DNA of 45,989 nucleotides from Candidatus Hodarchaeota archaeon. Lineage in GTDB: Archaea > Asgardarchaeota > Heimdallarchaeia > Hodarchaeales > Hodarchaeaceae. The stretch lies in assembly GCA_029856365.1 (NCBI GenBank), contig JAHQWW010000021.1:1-45989 (forward strand). Direction: 5' to 3'. Below, piece by piece: positions 1-45,989 of this stretch (positions are counted from its first letter, which is position 1; every line of letters starts with the position of its first letter). Made by a program: the position numbers and the translations under genes. The notes under the pieces are model-generated. The model worked only from the letters and a program-made list of their open reading frames with translations. It was not told the origin of the DNA and ran no database searches.

Positions 1-74
1 AAACAAGCTGTTGAATGATGAAGATTTTTCTTGAAATACCTATTTATTAAAGTCTCATTCAGTTATTTTTTGAT

Positions 75-557
75 TTGAGTTGGATAGTAAAGTCCTCGAT
101 AATTTCATTTGGTCATGATATTGAAGGATCATGGTTACTTACTGAAGCTGCTGAAGCACTAGGAAATGAGAAATTATTGAAAGAGATAAAAAATGTTGCC
201 ATAAAGCTGGTTGATAGAACTATAATGGAAGGAACAGATAAAAGTAGTTCTCTCTTCTATGAATATGATAAAAAAACTGGAAAAATAGACTTTGATAAAC
301 ATTGGTGGTGTCAAGCAGAAGCAATGATTGGATTAGTAAAGGCCTGGCAAATAACAGGAAATCAACAATATATGAAGAATGCTGCTAATATCTGGGATTA
401 TATTACAAAATTCATTATTAATGTTGAATATGGAGAATGGAACGCCGTGATTGATAAATTCAACCATGTTATCACTAAGGGGGATAGAGTTGGATTCTGG
501 AAATGCCCCTATCATAATACAAGGGCTTGTATAGAGGTTATTAATCGTTTAGTTTAG
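75..557 (+). CDS. Cellobiose 2-epimerase / AGE-family epimerase, C-terminal part (5' end outside the window and disrupted at 1-74)
   Basis: Motifs SFGHDIEGSWLL, KHWWCQAEA and GFWKCPYHNTRAC are typical of cellobiose 2-epimerases. Homology continues upstream (QLFFD at 60-74; KIFLE at 21-35) across an in-frame TAA at 48-50. Confidence 0.85.
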   Translation: MSWIVKSSIISFGHDIEGSWLLTEAAEALGNEKLLKEIKNVAIKLVDRTIMEGTDKSSSLFYEYDKKTGKIDFDKHWWCQAEAMIGLVKAWQITGNQQYMKNAANIWDYITKFIINVEYGEWNAVIDKFNHVITKGDRVGFWKCPYHNTRACIEVINRLV

Positions 558-939
558 CTGGAATCACTGCAATTACTTCAATCTCAATCTTTATTCCCTC
601 GATTGGTGACTGAGCTTGGATTGTAACGCGAACAGGTTCATAGCCAACCTTAAAAAAATCTCGATACACTTGATCCATCTTATTAAATTCATTACCATCC
701 TTCATAAAGATGGTTACTTTCACGATATTATCCATTGAAGTCCCCGAAGATTCTAATAAAAATTGTACATTTTGTAATGCTTTGCGTGTTTGCTGTTCAA
801 TCGTTCCAGGAATAATATCACCTGTTTTTAAATTGCAAGATAATTGGCTAGAAAGAAATAATAAATCCCCAGCTTTAACAACATGATTAAATGGACTTGT
901 TGGCTTAATGCCATTAATAATGATGATTTCTTTTTGCAT
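541..939 (-). CDS. ridA: RidA/YjgF/UK114 family enamine/imine deaminase
   Basis: 132 aa with LFLSSQL, IEQQT..ALQNV, IVKVTIF, PVR and IEIEVIA. Its 3' end overlaps the convergent epimerase by 17 nt. Confidence 0.88.
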   Translation of the reverse strand: MQKEIIIINGIKPTSPFNHVVKAGDLLFLSSQLSCNLKTGDIIPGTIEQQTRKALQNVQFLLESSGTSMDNIVKVTIFMKDGNEFNKMDQVYRDFFKVGYEPVRVTIQAQSPIEGIKIEIEVIAVIPAKLND

Positions 940-1180
940 TCACTAATCCACCAATTAAATCTGATAATTTATTAAAATCACTTAAACAGACAAATATAAC
1001 TAATAATCATTGAAATATTTTTTAATTCATAACATTGGTTGTTCTTAAACCAACAGATATTGGAGATTACCTTTAATAGAATGTTTAAAGGAATTTTTCC
1101 TACATAAATATCAAGAACCTAAACTTATGTAAGCTACTGACATTTAAAATAACTTACTAGTTCAAATAATATAGAAAAAG

Positions 1181-1185
1181 GGTGA
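1181..1185 (+). promoter_or_regulatory. Shine-Dalgarno motif GGTGA
   Basis: Lies 6 nt before ATG 1192. The same motif occurs at 24646-24650 (6 nt before TTG 24657) and at 28022-28026 on the minus strand (5 nt before ATG 28016). Confidence 0.6.
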
Positions 1186-1191
1186 AGAATT

Positions 1192-1686
1192 ATGCAAAAA
1201 TTAGAAAATGTAAAGGGTCAATTACATTATGCTTTGAACATGGCAATGAAGACATTAGATAAAGCAATTTTATTAATTCCCGATGATAAACTCAATTGGA
1301 AACCTGTCGAGGATGCAAAGACCACAGCGGAGCTTTGTATTCATATTTATCGAGATTCATTAATCCTTACAGTTGGGACTTTGAAAGGTGAGGCTAATAA
1401 TGAAGATTATGATATTATTCCCTTCGATCCCCAAAAAATAAATTCGTCAAAAGAAATTGTAGAGTACGGAGGGAAGGTTAAGCAATTTATTCAAGAAACG
1501 GTTGAAAAATTATCCGAGAAAGATATGGATAAACAAATTACCTACAACTGCTGGGGGGGTGTTAAAATGGGGGGATTTGGGTCATTATCAACGATCCTTG
1601 AGGAAACTATTCATCACCGAGGACAATTATGCCTATATTTACGTATGATGGGAATTAAGCCTCCATTTATTTATGATTTTAGTTGA
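1192..1686 (+). CDS. DinB/YfiT family protein
   Basis: LNWKP...T.AEL..HI and C-terminal ETIHHRGQL..YLRMMG signature. Confidence 0.88.
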   Translation: MQKLENVKGQLHYALNMAMKTLDKAILLIPDDKLNWKPVEDAKTTAELCIHIYRDSLILTVGTLKGEANNEDYDIIPFDPQKINSSKEIVEYGGKVKQFIQETVEKLSEKDMDKQITYNCWGGVKMGGFGSLSTILEETIHHRGQLCLYLRMMGIKPPFIYDFS

Positions 1687-1761
1687 TCTAGCAAAAATTA
1701 TATTGTTTCAACAAATCAATTCAATAATCAGATTTAGGATATCCTCTGTTAGGGATTTAAA

Positions 1762-2685
1762 ATGAATTCAAAAATAAATACTGTGACTGGTGAAATCCAA
1801 CCAAAGGAAATGGGTTTTACCCTACCACATGAACATATATTAGTAGATTTTATTGGTGTTGAAGAAACAGGAAAACATCGATACAATCCCGAAGAAGTCA
1901 TTAACGTAATGTTTCCATATCTATTAGACATCAAAAAGCTTGGTGTAACAACTTTTATTGATTGTACACCAATGTATCTGGCAAGAGATGTTGAGATCCT
2001 AAAAGAATTGGCAAATAAAACCAATCTGAACATTCTTACAAACACAGGCTTATATGGTAGAGAACCATATATTCCAAAACATGCTTACAAAGAATCTATT
2101 GAAGAATTAGCAAATCAATGGATTCTAGAAACAAAAGAGGGAATTGAGGACACGTTAATAAAACCAGGTTTCATAAAAACAGCTGTAGATGGGGAAGAAT
2201 TTACTGAAATCGAGAATAAACTCATTGAAGTAGCTGCAGTAGCATCCAATGAAACAAATCTTACAATAGCGACTCATACATGTTTTGGAGAGAAAGCACT
2301 ACAAATCCTGAAGGTCTTAAATGATTATAATGTTAAGCCACAGAAATGGATTTTTGTCCATGCAAACATCGAAGAAAAATTAGAACTCATTTTACAGGTT
2401 GCTGAGCAAGGAGCATGGATAGAACTTGATGGGGTCGGACAAGAAGGCCAAGATGAGAAGATACTCAATATTCTTGATATATTGATTGATCAGGACTATG
2501 AGGATCAAATCTTATTGTCTCAAGATGCAGGTTGTTACTTTGTGGGAGAACCCAATGGTGGTGAGATAAGACCGTTTAGTCCTTTCATAACCGAATTCAT
2601 ACCTGTCTTACGTGACCGTGGAATTCAAGACGAATTGATTCAGAAATTCACTATTAATAATCCTGCATCAGCTTTTTCGATATGA
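1762..2685 (+). CDS. Phosphotriesterase-related amidohydrolase (PTE/PHP-like, possibly a lactonase)
   Basis: TLPHEH metal motif, GFIK (carbamylated Lys position), ATHT, FVHA, LLSQDAG and C-terminal NNPA. Confidence 0.92.
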   Translation: MNSKINTVTGEIQPKEMGFTLPHEHILVDFIGVEETGKHRYNPEEVINVMFPYLLDIKKLGVTTFIDCTPMYLARDVEILKELANKTNLNILTNTGLYGREPYIPKHAYKESIEELANQWILETKEGIEDTLIKPGFIKTAVDGEEFTEIENKLIEVAAVASNETNLTIATHTCFGEKALQILKVLNDYNVKPQKWIFVHANIEEKLELILQVAEQGAWIELDGVGQEGQDEKILNILDILIDQDYEDQILLSQDAGCYFVGEPNGGEIRPFSPFITEFIPVLRDRGIQDELIQKFTINNPASAFSI

Positions 2686-2738
2686 TTACTAATTATGCCT
2701 ACTTAAAAGCATAAAAAGAGACAACCTTCTGTTATCCT

Positions 2739-3512
2739 ATGTATCATGAACATCATAAACAGATTATAAACAAGCTTAAGCAACATTTTATGAACGATCC
2801 GAATATTTTAGCACTTATTATCAATGGTTCTGTAGCTCGAGGGTCAGCTGGCCCTGAATCAGATGTTGATTTCGTATTAGTGGTAACAGACCTTGAGTAT
2901 GAACATAGAGAAAGTAATAACGAAATCCATTTTAATTGTAATGAATTTTGTATTACTCCTTGCACTGAAGTAAATGGATCAACAAAAACCGAAAGAATGC
3001 TGAAATGGCTCGCTAAAAACGGTACTGATGTTGCTAGATATGCTTTTATTGAAGCAAATATCATTTTCTCCAAATTACCAGACTTAAACAAATTATTAGA
3101 GCAAATTACTACATTTTCTACTCATGATAGTAAGGATAAATTAGAAAGCTTTTACAGTCAAGTCAAAATGCATTATTCGTATCTTGAGTATGGATATTAC
3201 AGTCAAAATACTTATGTTTTAAACCAAACAGCAGTGCTCCTAGCATTATTTGGAGGGAGAATGATCTTGACTCATAATAATATGTTTTATCCTGGTCGAA
3301 AGTGGTTTATGACCCAGTTAGAGGAAGCAGAACAAAAACCTAAAGATTTTATTTATTCTATGAAGGAATTATTACAGTTTCCCAATTTATCGAATGCAAA
3401 GGAATTTTGCGACATATTGCTTAATTTCAGGGACTGGCCAAAGCCACACGAAGGATGGTTTAATCGTTTTGAAAATGATATGAAAAACCACTGTTGGAAT
3501 GCAATTGATTAG
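2739..3512 (+). CDS. Pol-beta superfamily nucleotidyltransferase-domain protein
   Basis: N-terminal hG-S motif NGSVARGSAGPESDVDFVLV followed by a helical C-terminal domain. Confidence 0.8.
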   Translation: MYHEHHKQIINKLKQHFMNDPNILALIINGSVARGSAGPESDVDFVLVVTDLEYEHRESNNEIHFNCNEFCITPCTEVNGSTKTERMLKWLAKNGTDVARYAFIEANIIFSKLPDLNKLLEQITTFSTHDSKDKLESFYSQVKMHYSYLEYGYYSQNTYVLNQTAVLLALFGGRMILTHNNMFYPGRKWFMTQLEEAEQKPKDFIYSMKELLQFPNLSNAKEFCDILLNFRDWPKPHEGWFNRFENDMKNHCWNAID

Positions 3513-3516
3513 AATA

Positions 3517-3816
3517 CTACCCAGCCATTGATGCTACTATTTCCAAGAGTAGCCTAACAGAAAAACCAATCACCAACATCACAAAACCATAACCAAAGCA
3601 AATGAGGAACACAGGTAAGAATGCATCAGATTGTGTTACATCCAAGATAAGATTTGTAGGGAAGTAAGATAAAACTGCAGCTCCAATAACAGCAATTAGA
3701 ATTGAACCACCAATAAAAATTATTATTTCTACAATTGTTAATGGTTCATCTTTGGGATCTATTTCGGTTTCTTGGGCACCATCCGTTATTTTTGGTGTTT
3801 TATCAATATCGTTCAT
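3517..3816 (-). CDS. Small hypothetical membrane protein (2 predicted TM helices)
   Basis: Acidic N-terminus followed by two long hydrophobic segments; ATG start. Confidence 0.7.
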   Translation of the reverse strand: MNDIDKTPKITDGAQETEIDPKDEPLTIVEIIIFIGGSILIAVIGAAVLSYFPTNLILDVTQSDAFLPVFLICFGYGFVMLVIGFSVRLLLEIVASMAG

Positions 3817-4002
3817 ATCTACTATTCATCCTGCCAATAATTCTTTCTTTTTCTCATTATTTTAGTTCTGGGAAAATAATTTGGAAATATAGTATTTAGT
3901 GAATACCATTTCTATTAAGTTCCTTAATAACCATTCTGTGCTACAAAGTTTGTTCGATATTTTTTAGGATGTATGAAATTGTGGAAATAAGAGAGATAAA
4001 TC

Positions 4003-4725
4003 ATGATCTACAAAGAAAATCTTGAACTGGCGTTAGAAAATGTTGGACGTTATGAACAATATAAATTTATAAGAGCATGGGGGATTGTCAATATAATCGT
4101 AGGGTTGACAAGGTTTTTCTTGGCCTTTATCATCGAAATTCTTTTAGTCTGGTTTGTTAATCGTGATCTGTTTAATTTTTCAAGATCTGGTGCAATTTTA
4201 TTGGGATTCTTGAAATCTTTCATTCAAATTTTTACTCTTATTTCATTAGCTATCATATTCTTCTATAGCTATATTTCTGTAAAAAAAACCATTTTTACAG
4301 AGAATCAAATAATATCTCAAAGAATGATTAATCTTGGTTTAGCTTTGATAATTTTATATTTATCTGTATTTGTTTTCAAAATTCCTGGGAGTACATATCG
4401 AATAGACTTCATAGGCGTTATTCTTTGCTATTTTTTGCTTAATATAAGAACAGAAAATGATTTTAAGGAAGTATTATACCAAGGAATTACCCTTTTCCTT
4501 GTTCTAGTCTTTAATTTTGTCTGGCAATTTATTTATATCCTCACATTTTTGGATTTTAATATTGATACGCCACGTAGTTCAAACGATTTAGCTATTCCAG
4601 TCTTTATGTTTTCTTATTTTATTATAAATTTCGTCATAGCTGCGATTTATGTTGGAACTGGATATATGTTAATAAAAAAGGCATCGAGAGTATTAGAAGG
4701 AGAAAATAATTCTTCAAGGGTTTAA
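4003..4725 (+). CDS. Multi-pass membrane protein of unknown function
   Basis: About 6-7 hydrophobic segments; 1-nt gap to the downstream wHTH regulator. Confidence 0.75.
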   Translation: MIYKENLELALENVGRYEQYKFIRAWGIVNIIVGLTRFFLAFIIEILLVWFVNRDLFNFSRSGAILLGFLKSFIQIFTLISLAIIFFYSYISVKKTIFTENQIISQRMINLGLALIILYLSVFVFKIPGSTYRIDFIGVILCYFLLNIRTENDFKEVLYQGITLFLVLVFNFVWQFIYILTFLDFNIDTPRSSNDLAIPVFMFSYFIINFVIAAIYVGTGYMLIKKASRVLEGENNSSRV

Positions 4726-4726
4726 A

Positions 4727-5041
4727 ATGACAGAATTGGGCGAAATACCAGACGAATTCGAGATTTTCATTCCAACAGTTCGTTTGACTATAATGATTCT
4801 ACTTTATAATCACCAGAAAGTTACTTTCACTGAACTTCAAAGACTTCTAAATCTAACAGCAGGAAATCTTGATCATCACCTTAAAAAATTAGAAAACTCC
4901 CATGCCATCAGGATGTACAAAAAAATTTTCCCACAACGCCCATTAACTGTTATTGAAATCACAGAAACAGGAAAAAAATCATTTCAAGAGTATATTACAA
5001 TACTTAAAGGAATATTAAACCAGATTGATACGAATCAATGA
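4727..5041 (+). CDS. Winged-helix transcriptional regulator (HTH_34/ArsR-MarR-like)
   Basis: RL.IM.LL...TFTELQ..L.LTAGNL.HHL.KLE...P.T...IT..G...F pattern. Confidence 0.88.
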   Translation: MTELGEIPDEFEIFIPTVRLTIMILLYNHQKVTFTELQRLLNLTAGNLDHHLKKLENSHAIRMYKKIFPQRPLTVIEITETGKKSFQEYITILKGILNQIDTNQ

Positions 5042-5125
5042 TCTAATTTTGGCTTCCTGATTTGTTAAAAGAAAAACACAAATTAAAATGCCATATTTCC
5101 CTATCACTAAATTGTAAACGTGATT

Positions 5126-5800
5126 TCACAATATTTTCTTTATCTTTTCAGCTCTATTATGTAATCCACGTCTTATGGTCTGTTCTAATAAGACTTCTAA
5201 TAGTGGGGCTTTTATACTATGATTTTTCCAGTTGATAAATTGTAATTGCTTCTCTGCCAAAAAACCAAAATCTTTCTGTATCTGTGAGTCTTTATCCTTG
5301 AATACTCCTCCAATCCATTCTATTCTACTGTGTAAGAAGGCTCTCCCAAACCATTTACAAAACCATCCTTTCGTGTCAGCCACAGGTTCATAAACGTAAT
5401 CATTTAGAAGTATCCCCAATTTTAAAGCACTTTCATGATCAGTGACCAGATCAATATCACGCGGAATAATTTTTACACCGTATAACGCCAAAGCACAACT
5501 CCCTGTTACCCACCAGTGGAGCGACTCAGATTCTATCAATTCTAAAAAGGCCAATAATGCTTTTTCCCATGGAATAAGAATCTCATTAGCTGCTTGTTTG
5601 AGCATTTCTTCTGCAATTTCCTTGAACCGCTCAAAATACTTTTCTAAACGTGGAATATCTTTGGAAAAACTCCTCCCAAACCCTTCCTCTAATTCAGGAT
5701 ATTGAAGTTTTCTTAGAACTGCTCTGTAATTCTCATTAGATGTATTAATTAGAAATATTACTTCTTCCCCTTTATCTTTCCAATCAATTTCCAAAGACAT
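5126..5800 (-). CDS. Nucleotidyltransferase-like protein (pol-beta fold)
   Basis: WWVTGSCALALYGVKIIPRDIDLV gives the hGS...DxD motif. Confidence 0.7.
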   Translation of the reverse strand: MSLEIDWKDKGEEVIFLINTSNENYRAVLRKLQYPELEEGFGRSFSKDIPRLEKYFERFKEIAEEMLKQAANEILIPWEKALLAFLELIESESLHWWVTGSCALALYGVKIIPRDIDLVTDHESALKLGILLNDYVYEPVADTKGWFCKWFGRAFLHSRIEWIGGVFKDKDSQIQKDFGFLAEKQLQFINWKNHSIKAPLLEVLLEQTIRRGLHNRAEKIKKIL

Positions 5801-5875
5801 AATAACTCACAATGTTAATAGTATGAAAGATTATTTCCATTAAAGTGGAGCTCCATAATTAGATTTCAAGATAAA

Positions 5876-6715
5876 TTACAGTGGTGGCCCATTCCTCACT
5901 ATCTGTTGAATATTCTTTGAGGAACCACGACCAGGATAAATACATTCAACTATCCATGTCACCCCAGCATCTATATAATCGTTTATCCACTGATTTTCTT
6001 CTTTTTTAGCTGATGTAACGACAGGGTGTATCACATCAAAAGACTCTGAGGTTCTTCGATGAAGCTGAATATACTTAATGATTTCTTTGATGTCATCTGT
6101 CCACAATGGTTCTTCAAATCCTTCTCTAATAGGGAAAATCCCATTAAATTTTGCTGCTCGTCGAAATGGCCGTTTATTTGGCCAAGTGCCCCCAACCCAG
6201 ATAGGAATTGGCTTCTGTACTGGCTTGGGAATGAATTTAACCTCGTTTATCTGAAAGAAATCGCCTTGATAAGAGAACGGCTCACCAGTCCATAATCCTG
6301 TCAAGACATCAAGTCCTTCATCTAATTTTTTCCCGCGAACTTGAGGGTCTCCATCTTCACCAAAATCACGGAATTCAGTATCCATTCCTAACCCAATTCC
6401 TAATATTAATCTTCCATTAGACAATCGATCTAATGAAACTGTTTCTCTAGCGACTTTCCATGGTCTCCTTCGCGCTAATGCAGTTACCGTTGTCCCAATT
6501 CTAAGCTTTTCTGTTTTTGTGGCTATCCCTGCCAAGACTATCCATGGATCAAGTATTGGCTCATGACTGTCTTTATTTAGATGCATATGATCCCAGATGA
6601 AAAAACCATCCCAATTACTCTCCTCTGCTAGTATTGATAGTTTCATATAATCCTGAGGGTCTGTAAAGACTCCATGATTAGCAATATATACACCAAACTT
6701 TGCCTTAATACTCAT
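5876..6715 (-). CDS. Luciferase-like (LLM class) flavin/F420-dependent oxidoreductase
   Basis: AEE..WDGFFIWDH, DPWIVL, LDRLSNGRLILGIGLG, PIPIWVGG. The start is placed at ATG 6715 because the ORF-track GTG at 6724 is part of an AGGTG SD. Confidence 0.9.
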   Translation of the reverse strand: MSIKAKFGVYIANHGVFTDPQDYMKLSILAEESNWDGFFIWDHMHLNKDSHEPILDPWIVLAGIATKTEKLRIGTTVTALARRRPWKVARETVSLDRLSNGRLILGIGLGMDTEFRDFGEDGDPQVRGKKLDEGLDVLTGLWTGEPFSYQGDFFQINEVKFIPKPVQKPIPIWVGGTWPNKRPFRRAAKFNGIFPIREGFEEPLWTDDIKEIIKYIQLHRRTSESFDVIHPVVTSAKKEENQWINDYIDAGVTWIVECIYPGRGSSKNIQQIVRNGPPL

Positions 6716-6870
6716 CTTAGGCACCTATAAACAATAAACAAAAAATTACTTTTAATTATGAAGATAGGGGTAATGAAGGAAAATCTTGAATTTAAATTTA
6801 TAAGAAAGAAAAGGAGAGAGTGGAAAATATTCAATTATGGGCCTTCTTTTTTTAATCTTAAAATGGTGTA

Positions 6871-9603
6871 TTAATCCACTTCCACAACGATATGGTGAAC
6901 AGCATCATCTTCTAGCTCTTCCAGATGTTTCCTTAAAATGAGAATATGGTTCTTAGTTCTTAAGAAATCAACTTTCTTTTGATTTAGAATTACGTTCTTG
7001 ATTGAGTAATCACCGAAATCTTTTCGATTTACATTCCTAAACGTGATTTGTATTTTCTTCGCTGCAAACTGTGTATTAATATAGGTGGTTCCATCATCTC
7101 TAAATTGAGAAGACAACAACATAGGGTCTAGTAAGAGATCGCCTAATTCTCCTCGTATTCCGAACGCTCTAGTCACTAGAGTGAGAATTAACCAACTAGC
7201 TGAACCAGTGAGATAGTGATACATCCCTCTTCCTTTCTGATTGATATATTCAGGGATCCCTGGGTAAATTTTTGACATGGGAAAATTGATACAATGACGA
7301 AATATGGTATCTAAGACTTGAAATCCTTCATGAGCCATTCTTCTCTTGTAGAGTGCATTAGCATACATAACAGCCATATGGGAGAACATAGCTCCATTTT
7401 CTTTATGTCCATATGCAAAACCAAAGCATCGACCCATTTTTGGCAATATTTCATGGAAATTGGTATTCAACCTTACTCCTCCAACATTTTCATCCCAAAG
7501 ATACTTTTTCACTGAAGAGATTACGTCTTTCACTTGGTCATCAGTTGCTATTCCACCCATCAAAGGAAAAACTTGACCTGTAAGAGTCATCCTTACCCCC
7601 TTAGGGTGATCTCCCTCTAGTCTCTTTCCATCATCATCATAATATCCGTTAAACCAACTGTAACCTTCTTTGTTTTTAATCCATTCCTCTGTGCGAATGT
7701 GGTTAACAATCCAGTTTCCTTTCCTTTCTAAATCTGAAATCACATCATCGATGTTAATTTTTTCCTTTTTCCCTGAGACCGTATGAGAACAGCTTTTGTA
7801 GAATCGATCAAGGATTTCTCGCTTTTGTTGGGGAGAAGAATAATCTATTGATTTATTTAATGTATCTAAAAGGATCTTTAGTTCGAGAGCAAGCTCAACA
7901 ACTTCTATTCCTCTTTTAAGCTTAAGAGCTTTCAAAAGATTAGCTAATTCTAAAAAATCACTTCCATAAAAAGCAGTAAAAGCAACTGTTTCACCTTTTT
8001 CTCTTGCCATATCGAGGCCATCATTCCAATCGGCACCTTCTAGTAGAATATTATTGTGCTTACCAACATTGAAAAACGACGAAAGATGTTGTATTAATAA
8101 ATGTTCAAGTATTGATCCCTTATATTTTAGTCCGTTTTCAGTGAAAAGTTTTGTTCCTTGATTTAGATTCCATTTCTGATCATGAGCCCTACAACGGTTT
8201 ATGTGTCTGTCTTTAAAATAGAATTGACCTTCTAAAAGGAATTCTAAATCTCCGCTTTGATCAATATATAATTTTATTGTCATAAATGGCCAAGTTCCAT
8301 GGTCACTCCAAGTTCGGGGAATATCATTCCTGTCAGCTTTAAATTCACCAAGTTCAGTTCCAATAATTGTTGCATTACTCCCATCAAATCTAATGCCTGC
8401 AAAATTGTTCAAGAGAATGTTTCGTACAGTTTTGGGTTCCATTAACAATAAGGCAAGACAATCTTGCCAAAGGTCTCTCCAACCTCGGCCTCCACGTCCA
8501 TAATCATGATGGGGGAGAAATGAACACCCAAAGATTCTTCTAAGAATTGGTTGTAATGTTACCCACTTCAACCATCTATCAAATATAGTGTCAGTTGTCT
8601 TAAAACTAAGACTAAGCTTTTCTTTCCAATAGTTTTTAGTTTCATTCAAGGTTTTCATAAATTTATTTTTAGAAAGGAAGACTAAATCCCTAGTAAAATC
8701 TTTATCCGTAGTGATACCAAGTACAATTCTGTATGATACTGTTGTTCCCTTTGAAAGAGAAATTGTATTGAACCTAAGCGCTCCAATCGATTCATATCCT
8801 TCAAGATATTGATCAGAAGTTAAAAAGTTTTGAGAATTACATACAATTGCCTTTGGCCAATCTAATGTTCCTCCTTCGCCGATAAAATCCTTAAGAAGAG
8901 GAAAAAATCCTAATGGAGAGCGATCTTCATTATCAACTCCAAAAATCCCATAAGAAACTTCATTTTTCTTATGACCACGCTCGTCAAAAGAAAACGTTGG
9001 TTCAACAGTAATTCCAAATTTACTTGTATAGATTCTATGTAATAAACTTGTTACATGTCTATGATCGCGTAAATTATCAGCGGATCTGCAAAATAATGGA
9101 ATTCCAGAGGTCGGAGTAATTACAAGCTCTTCTTCTCCGATATTTGTTATTTTTATTTCCATTAACTCTACTGTTCTGCCTTCTGACGGAATATAATTCA
9201 AGATTTCAGCTTGGATTCCATATTTATGGTTTTTCCTGATAACTCTGTGCCACAGAAACCCAGCTTCTAGCTTTACTGTTTCCTCATTATCATTAATGAA
9301 TTTTAAATTTCTTTGATAAGATGAGTTTCCGGAAACTGACCAAACTCCCTTATTTTCTATAAAAAGCCAGAAATTACGATTATTTTTAGCATTATGTAAA
9401 TCTTCAATCGAAACTGGAGTAAGAAGATAGTTATTGTGCCCGATTTTGATATCACCATGTAATTCAGGCGTAATTGAAGACATCATTCCCGTTTCATTTA
9501 CTAATGGAAAATAGAGGTGATTTATTCTGTCAGGGAAATCTAACTGGAAATCTCCATCTTCATTGATAAAATTCCACTCCGTAATGCCATATCTCTTCTT
9601 CAT
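6871..9603 (-). CDS. GH94 glycoside phosphorylase, laminaribiose phosphorylase-like
   Basis: 910 aa with LYFPLVNE.GMMS.ITP.LHG, RSADNLRDHRHVTSLLHR, DYGRGGRGWRDLWQD, catalytic ADWNDG and HKENGAMFSHM. This matches my recollection of Paenibacillus laminaribiose phosphorylase rather than cellobiose phosphorylase. No signal peptide. Confidence 0.88.
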   Translation of the reverse strand: MKKRYGITEWNFINEDGDFQLDFPDRINHLYFPLVNETGMMSSITPELHGDIKIGHNNYLLTPVSIEDLHNAKNNRNFWLFIENKGVWSVSGNSSYQRNLKFINDNEETVKLEAGFLWHRVIRKNHKYGIQAEILNYIPSEGRTVELMEIKITNIGEEELVITPTSGIPLFCRSADNLRDHRHVTSLLHRIYTSKFGITVEPTFSFDERGHKKNEVSYGIFGVDNEDRSPLGFFPLLKDFIGEGGTLDWPKAIVCNSQNFLTSDQYLEGYESIGALRFNTISLSKGTTVSYRIVLGITTDKDFTRDLVFLSKNKFMKTLNETKNYWKEKLSLSFKTTDTIFDRWLKWVTLQPILRRIFGCSFLPHHDYGRGGRGWRDLWQDCLALLLMEPKTVRNILLNNFAGIRFDGSNATIIGTELGEFKADRNDIPRTWSDHGTWPFMTIKLYIDQSGDLEFLLEGQFYFKDRHINRCRAHDQKWNLNQGTKLFTENGLKYKGSILEHLLIQHLSSFFNVGKHNNILLEGADWNDGLDMAREKGETVAFTAFYGSDFLELANLLKALKLKRGIEVVELALELKILLDTLNKSIDYSSPQQKREILDRFYKSCSHTVSGKKEKINIDDVISDLERKGNWIVNHIRTEEWIKNKEGYSWFNGYYDDDGKRLEGDHPKGVRMTLTGQVFPLMGGIATDDQVKDVISSVKKYLWDENVGGVRLNTNFHEILPKMGRCFGFAYGHKENGAMFSHMAVMYANALYKRRMAHEGFQVLDTIFRHCINFPMSKIYPGIPEYINQKGRGMYHYLTGSASWLILTLVTRAFGIRGELGDLLLDPMLLSSQFRDDGTTYINTQFAAKKIQITFRNVNRKDFGDYSIKNVILNQKKVDFLRTKNHILILRKHLEELEDDAVHHIVVEVD

Positions 9604-9771
9604 ATTCCATCACAGATCATTTTCAGTCTGTTTTATCATTTCATCTTTCTTTTAACCCTACCATAAAATACTAGTGTTAGATTGGAAAAATGATTAGAAA
9701 ATTGAGTCATCCAATCTTGAAACTAAAGTTTCTTTTCACATATATATTATCTAAAAAAAGGAAGAACACCA

Positions 9772-10200
9772 ATGAATATTCCTAAGGATCTTTTAGAAAT
9801 AAAAGAATATTCAGAAGAGGGTTACAAACCCGTAATTGATTATGGGGCGTGGCGAGTAGCGATCTTAAATTTCATTGACGAACTATTGCCAGAAAACATT
9901 GACTTTATGAGTAAACATGATGAAACAGATGAAGTATTTATATTGTTGAAGGGTAATTGTATTCTCTTTATAGCTGAAGGAAACGAAAGTAAAATTACGA
10001 AGTTGTATGCAGAAGACATGGTTCCTTATAAAATATACAATGTCAAAAGAGGAGTCTGGCATAACCACACATTAAGTCATGATGCGATGATTTTAATTGT
10101 AGAAAATCAAGATACGACTGAATCAAATTCCCCTGTTATAGAACTGACAGAAAAACAGCAAAATGAGATCGTTGATTTGACCACTCGTTTATGGAGTTAA
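9772..10200 (+). CDS. Cupin-fold protein (ureidoglycolate lyase-like / conserved hypothetical)
   Basis: H..TDEVFILLKG and YNVKRGVWHNH cupin-type His/Glu motifs; divergent from the GH94 gene. Confidence 0.65.
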   Translation: MNIPKDLLEIKEYSEEGYKPVIDYGAWRVAILNFIDELLPENIDFMSKHDETDEVFILLKGNCILFIAEGNESKITKLYAEDMVPYKIYNVKRGVWHNHTLSHDAMILIVENQDTTESNSPVIELTEKQQNEIVDLTTRLWS

Positions 10201-10277
10201 TTTTTCTAATAACTAGGGAATTAAGGCTTTACTACAAATATCCCTTGACAGATTGAATATTGATTGTGTGTTTGAGG

Positions 10278-11282
10278 ATGAAAAGTAAATCAAAAAAACC
10301 TTTAACGATCACCGAGATCCAACAGATTATTGAAGCATCATTTGGCACTACTAAACTTGGGTTAGTCATGGAACTCACAGATGGGTGGTTTAATACTGCT
10401 TACTCAATCGAAATACCTGATCTTGGCCAAGAGGTCGTAATGAAAGTTGCACCTCCATCTGAAGTTAAAATATTAACATATGAAAAGAATATAATGAAAA
10501 CAGAAGTTCAGGTAAATAAAATTCTGAAAGAGAAAACAGATGTACCAGTACCAGAAATATTAAGCTATAATTTTAACCAAGATATAATAAATCGAGACTA
10601 TTTTATTATGGAAAAGTTAAAAGGTATTCCTTGGAATAAAATTAAAAGCAAACTTAGCCAAAAGCAGAATGATCATTTGAAATATAAAACGGGTGTTTAT
10701 GCAGCACAAATTAATTCAATAATTGGAAACTATTTTGGTTATTTCACTGATTTAAAGAAGTCTTACAATAAAAGCTGGAAAAATACATTTGTAAATATGA
10801 TTAAAAACGTTCTAGATGATGGAATTGAATTAAACGCTAAGATTCCCCAATCCCCCAAAGACATAATGAAGTTAATTGAGAACAATGCTACTGTTTTAGA
10901 AGATGTAAAAGTACCTCAGTTAGTTCACTGGGATTTATGGGAAGGAAATATCTTTATTATTAAACAGGAGCAAGAAAAGTGTTCTATTGAAGGAATAATT
11001 GATTGTGAACGAGCCCTCTGGGGTGATCCACTCATAGAATATGAATTTATGCATGCACCAAGTAATCAAGCTTTTCTTGAAGGTTTTGAAGCTGGAACTA
11101 AAGAAAAATTTGAATTTACGAATGATTTAGAGCAACGAAGGCAATTATATAATGTCTACCTCTTTCTGATAATAATTATTGAAGTAAATAGTAGAGGATA
11201 TTATGGAAATGAAGCTACGAAAATAATACAATGGGCAAATTTTGAGTTACAGAACAATATCTCTCATCTTGAGAAGAAGTAA
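10278..11282 (+). CDS. Aminoglycoside phosphotransferase (APH)/choline kinase-like phosphotransferase
   Basis: GWFN loop, VVMKVAP, LVHWDLWEGNI (Brenner motif) and GIIDCERALWGDP. ATG 10278 is preferred over TTG 10260. Confidence 0.88.
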   Translation: MKSKSKKPLTITEIQQIIEASFGTTKLGLVMELTDGWFNTAYSIEIPDLGQEVVMKVAPPSEVKILTYEKNIMKTEVQVNKILKEKTDVPVPEILSYNFNQDIINRDYFIMEKLKGIPWNKIKSKLSQKQNDHLKYKTGVYAAQINSIIGNYFGYFTDLKKSYNKSWKNTFVNMIKNVLDDGIELNAKIPQSPKDIMKLIENNATVLEDVKVPQLVHWDLWEGNIFIIKQEQEKCSIEGIIDCERALWGDPLIEYEFMHAPSNQAFLEGFEAGTKEKFEFTNDLEQRRQLYNVYLFLIIIIEVNSRGYYGNEATKIIQWANFELQNNISHLEKK

Positions 11283-11305
11283 ATCTTATTTTCTGTATCT
11301 CTTAT

Positions 11306-12391
11306 TTAAGCAGGAATTCCAGCCTGAAGAACGCTTAGAGTTGTATTATCTAGCCTTTCTTCTTTTGAATAGTTAGGATTGTCTTGATATTTTTCAGTAA
11401 AATCATAAATACCAAAATCCATGTTTTTATAACTCCAATAAGTATAAGAGATCTGATGTTTCTGAAAAATTGATATTACGTCAGTAAGCCAGTTCTTTCG
11501 GGTTTCTGGGTCCGCTTTTGCCACGCAGCCGAACTCTCCACATAAAATTGGGACATTATACTTCTCTTTAAAAGCTAAGACGGGAGTAATTGCCTTTTCA
11601 AGTTCTGATTTATTCCATTCTACATCCTGTCTCTCAAAAAATAAAGCAAATTGTGGGGAAACCTTGGCAACCTCCTCTTTTACGCTTTTTAAACCTTCAG
11701 GCCTTCCTGGATATTTTAAATACTTTCTATAAATATTATTATAAACAAAGGGAACCCATTCAGCCATCTGATGAGTGATTACATGTGGTTCATAAAAATG
11801 AAAGCTGTAAATAATTTTTTCATCATTAAATTTCCTCATACTCTTAAAAGTGGAGGCCTGTCCCCAAAGATTTGATTCCACGATGATATAATTTTTTAGA
11901 TCATTATTTCTGATTATTGGAATAGTTTCCTCCACTAACTTATACCAATCGGAGTCCTCTGAAGCTATTGGTTCATTCATAATATCATACATAATATTAT
12001 TTGTGGTTTGATATCTTTTAGAAAACATCTCCCAAATCTTTAGAAATCTTTCACGATTCTCTGAGTCTTTATCCCAAAGGTCATTGTTCTCGCTTTCTCT
12101 AACATCGAAAGTATGGCCTGGGGCTTTATGTAAATCTAAAATAAGAACAATATCTCTTTTCTGAGTCCATTTTACAACTTTATCAATTAGTTTTAATCTA
12201 TCTTCTAAATAGCGATATGGATTTTCATCTTTTTCAAAGAAAAAATAATCAACGGGTAGTCTAACAACATTAAATCCCCACTCTTTAATGATTTTTATAT
12301 CATTCACTGTTATAAATGTATTCAGATGTTCTTCACTGAATTCTTCCACTTGAGAAAAATAACCACCGATATTCACACCTTGCAAGTACAT
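11306..12391 (-). CDS. GH5 glycoside hydrolase, Clostridium CelC-like intracellular endoglucanase/lichenase
   Basis: GVNIGGYFSQ...EEH..TFIT..DI, VRLPVDY, LDLHKAPG, acid/base NEP, YSFHFYEP and nucleophile CGEFG. No signal peptide. Confidence 0.88.
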   Translation of the reverse strand: MYLQGVNIGGYFSQVEEFSEEHLNTFITVNDIKIIKEWGFNVVRLPVDYFFFEKDENPYRYLEDRLKLIDKVVKWTQKRDIVLILDLHKAPGHTFDVRESENNDLWDKDSENRERFLKIWEMFSKRYQTTNNIMYDIMNEPIASEDSDWYKLVEETIPIIRNNDLKNYIIVESNLWGQASTFKSMRKFNDEKIIYSFHFYEPHVITHQMAEWVPFVYNNIYRKYLKYPGRPEGLKSVKEEVAKVSPQFALFFERQDVEWNKSELEKAITPVLAFKEKYNVPILCGEFGCVAKADPETRKNWLTDVISIFQKHQISYTYWSYKNMDFGIYDFTEKYQDNPNYSKEERLDNTTLSVLQAGIPA

Positions 12392-12544
12392 GAAAATATC
12401 TCCTTATGTAGATATAACTCATTAGTCCTTCAAATTAAGTTTTTTATAAATTAAAATACTTGCTTAATACAATATTGTTTCTTCTTTGTAATATATTTTT
12501 TATTTCAGTTCATTTTGGAGATAAAAAATAAGGATATTACTAAT

Positions 12545-13964
12545 ATGCCGAATTCTATTCTATTTCCAAACGATTTTCTCTTCGGAGTTGCAACTAGCTC
12601 CTTTCAAGTTGAAGGAGCCTGGAATAAAGATGGGAAAGGAGAATCCATTTGGGATAAAATTTGCCATACACCTGGAATAATTGAAAATGGTGTTACGGGT
12701 AATGTTTCCTGTGACCATTATTCCCGTTATTCTGCTGATATCAAATTAATGAAAGAACTTGGCGTTAATGCTTACCGTTTTTCAATTTCATGGCCTCGTA
12801 TCTTCCCTACAGGAGAAAGCGAAACTAATTCCAAAGGTATAAAATTCTACGATCGTCTTATTGATGAGTTAATTATGAATGAGATTACTCCATTTGCTAC
12901 CCTTTATCACTGGGATTTACCTTTAAAGCTTTACACCGATCACGAAGGATGGCAGAGCGAAAAAGTTGTTGAGGCTTTTGTAGCATATGCTAATTATGTC
13001 TTTAAACAGTTTGGTGATCGTATTAAACATTGGATTACTTTCAATGAACTTCAAGTCTTTGTAGCTCATCATCCCAATACTGAGGAGTTTAAAAAAAACC
13101 TTTGGAATTGACAAAGGGGAATTAGAAAGGAGAAGTGATGCGATTGTAGAACTACAGAACGTGTATAAAGCCCATGCTCAGACAATCCAAGCTTATCGAG
13201 ATTTAGATTATTCAGATGGAGGAAAGATTGGAATAGTTATCAATCTTCTACCAGTTTATCCTATATCAGAACACCCAAGTGATCAATCGTTGGTTCACAT
13301 TGTCGATTCTGAAGCAAATAGGTTATATTTGGAGCCAGTACTATTGGGATCTTATCCTAGTGATTTAATTGAAAATTATGAGCAGATGTTTAAAATCTCA
13401 TTCCCAGAAGGTGATACAGCATTGTTAAAATCCGTGCTTCCATTGGATTTTCTTGGAATAAATTATTACACTAGGTTACGAATTGGTTTTAATAATCCAG
13501 AAGAGATAACTGATGACGCTTCATTTGTGAAAAAGCTCCAAGCTAGAGAGATTCAAGTTAATCCTCCTCAGGAAGGGATAGAATATTCTGAAATGAACTG
13601 GGAAATTTATCCTGATGGCCTGTATGATATTTTGAAGAGAGTGGACGAAGAATACAACCATCCTGAAATATACATAACAGAGAATGGCATGGCAGCCAAA
13701 GATGATAAAATAATTGATAATTTAGTGTACGATACCGATAGAGTGGATTATTTACAACAGCATTTTATACAAGCAAATAAAGCTATCAAGGCAGGAGTAA
13801 ATCTCAAAGGATTCTTTATTTGGAGTCTTTTGGACAACTTCGAGTGGTTTCATGGTTATAGTAAACGATTTGGTATAATTCGTGTGGATTTTAACACTCA
13901 AGAACGTATTTGGAAGAAAAGTGCCCATTGGTATCAGCAGGTAATCGAAAATAGAGGATTCTAA
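12545..13964 (+). pseudogene. GH1 beta-glucosidase split by a single +1 frameshift at an A8 run (13091-13098)
   Basis: 5' ORF has FLFGVATSSFQVEG, DHY, YRFSISWPR, TLYHWDLP and TFNE. 3' ORF has DFLGINYY, YITENG, WSLLDNFEW and RFGI. Removing one A joins them as ...EEFKKTFGIDKGELERRSDAIVELQNVYKAHA... Confidence 0.85.
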
Positions 13965-13986
13965 ATGATGAAATTTATTCATTTAG

Positions 13987-14643
13987 TTAACTCAACAGAT
14001 GTTTGGTATATCCTAGTGTAACCAACTTCTTGTAAGCCTCCCAAACGTCCTCTGGAATTTCTTGAAAAATCTGGAATCCTTTTCTTGGATAAATCCTGAT
14101 TCTTTGTAGGTCTCCAACAATAATGTTAATTACATCTTCTTTCACAATTTCATTGTTGGGATATCTTTCAAAATCAATAGGAGGAGATGTCAAAATTATT
14201 TTCTTTTCTGGCCAAAGCTTTTTGAAAGTTGCATATGCTCTTCTTTCCATATATGGTTTTTGAACAACAATTATCTTCTTGGGATCAACATTCTTACCCT
14301 GTAAGATCTTCTTAGTAAAGAGAATGTTTTCTCCTGTATTTGTAGCTTTATTCTCAATGATTATTCTGTCTTTAGGAATTCCCATCTTTACTGCTATTTT
14401 TGCAAACACCTCTGCTTCCGATTCATTCCAGTCGGTCTTCAACAAATCGCTTTTACTACGAATTCCTCCAGAAAAAATTACTATTGGAGCCCAACCTTCA
14501 AGGAATAATCTAGCTCCATATTCAGCAACTCGTAAATCATGGCTTCCAAGAACCAAAACACAATCAGCTTTCTCGAGCTTATGATTCATATGATGATAAT
14601 CCCAGATTATCTTTACTAATTGATCTACGTCTTCTGATTTCAT
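13987..14643 (-). CDS. YdcF/DUF218 (ElyC-like) family protein
   Basis: VLGS, IFSGG, SEAEVFA, IENKATNTGEN and VQKPYMERRA. Confidence 0.9.
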   Translation of the reverse strand: MKSEDVDQLVKIIWDYHHMNHKLEKADCVLVLGSHDLRVAEYGARLFLEGWAPIVIFSGGIRSKSDLLKTDWNESEAEVFAKIAVKMGIPKDRIIIENKATNTGENILFTKKILQGKNVDPKKIIVVQKPYMERRAYATFKKLWPEKKIILTSPPIDFERYPNNEIVKEDVINIIVGDLQRIRIYPRKGFQIFQEIPEDVWEAYKKLVTLGYTKHLLS

Positions 14644-14845
14644 AAAAAAAGCAATTATTTCAAATATCTTAAAGATATCTTATAATTAGATAAAAACCAG
14701 AGCCTTTTTCCCGAATAATACATTTCTAGCCTAAAGTTTCCACTCTTGATGGAGAAAAAAACAATGAGACAATAACTGATAACTAAACAGGATAGTTAAT
14801 TATAAATATTAAAACTTATGGAGATTTTTGTTTCTGTATACAAGT

Positions 14846-15376
14846 TCAAAGGCCATTCCTATTAATTATTTTATAGAGATTTCTTATCGTACAAATTTGA
14901 CCAAAATGGTACGCATCATGAAGAATCATCGTTGAAATAATTTGTTTTATTGACCATAAATCCCCCCAATTAGTAGAAACCATCTTTTCTAACTGTTCAT
15001 CAGCTATTTTTTGAAGACTGTCTACTAATCTTGTCTGAGTTTGTTCCAAAAAAGTAATACATTTTGGCCATTCGGGACTTTCGAGGTCTCGCCAGTTCAG
15101 GGTACCCTCCCTGAAGGCATATTCATCATACATCTGCTTGCATTGTGCTATGTGAACGACCTTATATTCGATAGTAGAGATAGGATCCAATGTTTGTGCT
15201 GATACCCAGTCATTCCCTTTCTCATTCCATTGTTTAATGATTTCTAATGTTCTAGAATGAGGAGTTAGCTTCCATTGTGCTTCTTCCTTCGGAATTTCAT
15301 TCAATGTTTGTACTAGTCCTTGAAAACCCCGTTCTAACTCCCATATCATCATTGGTACTATTTTTTGTTTATTCAT
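14846..15376 (-). CDS. DinB family protein
   Basis: TIEYKVVHIA and C-terminal HDAYHFGQI His motif. Confidence 0.82.
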   Translation of the reverse strand: MNKQKIVPMMIWELERGFQGLVQTLNEIPKEEAQWKLTPHSRTLEIIKQWNEKGNDWVSAQTLDPISTIEYKVVHIAQCKQMYDEYAFREGTLNWRDLESPEWPKCITFLEQTQTRLVDSLQKIADEQLEKMVSTNWGDLWSIKQIISTMILHDAYHFGQICTIRNLYKIINRNGL

Positions 15377-15569
15377 GATCTATAAACACTCACAAATTCC
15401 TTAGCTAATCATTAAAATTCTATATATGGTTTTATGTTGTTTAAGGAACATTAATATTCTGGTAGTTTAATAACAGATTCAGATCTGTTTGGTGTCGTAA
15501 GATAAAATTCTAGAAATATCCTACCTACAAGTACTTCATATACATTTTCTATAGCAAATGCTTATCTAG

Positions 15570-17234
15570 TTAATCCTCCCATTTTCCATTATTTATCCAT
15601 GTACAATTTTCTAGATTTACTTGAGGGACTCTATAGAAAGGATCTATTTGAACAAAAACTGGCCTTTGGGCAGATTCAAACCTTACAGTTTGTTCTCCCT
15701 TTTTTGTGAAAGTAACAGGCTTAATAAACATTTCACCTTCTAAAGAAGTTCGATAACCAACATCAGTTATCAATTCCAAATTCTTTTCTGATTTAATTTT
15801 GATTCTAATTTCAGTAGCAAATTTATCCCTAGTTTCTTCATAATCGACACTGGCAATAGAAAGATCGATTTTAGGAACTTGATTAATCCAAGGTTCTAAA
15901 TATTCTTTGACATTGATTGGAGTTTCTTTTTCTAAACAAGAAAAGAGTTCTTGATAGGTTACATTTTTATAACCATAATCTCTAAAAAATTGTCTTAAAC
16001 CAGTAAAAAAGGCATTATCTCCAATTTTTTGTCTTAATTGCTCCCACACTAGAGCACCATAATAATATATCAATACAAAACTATCTTTTTTTCCACCAAT
16101 CTTATCAATATTCAACAAAGATCTTTCAGTGTTGAAGCCCTCACCTTCAATATAACCGTTTATAAAAAACTTCCTTGTATGCGCACCTACATTCACATTG
16201 GAAATTTTTTCCATTGCCCATGTAACAATGAAATTCGCTCCTCCCTCAGCAAACCACTCAAAGAGATCACCAGAAAAATAAACATAGAATAAATTCCAAT
16301 TATGAAAAATCTCATGAGCACATATTCCAACCATATAGGATTCGTTCAAAAATTTGATATCGAAGTAGATAGCATTCCCCTTATTTTCTGAGCCTCCCAT
16401 AGTTGAATCAAATGCCCCCACTGTAGCAAACTTGTATGTCTTTGTTCCATTATCACCAAAGTATTCATAAAATAACTGTATAATATGAAAAAGAGAATTA
16501 AATAAATCTTTATCCAATGACAATCCAGGATAGATATAAAAATCAATACCCAAACCATTTCTGCTTTTACTAAATTTTTGATAAGGTGCGACGGAAAAAG
16601 CGGGGATATTAGGAGTTTTACTTCTATAATGGTCAATAATAAATCCATTTTCTTTTTTAGTAGATTTTAGTAAACCAGGGACACAAGAATAATTTCCTTC
16701 AGGATATTTAATTGTGAGATCAAAAGGTGCTGAAGGTTCTCCATAAAGTACACGCAAATAATGACCACTACAAGGCTCGACAGCATAACATATTAGTGGG
16801 TTAACAACAAAAGACCACATATACTTTGGTTCACTTTTTTTTATTTCTCCTGCGGACATTTGAAAGTTCATATGTATTATAAACGCTTGATTAGGTTTAA
16901 TGGATTCTTCCAAATATATTTTAATTAGCTGATATTTTATTCCCTCTAATCCTTCACAACGAATAAATTGGTCTTCAAATTGAGTAGTTATATATTTATG
17001 ATTAAGTGTTTTGTCAGTGGCAAAGTCCTTAATAATGATAGAGCTAATGACTAAATATTCGTACAAAATGGCTTCGATTTCGGCAATAGATTCATTTGAA
17101 TTGTTTTTAACTAAGATTTTTTGTTCTGATTTGAATAGTTTGTTCTCTAGATCTATTTCATAAAGTAGATCATATTTGAGGATTTGGAAAAGTCTCTCAT
17201 TCTCGAAAGTCTTGATTAAGTATTGAGCTTTCAT
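15570..17234 (-). CDS. M1-family (gluzincin) aminopeptidase-like metallopeptidase
   Basis: GGSEN (GxMEN variant), AHEIFHNW, downstream WFAEG, YYYGALV and C-terminal IDP. Confidence 0.85.
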   Translation of the reverse strand: MKAQYLIKTFENERLFQILKYDLLYEIDLENKLFKSEQKILVKNNSNESIAEIEAILYEYLVISSIIIKDFATDKTLNHKYITTQFEDQFIRCEGLEGIKYQLIKIYLEESIKPNQAFIIHMNFQMSAGEIKKSEPKYMWSFVVNPLICYAVEPCSGHYLRVLYGEPSAPFDLTIKYPEGNYSCVPGLLKSTKKENGFIIDHYRSKTPNIPAFSVAPYQKFSKSRNGLGIDFYIYPGLSLDKDLFNSLFHIIQLFYEYFGDNGTKTYKFATVGAFDSTMGGSENKGNAIYFDIKFLNESYMVGICAHEIFHNWNLFYVYFSGDLFEWFAEGGANFIVTWAMEKISNVNVGAHTRKFFINGYIEGEGFNTERSLLNIDKIGGKKDSFVLIYYYGALVWEQLRQKIGDNAFFTGLRQFFRDYGYKNVTYQELFSCLEKETPINVKEYLEPWINQVPKIDLSIASVDYEETRDKFATEIRIKIKSEKNLELITDVGYRTSLEGEMFIKPVTFTKKGEQTVRFESAQRPVFVQIDPFYRVPQVNLENCTWINNGKWED

Positions 17235-17445
17235 AATGTATCAAATATACATATTTTTGTAATTTTCTATTTAAAAGTATCTTTAGGGGCAAGTTATCTC
17301 TTTAGAATAGGGAATTGTTATTAATATTAATAGAATTTTAAAAAAATATTAAAATTAAAAAGCTCTTGGTTTTAGAAATTCAAATACACTACTTCTAAAT
17401 ATAAATGAACAAATCTACTTTGCTATTAAAGAAGGAAACATCATA

Positions 17446-18393
17446 ATGGATCCATTTTTCATATTTTTAGCCTTCATTGGAACTATCGTTATTTCGACAA
17501 GTTTTGTGTATAGTAAGTTAGTTCTCACTCAAATAAAAAATCCAATACATATGTTATTTCTTCAGATAGCAATAAACTATATTCTTTTACTAATTCTTTA
17601 CTTTCCAAGTTTTTTACTGTTTGGTTCGGAAATGAATGAAAATTTAACCATTAACAACATTTTTATTATATTCTGTTCTGCAATGGTTATTTTTACTGGA
17701 TTAGTTACTTTTTTTATTGGATTAAACGAAGGAAATGTCTCTACTGGAGGAGTTGTCGTTTCATCACGAGTGATATTTAGTGTTTTCTTAGCATGGTTGT
17801 TCTTGAATGAACGATTTCCTTTTAATTCTTATCTTTTCATTTTGGTTGTGTTTATAGGAGTGCTATTGGTATCATGGCAAAAAGAATTGAGATTAACGGA
17901 TGTTTTCCTTTTTAAATCCAGTGGCTCAGGGTGGTTCATGTTAGCTGTTATCTTTTTTTCAATAGGTAATGCATTTATTCGCCTACTTAGTAATCAGATT
18001 AATGTTCTCACTCAACTTGTATTCCGATTGACTTTTTTACTAATTGCGACTCTTGGATTCTATCCCATATTAAACAGAAAAATTGGAGATAAGAGACCTT
18101 TAAAGGACACTTTAAGAAAACCAAAACTGGTTTTACAGGCCATAATATATGTAATTCTTATAATGATTGCAGATATTGCAACTACTCTTGCTATAGGAGA
18201 ATCTTTAACTATTACTGAAGCTATTACTGCTTTAGAAGGTCTCTTCGTTTTCATATTCATGTTTCTCATTGCACAAAATAAGACTTTCCAGAATGCCCTT
18301 CAAGAACCCTTTGATAGAAAAACACTGACAGTAAGATTTTTGGGAGTTATAATAGCTACTATAGGGATAATTAGTTTTATTTATAGCCTATAA
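17446..18393 (+). CDS. EamA/DMT family transporter
   Basis: About 10 TM segments; LAWLFLNERF and G.LLV repeat signature. Confidence 0.82.
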   Translation: MDPFFIFLAFIGTIVISTSFVYSKLVLTQIKNPIHMLFLQIAINYILLLILYFPSFLLFGSEMNENLTINNIFIIFCSAMVIFTGLVTFFIGLNEGNVSTGGVVVSSRVIFSVFLAWLFLNERFPFNSYLFILVVFIGVLLVSWQKELRLTDVFLFKSSGSGWFMLAVIFFSIGNAFIRLLSNQINVLTQLVFRLTFLLIATLGFYPILNRKIGDKRPLKDTLRKPKLVLQAIIYVILIMIADIATTLAIGESLTITEAITALEGLFVFIFMFLIAQNKTFQNALQEPFDRKTLTVRFLGVIIATIGIISFIYSL

Positions 18394-18451
18394 AAGAAAA
18401 ATGAAATATTATCAAAGTATCTAAATCTACAAAGAAGAGGAATGATCAACA

Positions 18452-19318
18452 ATGAACGATTTTTTGTATTTAAAAGGTAAAATGAATGATTGGGGGCCAT
18501 TTGAACTGGCAAGTTCAAATACGTTAATTTTTTCGATAGGAAATCCTTGCGAAGGACATGGCCCTGCATTATCTCCTGATAATGACAGTCGCTGCGCTAA
18601 TTTCGTTGCTTATCATGTATCTGAACGATCTGGAGCCAAATTTGTTGCCCACATACCTTATACTACCGATCAAGTCGGAGATATCGCCTTAAATTGGAGT
18701 CCTGCTTTCATACCAATGGAAGATTGTGTGAATAAAAGCGTAGACTATATAGAATATCATTGTAAGATTCTCCAAGAACTAGGGATTAATTTTTCCAGGA
18801 TCCTCATTATTAACGGCCATGGTGGTAATTATGGCGTTGATAAATTCTCCATTTGGGGTGAGTTAAAAACTAAATTTAGATTATCTGATTTATTATTCGT
18901 AAACACCTACGAGGTGGATATAAATGAAGTTCTTCAATCACAAAATTATTCTATTGCAACTCAAGATGCCTATTTGACTGCAGTACAAACTGGAGGGCAT
19001 GCAGATACTATTGAACACTCAATTGCGACGTTATACGGTGGGATCGATTATGGGAAATTCTATCAAATGAATAATTTCATTAAAAGGGATATAGAAGCTG
19101 CTTTGAGAAAATGGCCAGTTTTAGGAGGATTAGGAGGGTACCTCAAGTTTGGTGGAGAACGTTATGACCCATTAAGACAAGTAGGATTAGAACGCTGTTT
19201 AAGCCAATTTGAAGAAGATGGTCAGATATTTTTATTTCCAGAATTAGCTCAGATAGTTATGGAACATTTAATAAAAAATATTTGTGACATGATTGAAGTG
19301 GAGGAGCTAGATTCCTGA
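18452..19318 (+). CDS. Creatininase-family amidohydrolase (ArfB/FAPy deformylase-like)
   Basis: EGHGPALSPDND, INGHGGN and GHADTIEHS metal-binding motifs. Confidence 0.75.
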   Translation: MNDFLYLKGKMNDWGPFELASSNTLIFSIGNPCEGHGPALSPDNDSRCANFVAYHVSERSGAKFVAHIPYTTDQVGDIALNWSPAFIPMEDCVNKSVDYIEYHCKILQELGINFSRILIINGHGGNYGVDKFSIWGELKTKFRLSDLLFVNTYEVDINEVLQSQNYSIATQDAYLTAVQTGGHADTIEHSIATLYGGIDYGKFYQMNNFIKRDIEAALRKWPVLGGLGGYLKFGGERYDPLRQVGLERCLSQFEEDGQIFLFPELAQIVMEHLIKNICDMIEVEELDS

Positions 19319-19434
19319 AAAATAAAGAACTATAAAATCGCGACCTCATTGGAATTTTTAACTAGATATAGAATATAGAGAATAAGACCTAATAAGAATT
19401 AATCGACAAAAAAAAGATCAGAGGGTGAACACCC

Positions 19435-20109
19435 ATTTTCTACTCGGAAAATAAACGCAAATTTGTAGCTTTTTCTCTTTTCTTCATCTTCTACTTAAGT
19501 TTGCATGCCCCTATATCATCATATGCCAAACGAAACTATTTAACTGAAAAATTTCCTCCTGTAGGAGACACTTACATCAGCTCCAGTGAACCTTTGATAA
19601 ATTATGGTAACCAAGAAAAGAACTACCTCTGGACTTCCCAATCTAAGGAATATAGGATACTCCTCGCTTTTAAGGTAAAAAACATTCCAGATGAAGCTAT
19701 CTTGAGTGATGTTCTGTTAACAATCAATTGGTTTTATCTCCCTTCGAGAATCGTTGTAAATCTATACCTAATAAGTTCGTTCAACGAATCCGAAGTTTTT
19801 TGGAAAAATTCACCACCTTTTAGTTCAAAAATCGGCTCATTTAATGTAACGGAAGAAGAAAGTGGGCCATCAAAGTGGAATATAACATCTGTTGTCAATA
19901 ACAATGGATATTATTACTTTGGTCTTTCTACTTCAACTTCTACTACTGTTCATGCTTCTATATGGGCGAAAGAAGGCACTTTTGGTTTTTCACCGAAAAT
20001 AGAAATTACTTACTATACTGAAGATACTGACATCCCTGGCTTCTTTCTTTTCATTACCCTACTAGCCATTATAACACTCATTGGATTAAGAAAGAAATTG
20101 AAAAAGTAA
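19435..20109 (+). CDS. Surface protein: signal peptide, DNRLRE (CBM96-like) domain and PGF-CTERM-like anchor; probable ATT start
   Basis: GDTYISS..P..NYG...RILL.F....IP..A is DNRLRE-like, and the C-terminus is IPGF + TM helix + RKKLKK. The frame stays open upstream of TTG 19501 and encodes KRKFVAFSLFFIFYLSL. GGTGA lies 6 nt before ATT 19435. Confidence 0.75.
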   Translation: MFYSENKRKFVAFSLFFIFYLSLHAPISSYAKRNYLTEKFPPVGDTYISSSEPLINYGNQEKNYLWTSQSKEYRILLAFKVKNIPDEAILSDVLLTINWFYLPSRIVVNLYLISSFNESEVFWKNSPPFSSKIGSFNVTEEESGPSKWNITSVVNNNGYYYFGLSTSTSTTVHASIWAKEGTFGFSPKIEITYYTEDTDIPGFFLFITLLAIITLIGLRKKLKK

Positions 20110-20166
20110 GCAACTCAAATGCTACAGTTGAAATTAAAATCGGTTAATAAGTTCTGTGAATTAAAA

Positions 20167-21171
20167 ATGAAAGCCCGACGGATAATTTTTCCTTCACCTG
20201 GCGAAGTAGAAGTTGAAGAATTTGATTTTAATACCCAAAATCTGAGAAACACCGATATTGCTATAAAAACAGATTACAGCATCATTAGTGCTGGAACAGA
20301 GCTAGCAATACTCGAGGGTATTGAGTCGTGGGCTCCTTTACCATTTGTCCCTGGATATGGCTCTGTTGGAGAAATTATTGCTCTAGGAAGGTCTGTTAAT
20401 CAATTTCAATTAGGTAACCGTGTGTTCACATTTGGTAAGCATGCTAGTAAAGGGTTAACATCTATACTTACGCTTCCAATACCAGATAGTTTAGATAGCT
20501 TAAAAGCCGTTATATCGAGAATGGCTGCAGTTTCAATCACTGCGAATCGCGTATCTCAAGCTGAATTAGGGGATTTTGTTTCTGTATTTGGTTTAGGTCT
20601 CGTTGGAAATTTATCAGCTCAATTTTTTTCTCTTTCTGGATGTGAAGTGATAGGGATTGATATTTCACAGCCAAGATTAGATTTAGCTAAAAAGTGTGGA
20701 ATAAAATATGTTATCAATCCCAGAAAAGAAGACGTTAATGACACAGTGTCCACTATTACTAATGGAAAGATGTGTACATCAGTAATTGAGGCAACTGGCG
20801 TACCTTCAGTAACTGAACAAGCAATTAGGTGTGCTGGTGTTTTGGGAGAACTGATTTTACTTGGAAGCCCAAGGGGTGAATATCAAAGCAATTTAACAGA
20901 CTTTCTCAACAGGAGTCATCTTATTTCAAATGGTTGTATAACAATTAAGGGAGCTCTGGAATGGCGCCTTCCAATAAACAAAAACTCATCATCGAAACAT
21001 TCTATTGAAAGAAATCTAGAAATTATCTTTAATTTAATTCAAAATAATAAATTGAAAGTTTCAAACCTTATTACTCATGTTTTAACCCCCTCGAAGTGTA
21101 AAGAAGCGTATGAAGGGCTAAAAAATAATAAAGATGAATTTATTGGCGTAATTTTCGATTGGAAAGAATAA
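20167..21171 (+). CDS. MDR-superfamily dehydrogenase (BchC/YcjQ-like subgroup; possible sugar dehydrogenase)
   Basis: ISAGTE, PGY..VG, GLGLVG Rossmann motif and IEATG. It lacks the 4-Cys structural Zn lobe. ATG 20167 is preferred over 20119. Confidence 0.85.
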   Translation: MKARRIIFPSPGEVEVEEFDFNTQNLRNTDIAIKTDYSIISAGTELAILEGIESWAPLPFVPGYGSVGEIIALGRSVNQFQLGNRVFTFGKHASKGLTSILTLPIPDSLDSLKAVISRMAAVSITANRVSQAELGDFVSVFGLGLVGNLSAQFFSLSGCEVIGIDISQPRLDLAKKCGIKYVINPRKEDVNDTVSTITNGKMCTSVIEATGVPSVTEQAIRCAGVLGELILLGSPRGEYQSNLTDFLNRSHLISNGCITIKGALEWRLPINKNSSSKHSIERNLEIIFNLIQNNKLKVSNLITHVLTPSKCKEAYEGLKNNKDEFIGVIFDWKE

Positions 21172-21258
21172 GAAATCACCAAAACTCCGATACATGTTTT
21201 CTTTTCCAATCGTAAAGTACACTTTTACATAGGAGGGTGATAAATCAATATTGTGGCT

Positions 21259-22050
21259 TCAAATCAAAGTAATGAGTCGTCCTGTCCAACCTATATTTAA
21301 CTGATTTACTCCGCTATAAGAATTTACATAACCGAATTCAATTCTTACTCTGTCATCTACTTCCACTTGTGAAATCTGTTCGTTCCACAAAACTAAAACG
21401 ATTTTACCCGTATCATCACCAAGCTCTGCATTTGTTATAGAGAGCATTTTTCCTGTAGATCGAGATCTTACTTTTCTAGGGGATGATATAGTAAGAATAA
21501 CCCCCTCTACGGTAACATTTTTCAATCCGTCTTTTAATTGCCCTACTTTCATCATCTCGTAAGGTGTCGATGAGTCCATTACCTTTTGGTACCAAATTCC
21601 TCTCCAATTGGATTCTCCCTTTTCCCATCCCACTTGTACAAACCCTAGCTTCTCGTAGAAATGCCTTGTCCTCACATTCCACTCTGGAGTTCCTAATGTC
21701 CAGAGTTGGGCATCAGGATACATTTCCCAAAGTAATTCCATAGCTCGGGAAGCAATACCTTTGTTATGATGAGGAGGATCAACGAAAATCCCTTCAAGGA
21801 CTCGGTGTTTTTTTCCCCTAGAAAAAATACCCCCAACAATGTTGTTGTTGAGGATTATTTTGTAGTAATCCATAAATCCCATAAATCGTCGTTGGGATGA
21901 TGGAGAGTCATAGCCTGGTGGGCCTCCAGGCCCAGATCCCCCTACTTTAGTATCACTGTCATAGGCTCTTCTTGATATGGACGCGAGCTCCTCAGCATCT
22001 CCCTCCTCTGCTCGTTCGAGTCTAATTTCAATCATATTCTCCATTCTCAA
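21259..22050 (-). CDS. GNAT acetyltransferase fused to a C-terminal SSB/RPA-type OB fold
   Basis: N-terminal GGPPGYDS, IFVDP.HHNKGIAS and N....HFYEKLGF. C-terminal MKVGQLKDGLKNVTVEG...LGDDTGKIVLVLWNEQ...V.IE.GYV..Y.G..QLNIG. Confidence 0.88.
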   Translation of the reverse strand: MRMENMIEIRLERAEEGDAEELASISRRAYDSDTKVGGSGPGGPPGYDSPSSQRRFMGFMDYYKIILNNNIVGGIFSRGKKHRVLEGIFVDPPHHNKGIASRAMELLWEMYPDAQLWTLGTPEWNVRTRHFYEKLGFVQVGWEKGESNWRGIWYQKVMDSSTPYEMMKVGQLKDGLKNVTVEGVILTISSPRKVRSRSTGKMLSITNAELGDDTGKIVLVLWNEQISQVEVDDRVRIEFGYVNSYSGVNQLNIGWTGRLITLI

Positions 22051-22209
22051 GTCTTAATTAGCAATTTTTTCATCGAATAATTGATAATGCCTATTCTTAG
22101 GTAACTGTATTAAGAACTCAGTTGTAAGTGATTGAAGAGTATTTCACGCCGATATTGCTGGTCTCAATAAATAAATAAAGGCCGTTATAAAATAGTTTAT
22201 TGAGGTAAA

Positions 22210-22587
22210 TTGCCATCAGTTAAATCATTTACTCAATTATTTGGTTTAAAAGTTAATACTGAAATAGATAATGAGATTTCTATTATTAAATATCAAATAG
22301 ATCATAATAGGGGGAAAAAAGGAGAATATATCTTCAATATAACAATTATCATTAAGATAAAGGGAGAAATGAATGAACAAATAAGTAAGGAAGTTCTTCC
22401 ACGATTTTTAGACTATTTAAATAAAACTGGAGGTCAAGATGGACGGATTATGCACACATCTTACGGTACTCCTTATGATTGTGCTATAGGGACAGTTATT
22501 GTGAAATCAATCATTGAAGATCAAGTAATTTTGGAATCAATAGGAAATTGTACTCGTAGATATGATTTACGAACTAAAAAAAGATGA
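22210..22587 (+). CDS. Hypothetical protein (start uncertain)
   Basis: 125-codon ORF that fills the gap, with a TTG start after GAGGT and an alternative ATG near 22369. No recognised motif. Confidence 0.5.
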   Translation: MPSVKSFTQLFGLKVNTEIDNEISIIKYQIDHNRGKKGEYIFNITIIIKIKGEMNEQISKEVLPRFLDYLNKTGGQDGRIMHTSYGTPYDCAIGTVIVKSIIEDQVILESIGNCTRRYDLRTKKR

Positions 22588-22588
22588 T

Positions 22589-23596
22589 TCAAGATAAAAC
22601 TAATGATTTCTTCAATTGTTCCTTCTTTTCAATATTTTTTTGTATCTTCTCCCATGACCAGAATATTACTCCATCTGAGGGAGTTTTAATTGCTTCTGTA
22701 ATCATCAGGCCAAATTCCTTCTTGGATATTTCAGCTTTCAAATAGCACTTTTCGACTTGTATGCTTGGTACAATCTTGTCTTTAGTCTGTTCATACATAT
22801 CTTTTACAACATCATGTATCCAAGATGGTTTTCTTCTAAGCATATGAGAATAGCACATTGGAGATATAAAATCAACAATCTTCGCAATTTCTGTGAGATC
22901 TTGACCTGCTATCTTTTTAATTGCCCCACCAAAGTCGTCTTTCCTCCAAGGAACGACATGAACATTAATCAAAATCTTTGGTTTTATTTTTCTTACTTCC
23001 TCTGTGATTTCTTGTATTAAACTGTAAACTACATCACATTTCCATTTCGTCCATTTAGTAGCGTAATTTTTCAGAATAAATTTAGCCATTATATGTGTGT
23101 CCATAATACCCTCTGGTAATATTACTTCAGTATCTTCCTGGAACTTCTTTAAACAATAAGAGCAAAAACAGCAATTAGGAATAGAATCTAAGGTCCTCTC
23201 AGGATATATTTTTTCCCAGTACACGAAATATCGAATGAAATCTAAACTTAAACCATCTGGATTTAGCTCTGTAATAATCTTGCTTATTTCTTCAATTTTT
23301 TTTGCCCTGTATTCCTTTCGTGTTGGACATACGAACCTCACCCATTCTTCTATCGCTTTTTCCCCCTCATTAGTTATAGAATACAATCCAGGGTTCATCT
23401 CAAGAGCCTCTGGATCATAAAAAATTGGAAATATGACAAAAACATTTATATCGTTATCTTTGGCTAATTGTCTGAACTCAAGGTTGGAATACAAAGAAGT
23501 ACTTACAAAAATTGAATTGAAGTTAAGAAAACGCCATTTTTCAAATATATCTTTTTGATTTCCTTGTAAATTATATACTTTAGTTCCAATCAGCAA
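22589..23596 (-). CDS. Putative glycoside hydrolase-like TIM barrel (GHL10/DUF187-like)
   Basis: FVCPT..EYR, DGLSLDFIRY, CCFCSYC cluster, GQD, VDFISPMCY and DGVIFWSW. Confidence 0.65.
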   Translation of the reverse strand: MLIGTKVYNLQGNQKDIFEKWRFLNFNSIFVSTSLYSNLEFRQLAKDNDINVFVIFPIFYDPEALEMNPGLYSITNEGEKAIEEWVRFVCPTRKEYRAKKIEEISKIITELNPDGLSLDFIRYFVYWEKIYPERTLDSIPNCCFCSYCLKKFQEDTEVILPEGIMDTHIMAKFILKNYATKWTKWKCDVVYSLIQEITEEVRKIKPKILINVHVVPWRKDDFGGAIKKIAGQDLTEIAKIVDFISPMCYSHMLRRKPSWIHDVVKDMYEQTKDKIVPSIQVEKCYLKAEISKKEFGLMITEAIKTPSDGVIFWSWEKIQKNIEKKEQLKKSLVLS

Positions 23597-23638
23597 TTCA
23601 TTTCCTTCTCTGTCTTTCCTAGATAATCTATCCTCAAA

Positions 23639-24436
23639 TTAATCTCTTTTCTGAGCTATAATAAAGAAACGATGTAAAATTGAATCAAAATATCCATTGT
23701 CAATCAATTTTATGTAATAATTATACAGCTGGTTCTCATATTTTTCTATTGAAAAGTTAGGGAACTCCCACGGAAGAACCTTTAACAGAAAAACTAGAGT
23801 TCGAATATCATAAAACCGACTAATACCAAAATGTTCCTTTGTTACAAGTAGGGCGAAGTGGTTGCGTTTTAAATGGTCAATGGCGGTTTTTAGATTCCAG
23901 ATGAAATTATCCTCGGGCTTAATTGACCCAAACCTCATTCTTAAATCTTCATTGTTTCTATAACCTACTTGTTGAGTAATAAATATTCCCTTCGGTTTAA
24001 TGATTCTAAAGATTTCTTTTGATTCGTAACATTCATGACGATTAATAGCAAAATCAAAAAATTCATCTTCAAATGGTAAAGGGGATTCTTCCTGTTTTCC
24101 TTCATCTAACTCAACGACCTTGATCCCTAGTGGTTCTAATCTTTCTTTAGCAATACAAACATTCGGTTTATATGCTTCTGTCGCATAAGTATGTTTTGGT
24201 AATGGGCTTAAATTTGACAAGAATTCTCCTCCACCAGTACCCATATCAAGCATATAATTAGAATTCTGTATATAATTGCTGATAGCAACAATATAGCTCC
24301 AAGGAAGTAGATCTTCTGGATTACCTCCATATCTAGAGAGATATGAGAAATCCCAACCTGAAAAAGGAGCCTCAGCAGCTTCTTTAACACAATTTCTGAA
24401 GTGTTCCCTATCATACGCCTTTTCTGACATTTTCAA
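23639..24436 (-). CDS. Class I SAM-dependent methyltransferase
   Basis: FSGWDFS, LDMGTGGGE, LPFEDEFFD and RIIKPKGIFITQQVG. Confidence 0.9.
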   Translation of the reverse strand: MKMSEKAYDREHFRNCVKEAAEAPFSGWDFSYLSRYGGNPEDLLPWSYIVAISNYIQNSNYMLDMGTGGGEFLSNLSPLPKHTYATEAYKPNVCIAKERLEPLGIKVVELDEGKQEESPLPFEDEFFDFAINRHECYESKEIFRIIKPKGIFITQQVGYRNNEDLRMRFGSIKPEDNFIWNLKTAIDHLKRNHFALLVTKEHFGISRFYDIRTLVFLLKVLPWEFPNFSIEKYENQLYNYYIKLIDNGYFDSILHRFFIIAQKRD

Positions 24437-24656
24437 AACACAATCCTCTCTTAATCAGACTTAGCTTATAAAATAGATGTGAATTAACTAATGTGTGTCA
24501 ACTTGCCAATTACTATATTTTAAAAAACCATTTCTAACAATCTGAGTGTACAGAAATAAGAAAAAATAATTTCAACTTCAATTTAAACCAACTCTCAATA
24601 CCCAATATTTAGGTTAAAACAAATAAACTACATTATTACTTAAGTGGTGACTATAT

Positions 24657-26954
24657 TTGACCAATATAAAGTCTCTAATGTTACAGCTAACTTTAGAAGA
24701 GAAAGCAGCCCTGTGTACTGGCTTAGGCCCATGGCAAACTGTCGATGTGGAACGACTTGGAATTCCCAGAATTACTATGAGTGATGGTCCTCATGGAGTA
24801 CGGAAAGTGAAAAACATAGAAGATTTTGGCTTAGCTGAGAGTATTCCTGCAACATGTTATCCTCCCGCGGCGGCTTTAGCAGCAACATGGAACAGAGAGC
24901 TAATACAGAAGGTGGGTGAACATTTAGGAGACGAATGTATTTCTCTAGATGTGGATGTATTACTCGGCCCAGGAGTCAACATAAAACGAACACCTTTGTG
25001 TGGACGGAATTTTGAATATTATTCAGAGGATCCCTATCTAGCAGGAGTACTAGGAGCTATTTTCGTAAAAGGTGTTCAGAGTAAGGGTGTTGGTACCTCG
25101 TTAAAACATTACACAGCTAATAATCAAGAATATCAAAGGTTCACCATCAGCGCAGAAATTGATACCCGAACGTTAAAAGAAATTTATTTACCAGCTTTTG
25201 AGAAAGTTGTAAAAGAATCCCAACCATGGACCGTTATGTGTGCTTATAACAAAATTAATGGGATTTTTGCTTCCGAACATTATGATCTTTTAACTAGAAT
25301 ATTGAGATCCGAATGGAACTTTGAGGGATTTGTTGTTTCTGATTGGGGAGCGGTTCATAATCGTGTTGATGCACTCAAAGGAGGATTGGATCTTCAAATG
25401 CCTGGTCCCAACGATAGAGATGTCCAAAAGGTCATTGAGGCCGTTAGGAATAATACACTTGATGAGAAAGTTTTGAATCAAGCTGTTGAACGTCTTTTGA
25501 AAATCATTTTTCAGGCTAAAGAAATTAAAAAAGGCCATTTTGAATTTGATAAAGAAAAACATCATGCATTCGCTCGTAAAGTAGCAACAGAAGGTATCAT
25601 CTTACTTAAGAATGAAAATAATCTTTTGCCAATAAAAAACGTATCTTCAATCGCCATAATCGGAGGGATGGCAAAAGAACCTCGCTTCCAAGGTGGAGGT
25701 AGCTCTTTAATCAATCCAACAAAAATCGATATTCCTTTCGATGAAATTGAGAAAATATTAGGGGAAAATGTCCACCTTGAATATGCTGCCGGTTACGCTA
25801 AAGATAGTGGTGATAAAACATTAATCAATGAAGCTTGTGATGTAGCTAAGCAGGCAGATGTTGTAATATTATTTTCTGGCTTACCTTTCGAACATGAATC
25901 CGAGGGATTTGATCGAAAAACCATTGATTTGCCTGAAAGCCATATTGAACTGATAAAAGCAGCGACAAACGTAAATCCTAAAACCATTCTTGTCTTAAGC
26001 AATGGTTCTGCGATTAATATGCATCAATGGATTAATGACGTTCCAGCAGTTCTTGAAACCTATTTACTTGGCCAGGCAGGTGGAGGAGCAATCTCTGATG
26101 TCTTGTTTGGCAAAGAAAACCCTTCTGGAAAGTTAACAGAAACTTTCCCAGTAAGATTAGAACATAATCCCGCTTATTTGAACTATCCTGGAGAGGCTGG
26201 AAAAGTAAGATATGGAGAGGGTCTCTATGTTGGTTACCGATATTATGATAAAAAAGAAATCGAACCTATCTTTCCTTTTGGATTTGGATTAAGCTATACT
26301 ACTTTCTCTTACTCAAATTTAACAGTTTCCAAGAAAACATTCAAAGACATTGAGGGCGTAACCGTAAATGTTGATATAACTAATACAGGAGAAGTTCCTG
26401 GAAAAGAAATTGTGCAATTGTACATCCACCAATCTAATCCTAAAGTCGACCGACCATTCAAAGAGCTAAAAGGGTTTAGTAAAGTAGAATTACAGCCTAA
26501 TGAAACAAAGACAGCTACGTTCTACTTAGATTCTCGCTCTTTTGCTTATTATAGTGTTAATTATAATTCTTGGATTTGGGAAGCAGGAGAATATGACATT
26601 TTAATTGGGGCATCATCTAAAGATATTCGATTAAATACTACTGTAACGTTGGAATCTACACAAGAATTATCCAGCATCTTAAACATGGACTCTACAATAC
26701 GTGATTGGATTAATGATCCAAAAGGAAAACCCATTATCGATGAAATTATGACTCAGCGAGTTAACTATATAAAATCGCATAATCCTGATTTAGAAATTGA
26801 TGAAGAACAGATGAAAGAAGAACTTCTAAGCTCAGCTATTGACTTACCCTTATTACGAGTATTCAAATTTGCTGAAAATCTTCTTCCTATGCCTGCAGAG
26901 GATCTTGTTAAACTCTTCTTAACTCGAGTAGGGGTTAACAATGAAGAAAAATGA
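24657..26954 (+). CDS. GH3 beta-glucosidase (BglB/BglX-like, Fn3 C-terminal domain)
   Basis: SDGPHG, GRNFEYYSEDP, LKHY, nucleophile VVSDWG, ESEGFDR, GEGLYVGYRYYD and PFGFGLSYTTF. No signal peptide. Confidence 0.95.
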   Translation: MTNIKSLMLQLTLEEKAALCTGLGPWQTVDVERLGIPRITMSDGPHGVRKVKNIEDFGLAESIPATCYPPAAALAATWNRELIQKVGEHLGDECISLDVDVLLGPGVNIKRTPLCGRNFEYYSEDPYLAGVLGAIFVKGVQSKGVGTSLKHYTANNQEYQRFTISAEIDTRTLKEIYLPAFEKVVKESQPWTVMCAYNKINGIFASEHYDLLTRILRSEWNFEGFVVSDWGAVHNRVDALKGGLDLQMPGPNDRDVQKVIEAVRNNTLDEKVLNQAVERLLKIIFQAKEIKKGHFEFDKEKHHAFARKVATEGIILLKNENNLLPIKNVSSIAIIGGMAKEPRFQGGGSSLINPTKIDIPFDEIEKILGENVHLEYAAGYAKDSGDKTLINEACDVAKQADVVILFSGLPFEHESEGFDRKTIDLPESHIELIKAATNVNPKTILVLSNGSAINMHQWINDVPAVLETYLLGQAGGGAISDVLFGKENPSGKLTETFPVRLEHNPAYLNYPGEAGKVRYGEGLYVGYRYYDKKEIEPIFPFGFGLSYTTFSYSNLTVSKKTFKDIEGVTVNVDITNTGEVPGKEIVQLYIHQSNPKVDRPFKELKGFSKVELQPNETKTATFYLDSRSFAYYSVNYNSWIWEAGEYDILIGASSKDIRLNTTVTLESTQELSSILNMDSTIRDWINDPKGKPIIDEIMTQRVNYIKSHNPDLEIDEEQMKEELLSSAIDLPLLRVFKFAENLLPMPAEDLVKLFLTRVGVNNEEK

Positions 26955-27032
26955 CTTAGCCTAATAATAATCGCATAACTTCAGATGTATCAGCTTTGGA
27001 AGTAAATAAATTCTAAGTTATAAGGAGAAGTT

Positions 27033-28016
27033 TCACCATGGAGGATGATAAAGCCCATGGATGTCAGGTTTATTGTTAAGTATCTCCTCTATCTGTTTTA
27101 GAGTTTCATCATCGAGTTTTAATCCTGATGCTTGCGCGTTAGATGCAATATGTTGAGGTTTAGTTGCACCTGTGATCGCACAACTTATTTCTTGATTCCT
27201 TAAAATCCAAGCAAGTGCCAATTGAGACATTTGAATATTTAGTTTGTCAGCTATCGGCTGAAGTTGTTTCACTATGTCAATATTTGTTGATGTTAAATCC
27301 CATCTAAGCCAATCAGTAGTAGCTCCCCTACTCTCCTTAGGGATACCCTCATTATACTTCCCTGTCAAGACTCCTTGGCACAAAGGTGAAAAACACACAA
27401 TACCCATACCATTACGTTTACAAGTTTCCATGACACCCTGAGGTAATTCGATATAACGATTCAACATATGATATTGAGGTTGTTCTACAACTGGGGGATG
27501 ACAACCGAGATTTTTTGCCATCCAAAAAGCTCTTTCTAGTTGCACTCCTGGCCACACAGAGGTTCCCCAATAATGGATAAGTCCCTTGTCTATAAGATCT
27601 GACATTGTCCGAATTGTTTCTTCAAGTGGAGTATACCTATCAAATCTGTGACAGAAATAAATATCTAAGTAGCCTGTATTAAGACGGTCTAATGTGTCTT
27701 CAATTGATTCCATAATGTGTTTTCGACTTAATCCCTTATCATTAACTCCTTTAGACATGGGCCAAAACACTTTACTACTTATTACTAGGTCCTTTCGGTT
27801 GTAATTTTCTTCTTGAATTATCTCACCAATCACTCTTTCTGCTTTTCCTCCACTATAAACATCAGCGAGATCTATGAAATTTATGCCATGTTCAATGGCT
27901 TTATTCACACATTCTCTGCTATTAGCCTTATCTTGGGATCCTCCATAAGTTAACCAAGCACCTAAACTTATCTCACTTATTTTCAAACCTGTTTTACCCA
28001 CATGACGGTATTCCAT
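27033..28016 (-). CDS. Aldo/keto reductase (Kv-beta-like subgroup)
   Basis: ISEISLGAWLT, DLADVY, SSKVFW, GLSRKHI, YFCHRFD and FSPLCQGVLTGKY. Confidence 0.93.
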   Translation of the reverse strand: MEYRHVGKTGLKISEISLGAWLTYGGSQDKANSRECVNKAIEHGINFIDLADVYSGGKAERVIGEIIQEENYNRKDLVISSKVFWPMSKGVNDKGLSRKHIMESIEDTLDRLNTGYLDIYFCHRFDRYTPLEETIRTMSDLIDKGLIHYWGTSVWPGVQLERAFWMAKNLGCHPPVVEQPQYHMLNRYIELPQGVMETCKRNGMGIVCFSPLCQGVLTGKYNEGIPKESRGATTDWLRWDLTSTNIDIVKQLQPIADKLNIQMSQLALAWILRNQEISCAITGATKPQHIASNAQASGLKLDDETLKQIEEILNNKPDIHGLYHPPW

Positions 28017-28057
28017 TTATTTCACCTTATAGAATAAATAAATATAAAAAAAAATGA

Positions 28058-29407
28058 TTAAATTTTTGTATATGTTTTAATAATATCGATGATCGCGGGC
28101 CATTGGTCACAATTCTCTAAAAGAAAAGACTCTGGATAAGTCATCAGTTCCTCAGCGGGGATTTTTTGAAAGATATCATTGTAGCGATTACAGAAAACTA
28201 GTTGGTTGTTTGCTAATAGGCGGAAGTTGAGCTTCCGCTGGAGATTCTTCGGTAAATGGACCAAATTCAAATCTTTCAACACATTATTCAAAATTAGATA
28301 TTTTTCGAACTCTTCTTCAAATTTCCATTCTCCTGACGCAAAGGTTGAAAATTTCATCCATTGAGAATCAGTTTTTGGATGGATACATCCCATGCTTCGA
28401 GCATCTTTGTAAGTCCAAATAGACCAGGATATATCATGTTTTTCTAACACTGCAATTGTGTCACGCAGCAATGATTCGTGTATTTTGCGATCGCCTTTTT
28501 TTAAGGAAATTCCTGTTTCACCACACCATAGAGGACGTTTTAATTCATTTTTAACGAAATTAATTTCACCATCCCCAAAAATGGCCCTTTCAATTTGATT
28601 TATCTGTTCTTCTCTTCTCTTTTCTTGGTTTATTTCTAAATTGTCAGTGAATATCCAGGGATAATAATGAAATGAATAGGCAACATTTGGATCGTCATAG
28701 GGGGTGTATTCTCTAAAGAAATGCGCATAAAAATCTCCTTCAATAAAGAAAACATGATTTCTATCTACTTTTCGTAATTCTTGTACTAAATCATGATAGA
28801 AATTATCAACAATCTTCCCTTTAGGTTCGTAATAGCATGGTTCGTTCATTAAATCATATGCTGCGACCCATGGATTAGTACTATAATGACTCCCAATATA
28901 TTTCCATAATTGGATGACCCTTTTCTGAAATTCCTTATGTTCCCAAAAAAGAGCCTCACCTGTTGTATTATCTGAATGCCAATCTGGATTTTGGCCACCT
29001 GGTGCAGCGTGAAGGTCTAAAATTGCATATATTTTGTATTTCTCACATAATTTCAGGATACGATCTAACTGTTGAAAACCGTTTGGATTATATGAATAAG
29101 GGGTGAGGTCAGATTCAAAAAGACGATAATTATATGAGAGCCTAATGGAATTAACACCAATTGCATTAAGGAACTGAAAATCTCTTTCATTGATATAGCA
29201 CATATAGTACTTTTCCCAGAATTCACTGGCTTTTTTTGGCCCATAAGCATGTTCAAGGGCTCCCCTTAATTGGGATTCTGATCCAGGAAGGCCAATCATG
29301 AAGTGTTCTATATTCAACCAGTTTCCAACCCCAAATCCTCTAAATGTAATCTTTTTTCCATTTATAACAAAATTTGAGCCATCTACTCTAATAAAGGTAG
29401 AATCCAT
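28058..29407 (-). CDS. GH5 glycoside hydrolase (GH5_22-like; exo-beta-glycosidase/xylosidase-type)
   Basis: GNWLNIEHFMIG, LDLHAAPGGQNPDWHSDN, acid/base MNEP, YSFHYY, nucleophile WCGETG and WTYKD. No signal peptide. Confidence 0.85.
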   Translation of the reverse strand: MDSTFIRVDGSNFVINGKKITFRGFGVGNWLNIEHFMIGLPGSESQLRGALEHAYGPKKASEFWEKYYMCYINERDFQFLNAIGVNSIRLSYNYRLFESDLTPYSYNPNGFQQLDRILKLCEKYKIYAILDLHAAPGGQNPDWHSDNTTGEALFWEHKEFQKRVIQLWKYIGSHYSTNPWVAAYDLMNEPCYYEPKGKIVDNFYHDLVQELRKVDRNHVFFIEGDFYAHFFREYTPYDDPNVAYSFHYYPWIFTDNLEINQEKRREEQINQIERAIFGDGEINFVKNELKRPLWCGETGISLKKGDRKIHESLLRDTIAVLEKHDISWSIWTYKDARSMGCIHPKTDSQWMKFSTFASGEWKFEEEFEKYLILNNVLKDLNLVHLPKNLQRKLNFRLLANNQLVFCNRYNDIFQKIPAEELMTYPESFLLENCDQWPAIIDIIKTYTKI

Positions 29408-29780
29408 TATTTAGACACCTTTTTCTGTTTATTTAAACATTAATTCTACTTGTCATACTTGAGGAGAAAAACATAGAGGTTTAATGGATGATGGATCTCT
29501 GGATAACCAAGGATAAGTAACTACACCCATAAAACTGATCTCCATTTCTCTAAAACTGTTTGTGTTAAACAAAGAAAGAATGGTTCTTAATTTTATTGGA
29601 GAAATAAAAGCTCCTTTCCATTTTAAAGAGTATTTAGCGCATAAGACTGAAAATAAGCCGTGATGCTTTGGTTGGGGGATTACTCAAAGGATTGAAACTG
29701 ACTTAAAATTGCTGCAACAAGTAGAAATACTATCGATTCCACACTTCCTGTATTATCGTTTCCCAATATTGCCATACTGA

Positions 29781-30089
29781 GATGGATAGAAGGTAAATGT
29801 ACAACAGCCAGGGCAGTTAACAGTTGATAGAATGGGGTATTATCCCATTTATAGTATTTCAAACACTGCTGTGAATGCAATAACGAAAAATTTAGCACCC
29901 GAGCTTAAGCATACAAATATTATGGTGTTCTCCGTTGTTCCTGGATGAGTGAAAACAGATTTGGGAGGACCAAATGCACCTCTATCTATTGAAGAAGGGA
30001 TTATAACTCCAATATATTTAGCCACAGAATCAGCAGATAACTTAAAAATAAGAGAATTTTATTAGGAGAAAAGAATTCTTGGATGGTAA
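29781..30089 (+). pseudogene. Degenerate short-chain dehydrogenase/reductase (carbonyl reductase-like), C-terminal remnant
   Basis: Manual translation: ..VNV..PGQL...YPIYSISNTAVNAITKNLAPELKHTNIMVFSVVPG*VKTDLGGPNAPLSIEEGIITPIYLAT...FY*EKRILGW*. Stops at 29787, 29946 and 30063; catalytic YxxxK is changed to YxxxN. Confidence 0.8.
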
Positions 30090-30130
30090 GAGTAAATAGA
30101 TACTTAATTTGGTTCAAATATTAAAGAGGG

Positions 30131-31138
30131 TTGTTAATGAATAAGATTTCTACAAGAAAACTAGGACAATCTAATATTGAAGTTTCAGCTATGGGACTTG
30201 GGTGCTGGGCGATCGGAGGACCATTTTGGGAGGGTGATAAACCCCAAGGATGGAGTACTGTGGATGATAATGAATCGATTCGAGCAATTCAACGTGCTAT
30301 TGACCTTGGGGTAAATTTCTTTGACACAGCTGATGTTTATGGTGCAGGTCACAGTGAAAAAATCCTTGGAAAAGCAATTCAAGATTATCGTGATGATGTT
30401 GTGATTGCATCTAAGTTCGGAAACATGTTCGATGAAAAAACTAAGCAAATTATTGGTACCAATTCATCTCCTGATTACGTTCGTAAAGCGTGTCAAGCTT
30501 CCTTACAGCGCTTGAACATTGATTACATTGATCTTTATCAGCTTCATATTTGGACACTACCAGTAGAAGAAACTAAACCAATACTGGAAGTGCTAGACGA
30601 TTTAAAAGATGAGGAACTCATCCGTACATACGGTTGGAGTACAGATGTTACAAGTAATGCCCATCTTTTTGCCAAAAGTCCGAATTGTTCGGCTATTCAG
30701 CAGGAATTGAACGTCTTTATAGATGGCAGGGAGATAATTGAATTATGTGAGAAATACAATTTGGCAAGTATTAATCGCACTGTTCTAGCAATGGGCCTAC
30801 TTACTGGTAAATATAAATCAGATTCACAGTTACCTAAGGATGATATTCGAGGTAATGAACCAGAATGGATGAAATATTTTAAAGATGGTAAGCCAATAGA
30901 AGAATGGATTAAGAAACTAGATCTAGTGCGAGATATCCTCACTAGCGAAGGTCGAACACTCGTTCAAGGAGCACTCGCGTGGGTCTGGGCTCGTAGTGAA
31001 AAAACAATCCCTATTCCAGGGTTTAAATCTGTTGAGCAAGTTGAAGAAAACATTACAGCAATGGAATTCGGACCATTGAACTCCAATCAAATGCAAGAGA
31101 TAGATAAAATTCTAGGAGAACGATCTTATCGATATTAG
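30131..31138 (+). CDS. Aldo/keto reductase
   Basis: MGLGCWAIGG, FDTADVYG.GHSE, ASKFG, IDLYQLH and IPIPGFKS. Confidence 0.93.
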   Translation: MLMNKISTRKLGQSNIEVSAMGLGCWAIGGPFWEGDKPQGWSTVDDNESIRAIQRAIDLGVNFFDTADVYGAGHSEKILGKAIQDYRDDVVIASKFGNMFDEKTKQIIGTNSSPDYVRKACQASLQRLNIDYIDLYQLHIWTLPVEETKPILEVLDDLKDEELIRTYGWSTDVTSNAHLFAKSPNCSAIQQELNVFIDGREIIELCEKYNLASINRTVLAMGLLTGKYKSDSQLPKDDIRGNEPEWMKYFKDGKPIEEWIKKLDLVRDILTSEGRTLVQGALAWVWARSEKTIPIPGFKSVEQVEENITAMEFGPLNSNQMQEIDKILGERSYRY

Positions 31139-31212
31139 TTTTGTTTTTTTAATTAATCAGTAATATGTGAAACTGAAATTATACTTCTTTTTATTTAAGG
31201 TGTTTTTAATTA

Positions 31213-32046
31213 ATGGGACTTAAATTTGAATTAGAATTTGTTACAGATTATCATTGTGTCGCTAATACCAGTATGATACGTTCTGGAAATATTGGAGCTA
31301 TTATATTACGTAATTTTACTTGTATAATTGATACTTCGTCATACCCCGTTACTGCAAAATCTTTTCGTGCAAAAGTTGAAAAAAACTTCGGATTGCCTGC
31401 TAAATTCCTAATCTATACACATTATCACGGTGATCATATCTTTGGGGCTTCAGTATTTAAGGATCTAGTAATTATTAGTTCTAAACAGACTCAGAGGAAT
31501 TTGATAAATATAGACACCTTAAAATCGATAGAGGAATGGAAATATAACTTAATGAATGAGGATCCATTAGCAGAAGGCATTGAAATTATTTCTCCAACGA
31601 TTTGTTTCCTTGATAAGATGTTCATAAAAGATGAAGATCTTGAATTAGAGATTTGTCATGCAGGGGGACATACCTCTGGATCGACCTATGTGTACTTTCC
31701 GAAAGAAAAGGTCATTTTTACTGGAGATCTCATTTTTGAGGATATTTATCCTTATGTAGGGGATCCGACGTGCAATCCTGACAAGTGGATTGCCCAGTTA
31801 GAACAGATTAAGAAAATGGATATAGAAAGAATTGTACCTGGTCATGGACATATCCTGTTGAATAATAAAGAATTAGATAAACACATCATTTTTTATAAAT
31901 CCCTTCGAACTGGAATTAGGGAGGCTATTCAAGAAAAGATATCAATGAACTCAATACAAGCTCCTAATTTTTTTGAACTAGAAGCAGAAATTTGGAAACC
32001 AGTAGCAATTGAGGCTTGGTATAATTATTACAAAAGTCAAATATAG
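31213..32046 (+). CDS. Metallo-beta-lactamase fold hydrolase
   Basis: THYHGDH, GGHT, FTGDL and VPGHG. Confidence 0.9.
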   Translation: MGLKFELEFVTDYHCVANTSMIRSGNIGAIILRNFTCIIDTSSYPVTAKSFRAKVEKNFGLPAKFLIYTHYHGDHIFGASVFKDLVIISSKQTQRNLINIDTLKSIEEWKYNLMNEDPLAEGIEIISPTICFLDKMFIKDEDLELEICHAGGHTSGSTYVYFPKEKVIFTGDLIFEDIYPYVGDPTCNPDKWIAQLEQIKKMDIERIVPGHGHILLNNKELDKHIIFYKSLRTGIREAIQEKISMNSIQAPNFFELEAEIWKPVAIEAWYNYYKSQI

Positions 32047-32121
32047 GATGTAATAGCAATTCTTGGATAGACTGATTTTCATTTTTTTTGAAAGAAATAG
32101 CTTTCTTGATTCCTTGTTTTT

Positions 32122-32847
32122 TTATTTTGGCAGTCCTAGAAATTCTAACGTTTCCTCAGTCCACTGTGTGAAAGTGATTTTGTTATTTATTATTTGGTCG
32201 ACTTGATTCTTGTATTTTTTCGCAGCTGCTTCTGTGGGGATAATCAAAAAGCTATCTTTATTCTCAATAGCTTGCATACAAATCATTGGATTTTTCAATC
32301 CTGAAGTATCATCAGCGGTTGCTAGCTCAAGCTCTAAAATATACATAAAGTCTCTGGCTTTCACGTCATTAAAACCATATTTCAGCATGTTATCGTCAGG
32401 TGTTAAATCGAGTAATACTCTACTCCATTCTGTAATCCAGTACTCATCAGTGAACCAGTGGTCAAGAAACTCTTTTCGACGAGCACGAAGCTCGCTTAGC
32501 ACTACCATGTATCGTATCATACCCTCTCGTACTGATTTCATCAGTTTAAGACCTGTTTTATCAAAAAGCTGATTAAACTTCGCTCGTTCAATACTCAGGA
32601 GGATCATTAATTTTATAATTTCGTCAAGCTCTTTATCAGAAGGAATGGGCACATATTTTGAGACTTTTTTTAGCCATTCTATGGTTTGAGTGACATCATC
32701 AGAGCTTACAGTTGTTCCGCGATGGGATGTCATCTGTTGCTTTATCCAATCTTTGTTTTTTCTTAATAGTTTAACGCTATCACCTTCATTTACTCGACGT
32801 CGTCTTTTCCAATCTTTAATATCTATCAAAATCTTAGTAGTCTCCAT
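32122..32847 (-). CDS. Hypothetical soluble protein
   Basis: About 241-aa ORF with GGTGA (32856-32860) upstream of ATG 32847. No recognised family. Confidence 0.7.
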   Translation of the reverse strand: METTKILIDIKDWKRRRRVNEGDSVKLLRKNKDWIKQQMTSHRGTTVSSDDVTQTIEWLKKVSKYVPIPSDKELDEIIKLMILLSIERAKFNQLFDKTGLKLMKSVREGMIRYMVVLSELRARRKEFLDHWFTDEYWITEWSRVLLDLTPDDNMLKYGFNDVKARDFMYILELELATADDTSGLKNPMICMQAIENKDSFLIIPTEAAAKKYKNQVDQIINNKITFTQWTEETLEFLGLPK

Positions 32848-32999
32848 TTTAATATTCACCTTATCTGAGATTGAGCTAACATCGAAAAGAATCTTTAATC
32901 CTTTATTTTTAAAATAATTTCCAAGTATTTTTCTTTTTGTTTAATTAGTTCCTATATTTTTATTAGTTGAGGAATTCAATATATTCTGATTTATAAAAG

Positions 33000-35900
33000 C
33001 TATTTTGAATCGAATTTCACTAATATTGAACTAATTTTACCTAATCTAATCATCGAGGCATATGGTTCATTAATAACGTTTCCTGTAATGGAGATACTTT
33101 TTTCTTCTGTAATATTCAACTGAATTTCACTTATTTTTGTCTTATCATCGTAAGTATCCAGCATAAGGGGATTGTAATAAACAATCTTGCAATTCCCGAG
33201 GAATTGAAAGCTTATAAAACCTTCAGAATCAAATAACCAACTTGGTAATATTGGATTGAATTTTAAACACAACTTATTATTTTTAAATACGAATGGATGC
33301 TTTCCAACCATCATTAAAAGCCATATGTTTAGAAATTCAGCGGTTGCACCACTTAGTCTTGCATAAAATCCTGTACCATGTAGATTTTCATCAGTAAAAG
33401 CGCTACTTACAATAAACGACGAATTTTCAGCTAAATTTCTTCCATATACTTCAGCATCCTGAAAAGGAATGGCAACATTCTGGAAATCAAGGAAAAATTC
33501 TTCATAGAGACCTGCTTTAAGTAATTCAAGTAAGAACTTGTATTCCATATGAAGCCAGATTGACTCGTTTTCTAACCAACCAGGAGAGAAAGCTTTGGCT
33601 CTCCCAATATCAACGGGCTGCTTTGCAAGTGATTCGTTTAATTTATACATCTTTAACTTCTGATCAAAAAGATTACTATCTCTTACTTGCCTCCAAATTT
33701 CTCTAGCATCATCTTTATTGTGTTGTATTTTTAATGCTCTCACGAAACCTTCTAAAAACAGTGGTAGTGGAATTGGTTCAAATTTTTTCACTCTTACGTT
33801 TGGACATCCGGTTTCATGAATTTTTTCATTACCATGTTCATCAAACAGGATTTCAAATTTCTCTGCTTCATAGTAAAAGTAAGTTGGATATTTGTGATTA
33901 TTTATTTCCAGTGCCCGAGACAAGCCCCCCTCTATTTTTTGCAAAAAACGTTCTAGGATTTCCCTCACTATCTTAATTGCAATTTCTTTTTCTTCACCTA
34001 TGATTCCGAACTTTGTTCTCTTTCTGTAGCTTTCCCTTTCTGTTGAGACTAGATCCCAATAAGTAAAATGATTATTTTCTGATGAAAAATAATCATTTAA
34101 ATGGATTAATATAGCCTCAAGAAAATCGTAAACTTCCACTGGGACTTTAATAGACTTGTGAATCTTATTCTCTAAAGAAATCAACATAAATTTGATTATT
34201 CTTATTAGTTCATAAGTTTCAGGCATGGAGGAGCCAAAAATTCCTGGTAATCCATTCAATGCATCATACCAGCCTGGCTTATCTGCTTCCATTTCAATAC
34301 CCATCCCATATGGATCCAAAGTAGTAAATTTGACCAATACGAGGCAAAATAACTTAGAGAACAAATTTGTTTTATAGATGGAGCCAGTACCATTTTCTAT
34401 TCTTACTAAATTCTGGAGGTTATCTCTAGAATTTATTAACTCCTCTTTTTGCTTATCAATTGCTACTGAACCTAACTGTCTTATTTTCCCTTCAATTATT
34501 ACATATTTGTCTTCTCTTGGCCGAACCATGGCTGGATTGTCATAAAAAGTGAATATTTTCTTCTCAAAAAGTATTTCATCTTTTTTGTCAGGATAAATTG
34601 AAAGATAATCTTCTATAAGATCTAAGTTGTATGTCCAATGATCCACCCAATAACCTTCTCCATATGAAGCTTCAAAGATTTGATCGGAGTTTGCTAAAAC
34701 TGTAATCAAAAAATTACTAGGAGAAACCTGTAGGTTTATTTCGTGTTCTTTCACAAACTTAAGTAAACTCCCTGGAGTAAATGGCTTTTTAAAGAAATCT
34801 TTAATTGTACTCCTATCAATCACAAGATTCAAAATCTCTGATAAATTATTATTTTCAAGTTTGAAGCTCGAACCATTAAGCACTAATGGATTATAGCCAT
34901 CTAATTGAATTAAATTCATAAATGTAAATATATTAAAATACTGGACATCAGGGAGAATATGCACATCGCATCTTCGATTTTGATTTACATCTCGGTAATT
35001 TCCATTCCCTTGTGAGAAGAAATTGTTTTCTAAATAGAACCAATTATAATCTCGTTCAAGATCCCCGTGTTTTCGAAAGTATAGGTGAAATACAATAGGT
35101 GAATCTATTCTGTTTATTATCATTGGATAACCTCCCCGTAAAACGTTGTCCAAATAATTTTGTTGGCAATATATGTCGAATAATTTGGAAGATGTTTTTG
35201 TTTTTACTTTCTTGATTATTGAATCGATTATTTCTTCATTTTCATTTTCTTTAATACTAATATATTCTTTGTTAACAATTCTGTGTTTTTGACTGTTTAA
35301 CCAATTGATATCATTCACTTGTCCAATAATAGAGAAAATTTCCACTTTTTTTTTCGGATCTATGTTTAATTCAGTAATAAAAAGACCACAGGGGATTTTA
35401 TTAGTAGTGATTTGTTTTTTCTTAAGCAATTCTCCAGTTGGAAATTTTAAAAACGCATCAGGGTGAGATAAAGATGTATTTCTGCCAAAAACTCTCTCTT
35501 GATCAACAATAGGCTCCAGTAATCTACAATCTTCCTTTTCTTGAATAAAAGATAGGGAAAAATGTCCTGTTTTTATTTTCTCAACTTTTGTTTCATCTCC
35601 TATCCTTGAACTTACTTTATAGAAAGGGATTCTTTCGTTCATATTAGTGGTTTCAATCCACCCAATCCCAGTGTAAATCATATTTTTGAGAACTCCATGA
35701 TTAATCCCGAATGGAACCACAATTGGCAACCCGTCAAGTAGTGAAAACTTTATAGGAGATGATGAAACGTTTTCAATAGTTAATTTCCGAATTAATCCCC
35801 CAAAATCTTCATTTGGTATGGTAAAATATAATACATTAGTTTTCAAGCCGTGTTCTTTAGAAATTTCTTCAATCCCTAAACTATAATGATTTATTATCAT

Positions 35901-36227
35901 TCGTTCAATTTTATCGAATTTTCGATGATTTACAGAAAAAGGCTCATAATAATGGAACTTGTTCTCATCCTTAATCTTCAAAAAGGTCCTAAATCCAGTA
36001 TAAGGTACAGTTTGGTAGGACTTATTAGCAGGGTGAAATTCCATTATGGAGCTATTTTTATCTCTAAGCCCAAAACTTGCAATTCCTTGCCCCCTATTAA
36101 CATAGAAAACCCATAAGGGTATCCCCATTGAACCAGCAATCCCTGGTAAAAAACTAGCAAAAGGTTTCGAATTATTATAGTTCTCTATAATAAATCTATT
36201 CTTTTCATCGTAATAGTAATCACTCAA
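33000..36227 (-). CDS. GH161-type beta-1,3-glucan phosphorylase
   Basis: 1075 aa with KPFASFLPGIAG..GIPLWVFYVNRGQ, RKHGDLERDYN, QGNGNYRDVNQNRR, catalytic KPGWYDALNGLPG and GWLENESIWLHMEYK. The KPGWxDA loop fits GH161 rather than GH149 (RPEWNDAN). No signal peptide. Confidence 0.85.
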   Translation of the reverse strand: MSDYYYDEKNRFIIENYNNSKPFASFLPGIAGSMGIPLWVFYVNRGQGIASFGLRDKNSSIMEFHPANKSYQTVPYTGFRTFLKIKDENKFHYYEPFSVNHRKFDKIERMIINHYSLGIEEISKEHGLKTNVLYFTIPNEDFGGLIRKLTIENVSSSPIKFSLLDGLPIVVPFGINHGVLKNMIYTGIGWIETTNMNERIPFYKVSSRIGDETKVEKIKTGHFSLSFIQEKEDCRLLEPIVDQERVFGRNTSLSHPDAFLKFPTGELLKKKQITTNKIPCGLFITELNIDPKKKVEIFSIIGQVNDINWLNSQKHRIVNKEYISIKENENEEIIDSIIKKVKTKTSSKLFDIYCQQNYLDNVLRGGYPMIINRIDSPIVFHLYFRKHGDLERDYNWFYLENNFFSQGNGNYRDVNQNRRCDVHILPDVQYFNIFTFMNLIQLDGYNPLVLNGSSFKLENNNLSEILNLVIDRSTIKDFFKKPFTPGSLLKFVKEHEINLQVSPSNFLITVLANSDQIFEASYGEGYWVDHWTYNLDLIEDYLSIYPDKKDEILFEKKIFTFYDNPAMVRPREDKYVIIEGKIRQLGSVAIDKQKEELINSRDNLQNLVRIENGTGSIYKTNLFSKLFCLVLVKFTTLDPYGMGIEMEADKPGWYDALNGLPGIFGSSMPETYELIRIIKFMLISLENKIHKSIKVPVEVYDFLEAILIHLNDYFSSENNHFTYWDLVSTERESYRKRTKFGIIGEEKEIAIKIVREILERFLQKIEGGLSRALEINNHKYPTYFYYEAEKFEILFDEHGNEKIHETGCPNVRVKKFEPIPLPLFLEGFVRALKIQHNKDDAREIWRQVRDSNLFDQKLKMYKLNESLAKQPVDIGRAKAFSPGWLENESIWLHMEYKFLLELLKAGLYEEFFLDFQNVAIPFQDAEVYGRNLAENSSFIVSSAFTDENLHGTGFYARLSGATAEFLNIWLLMMVGKHPFVFKNNKLCLKFNPILPSWLFDSEGFISFQFLGNCKIVYYNPLMLDTYDDKTKISEIQLNITEEKSISITGNVINEPYASMIRLGKISSILVKFDSK

Positions 36228-36241
36228 TACCTGGCCTATCC

Positions 36242-37042
36242 TTATATATTATTTATTAATCGTAGAAGAAATTCTTTTACTCCTTCACCGTTTGGATGAT
36301 CTAAAATTCCTGATGAGAGATCCTTTAATCTCTTTGGGGATGATGGAAAAGTCCAAGACTCATTGGCAACCTCTGCGCAATGAATGTCATTTTCAGAATC
36401 ACCAATAAAGATCACTTTAAGATGTTGGAATTCCTGATGGAAGAACTCGTTCAGAAAGTCGGGTAGAAACAAACACTTCTTGACAAAGGGGGGAGAAATT
36501 TCTAGATATGTTTCATGGGAAGCACTAATCTGAATAAGATTAGATAATTTTCTGCATATATGTTCACGGAACCTTTTGATCTTCAATTTTTCATCAATTA
36601 ACAAAATCTTTATACATCTATCCGCAAATTCATTACTCCAAGGCACAGGTGTAATACCAGTTACTTTGGCTTCCCTTTCAACACCCGCGGAGAAATCGGA
36701 TACAGCCCAAAAGTTTGTTCCATAATATGTTGTGATGATATTAAAAGAAGATAGCTCTTCATTGATTTTATCAACGGTTTCACGTGGAAAATGAATGACT
36801 CTATCAAATTTTGTCCAAGTTGTAAGATGAAGAGCCGCTCCATTCAAGGAAATAGTAGGCACAAAATTAAAATAATCCTTTAAAACAAATTCAACGCCTA
36901 GGGGATGTCGTGCTGTCGCAATTAGAACGCGAGATTCATTAATATATTCTTCTAAAAGGATCATAAGATCAATGTTTGGTTTTTCACCAGTTTTAATCAA
37001 AGTACCATCCATATCTAATACTAATATGAAGTAATCAGTCAT
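36242..37042 (-). CDS. Cof-type HAD-IIB hydrolase (sugar-phosphate phosphatase/mutase candidate)
   Basis: DMDGT (motif I), ATAR (II), YLEI.P..V.K (III) and GDSEND (IV). Confidence 0.88.
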   Translation of the reverse strand: MTDYFILVLDMDGTLIKTGEKPNIDLMILLEEYINESRVLIATARHPLGVEFVLKDYFNFVPTISLNGAALHLTTWTKFDRVIHFPRETVDKINEELSSFNIITTYYGTNFWAVSDFSAGVEREAKVTGITPVPWSNEFADRCIKILLIDEKLKIKRFREHICRKLSNLIQISASHETYLEISPPFVKKCLFLPDFLNEFFHQEFQHLKVIFIGDSENDIHCAEVANESWTFPSSPKRLKDLSSGILDHPNGEGVKEFLLRLINNI

Positions 37043-37118
37043 CAGATGATATACGATCCTTTTTTAATATTAAATATATGACGTAAAGATTTTGGTTGAC
37101 TTATCATACCGCTAGTAC

Positions 37119-40100
37119 CTATTTATATAACCAACATTTTACCTGTCGTTCTTTGCCAGATAGTTTAACCATAGGAGGTTCAGCAGATTTACAATGGGTC
37201 ATCACTTCAGGACATCTTGGATGGAATCGACACCCCTTGGGAGGGTACCTTAAATCAGGGTGACTACCTGGTATGCTTCTCAATTCAGAAGATCGAGTGC
37301 CATCAGGGTTGAATCTTACAATAGAAGAAATAAGTAAAATAGTATAAGGATGAAGGGGATCGTTGATAATATCATCCATTAGACCCATTTCGACGATTTC
37401 ACCACAATACATTATGATTGATCTACTACATAATTGTCTGAGTGTAGCTATGTCATGGGAAACAAAGAGGATAGATTCAATAATTTTATCGTTCTTTAAG
37501 TCAGAGAGCATTTTTATCATCTGCTTTTGGGAGGTAACATCTAAAGCACTTGTTGGTTCATCTATTATCAAGAGATTAGGATTCCATAGTGTGGAGATCG
37601 CGATGATAACCCGCTGTTTCATACCTCCACTAAGTTCATGAGGGTAACGATTTAGAACTGACTTATCCAAACCAACCCTCTCGAAATGGTTTTCTGCAAG
37701 TTCGTATATTTCTTCTTTAGATCCCTTTTTCCCCGTACGTTCTTTCACCACATCCGTTATAAAATCCTTGATCTTTTTCACTGGATTCAAAGATTCCATC
37801 GATGCTTGGGGTATATAAGACATCAGCTTGCATTTTACATAAATCCTTAATACCTCACGCCTGATTTTGTAAATTTCAAATTTGTCAACAAGAACTTTTC
37901 CCTCTTCATAATGTAAAAGGGGTCTGGGCGTTCCTGTGAGAAGTTCTGCTAATGTAGACTTTCCACAACCCGATTCTCCAGCAAGACCAACAATTTCACC
38001 CCTTTTTATTGTTAATGAGACATTATCTACACCATGAACCACCCCAAAAGATCCTCGGTAAAATCCTCTCAGATTCTCAACTTCTAAAAGATGTTCTAGA
38101 AATATATCCTCATCTTCAACTTTAGGTTCTTTAATAACTCTTCCACTAATAGCTGCAACGACACTTTTATTGGAAGAACGATAACTTGGAATCGTTGTAC
38201 TCACAATTGTTATTATGAAAGATATAGATACCCAAAAAATAATCATTAGCGGATCCACATTCACCTTTATTGGAATACTTGTGGAAATGTACCATTGCAT
38301 AAGATATGAACCAATAATCCCCTCAATTATTCCAATAATAACAGCTGTTACCTCCAACATTGTACTTTCAGCTAAGAAAATGGAGAATACTTCCTTTTTC
38401 GAAATTCCCATAGAACGCATGATTCCTACTTCTCTTTCCATTTTCAACGTAGAGATTAGTATGCACACAAATTGAGCTAATCCAACCAAAAAAAATGATT
38501 CTAAGAATAAAATTTGAAATAATACAGCTTGCTTTCGAAGTGTTCCCTCAATCAATCCAGAATAAAGATCTATTGAAACTGTACGATGAAATTCATCATA
38601 CGTATCCATAAGAATTCTTGTTAAATTATTAACATTAGTATCATCTTCTATTGCCATAACGAACCATTTTGCTACTGATTCATCTTCTGAAGGAAATAAT
38701 TGGTCAAATAAAACATTAGATAGGTACAGATACAAACCTTGACGTACAAAAGGATTTCCCCTCACAATTCCATTTATAACGAGGTTTACTGTTATATTTT
38801 CTTTTAATATGATTGACACATTTTTACCTAAGTCCATGTTCAGATTCTGCAAGAGAAGATCACTAATAACTACACCTTGTTCAGAAGTATTCATCATCGT
38901 CATTAGATTAGGTTTTCTTTGGGCAATAATTGGATCTATAAACGTTTCATACTTAATTGGATCAATACCAAACACAATGATTCGCTCAGAACTTGAATTC
39001 ACAATCGTTGACTGTTCTTGTATAAAACTGGCTTCTAATATATCCCTATTACTCTCTAACTCTTCAACTATGCTAAGTGGTAACTCTTGTCCATCGTAAC
39101 ATTCTGCAATGATATCGATACCACCAAACTGATCATTGTAATAGCTTGGGACAGCTTCAATCAAAGCATTCGATATAATTCCAATGATAATGATGAATGA
39201 TAACGCGATGGCGCTTGTTAAAATCGTGATTGAAGATTTGGAGGCTTCACGTTTAACATTTCGTGATGAAATGACTTTGGCAATGGTTGAATGCCAAAAT
39301 AGATACTTTCCTACCTTGGGTAAGAAGTTTAGCAAACCAGTTTGAATTAATAATGCTCCAACAAGTATTAAAACGACAACAATGAAATGAAAAGAGAATA
39401 TTTCAAAAGATAAAAACCGTGATGGACCAATGAAGTAAGTTCCAATAAAACCAATTACACTCAACATTAGACCAGTTAGAAAGGTATATTTCCATGTAAC
39501 TTTCCATTTATACTCTAAATTTCGTTGCTGGTAATGGATACTTTGAACAGGAGGGAGTATGATAGCGAGTACAACTGGATAAATCCCTGCAACGAGTGAT
39601 ATTAAAATTCCTGTAACAAAAGCGGAACCTATGGACGCTGGTTTTATTACTAACTGGGAAACAGTCACTATTTCCACTGTTTGATTAAACATCGTTAAAT
39701 AAATTACTGAGAAAAGAAATCCTAGAAAAGTGCCCAAAAAACTCCCTAACACACTATAAACTAGAATTTCAATACCAAGAGTCAAAACGATCTGGAAGTT
39801 TGAGGTTCCTACCGATTTTAAGATCCCAAATTCTTTTTTCCGTTCATTCACATTTATCGTTAGTAGATTAGACAGAAATAAGATAGCTACTACAAAAGAT
39901 GCCAAAATAATTATGTTCATAGCTGTTTGATAAGAAGTTATTCCAATCTTAGATATTTCAGAAATTATTTTTCCTCTGATAACTAGGTAATTCTCTCCAA
40001 TTTTACCCTTTATATTTGTGACTATTTCGTCAATCTCAAGTAAATCATCAACTTCAACTACACATTCAATATGAAAACTCCATTTTACTTCTAATAGCTT

Positions 40101-40712
40101 TTGATAAAAAAAATCCACATCTATTAAGATATAAAGATATCCGAATAAGTTTCCAAAATTAATATTATCTTTCATTATTCCTCTTATATATACTAAACCA
40201 GACATACCAGGAATTATTTGTGATAAATTAATACTCTGATCAGGGGTTACTCCAAACATATCTGCAAGTGTTTTTGAGATTAATATCCCATTCCGTCTTA
40301 AGCTTAGATTTCCTTCAAGTAATTCAATTTGCCGAAAATCAGGGTGATTAGATTTACAACCATAAATAATAAGGTTTTCATTTATGTCGAAGCCATGACT
40401 TATAAACTGGACTGTTTCATTAGAATAAATATGAGTTATTATAGTACTAGCCTTACTAACTCCAGATATCGATTGTACTGTAGCTGTTACATTTCTCATT
40501 TCTTCAAGAGTTTTGTTATTTTGGATTGAATGAATATTAATATCAGTATAATTATTCCAACGATGATCTGTGATAAAATTTTCATAAAGAGAATCAATAG
40601 AGATAGCAATCCCAGTTTCCAGTGCAACAGATAGAGAGATCCCTAGTATTAATAGAAAACTTCTCCATCTATTTCGTTTCACATTACGGAAAGCTAGGTC
40701 AATATATCTCAT
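37119..40712 (-). CDS. Fusion of a duplicated MacB/FtsX-type ABC permease and a C-terminal OppD/DppD-type ABC ATPase
   Basis: Two repeats of TM + extracytoplasmic domain + FtsX (ERKKEFGILKSVG; EREVGIMRSMG). Then GESGCGKST, LSGGMKQR, IIDEPT, SHD, PLHPYT and GCRFHPRC...C...VKC. Start placed at ATG 40712 (MRYIDLAFRN). Confidence 0.85.
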   Translation of the reverse strand: MRYIDLAFRNVKRNRWRSFLLILGISLSVALETGIAISIDSLYENFITDHRWNNYTDINIHSIQNNKTLEEMRNVTATVQSISGVSKASTIITHIYSNETVQFISHGFDINENLIIYGCKSNHPDFRQIELLEGNLSLRRNGILISKTLADMFGVTPDQSINLSQIIPGMSGLVYIRGIMKDNINFGNLFGYLYILIDVDFFYQKLLEVKWSFHIECVVEVDDLLEIDEIVTNIKGKIGENYLVIRGKIISEISKIGITSYQTAMNIIILASFVVAILFLSNLLTINVNERKKEFGILKSVGTSNFQIVLTLGIEILVYSVLGSFLGTFLGFLFSVIYLTMFNQTVEIVTVSQLVIKPASIGSAFVTGILISLVAGIYPVVLAIILPPVQSIHYQQRNLEYKWKVTWKYTFLTGLMLSVIGFIGTYFIGPSRFLSFEIFSFHFIVVVLILVGALLIQTGLLNFLPKVGKYLFWHSTIAKVISSRNVKREASKSSITILTSAIALSFIIIIGIISNALIEAVPSYYNDQFGGIDIIAECYDGQELPLSIVEELESNRDILEASFIQEQSTIVNSSSERIIVFGIDPIKYETFIDPIIAQRKPNLMTMMNTSEQGVVISDLLLQNLNMDLGKNVSIILKENITVNLVINGIVRGNPFVRQGLYLYLSNVLFDQLFPSEDESVAKWFVMAIEDDTNVNNLTRILMDTYDEFHRTVSIDLYSGLIEGTLRKQAVLFQILFLESFFLVGLAQFVCILISTLKMEREVGIMRSMGISKKEVFSIFLAESTMLEVTAVIIGIIEGIIGSYLMQWYISTSIPIKVNVDPLMIIFWVSISFIITIVSTTIPSYRSSNKSVVAAISGRVIKEPKVEDEDIFLEHLLEVENLRGFYRGSFGVVHGVDNVSLTIKRGEIVGLAGESGCGKSTLAELLTGTPRPLLHYEEGKVLVDKFEIYKIRREVLRIYVKCKLMSYIPQASMESLNPVKKIKDFITDVVKERTGKKGSKEEIYELAENHFERVGLDKSVLNRYPHELSGGMKQRVIIAISTLWNPNLLIIDEPTSALDVTSQKQMIKMLSDLKNDKIIESILFVSHDIATLRQLCSRSIIMYCGEIVEMGLMDDIINDPLHPYTILLISSIVRFNPDGTRSSELRSIPGSHPDLRYPPKGCRFHPRCPEVMTHCKSAEPPMVKLSGKERQVKCWLYK

Positions 40713-40889
40713 TTTAAACACAAGAAATCGTAAATAGATTTCATAGAATGAATTATTAATCCGTTTTTCATTTTGACTTTTATTAAGTACAAATTTACTA
40801 AAAAATCTTTTTTCTTCAATCGAGTTATTATAGGAAAATTTATTCTTTTTAGAATATTTGAACCATAAATTTGATTGAAGCAAAGGATG

Positions 40890-41780
40890 TTAGTAATATC
40901 CAAGTACTCCCTTTTTTCGTGTGCGATATTCAAAGTAGTTAAAGACTAGAATTCCTAAACAAAGCCAAATGAAATTCAGGATTGTTAAATATCCTAGAAT
41001 TTCAAACCAATAGTTACTAAATCCTTGGAGTACTCCTTCTCGGAATCCTTCGACACCCCAAGTAATTGGGGAGATAAATGCCAATGGTCTGAGAAAAACA
41101 GGTAGTACAGCTAAGGGGAAGGATGCTGGGGCTAATAAATTCATAAATCCGTCCATAAAGAGAACAAATTTCCATGCCTGTTTCATGGCAAGAACCAGTC
41201 CAGAAATTATTAAAGAAAATCCTAACAATGAGATTGTGGCAAAAAACAAGATTAGAATCATCGGTAGAATATTTAAAAGGTTTATTTGTAATCCATATAG
41301 AAAGAATACACCTCCAACTTGTAAGATAAAGGCTATCACTGACATAGTTAGTCCAAAAAGTGTATTTCCTAATATTATTGAAAATCGGGAAGTAGGAGTC
41401 ATATAAATGCTAACCAAGGTTCCAGTCCATTCTTCACGTCGAATTCCCATAGCACCCATCCAATAAATCCGCGTTAGTATAGCCATTGACGCTGAGCCGA
41501 AAGTTAAGAATAATATAACATCATTTGTTCCTGCATACTTCGCTAGTATCTCGCTTTCACGACCACCAACTAAAGCTTGGCCATAAATGATAACAGGTAG
41601 TAGGAAAATCAATGGTTCAGACACAAAATAAAGAAAAGTCAATGGATACGATAATCTAATTCTCCAATACTTTATCATCAACTCCCAAGCACAATTTACT
41701 TCAAACCAAAGGCGTGAGAGGCGTTTTTGGTGAAATTGGGGTGATAGGGTTGTATTGAAGGATTTTGTTCTGTTATACAT
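40890..41780 (-). CDS. ABC-2 type exporter permease
   Basis: About 6 TM segments; IRREEWTGTL.SIY.TP and FPLAVLP..L...A..SPITW. Confidence 0.88.
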   Translation of the reverse strand: MYNRTKSFNTTLSPQFHQKRLSRLWFEVNCAWELMIKYWRIRLSYPLTFLYFVSEPLIFLLPVIIYGQALVGGRESEILAKYAGTNDVILFLTFGSASMAILTRIYWMGAMGIRREEWTGTLVSIYMTPTSRFSIILGNTLFGLTMSVIAFILQVGGVFFLYGLQINLLNILPMILILFFATISLLGFSLIISGLVLAMKQAWKFVLFMDGFMNLLAPASFPLAVLPVFLRPLAFISPITWGVEGFREGVLQGFSNYWFEILGYLTILNFIWLCLGILVFNYFEYRTRKKGVLGYY

Positions 41781-41782
41781 GA

Positions 41783-42610
41783 TTAATACACTCCTAACGA
41801 ACCCTTTTTACGAGAATAGGCTTCCATCTTAGTAAAGAAAAGAACCCCAATCACCCATAACAGCACATCAAGGATTAATAAGCCAATCACAAAAACTATT
41901 GGCTCTACTGTGGGGAATAACACTATTTCTGGCATTATTAATTTCCTGATAACAGAAAGTCCTAAAGTAAAGGGAATTACCAAAGAAATTCCCCGAATCC
42001 ACCATGGTAACGCTTGTAAACTATACCGAACTGGTGTGATAAAATGCATCCCAGTTTCAACCATCTCTGTCAAGGTTCCAGGTTCCTTGAAGACAATAAT
42101 AATACCTGCCATTAAAACACCAAAACCATACAAACCAACATTAGTGAGAAACAGTATTCCCACTGACAAAACTACTCCTTGCCATAGTATATTGATTTGA
42201 AGGAATAAGCTAATTATTGTAAATTGAATCAACACATTTATCGATGCCCAGATTGTTTCTGAAATACTTGTTCCAATGAGAATATCTACACGACTTGCGG
42301 ACGTTGTCCATAACACTTCCAATGTTCCTGACTCTTGTTCCCAGCGAATAGCGTTCCCTGCGCCCCATACAGCTGAGGAAACAAACATAAATAGTATTGT
42401 ACCTACAACAAGAAAACTCAGAAAATCTTCGCTCCCAGTAAGTTCTGCAAAGTATTCACTTGAGGTCCCACCAACAAACGCAATACCTTGGAAGATGAGT
42501 GGTGTCACCCACATGACTGGCATTATTGCCCAAAATAACAGGTCAAATTTATAGCGGGACATATGGATAATGTTTTTGTAGATTATTGCCCTGATCGTTG
42601 AGAGTTCCAC
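41783..42610 (-). CDS. ABC-2 type exporter permease
   Basis: About 6 TM segments; IRWEQESGTLEVLWT and Y.L.ALP.W.....P.T. Paralog of the adjacent permease. Confidence 0.88.
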   Translation of the reverse strand: MELSTIRAIIYKNIIHMSRYKFDLLFWAIMPVMWVTPLIFQGIAFVGGTSSEYFAELTGSEDFLSFLVVGTILFMFVSSAVWGAGNAIRWEQESGTLEVLWTTSASRVDILIGTSISETIWASINVLIQFTIISLFLQINILWQGVVLSVGILFLTNVGLYGFGVLMAGIIIVFKEPGTLTEMVETGMHFITPVRYSLQALPWWIRGISLVIPFTLGLSVIRKLIMPEIVLFPTVEPIVFVIGLLILDVLLWVIGVLFFTKMEAYSRKKGSLGVY

Positions 42611-42611
42611 G

Positions 42612-43616
42612 CTAAGAGTCCTCCTTAATATCAGTTAATCCTCGTCCAGTAAGTTTAATGAAAGCATCTTCTAATGTTGGGGTTTCTACATTAATACTCT
42701 TAATGGTAATATTTTTTTCTTTGAGTTTTTCTAGCACAGAGAGCATTATCTGCGAGCTATCGGGTGTATGTATACGAACATAATCATCGTGACGATGTAC
42801 TTCAAGAACCCCAGGAACATCTTCCAAAGATTCATATGAAAAAGAATCAGTAGTTTTTATTTTGATAACTTCCTGTTCTTTAATCTGTAATTTAAGTTCA
42901 TCGGGAGTGGATAAATCGATGATTTTTCCATTGTCAATTAAGGCTACACGATCTGATAATTGATCAGCTTCAGCCATATAATGAGTAGTCAAAAGGATGG
43001 TCTTACCCCCTTCCTTTTGTAGAACATTTTTGATATATAATCTTAAACCACGAGCAAAAGAAGGATCTAAACCCAATGTTGGCTCATCAAAGATTAAAAT
43101 AGGGGCGTTTGATATTAAGGAACGTGCAAAGTTTACTTTCATTTTCATTCCGGTACTGTAATTTTCTACCCGCTCATGAGCTTTGTCTGTGAGTTGCATT
43201 TGATCGAGCAAATGTATTGCTCGATTTTTAGCTTCATTTTTGGTAAGACCATACATTCGTCCGAAAAAAATTAGATTTTCTTGACCTGTCATTTTCCAAT
43301 AAGTACTCCGTTCACCACCACCAATTGTAGCTCCAAAACTAGCACGAGCCTGACGACTTTCTTTAACAACATCAAATCCATTGATTTTTGCAATACCACT
43401 ATCTGGAATAACGATTGTAGTAAGTATTTTCACTAATGTAGTCTTACCAGCACCATTAGGACCAAGTAAGCCAAAGATTTCACCTTCATGAATTCGAAGA
43501 TCCAATCTATCGAGAGCTTGAATTGTTTTCTTTTCACGGTCACGTTTGAAACGTGATCCTCTTGTTTTTACAAATTTCTTACTTATTTTTGAAACATAAA
43601 TTGGAAATTCTTGCAT
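42612..43616 (-). CDS. ABC exporter ATPase (DrrA/NatA-like)
   Basis: GPNGAGKTT, YSTGMK, FDEPTLGLD, LTTHYMAEAD and PTLEDAFI.LTG. Confidence 0.93.
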   Translation of the reverse strand: MQEFPIYVSKISKKFVKTRGSRFKRDREKKTIQALDRLDLRIHEGEIFGLLGPNGAGKTTLVKILTTIVIPDSGIAKINGFDVVKESRQARASFGATIGGGERSTYWKMTGQENLIFFGRMYGLTKNEAKNRAIHLLDQMQLTDKAHERVENYSTGMKMKVNFARSLISNAPILIFDEPTLGLDPSFARGLRLYIKNVLQKEGGKTILLTTHYMAEADQLSDRVALIDNGKIIDLSTPDELKLQIKEQEVIKIKTTDSFSYESLEDVPGVLEVHRHDDYVRIHTPDSSQIMLSVLEKLKEKNITIKSINVETPTLEDAFIKLTGRGLTDIKEDS

Positions 43617-43859
43617 TTAGTAACATCCATTGAAGTACAAGTCTAATCTTATTACCATAATAGCAATTTCATCCAAACTCATTATTCTATGAAATAATTT
43701 TTTAGAGGTTGAAAAATTAAATCAAATCATCGAGCAATAGGTCCCAGTTCCATACACGAAGATTCTACGCTGTAAGCTGATTTCCCAGTGCTCTTTTTTC
43801 GGTGACTGATGAGGCGAAAAACAGACAACTAGTATTTTCAAAATTACAACAGAACCTTT

Positions 43860-43900
43860 TATTGCATGTGTTCCATGTGAATGCCTCAAACAGGTCTAAT
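43860..43900 (-). pseudogene. Possible tyrosine recombinase (Xer/integrase) remnant
   Basis: The minus strand reads IRP and then, after a frameshift, LRHSHGTHAI, resembling the HxLRHSxATH box II. The flanks contain stop codons. Confidence 0.3.
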
Positions 43901-44038
43901 TCATATAAATTTATTTAATTATCTTCGTCCTTTCTGTGTTGATAACAATCAAGTATTAATTGGAATTCGAGCTTAATTATTGAAATATGTGACAGATTTA
44001 CACAACATACCATTTAAAGATCTCTTAAGAGGAATTAA

Positions 44039-45121
44039 ATGCATATGAAAGCTATCCAGTTTGATAGTCCCTTTAACATTAAGATAAAAGAATATAAAAC
44101 TCCAACAATAGGAAAATATAGTCTTTTAGTTAAAGTAGCCTACTGTGGAATTTGTGGGACGGATATACATATCTATGAAGGTAAGGTTCCTTTTGTAACA
44201 TACCCAATCATTCCTGGACACGAATTTTCAGGGACAATAAAAGCTGTAGGTTCAAAAGTTACTCGTTTTTCAATTGGAGAAAAAGTGGCCATCAATCCTA
44301 ATTTCTCTTGCAAAGATTATGGTTATGATCACCACGAATATTGTTACTATTGTAAAAAAAACCGTCCCCATTTCTGTATTAATTGGGAGGCTATTGGAGT
44401 GACAATGAATGGTGGTTTTTCAGAATTTATTGTATGTCCTAATACCTCTGCTTTCAAAGTGCCTAAAGAAGTTTCACTAAAAGAAGCTGCTTTAATGGAA
44501 CCGATTGCTTGTTGTCTTCATGGGCTTCAACAGATAAGAATCAGGCCTGAAAACACTGTATTAGTAATCGGTGCAGGTCCTATTGGCTTGATGATGGTCT
44601 CCTTAATAGAAGCATTCTACAAGTCGAAAATAATTGTAAGTGAACCCCATCCTTCACGAAGAAATTTAGCAATTCAATTTGGAGCAGATATAGCAATTGA
44701 TCCAAATAATGAAGTATTGAAAGATGTAATAAAGAAAGAAACAAATAATTACGGAGTAGATGTATCGATTGAAGCTGTAGGGGGAACAACAACCGCAATT
44801 GAGGCGATAGATTGTTTGAATAGAGGGGGAAAAGCCTTATTATTCGGAGTTTCAATGCCTGAGGATACGATTAATTTAAATCTCTTTGAACTATACAGTA
44901 AAGAACTATCATTATTTGGAAGTTTCACTAATCCTCATGAAAACGATCAAGCTCTTGAAATTCTTAAAAATAAGTTAATAAATGTCTCAGAATTAGTCTC
45001 ACACATATTTCCAATTTGGAAGTTGGAAGAAGGACTAAAATTAATGAAAAACAAGGCTAAAGATGTGAAGAAGATTCTCATACAAATTGAAGACAATCCT
45101 AAGGAGTATTCAGAAGTGTAA
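44039..45121 (+). CDS. Zn-dependent sugar/polyol dehydrogenase (sorbitol/threonine DH-like MDR)
   Basis: CGICGTD, GHEFSG, 4-Cys structural Zn lobe, GGFSEF, EPIAC and GAGPIG. Confidence 0.92.
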   Translation: MHMKAIQFDSPFNIKIKEYKTPTIGKYSLLVKVAYCGICGTDIHIYEGKVPFVTYPIIPGHEFSGTIKAVGSKVTRFSIGEKVAINPNFSCKDYGYDHHEYCYYCKKNRPHFCINWEAIGVTMNGGFSEFIVCPNTSAFKVPKEVSLKEAALMEPIACCLHGLQQIRIRPENTVLVIGAGPIGLMMVSLIEAFYKSKIIVSEPHPSRRNLAIQFGADIAIDPNNEVLKDVIKKETNNYGVDVSIEAVGGTTTAIEAIDCLNRGGKALLFGVSMPEDTINLNLFELYSKELSLFGSFTNPHENDQALEILKNKLINVSELVSHIFPIWKLEEGLKLMKNKAKDVKKILIQIEDNPKEYSEV

Positions 45122-45123
45122 TC

Positions 45124-45648
45124 ATGTCAACGCTACTCACAATCACTATCATTCTTATCTTATTAACCATAATAATCGAGACTGTTTTTCTTATTCTGCA
45201 GCTAAAGGGGAAAAAAATGACTAAATGGTTTGGTGGGCGCGCTTTTTTAATCCACTCAACCGTTACTTTATTTTTTTGGGGATCCAGTTTCTTCCTGATT
45301 TTTTTGTTACAATTCGAAAATCATGCAATCTTCCATAATGATAGCTTAGTTAAATTTATGGGTTTAATCCTAATTTTTACTGGATTAATAATAGCTATAT
45401 GGGGTTTCAAGACCTTAGGTTTGAAGAGATCATTATGCATAAATTTTTATGAGCCACAAATCTCAGTTGTAAAATCCTCATTATACAAGAACATCAAAAA
45501 TCCAGAAGACTATGGTTTATGGATGATGCTTTTTGGCTTTGCATTGTACACTGCGTCAATTTATAACTTGATCATTGCTATTGAATTTATTGTACTTATG
45601 ATTCCACATCAAAGAATTGAAAACATTCCTCTTCAGGTAAATGAATAA
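45124..45648 (+). CDS. PEMT/ICMT-family membrane methyltransferase-like protein
   Basis: 4-5 TM segments; VV.S.LYK.IKNP.DYG and C-terminal ..IE signature. Confidence 0.7.
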   Translation: MSTLLTITIILILLTIIIETVFLILQLKGKKMTKWFGGRAFLIHSTVTLFFWGSSFFLIFLLQFENHAIFHNDSLVKFMGLILIFTGLIIAIWGFKTLGLKRSLCINFYEPQISVVKSSLYKNIKNPEDYGLWMMLFGFALYTASIYNLIIAIEFIVLMIPHQRIENIPLQVNE

Positions 45649-45667
45649 AGAAATCAAATAATGTTCC

Positions 45668-45989
45668 TTAGTCTATGGGGACATCAGGAAAAGCAACAAT
45701 TCGGCACATTGAGGATTCGAGTTCTATTCCTCGAAGAGGGAAACAACCAATCCAAACTCGTTTGTTTTTCAAAAAGGGGTCATTAGGAATCCATAGATTT
45801 TCAGCATGAATCACACCCTTAGGAAATAAATCAATATGCATGATTTGATAAAATTTATCAGGAGGAAACATTTCATCCCACGATTTTACTCCATACTTAT
45901 CTACTAGTTTCTTTTCTGCTTTAATAAACGATTTTGGATGCCAATCACGTATTATCGTGTTCATTGGATGATCAGCGCTACCACAATCG
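45668..45989 (-). CDS. Cyclase/kynurenine formamidase-family protein, 3' part (runs off the window)
   Basis: The frame is open to the window end and reads DCGSADHPMNT...H..LF..G.IHAENL...GCFP......SMCRIVAF. Confidence 0.8.
   Translation of the reverse strand, partial: DCGSADHPMNTIIRDWHPKSFIKAEKKLVDKYGVKSWDEMFPPDKFYQIMHIDLFPKGVIHAENLWIPNDPFLKNKRVWIGCFPLRGIELESSMCRIVAFPDVPID

What the first reader, a model, noticed from the sequence alone, without database searches (positions are those of the whole stretch)
6871..37042. Candidate archaeal phosphorolytic beta-1,3-glucan (laminarin) system: GH161 + GH94 laminaribiose phosphorylase + GH5 x2 + GH3 + GH1
Seen: six to seven glycoside-active genes within 30 kb, none with a signal peptide, and with catalytic motifs intact (GH161 KPGWYD, GH94 ADWND, GH5 NEP/GEFG and NEP/GETG, GH3 SDW, GH1 NE/ENG). 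Known: GH161 phosphorolyses beta-1,3-glucans to alpha-Glc-1-P and shorter oligomers, and GH94 laminaribiose phosphorylase finishes the disaccharide. The pair is described from Gram-positive bacteria, and GH161 also occurs in heterokont algae. CelC-type GH5 cleaves mixed-linkage glucans. Inference: this is a complete ATP-saving cytoplasmic route for algal laminarin/lichenan oligomers in an archaeon, probably Asgard-like. I know of no characterisation of this route in archaea. Because both phosphorylases are reversible and no secreted glucanase or solute-binding protein is present in the window, the pair could instead build and mobilise an intracellular beta-1,3-glucan store.
Basis: partly seen in the sequence, partly recalled or inferred. 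Interest (0 to 1): 0.8.

Follow-up and report, generated by a model that had tools for sequence, protein, structure and literature searches.

The report
Laminarin phosphorolysis genes in Asgard archaeon
A Heimdall-type Asgard archaeon carries a bacterial-style enzyme set that splits imported beta-1,3-glucan (laminarin) fragments with phosphate; the enzymes are ordinary members of known families acquired from bacteria, and I found no published report of this route in these archaea.

Summary
The 1075-aa protein is a true GH161 (E 4.5e-256 to PDB 9QQK). The 910-aa protein is a true GH94 laminaribiose phosphorylase (1161 bits to PsLBP 6GGY; at most 59 bits to cellobiose phosphorylases). Two GH5, a GH3 and a GH1 are also there, none with an N-terminal hydrophobic segment. 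One correction: the GH1 is frameshifted at an A8 run in this assembly.

The contig is archaeal. It is colinear over its whole length with the closed Heimdallarchaeota chromosome CP070695.1.

The pair is rare in Asgard: GH161 in 6 and LBP in 5 of 399 genomes, nearly all in one genus. The Asgard GH161 copies form one clade inside the bacterial radiation. The gene set (GH161, LBP, CelC-like GH5, a small cupin, GH3, GH1) matches contiguous Anaerolineae operons, so it is most likely an acquired operon that has since been dispersed.

Elsewhere the genome encodes a membrane-anchored GH16 laminarinase and part of a beta-glycan locus. In the closed relative that locus holds a complete Opp-type ABC importer. 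This favours breakdown over storage.

Verdict: a new (archaeal) member of the known GH161/GH94 system. Two earlier first-reader notes of this scan, not followed up, describe the same system on related Asgard DNA.

The parts
6871..9603 (-). GH94 laminaribiose phosphorylase (LBP), 910 aa
   Evidence: 1161.6 bits over its full length to PsLBP 6GGY; next best PDB hits are at most 79 bits, and cellobiose phosphorylases at most 59. ADWND at residue 524. Orthologues at 81-93% in G007, G009 and G011.
9772..10200 (+). 142-aa cupin of unknown function (CA_C3497-like), co-inherited with LBP/GH161
   Evidence: No Pfam family. Homologues at 44-62% identity lie within 10 kb of GH161 in 14 of 31 Chloroflexota loci and in no other bacterial phylum retrieved. 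Invariant residues include H49, D53, E54, H97 and E111. AlphaFold model pLDDT 90.4; best PDB fold match 3D0J, TM 0.88.
10260..11282 (+). APH / fructosamine-kinase-like protein; role uncertain
   Evidence: Pfam APH 51 bits. No PDB sequence match. Conserved next to the cupin in G009 (83%) and G011 (70%). Absent from bacterial GH161 loci.
11306..12391 (-). GH5, CelC-like cytoplasmic beta-glucanase, 361 aa
   Evidence: 240.3 bits to C. thermocellum CelC 1CEC. NEP at 139 and GEFG at 285. Homologues at 32-35% inside Anaerolineae GH161 operons L046, L093 and L094.
12515..13964 (+). GH1 beta-glucosidase, interrupted by a +1 frameshift at the A8 run 13091-13098
   Evidence: Two ORFs cover Pfam GH1 positions 4-173 and 197-452 of 453. 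Frames and the intact G009 orthologue are shown.
22589..23596 (-). GHL10/DUF4015-like putative TIM-barrel glycosidase, divergent from GH3; function unknown
   Evidence: Weak Pfam DUF4015/GHL13, below cut-off. The nearest ESM Atlas clusters carry DUF4015 or GHL10 in a minority of members and are mostly bacterial, the best ones Chloroflexota. Kept beside GH3 in G009 and G011 at 67%.
24657..26954 (+). GH3 beta-glucosidase, 765 aa
   Evidence: Pfam GH3 N and C domains plus Fn3-like. SDW at 228. 54-56% identical to the GH3 of Anaerolineaceae GH161 operons L093 and L094.
28058..29407 (-). GH5, second type (GE32-like), 449 aa
   Evidence: Pfam Cellulase. 201.7 bits to PDB 9KU5. NEP at 188 and GETG at 296. 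Lies within 6 kb of GH161 in G009, G011 and G015.
33000..36227 (-). GH161 beta-1,3-glucan (oligosaccharide) phosphorylase, 1075 aa
   Evidence: E 4.5e-256 to 9QQK and 2e-255 to 9H8V over the full length; only 79.6 bits to GH149 6HQ6. KPGWYD at 650. One Asgard clade inside the bacterial GH161 tree.
36242..37042 (-). Cof-type HAD-IIB hydrolase, 14 bp upstream of GH161; an Asgard-specific neighbour, role uncertain
   Evidence: Pfam Hydrolase_3. NCBIfam HAD-IIB above cut-off, Cof subfamily below it. Adjacent to GH161 in G009 and G011, with a partial match in G015. No homologue in any of the 77 bacterial loci.
37119..40883 (-). 1254-aa MacB/FtsX permease fused to an Opp-type ABC ATPase, upstream of HAD-GH161; membership in the system uncertain
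   Evidence: Pfam MacB_PCD, FtsX x2, ABC_tran and oligo_HPY. Kept upstream of GH161 in G009, G011 and G015. Its ATPase part is 71% identical to the OppD-like ATPase of G009's beta-glycan importer locus.

Best explanation
The window is a chromosomal region of a Heimdall-type Asgard archaeon. It holds the cytoplasmic half of a beta-1,3-glucan (laminarin-type) breakdown route.

Proposed steps:
1. Outside the cell, a membrane-anchored GH16 laminarinase (encoded on contig C53) cuts the polymer.
2. The oligosaccharides are imported, probably by the Opp/Dpp-type ABC system seen in the relative's beta-glycan locus.
3. In the cytoplasm, GH161 removes glucose units as alpha-glucose-1-phosphate from oligomers of three or more residues.
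4. The GH94 laminaribiose phosphorylase splits the remaining disaccharide into glucose-1-phosphate and glucose.
5. GH3, GH1 (broken in this assembly) and the two GH5 enzymes deal with branches and mixed-linkage pieces.
6. Phosphoglucomutase-family enzymes feed glucose-1-phosphate into glycolysis.

Shown here: family membership, archaeal location, co-inheritance, bacterial origin, and the presence of the GH16 and PGM-family genes in this genome and of the importer in a relative. Inferred: substrates, direction of the reactions, which transporter is used, and co-regulation.

The gene set was most likely acquired once as an operon from a Chloroflexota (Anaerolineae)-like bacterium by an ancestor within this genus. 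It was then spread over about 30 kb by insertions and rearrangements.
For: Family identity:
- GH161 matches 9QQK at E 4.5e-256.
- LBP scores 1161 bits to 6GGY, against at most 59 bits to cellobiose phosphorylases.
- The catalytic-region motifs are identical to those of the solved enzymes.

Archaeal location:
- About 29 of the 40 window ORFs are colinear, at 67-90% amino-acid identity, with the closed chromosome CP070695.1 (G009).
- Ribosomal protein S28e is present in G000.

Distribution:
- GH161 is in 6 of 399 Asgard genomes and LBP in 5 of 399. Five and four of these, respectively, are in one genus.

Origin:
- The five Asgard GH161 sequences form one clade (SH-aLRT 100) among bacterial sequences.
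- A tree holding Asgard together with Chloroflexota/Gemmatimonadota is not rejected and has a slightly higher likelihood (p-AU 0.63, +6.6 lnL).
- 27 of 31 Chloroflexota GH161 loci carry LBP within 10 kb, and 14 of 31 carry the cupin. L093/L094 read GH161-LBP-GH5-cupin-GH3 and L020 reads GH161-LBP-GH3-cupin-GH1, all on one strand.
- Gene G+C (31-37%) matches the genome (35%), so the transfer is not recent.

Catabolic context:
- The GH16 on C53 scores 281.8 bits to laminarinase 3ILN and has an N-terminal hydrophobic anchor.
- G009 has one locus (4.2636-4.296 Mb) with an Opp-type binding protein, two permeases, two ATPases, GH3, cellobiose phosphorylase, GH2, GH130 and GH16. Most of its genes recur in pieces on G000 contigs C4, C30, C25, C164, C28 and C53.
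- G000 has four PGM-family genes.

Known biochemistry: PapP (GH161) needs a degree of polymerisation of at least 3 and leaves laminaribiose, which GH94 or beta-glucosidases finish (PMC6484121).
Against: - No enzyme was assayed, and substrate specificity within GH161 is not uniform. A Thermosipho member uses glucose as acceptor (abstract of bioRxiv 10.1101/2025.04.05.647330, listed).
- The genes are scattered on both strands among unrelated genes, not in one operon, so co-regulation is unproven.
- No sugar importer lies in the window. The importer is assigned by context in a relative only. Two of its four permease and ATPase genes have only paralog-level matches (32-40%) in G000, and the best match of a third is the window's own fusion protein.
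- GH1 is frameshifted in this assembly.
- G015 has GH161 but no LBP.
- The donor phylum is not resolved by the free GH161 tree. It places the Asgard clade in an unresolved polytomy on the Bacillota-rich side.
- I named the AU-test group after seeing that tree.
Confidence: 0.8

Rival explanations
1. The mechanism is the same, but the natural substrate is not algal laminarin. It is another beta-glucan available in sediment: mixed-linkage beta-1,3/1,4-glucan, fungal or bacterial beta-1,3-glucan (curdlan, callose, cell-wall glucan), or their oligomers released by other microbes.
For: - The CelC-like GH5 and the GH16, whose second-best PDB match is a beta-1,3(4)-glucanase, fit mixed-linkage glucans.
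- The genome also has a true cellobiose phosphorylase, a further GH94, GH130 and GH2, so it looks like a general beta-glycan scavenger.
- PapP accepts beta-linked disaccharides of any regiochemistry as acceptors.
Against: - The best GH16 match is a laminarinase (3ILN).
- LBP and GH161 are both beta-1,3-specific in the characterised members.
- The sample's habitat is not known to me.
Confidence: 0.25
2. GH161 and LBP run in the synthetic direction or both ways. They build and mobilise an intracellular beta-1,3-glucan store, or a glucan that the adjacent ABC exporters secrete.
For: - Both phosphorylases are reversible in vitro (abstract).
- GH161 sits directly downstream of a Cof-type HAD, a MacB/FtsX-ATPase fusion and an ABC-2 transporter, which is an exporter-type architecture. 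This arrangement is conserved in G009, G011 and G015 and absent from all 77 bacterial loci.
Against: - The genome has an extracellular GH16 laminarinase, and relatives have an Opp-type importer in the same locus as GH16.
- The gene set is that of bacterial catabolic operons.
- I did not search for a dedicated glucan synthase or primer system.
- From general knowledge: cellular Pi/Glc1P ratios normally favour phosphorolysis.
Confidence: 0.06
3. This is a CAZyme-rich but functionally unconnected stretch. The genes were acquired separately and are neighbours only because this chromosomal region accumulates transferred genes.
For: - The genes lie on both strands, separated by unrelated genes (AKRs, peptidase M1, GNAT, methyltransferase).
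- There is no synteny for the region in five GH161-lacking genomes of the genus.
- G007 has LBP (93%) and GH161 (60%) in different contexts and on different contigs.
Against: - The same six families, including an otherwise obscure cupin, form single operons in Anaerolineae.
- LBP and GH161 co-occur in 4 of the 5 genus genomes that have either.
- The roughly 30-kb spacing is kept in G009.
Confidence: 0.1
4. The contig is a bacterial contaminant binned into an archaeal MAG.
For: - The MAG has 4.2% estimated contamination.
- The window carries no informational genes or tRNAs.
- All CAZymes have bacterial nearest relatives outside the genus.
Against: - The whole window is colinear with a closed 4.94-Mb Heimdallarchaeota chromosome.
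- GH161 is also on a second closed chromosome, CP070760.1.
- G+C matches the MAG.
- A neighbouring gene has a weak Heimdall-CTERM match, 18.1 bits, below the cut-off.
Confidence: 0.01

Closest known systems
GH161-GH94 beta-1,3-gluco-oligosaccharide phosphorolysis loci of bacteria (PapP of Paenibacillus polymyxa; LBP of Paenibacillus sp. YM-1 and Acholeplasma laidlawii; Kuhaudomlarp et al. 2019, PMC6484121)
   Same: Same two enzyme families, with full-length similarity. Same accessory families (GH1, GH3, GH16). Enzymes predicted to be cytoplasmic. Same proposed sequential logic: GH161 down to the disaccharide, then GH94 or a beta-glucosidase.
   Different: The host is an Asgard archaeon. The paper does not contain the word archaea. 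GH161 and LBP are 26 kb apart rather than in tandem. There is no CUT1-type sugar ABC transporter beside them. GH161 has Asgard-specific upstream neighbours (Cof-type HAD, MacB/FtsX-ATPase fusion).
Uncharacterised Anaerolineae (Chloroflexota) operons: GH161-LBP-GH5-cupin-GH3 (loci L093, L094) and GH161-LBP-GH3-cupin-GH1 (L020)
   Same: The same six gene families, including the 142-aa cupin (44-62% identity), which was seen only in Chloroflexota among the bacterial loci. GH3 is 54-56% identical, LBP 51-55% and GH161 43-51%.
   Different: There the genes are contiguous and co-directional. Here they are dispersed on both strands over 30 kb. The window's second GH5 (GE32-like), HAD, kinase and GHL protein have no close counterpart in those operons.
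GH149 beta-1,3-glucan phosphorylase systems (Pro_7066, PDB 6HQ6; Euglena EgP1)
   Same: Same clan (GH-Q) and the same reaction on beta-1,3-glucans.
   Different: Only 79.6 bits to 6HQ6 and 118 bits against an NCBIfam GH149 cut-off of 1150. This is not a GH149 member.
Clostridium thermocellum CelC (GH5, PDB 1CEC)
   Same: The window's 361-aa GH5 scores 240 bits to CelC over residues 3-333, has no signal peptide, and keeps both catalytic Glu motifs. From my own knowledge: the celC operon of C. thermocellum is induced by laminaribiose and contains a GH16 LicA.
   Different: It is a distant homologue, not an orthologue, and no activity data exist.
Opp/Dpp-type oligosaccharide ABC importers of Thermotoga and Pyrococcus (own knowledge)
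   Same: The beta-glycan locus of relative G009 has an SBP_bac_5 binding protein, two permeases and two ATPases between GH94, GH3 and GH16 genes.
   Different: Ligand untested. In G000 only the binding protein (C4) and pieces of a permease are assembled. The locus is not in the window.

Membership tests
GH161 (beta-1,3-glucan phosphorylase) | Full-length sequence similarity to characterised or solved GH161 members, clearly above the sister families GH149 and GH94 | tested here: met
   855.7 bits (E 4.5e-256) to 9QQK over residues 10-1070; 79.6 bits to GH149 6HQ6. Nested in a tree of 82 GH161 sequences.
GH161 (beta-1,3-glucan phosphorylase) | Conserved catalytic aspartate region shared across clan GH-Q (PMC6484121) | tested here: met
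   KPGWYDALNG is identical to the 9QQK and 9H8V sequences in the HMMER alignment and sits at residue 650. That this Asp is the catalytic one is my reading of the alignment; I did not check it against a structure.
GH161 (beta-1,3-glucan phosphorylase) | Phosphorolysis of beta-1,3-gluco-oligosaccharides (DP 3 or more for PapP), giving alpha-Glc-1-P | not testable with these tools
   Needs a recombinant enzyme assay.
GH94, laminaribiose phosphorylase subgroup | Full-length similarity to characterised LBP, far above cellobiose, chitobiose and cellodextrin phosphorylases | tested here: met
   1161.6 bits to 6GGY over residues 8-908. Cellobiose phosphorylases score at most 58.7 bits and chitobiose phosphorylase 22 bits. 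The genome's real cellobiose phosphorylase is a different gene, on C30, at 1124 bits to 3QDE.
GH94, laminaribiose phosphorylase subgroup | Catalytic Asp motif (ADWND) | tested here: met
   LEGADWNDGLD is identical to PsLBP in the alignment and sits at residue 524.
GH94, laminaribiose phosphorylase subgroup | Activity on laminaribiose plus Pi | not testable with these tools
   Needs an assay.
Sequential GH161 + GH94 system (Kuhaudomlarp 2019) | Both genes in one genome and inherited together | tested here: met
   They co-occur in G000, G007, G009 and G011. The same roughly 30-kb spacing is kept in G009. G015 has GH161 only.
Sequential GH161 + GH94 system (Kuhaudomlarp 2019) | Tandem or same-operon arrangement with a sugar ABC transporter | tested here: not met
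   The two genes are 26 kb apart with unrelated genes between them. The window has no CUT1 or Opp binding protein. The candidate importer is in another locus.
GH5 (CelC-like) | Clan GH-A (beta/alpha)8 domain with NEP acid/base and a second catalytic Glu | tested here: met
   Pfam Cellulase 154 bits. 240 bits to 1CEC. NEP at 139 and GEFG at 285.
GH1 beta-glucosidase | One uninterrupted reading frame with NEP and ENG catalytic motifs | tested here: not met
   Frameshift at the A8 run 13091-13098, and NEL in place of NEP. The G009 orthologue is intact. This may be an assembly error or a pseudogene.
Asgard (Heimdall-type) archaeal chromosome | Contig colinear with a closed chromosome of the lineage; archaeal markers in the MAG | tested here: met
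   Colinearity with CP070695.1. S28e in G000, with controls positive only in archaea. No rRNA gene is assembled.

The most novel reading that the evidence does not exclude
In these Asgard archaea the acquired GH161 has been rewired into a lineage-specific operon. The operon holds a Cof-type HAD hydrolase and a 1254-aa MacB/FtsX permease fused to an Opp-type ATPase, preceded by an ABC-2 transporter. In this reading the fusion protein is a new kind of oligosaccharide transporter coupled to GH161. It would either import laminari-oligosaccharides or export beta-1,3-gluco-oligomers that GH161 makes from Glc-1-P. The arrangement is conserved in G009, G011 and G015 and absent from all 77 bacterial GH161 loci examined.
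Probability: 0.1. Interest if true: 0.7.

Novelty: new member of a known kind. Interest (0 to 1): 0.35.

Why it matters
It adds a phosphorolytic (ATP-saving) laminarin-type beta-glucan route to the predicted diet of Heimdall-type Asgard archaea, which include the closest known relatives of eukaryotes. It also gives a clear case of a whole bacterial catabolic operon being taken up and then scattered in an Asgard chromosome.

Public records name these proteins 'cellobiose phosphorylase' or a generic GH36-type domain protein, so metabolic reconstructions would miss the route.

It does not change what is known about the enzymes themselves. The small cupin that travels with GH161/LBP in Chloroflexota and Asgard genomes, and the HAD and MacB-fusion neighbours of GH161, are the parts with unexplained function.

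Tried and rejected
- SSU rRNA models found nothing in the MAG, and the window has no tRNA. Taxonomy was therefore settled by synteny with closed relatives and by S28e.
- SBP_bac_8 (CUT1-type sugar binding protein) gave one hit in G000. It proved to be an SBP_bac_6 system with a fused double permease and a TOBE ATPase, so not an obvious sugar importer. I dropped it.
- DNA searches of the window against five GH161-lacking genomes of the genus found only scattered paralog-level matches and no syntenic block. I could not define insertion boundaries.
- The 245-aa protein downstream of GH161 has homologues in GH161-lacking genomes and none in bacterial loci. I rejected it as a system component.
- I considered the Cof-type HAD as an HAD-type alpha-phosphoglucomutase. 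There is no support: only 45.8 bits to a Thermotoga phosphatase, and four ordinary PGM-family genes exist.
- The kinase-like protein has no PDB match and only a negligible NCBIfam hit (17 bits against a cut-off of 319).
- Donor resolution from LBP failed.

Full report
**What is in the window.**
The window is the whole of contig C167 (45,989 bp, 33.8% G+C). It belongs to a 4.24-Mb MAG of 204 contigs, 83.6% complete, with 4.2% estimated contamination.

Pfam, NCBIfam and PDB sequence searches give the following genes:
- 6871-9603(-): GH94. It scores 1161.6 bits over residues 8-908 to the laminaribiose phosphorylase PsLBP (6GGY). Cellobiose phosphorylases reach at most 58.7 bits.
- 33000-36227(-): no Pfam family, but E 4.5e-256 and 2e-255 over the full length to the GH161 structures 9QQK and 9H8V. 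It scores only 79.6 bits to GH149.
- 11306-12391(-): GH5, closest to C. thermocellum CelC (240 bits).
- 28058-29407(-): a second GH5, closest to 9KU5 'GE32' (202 bits).
- 24657-26954(+): GH3.
- 12515-13964(+): GH1, in two ORFs.

None of these proteins has an N-terminal hydrophobic segment.

There is one correction. The GH1 is cut by a +1 frameshift in an A8 run (13091-13098), and it reads NEL where its intact orthologue in a relative reads NEP.

**Is it archaeal?**
No rRNA gene is assembled, and the window has no informational genes. Three results settle the question:
- About 29 of the 40 window ORFs are colinear at 67-90% amino-acid identity with positions 3.654-3.712 Mb of G009, a single-contig genome of the same genus. 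Its public record is CP070695.1, 'Candidatus Heimdallarchaeota archaeon isolate bin6 chromosome'.
- GH161 is also on a second closed chromosome, CP070760.1.
- G000 encodes ribosomal protein S28e, which the controls find only in archaea.

Contamination is thus excluded for practical purposes. Earlier notes of this scan call the genome Hodarchaeales-type. I did not test the order.

**Distribution and origin.**
GH161 occurs in 6 of 399 Asgard genomes and LBP in 5 of 399. Five and four of these are in the window's genus, counting G000. The remaining genome, G083, holds both on contigs of 2-3 kb at only 42-48% identity. That is either a separate acquisition or a binning error.

Outside the genus, the best GH161 matches are bacterial at 53% identity or less (Defluviitalea, Anaerolineae, Chengkuizengella). 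The best LBP matches outside Asgard are 60% or less.

In a maximum-likelihood tree of 82 GH161 sequences, the five Asgard copies form one clade (SH-aLRT 100) inside the bacterial radiation. A tree that holds them together with Chloroflexota/Gemmatimonadota is not rejected, and it has a slightly higher likelihood than the free quick search (p-AU 0.63). I chose that group after seeing the first tree.

Gene content gives the stronger donor signal:
- Among 77 bacterial GH161 loci with 10-kb flanks, LBP lies nearby in 27 of 31 Chloroflexota loci but only 5 of 33 Bacillota loci.
- A homologue of the window's 142-aa protein (9772-10200) lies nearby in 14 of 31 Chloroflexota loci and in no other phylum.
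- Loci L093/L094 read GH161-LBP-GH5(CelC-like)-cupin-GH3. L020 reads GH161-LBP-GH3-cupin-GH1.

The window therefore holds the same six families as an Anaerolineae operon, spread over 30 kb on both strands. Gene G+C (31-37%) equals that of the host. GH161 copies within the genus have diverged to 56-73% identity. The acquisition is therefore old, within this genus. Five GH161-lacking genomes of the genus show no syntenic counterpart of the region.

**Breakdown or storage?**
Such genes exist elsewhere in the genome.

Contig C53 carries a GH130 and a 314-aa GH16. The GH16 scores 281.8 bits to the Rhodothermus laminarinase 3ILN. It begins with a basic and hydrophobic segment followed by a Ser/Thr/Pro-rich linker.

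In the closed relative G009, the GH16 lies in one locus at 4.2636-4.296 Mb. That locus contains:
- an Opp/Dpp-type ABC importer (a 708-aa SBP_bac_5 protein, two permeases, two ATPases);
- a GH3;
- a true cellobiose phosphorylase and a further GH94;
- GH2 and GH130.

Most genes of this locus recur in pieces on G000 contigs C4, C30, C25, C164, C28 and C53. The importer is the exception. Only its binding protein and pieces of one permease are found in G000. In G011 and G007 these genes lie within 17-35 kb of GH161 or LBP.

G000 also has four phosphoglucomutase-family genes, one of them beside the GH94 on C164.

Together with the published behaviour of PapP, this supports the catabolic model. PapP needs a degree of polymerisation of at least 3 and leaves the disaccharide for GH94 or beta-glucosidases (PMC6484121). 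The model has four steps:
1. A surface GH16 cuts the polymer.
2. An Opp-type system imports the fragments.
3. GH161 and then LBP carry out phosphorolysis in the cytoplasm.
4. Hydrolases trim branches and mixed linkages.

The steps from import onward are inferred from family membership and context, not shown.

**Parts that are not explained.**
- *The 142-aa protein.* It is a cupin with invariant residues that include H49, D53, E54, H97 and E111. Its confident model (pLDDT 90.4) matches only a structural-genomics protein of unknown function, 3D0J (TM 0.88).
- *The genes upstream of GH161.* GH161 is preceded, 14 bp away, by a Cof-type HAD-IIB hydrolase. Upstream of that lie a 1254-aa MacB/FtsX permease fused to an Opp-type ATPase, and then an ABC-2 transporter. 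This block is kept in G009, G011 and G015, differs in G007, and has no counterpart in the bacterial loci. The fusion's ATPase is 71% identical to the OppD-like ATPase of G009's beta-glycan importer.
- *Two further conserved neighbours.* An APH-type kinase-like gene and a GHL10/DUF4015-like protein are conserved beside these genes, with no assignable role.

These parts carry the only real chance of something new here.

**Comparison with what is known, and novelty.**
The system is a member of the GH161/GH94 sequential phosphorolysis scheme proposed for bacteria in 2019 (PMC6484121). That paper does not mention archaea. Full-text searches pairing Asgard or Heimdallarchaeota terms with laminaribiose phosphorylase, laminarin, GH94, GH16 or GH161 found no description of it.

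Public annotations name the Asgard LBP 'cellobiose phosphorylase'.

Two earlier first-reader notes of this scan describe the same system on related Asgard DNA: e1-5541699 and e1-5455253. Neither was followed up. They agree with my results, but they are not independent evidence.

I rate it a new (archaeal) member of a known kind, of moderate interest.

**Limits.**
- Nothing was assayed.
- The trees used quick or FastTree searches.

Noticed in passing
window 37119-40883 (-): A 1254-aa single frame joins MacB_PCD and two FtsX permease modules to an ABC ATPase with an oligo_HPY (Opp-type) tail. The ATPase part (37122-38099) is 71% identical to the OppD-like ATPase of the Opp-type importer in G009's beta-glycan locus (G009 4267956-4268939). 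This fits a duplication of that ATPase fused to a MacB-type permease. The gene sits upstream of HAD-GH161 in four genomes.
   Followed up: partly
window 9772-10200 (+); L024:13949-14365, L020:12044-12460, L093/L094 near 16980-17390: A small cupin of unknown function (best fold match PDB 3D0J, CA_C3497). It travels with GH161/LBP operons in Chloroflexota (14 of 31 loci) and sits beside LBP in the Asgard genomes. Invariant residues include H49, D53, E54, H97 and E111, which could form a metal site (my reading). It may be an uncharacterised component of beta-1,3-glucan oligosaccharide catabolism.
   Followed up: partly
window 13091-13098: An A8 homopolymer causes a +1 frameshift in the GH1 gene. 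The G009 orthologue has AAGAAAA there and is intact. The acid/base motif is also NEL here against NEP in G009. This is either a pseudogene or a homopolymer assembly error.
   Followed up: yes
window 19501-20109 (+): A CBM96/DNRLRE-domain protein with a C-terminal hydrophobic segment (from residue 182). It has a weak match, below cut-off (18.1 bits against 24), to the NCBIfam Heimdall-CTERM sorting domain. It is probably a surface carbohydrate-binding protein. A homologue (58%) lies next to the MacB fusion and GH161 in G015.
   Followed up: partly
G000 contigs C53, C30, C164, C4, C25, C28; G009:C1:4263572-4296000 (L130-L132): A second beta-glycan utilisation locus. It holds an Opp-type ABC importer, GH3, a true cellobiose phosphorylase (1124 bits to 3QDE), a further GH94 (554 bits to cellobiose phosphorylase), GH2, GH130 and an anchored GH16 laminarinase. 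It is contiguous in G009 and broken into six small contigs in G000.
   Followed up: partly
G000:C164:6419-8563 (L112): A 714-aa protein with a PGM_PMM_I domain lies directly after the 798-aa GH94 paralogue. The same pairing occurs in G011 (C20, about 82.3-84.8 kb). This is a phosphorylase-phosphomutase pair of unknown sugar specificity.
   Followed up: no
G007:C14:389513-392239 (L007) and G007:C41:40050-43283 (L004): G007's LBP is 93% identical to the window's but sits in a different context, with no cupin or kinase within 1.5 kb. Its GH161 is only 60% identical and is flanked directly by the PEMT homologue, without the HAD and ABC block. The discordant identities suggest gene flow or recombination within the genus.
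   Followed up: partly
G083:C360 and C9 (L133, L115, L116); L054 (QMWS01000084.1, 'Thermoprotei archaeon B83_G16'): Two further nominally archaeal occurrences of GH161 on very short contigs. G083 is from another Asgard family; its GH161 and LBP are adjacent at 42-48% identity to the window's. L054 is a Thermoprotei MAG contig whose GH161 groups with Caloramator and Fervidobacterium. Each is either an independent transfer or a mis-binned bacterial contig.
   Followed up: no
window 10260-11282 (+): An APH / fructosamine-kinase-like protein lies between the cupin and the CelC-like GH5 and is conserved in G009 and G011. It has no PDB match and only a negligible NCBIfam hit. From my own knowledge: APH-fold anomeric sugar kinases accompany other disaccharide phosphorylases (for example NahK), so a sugar-kinase role is a lead only.
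   Followed up: partly
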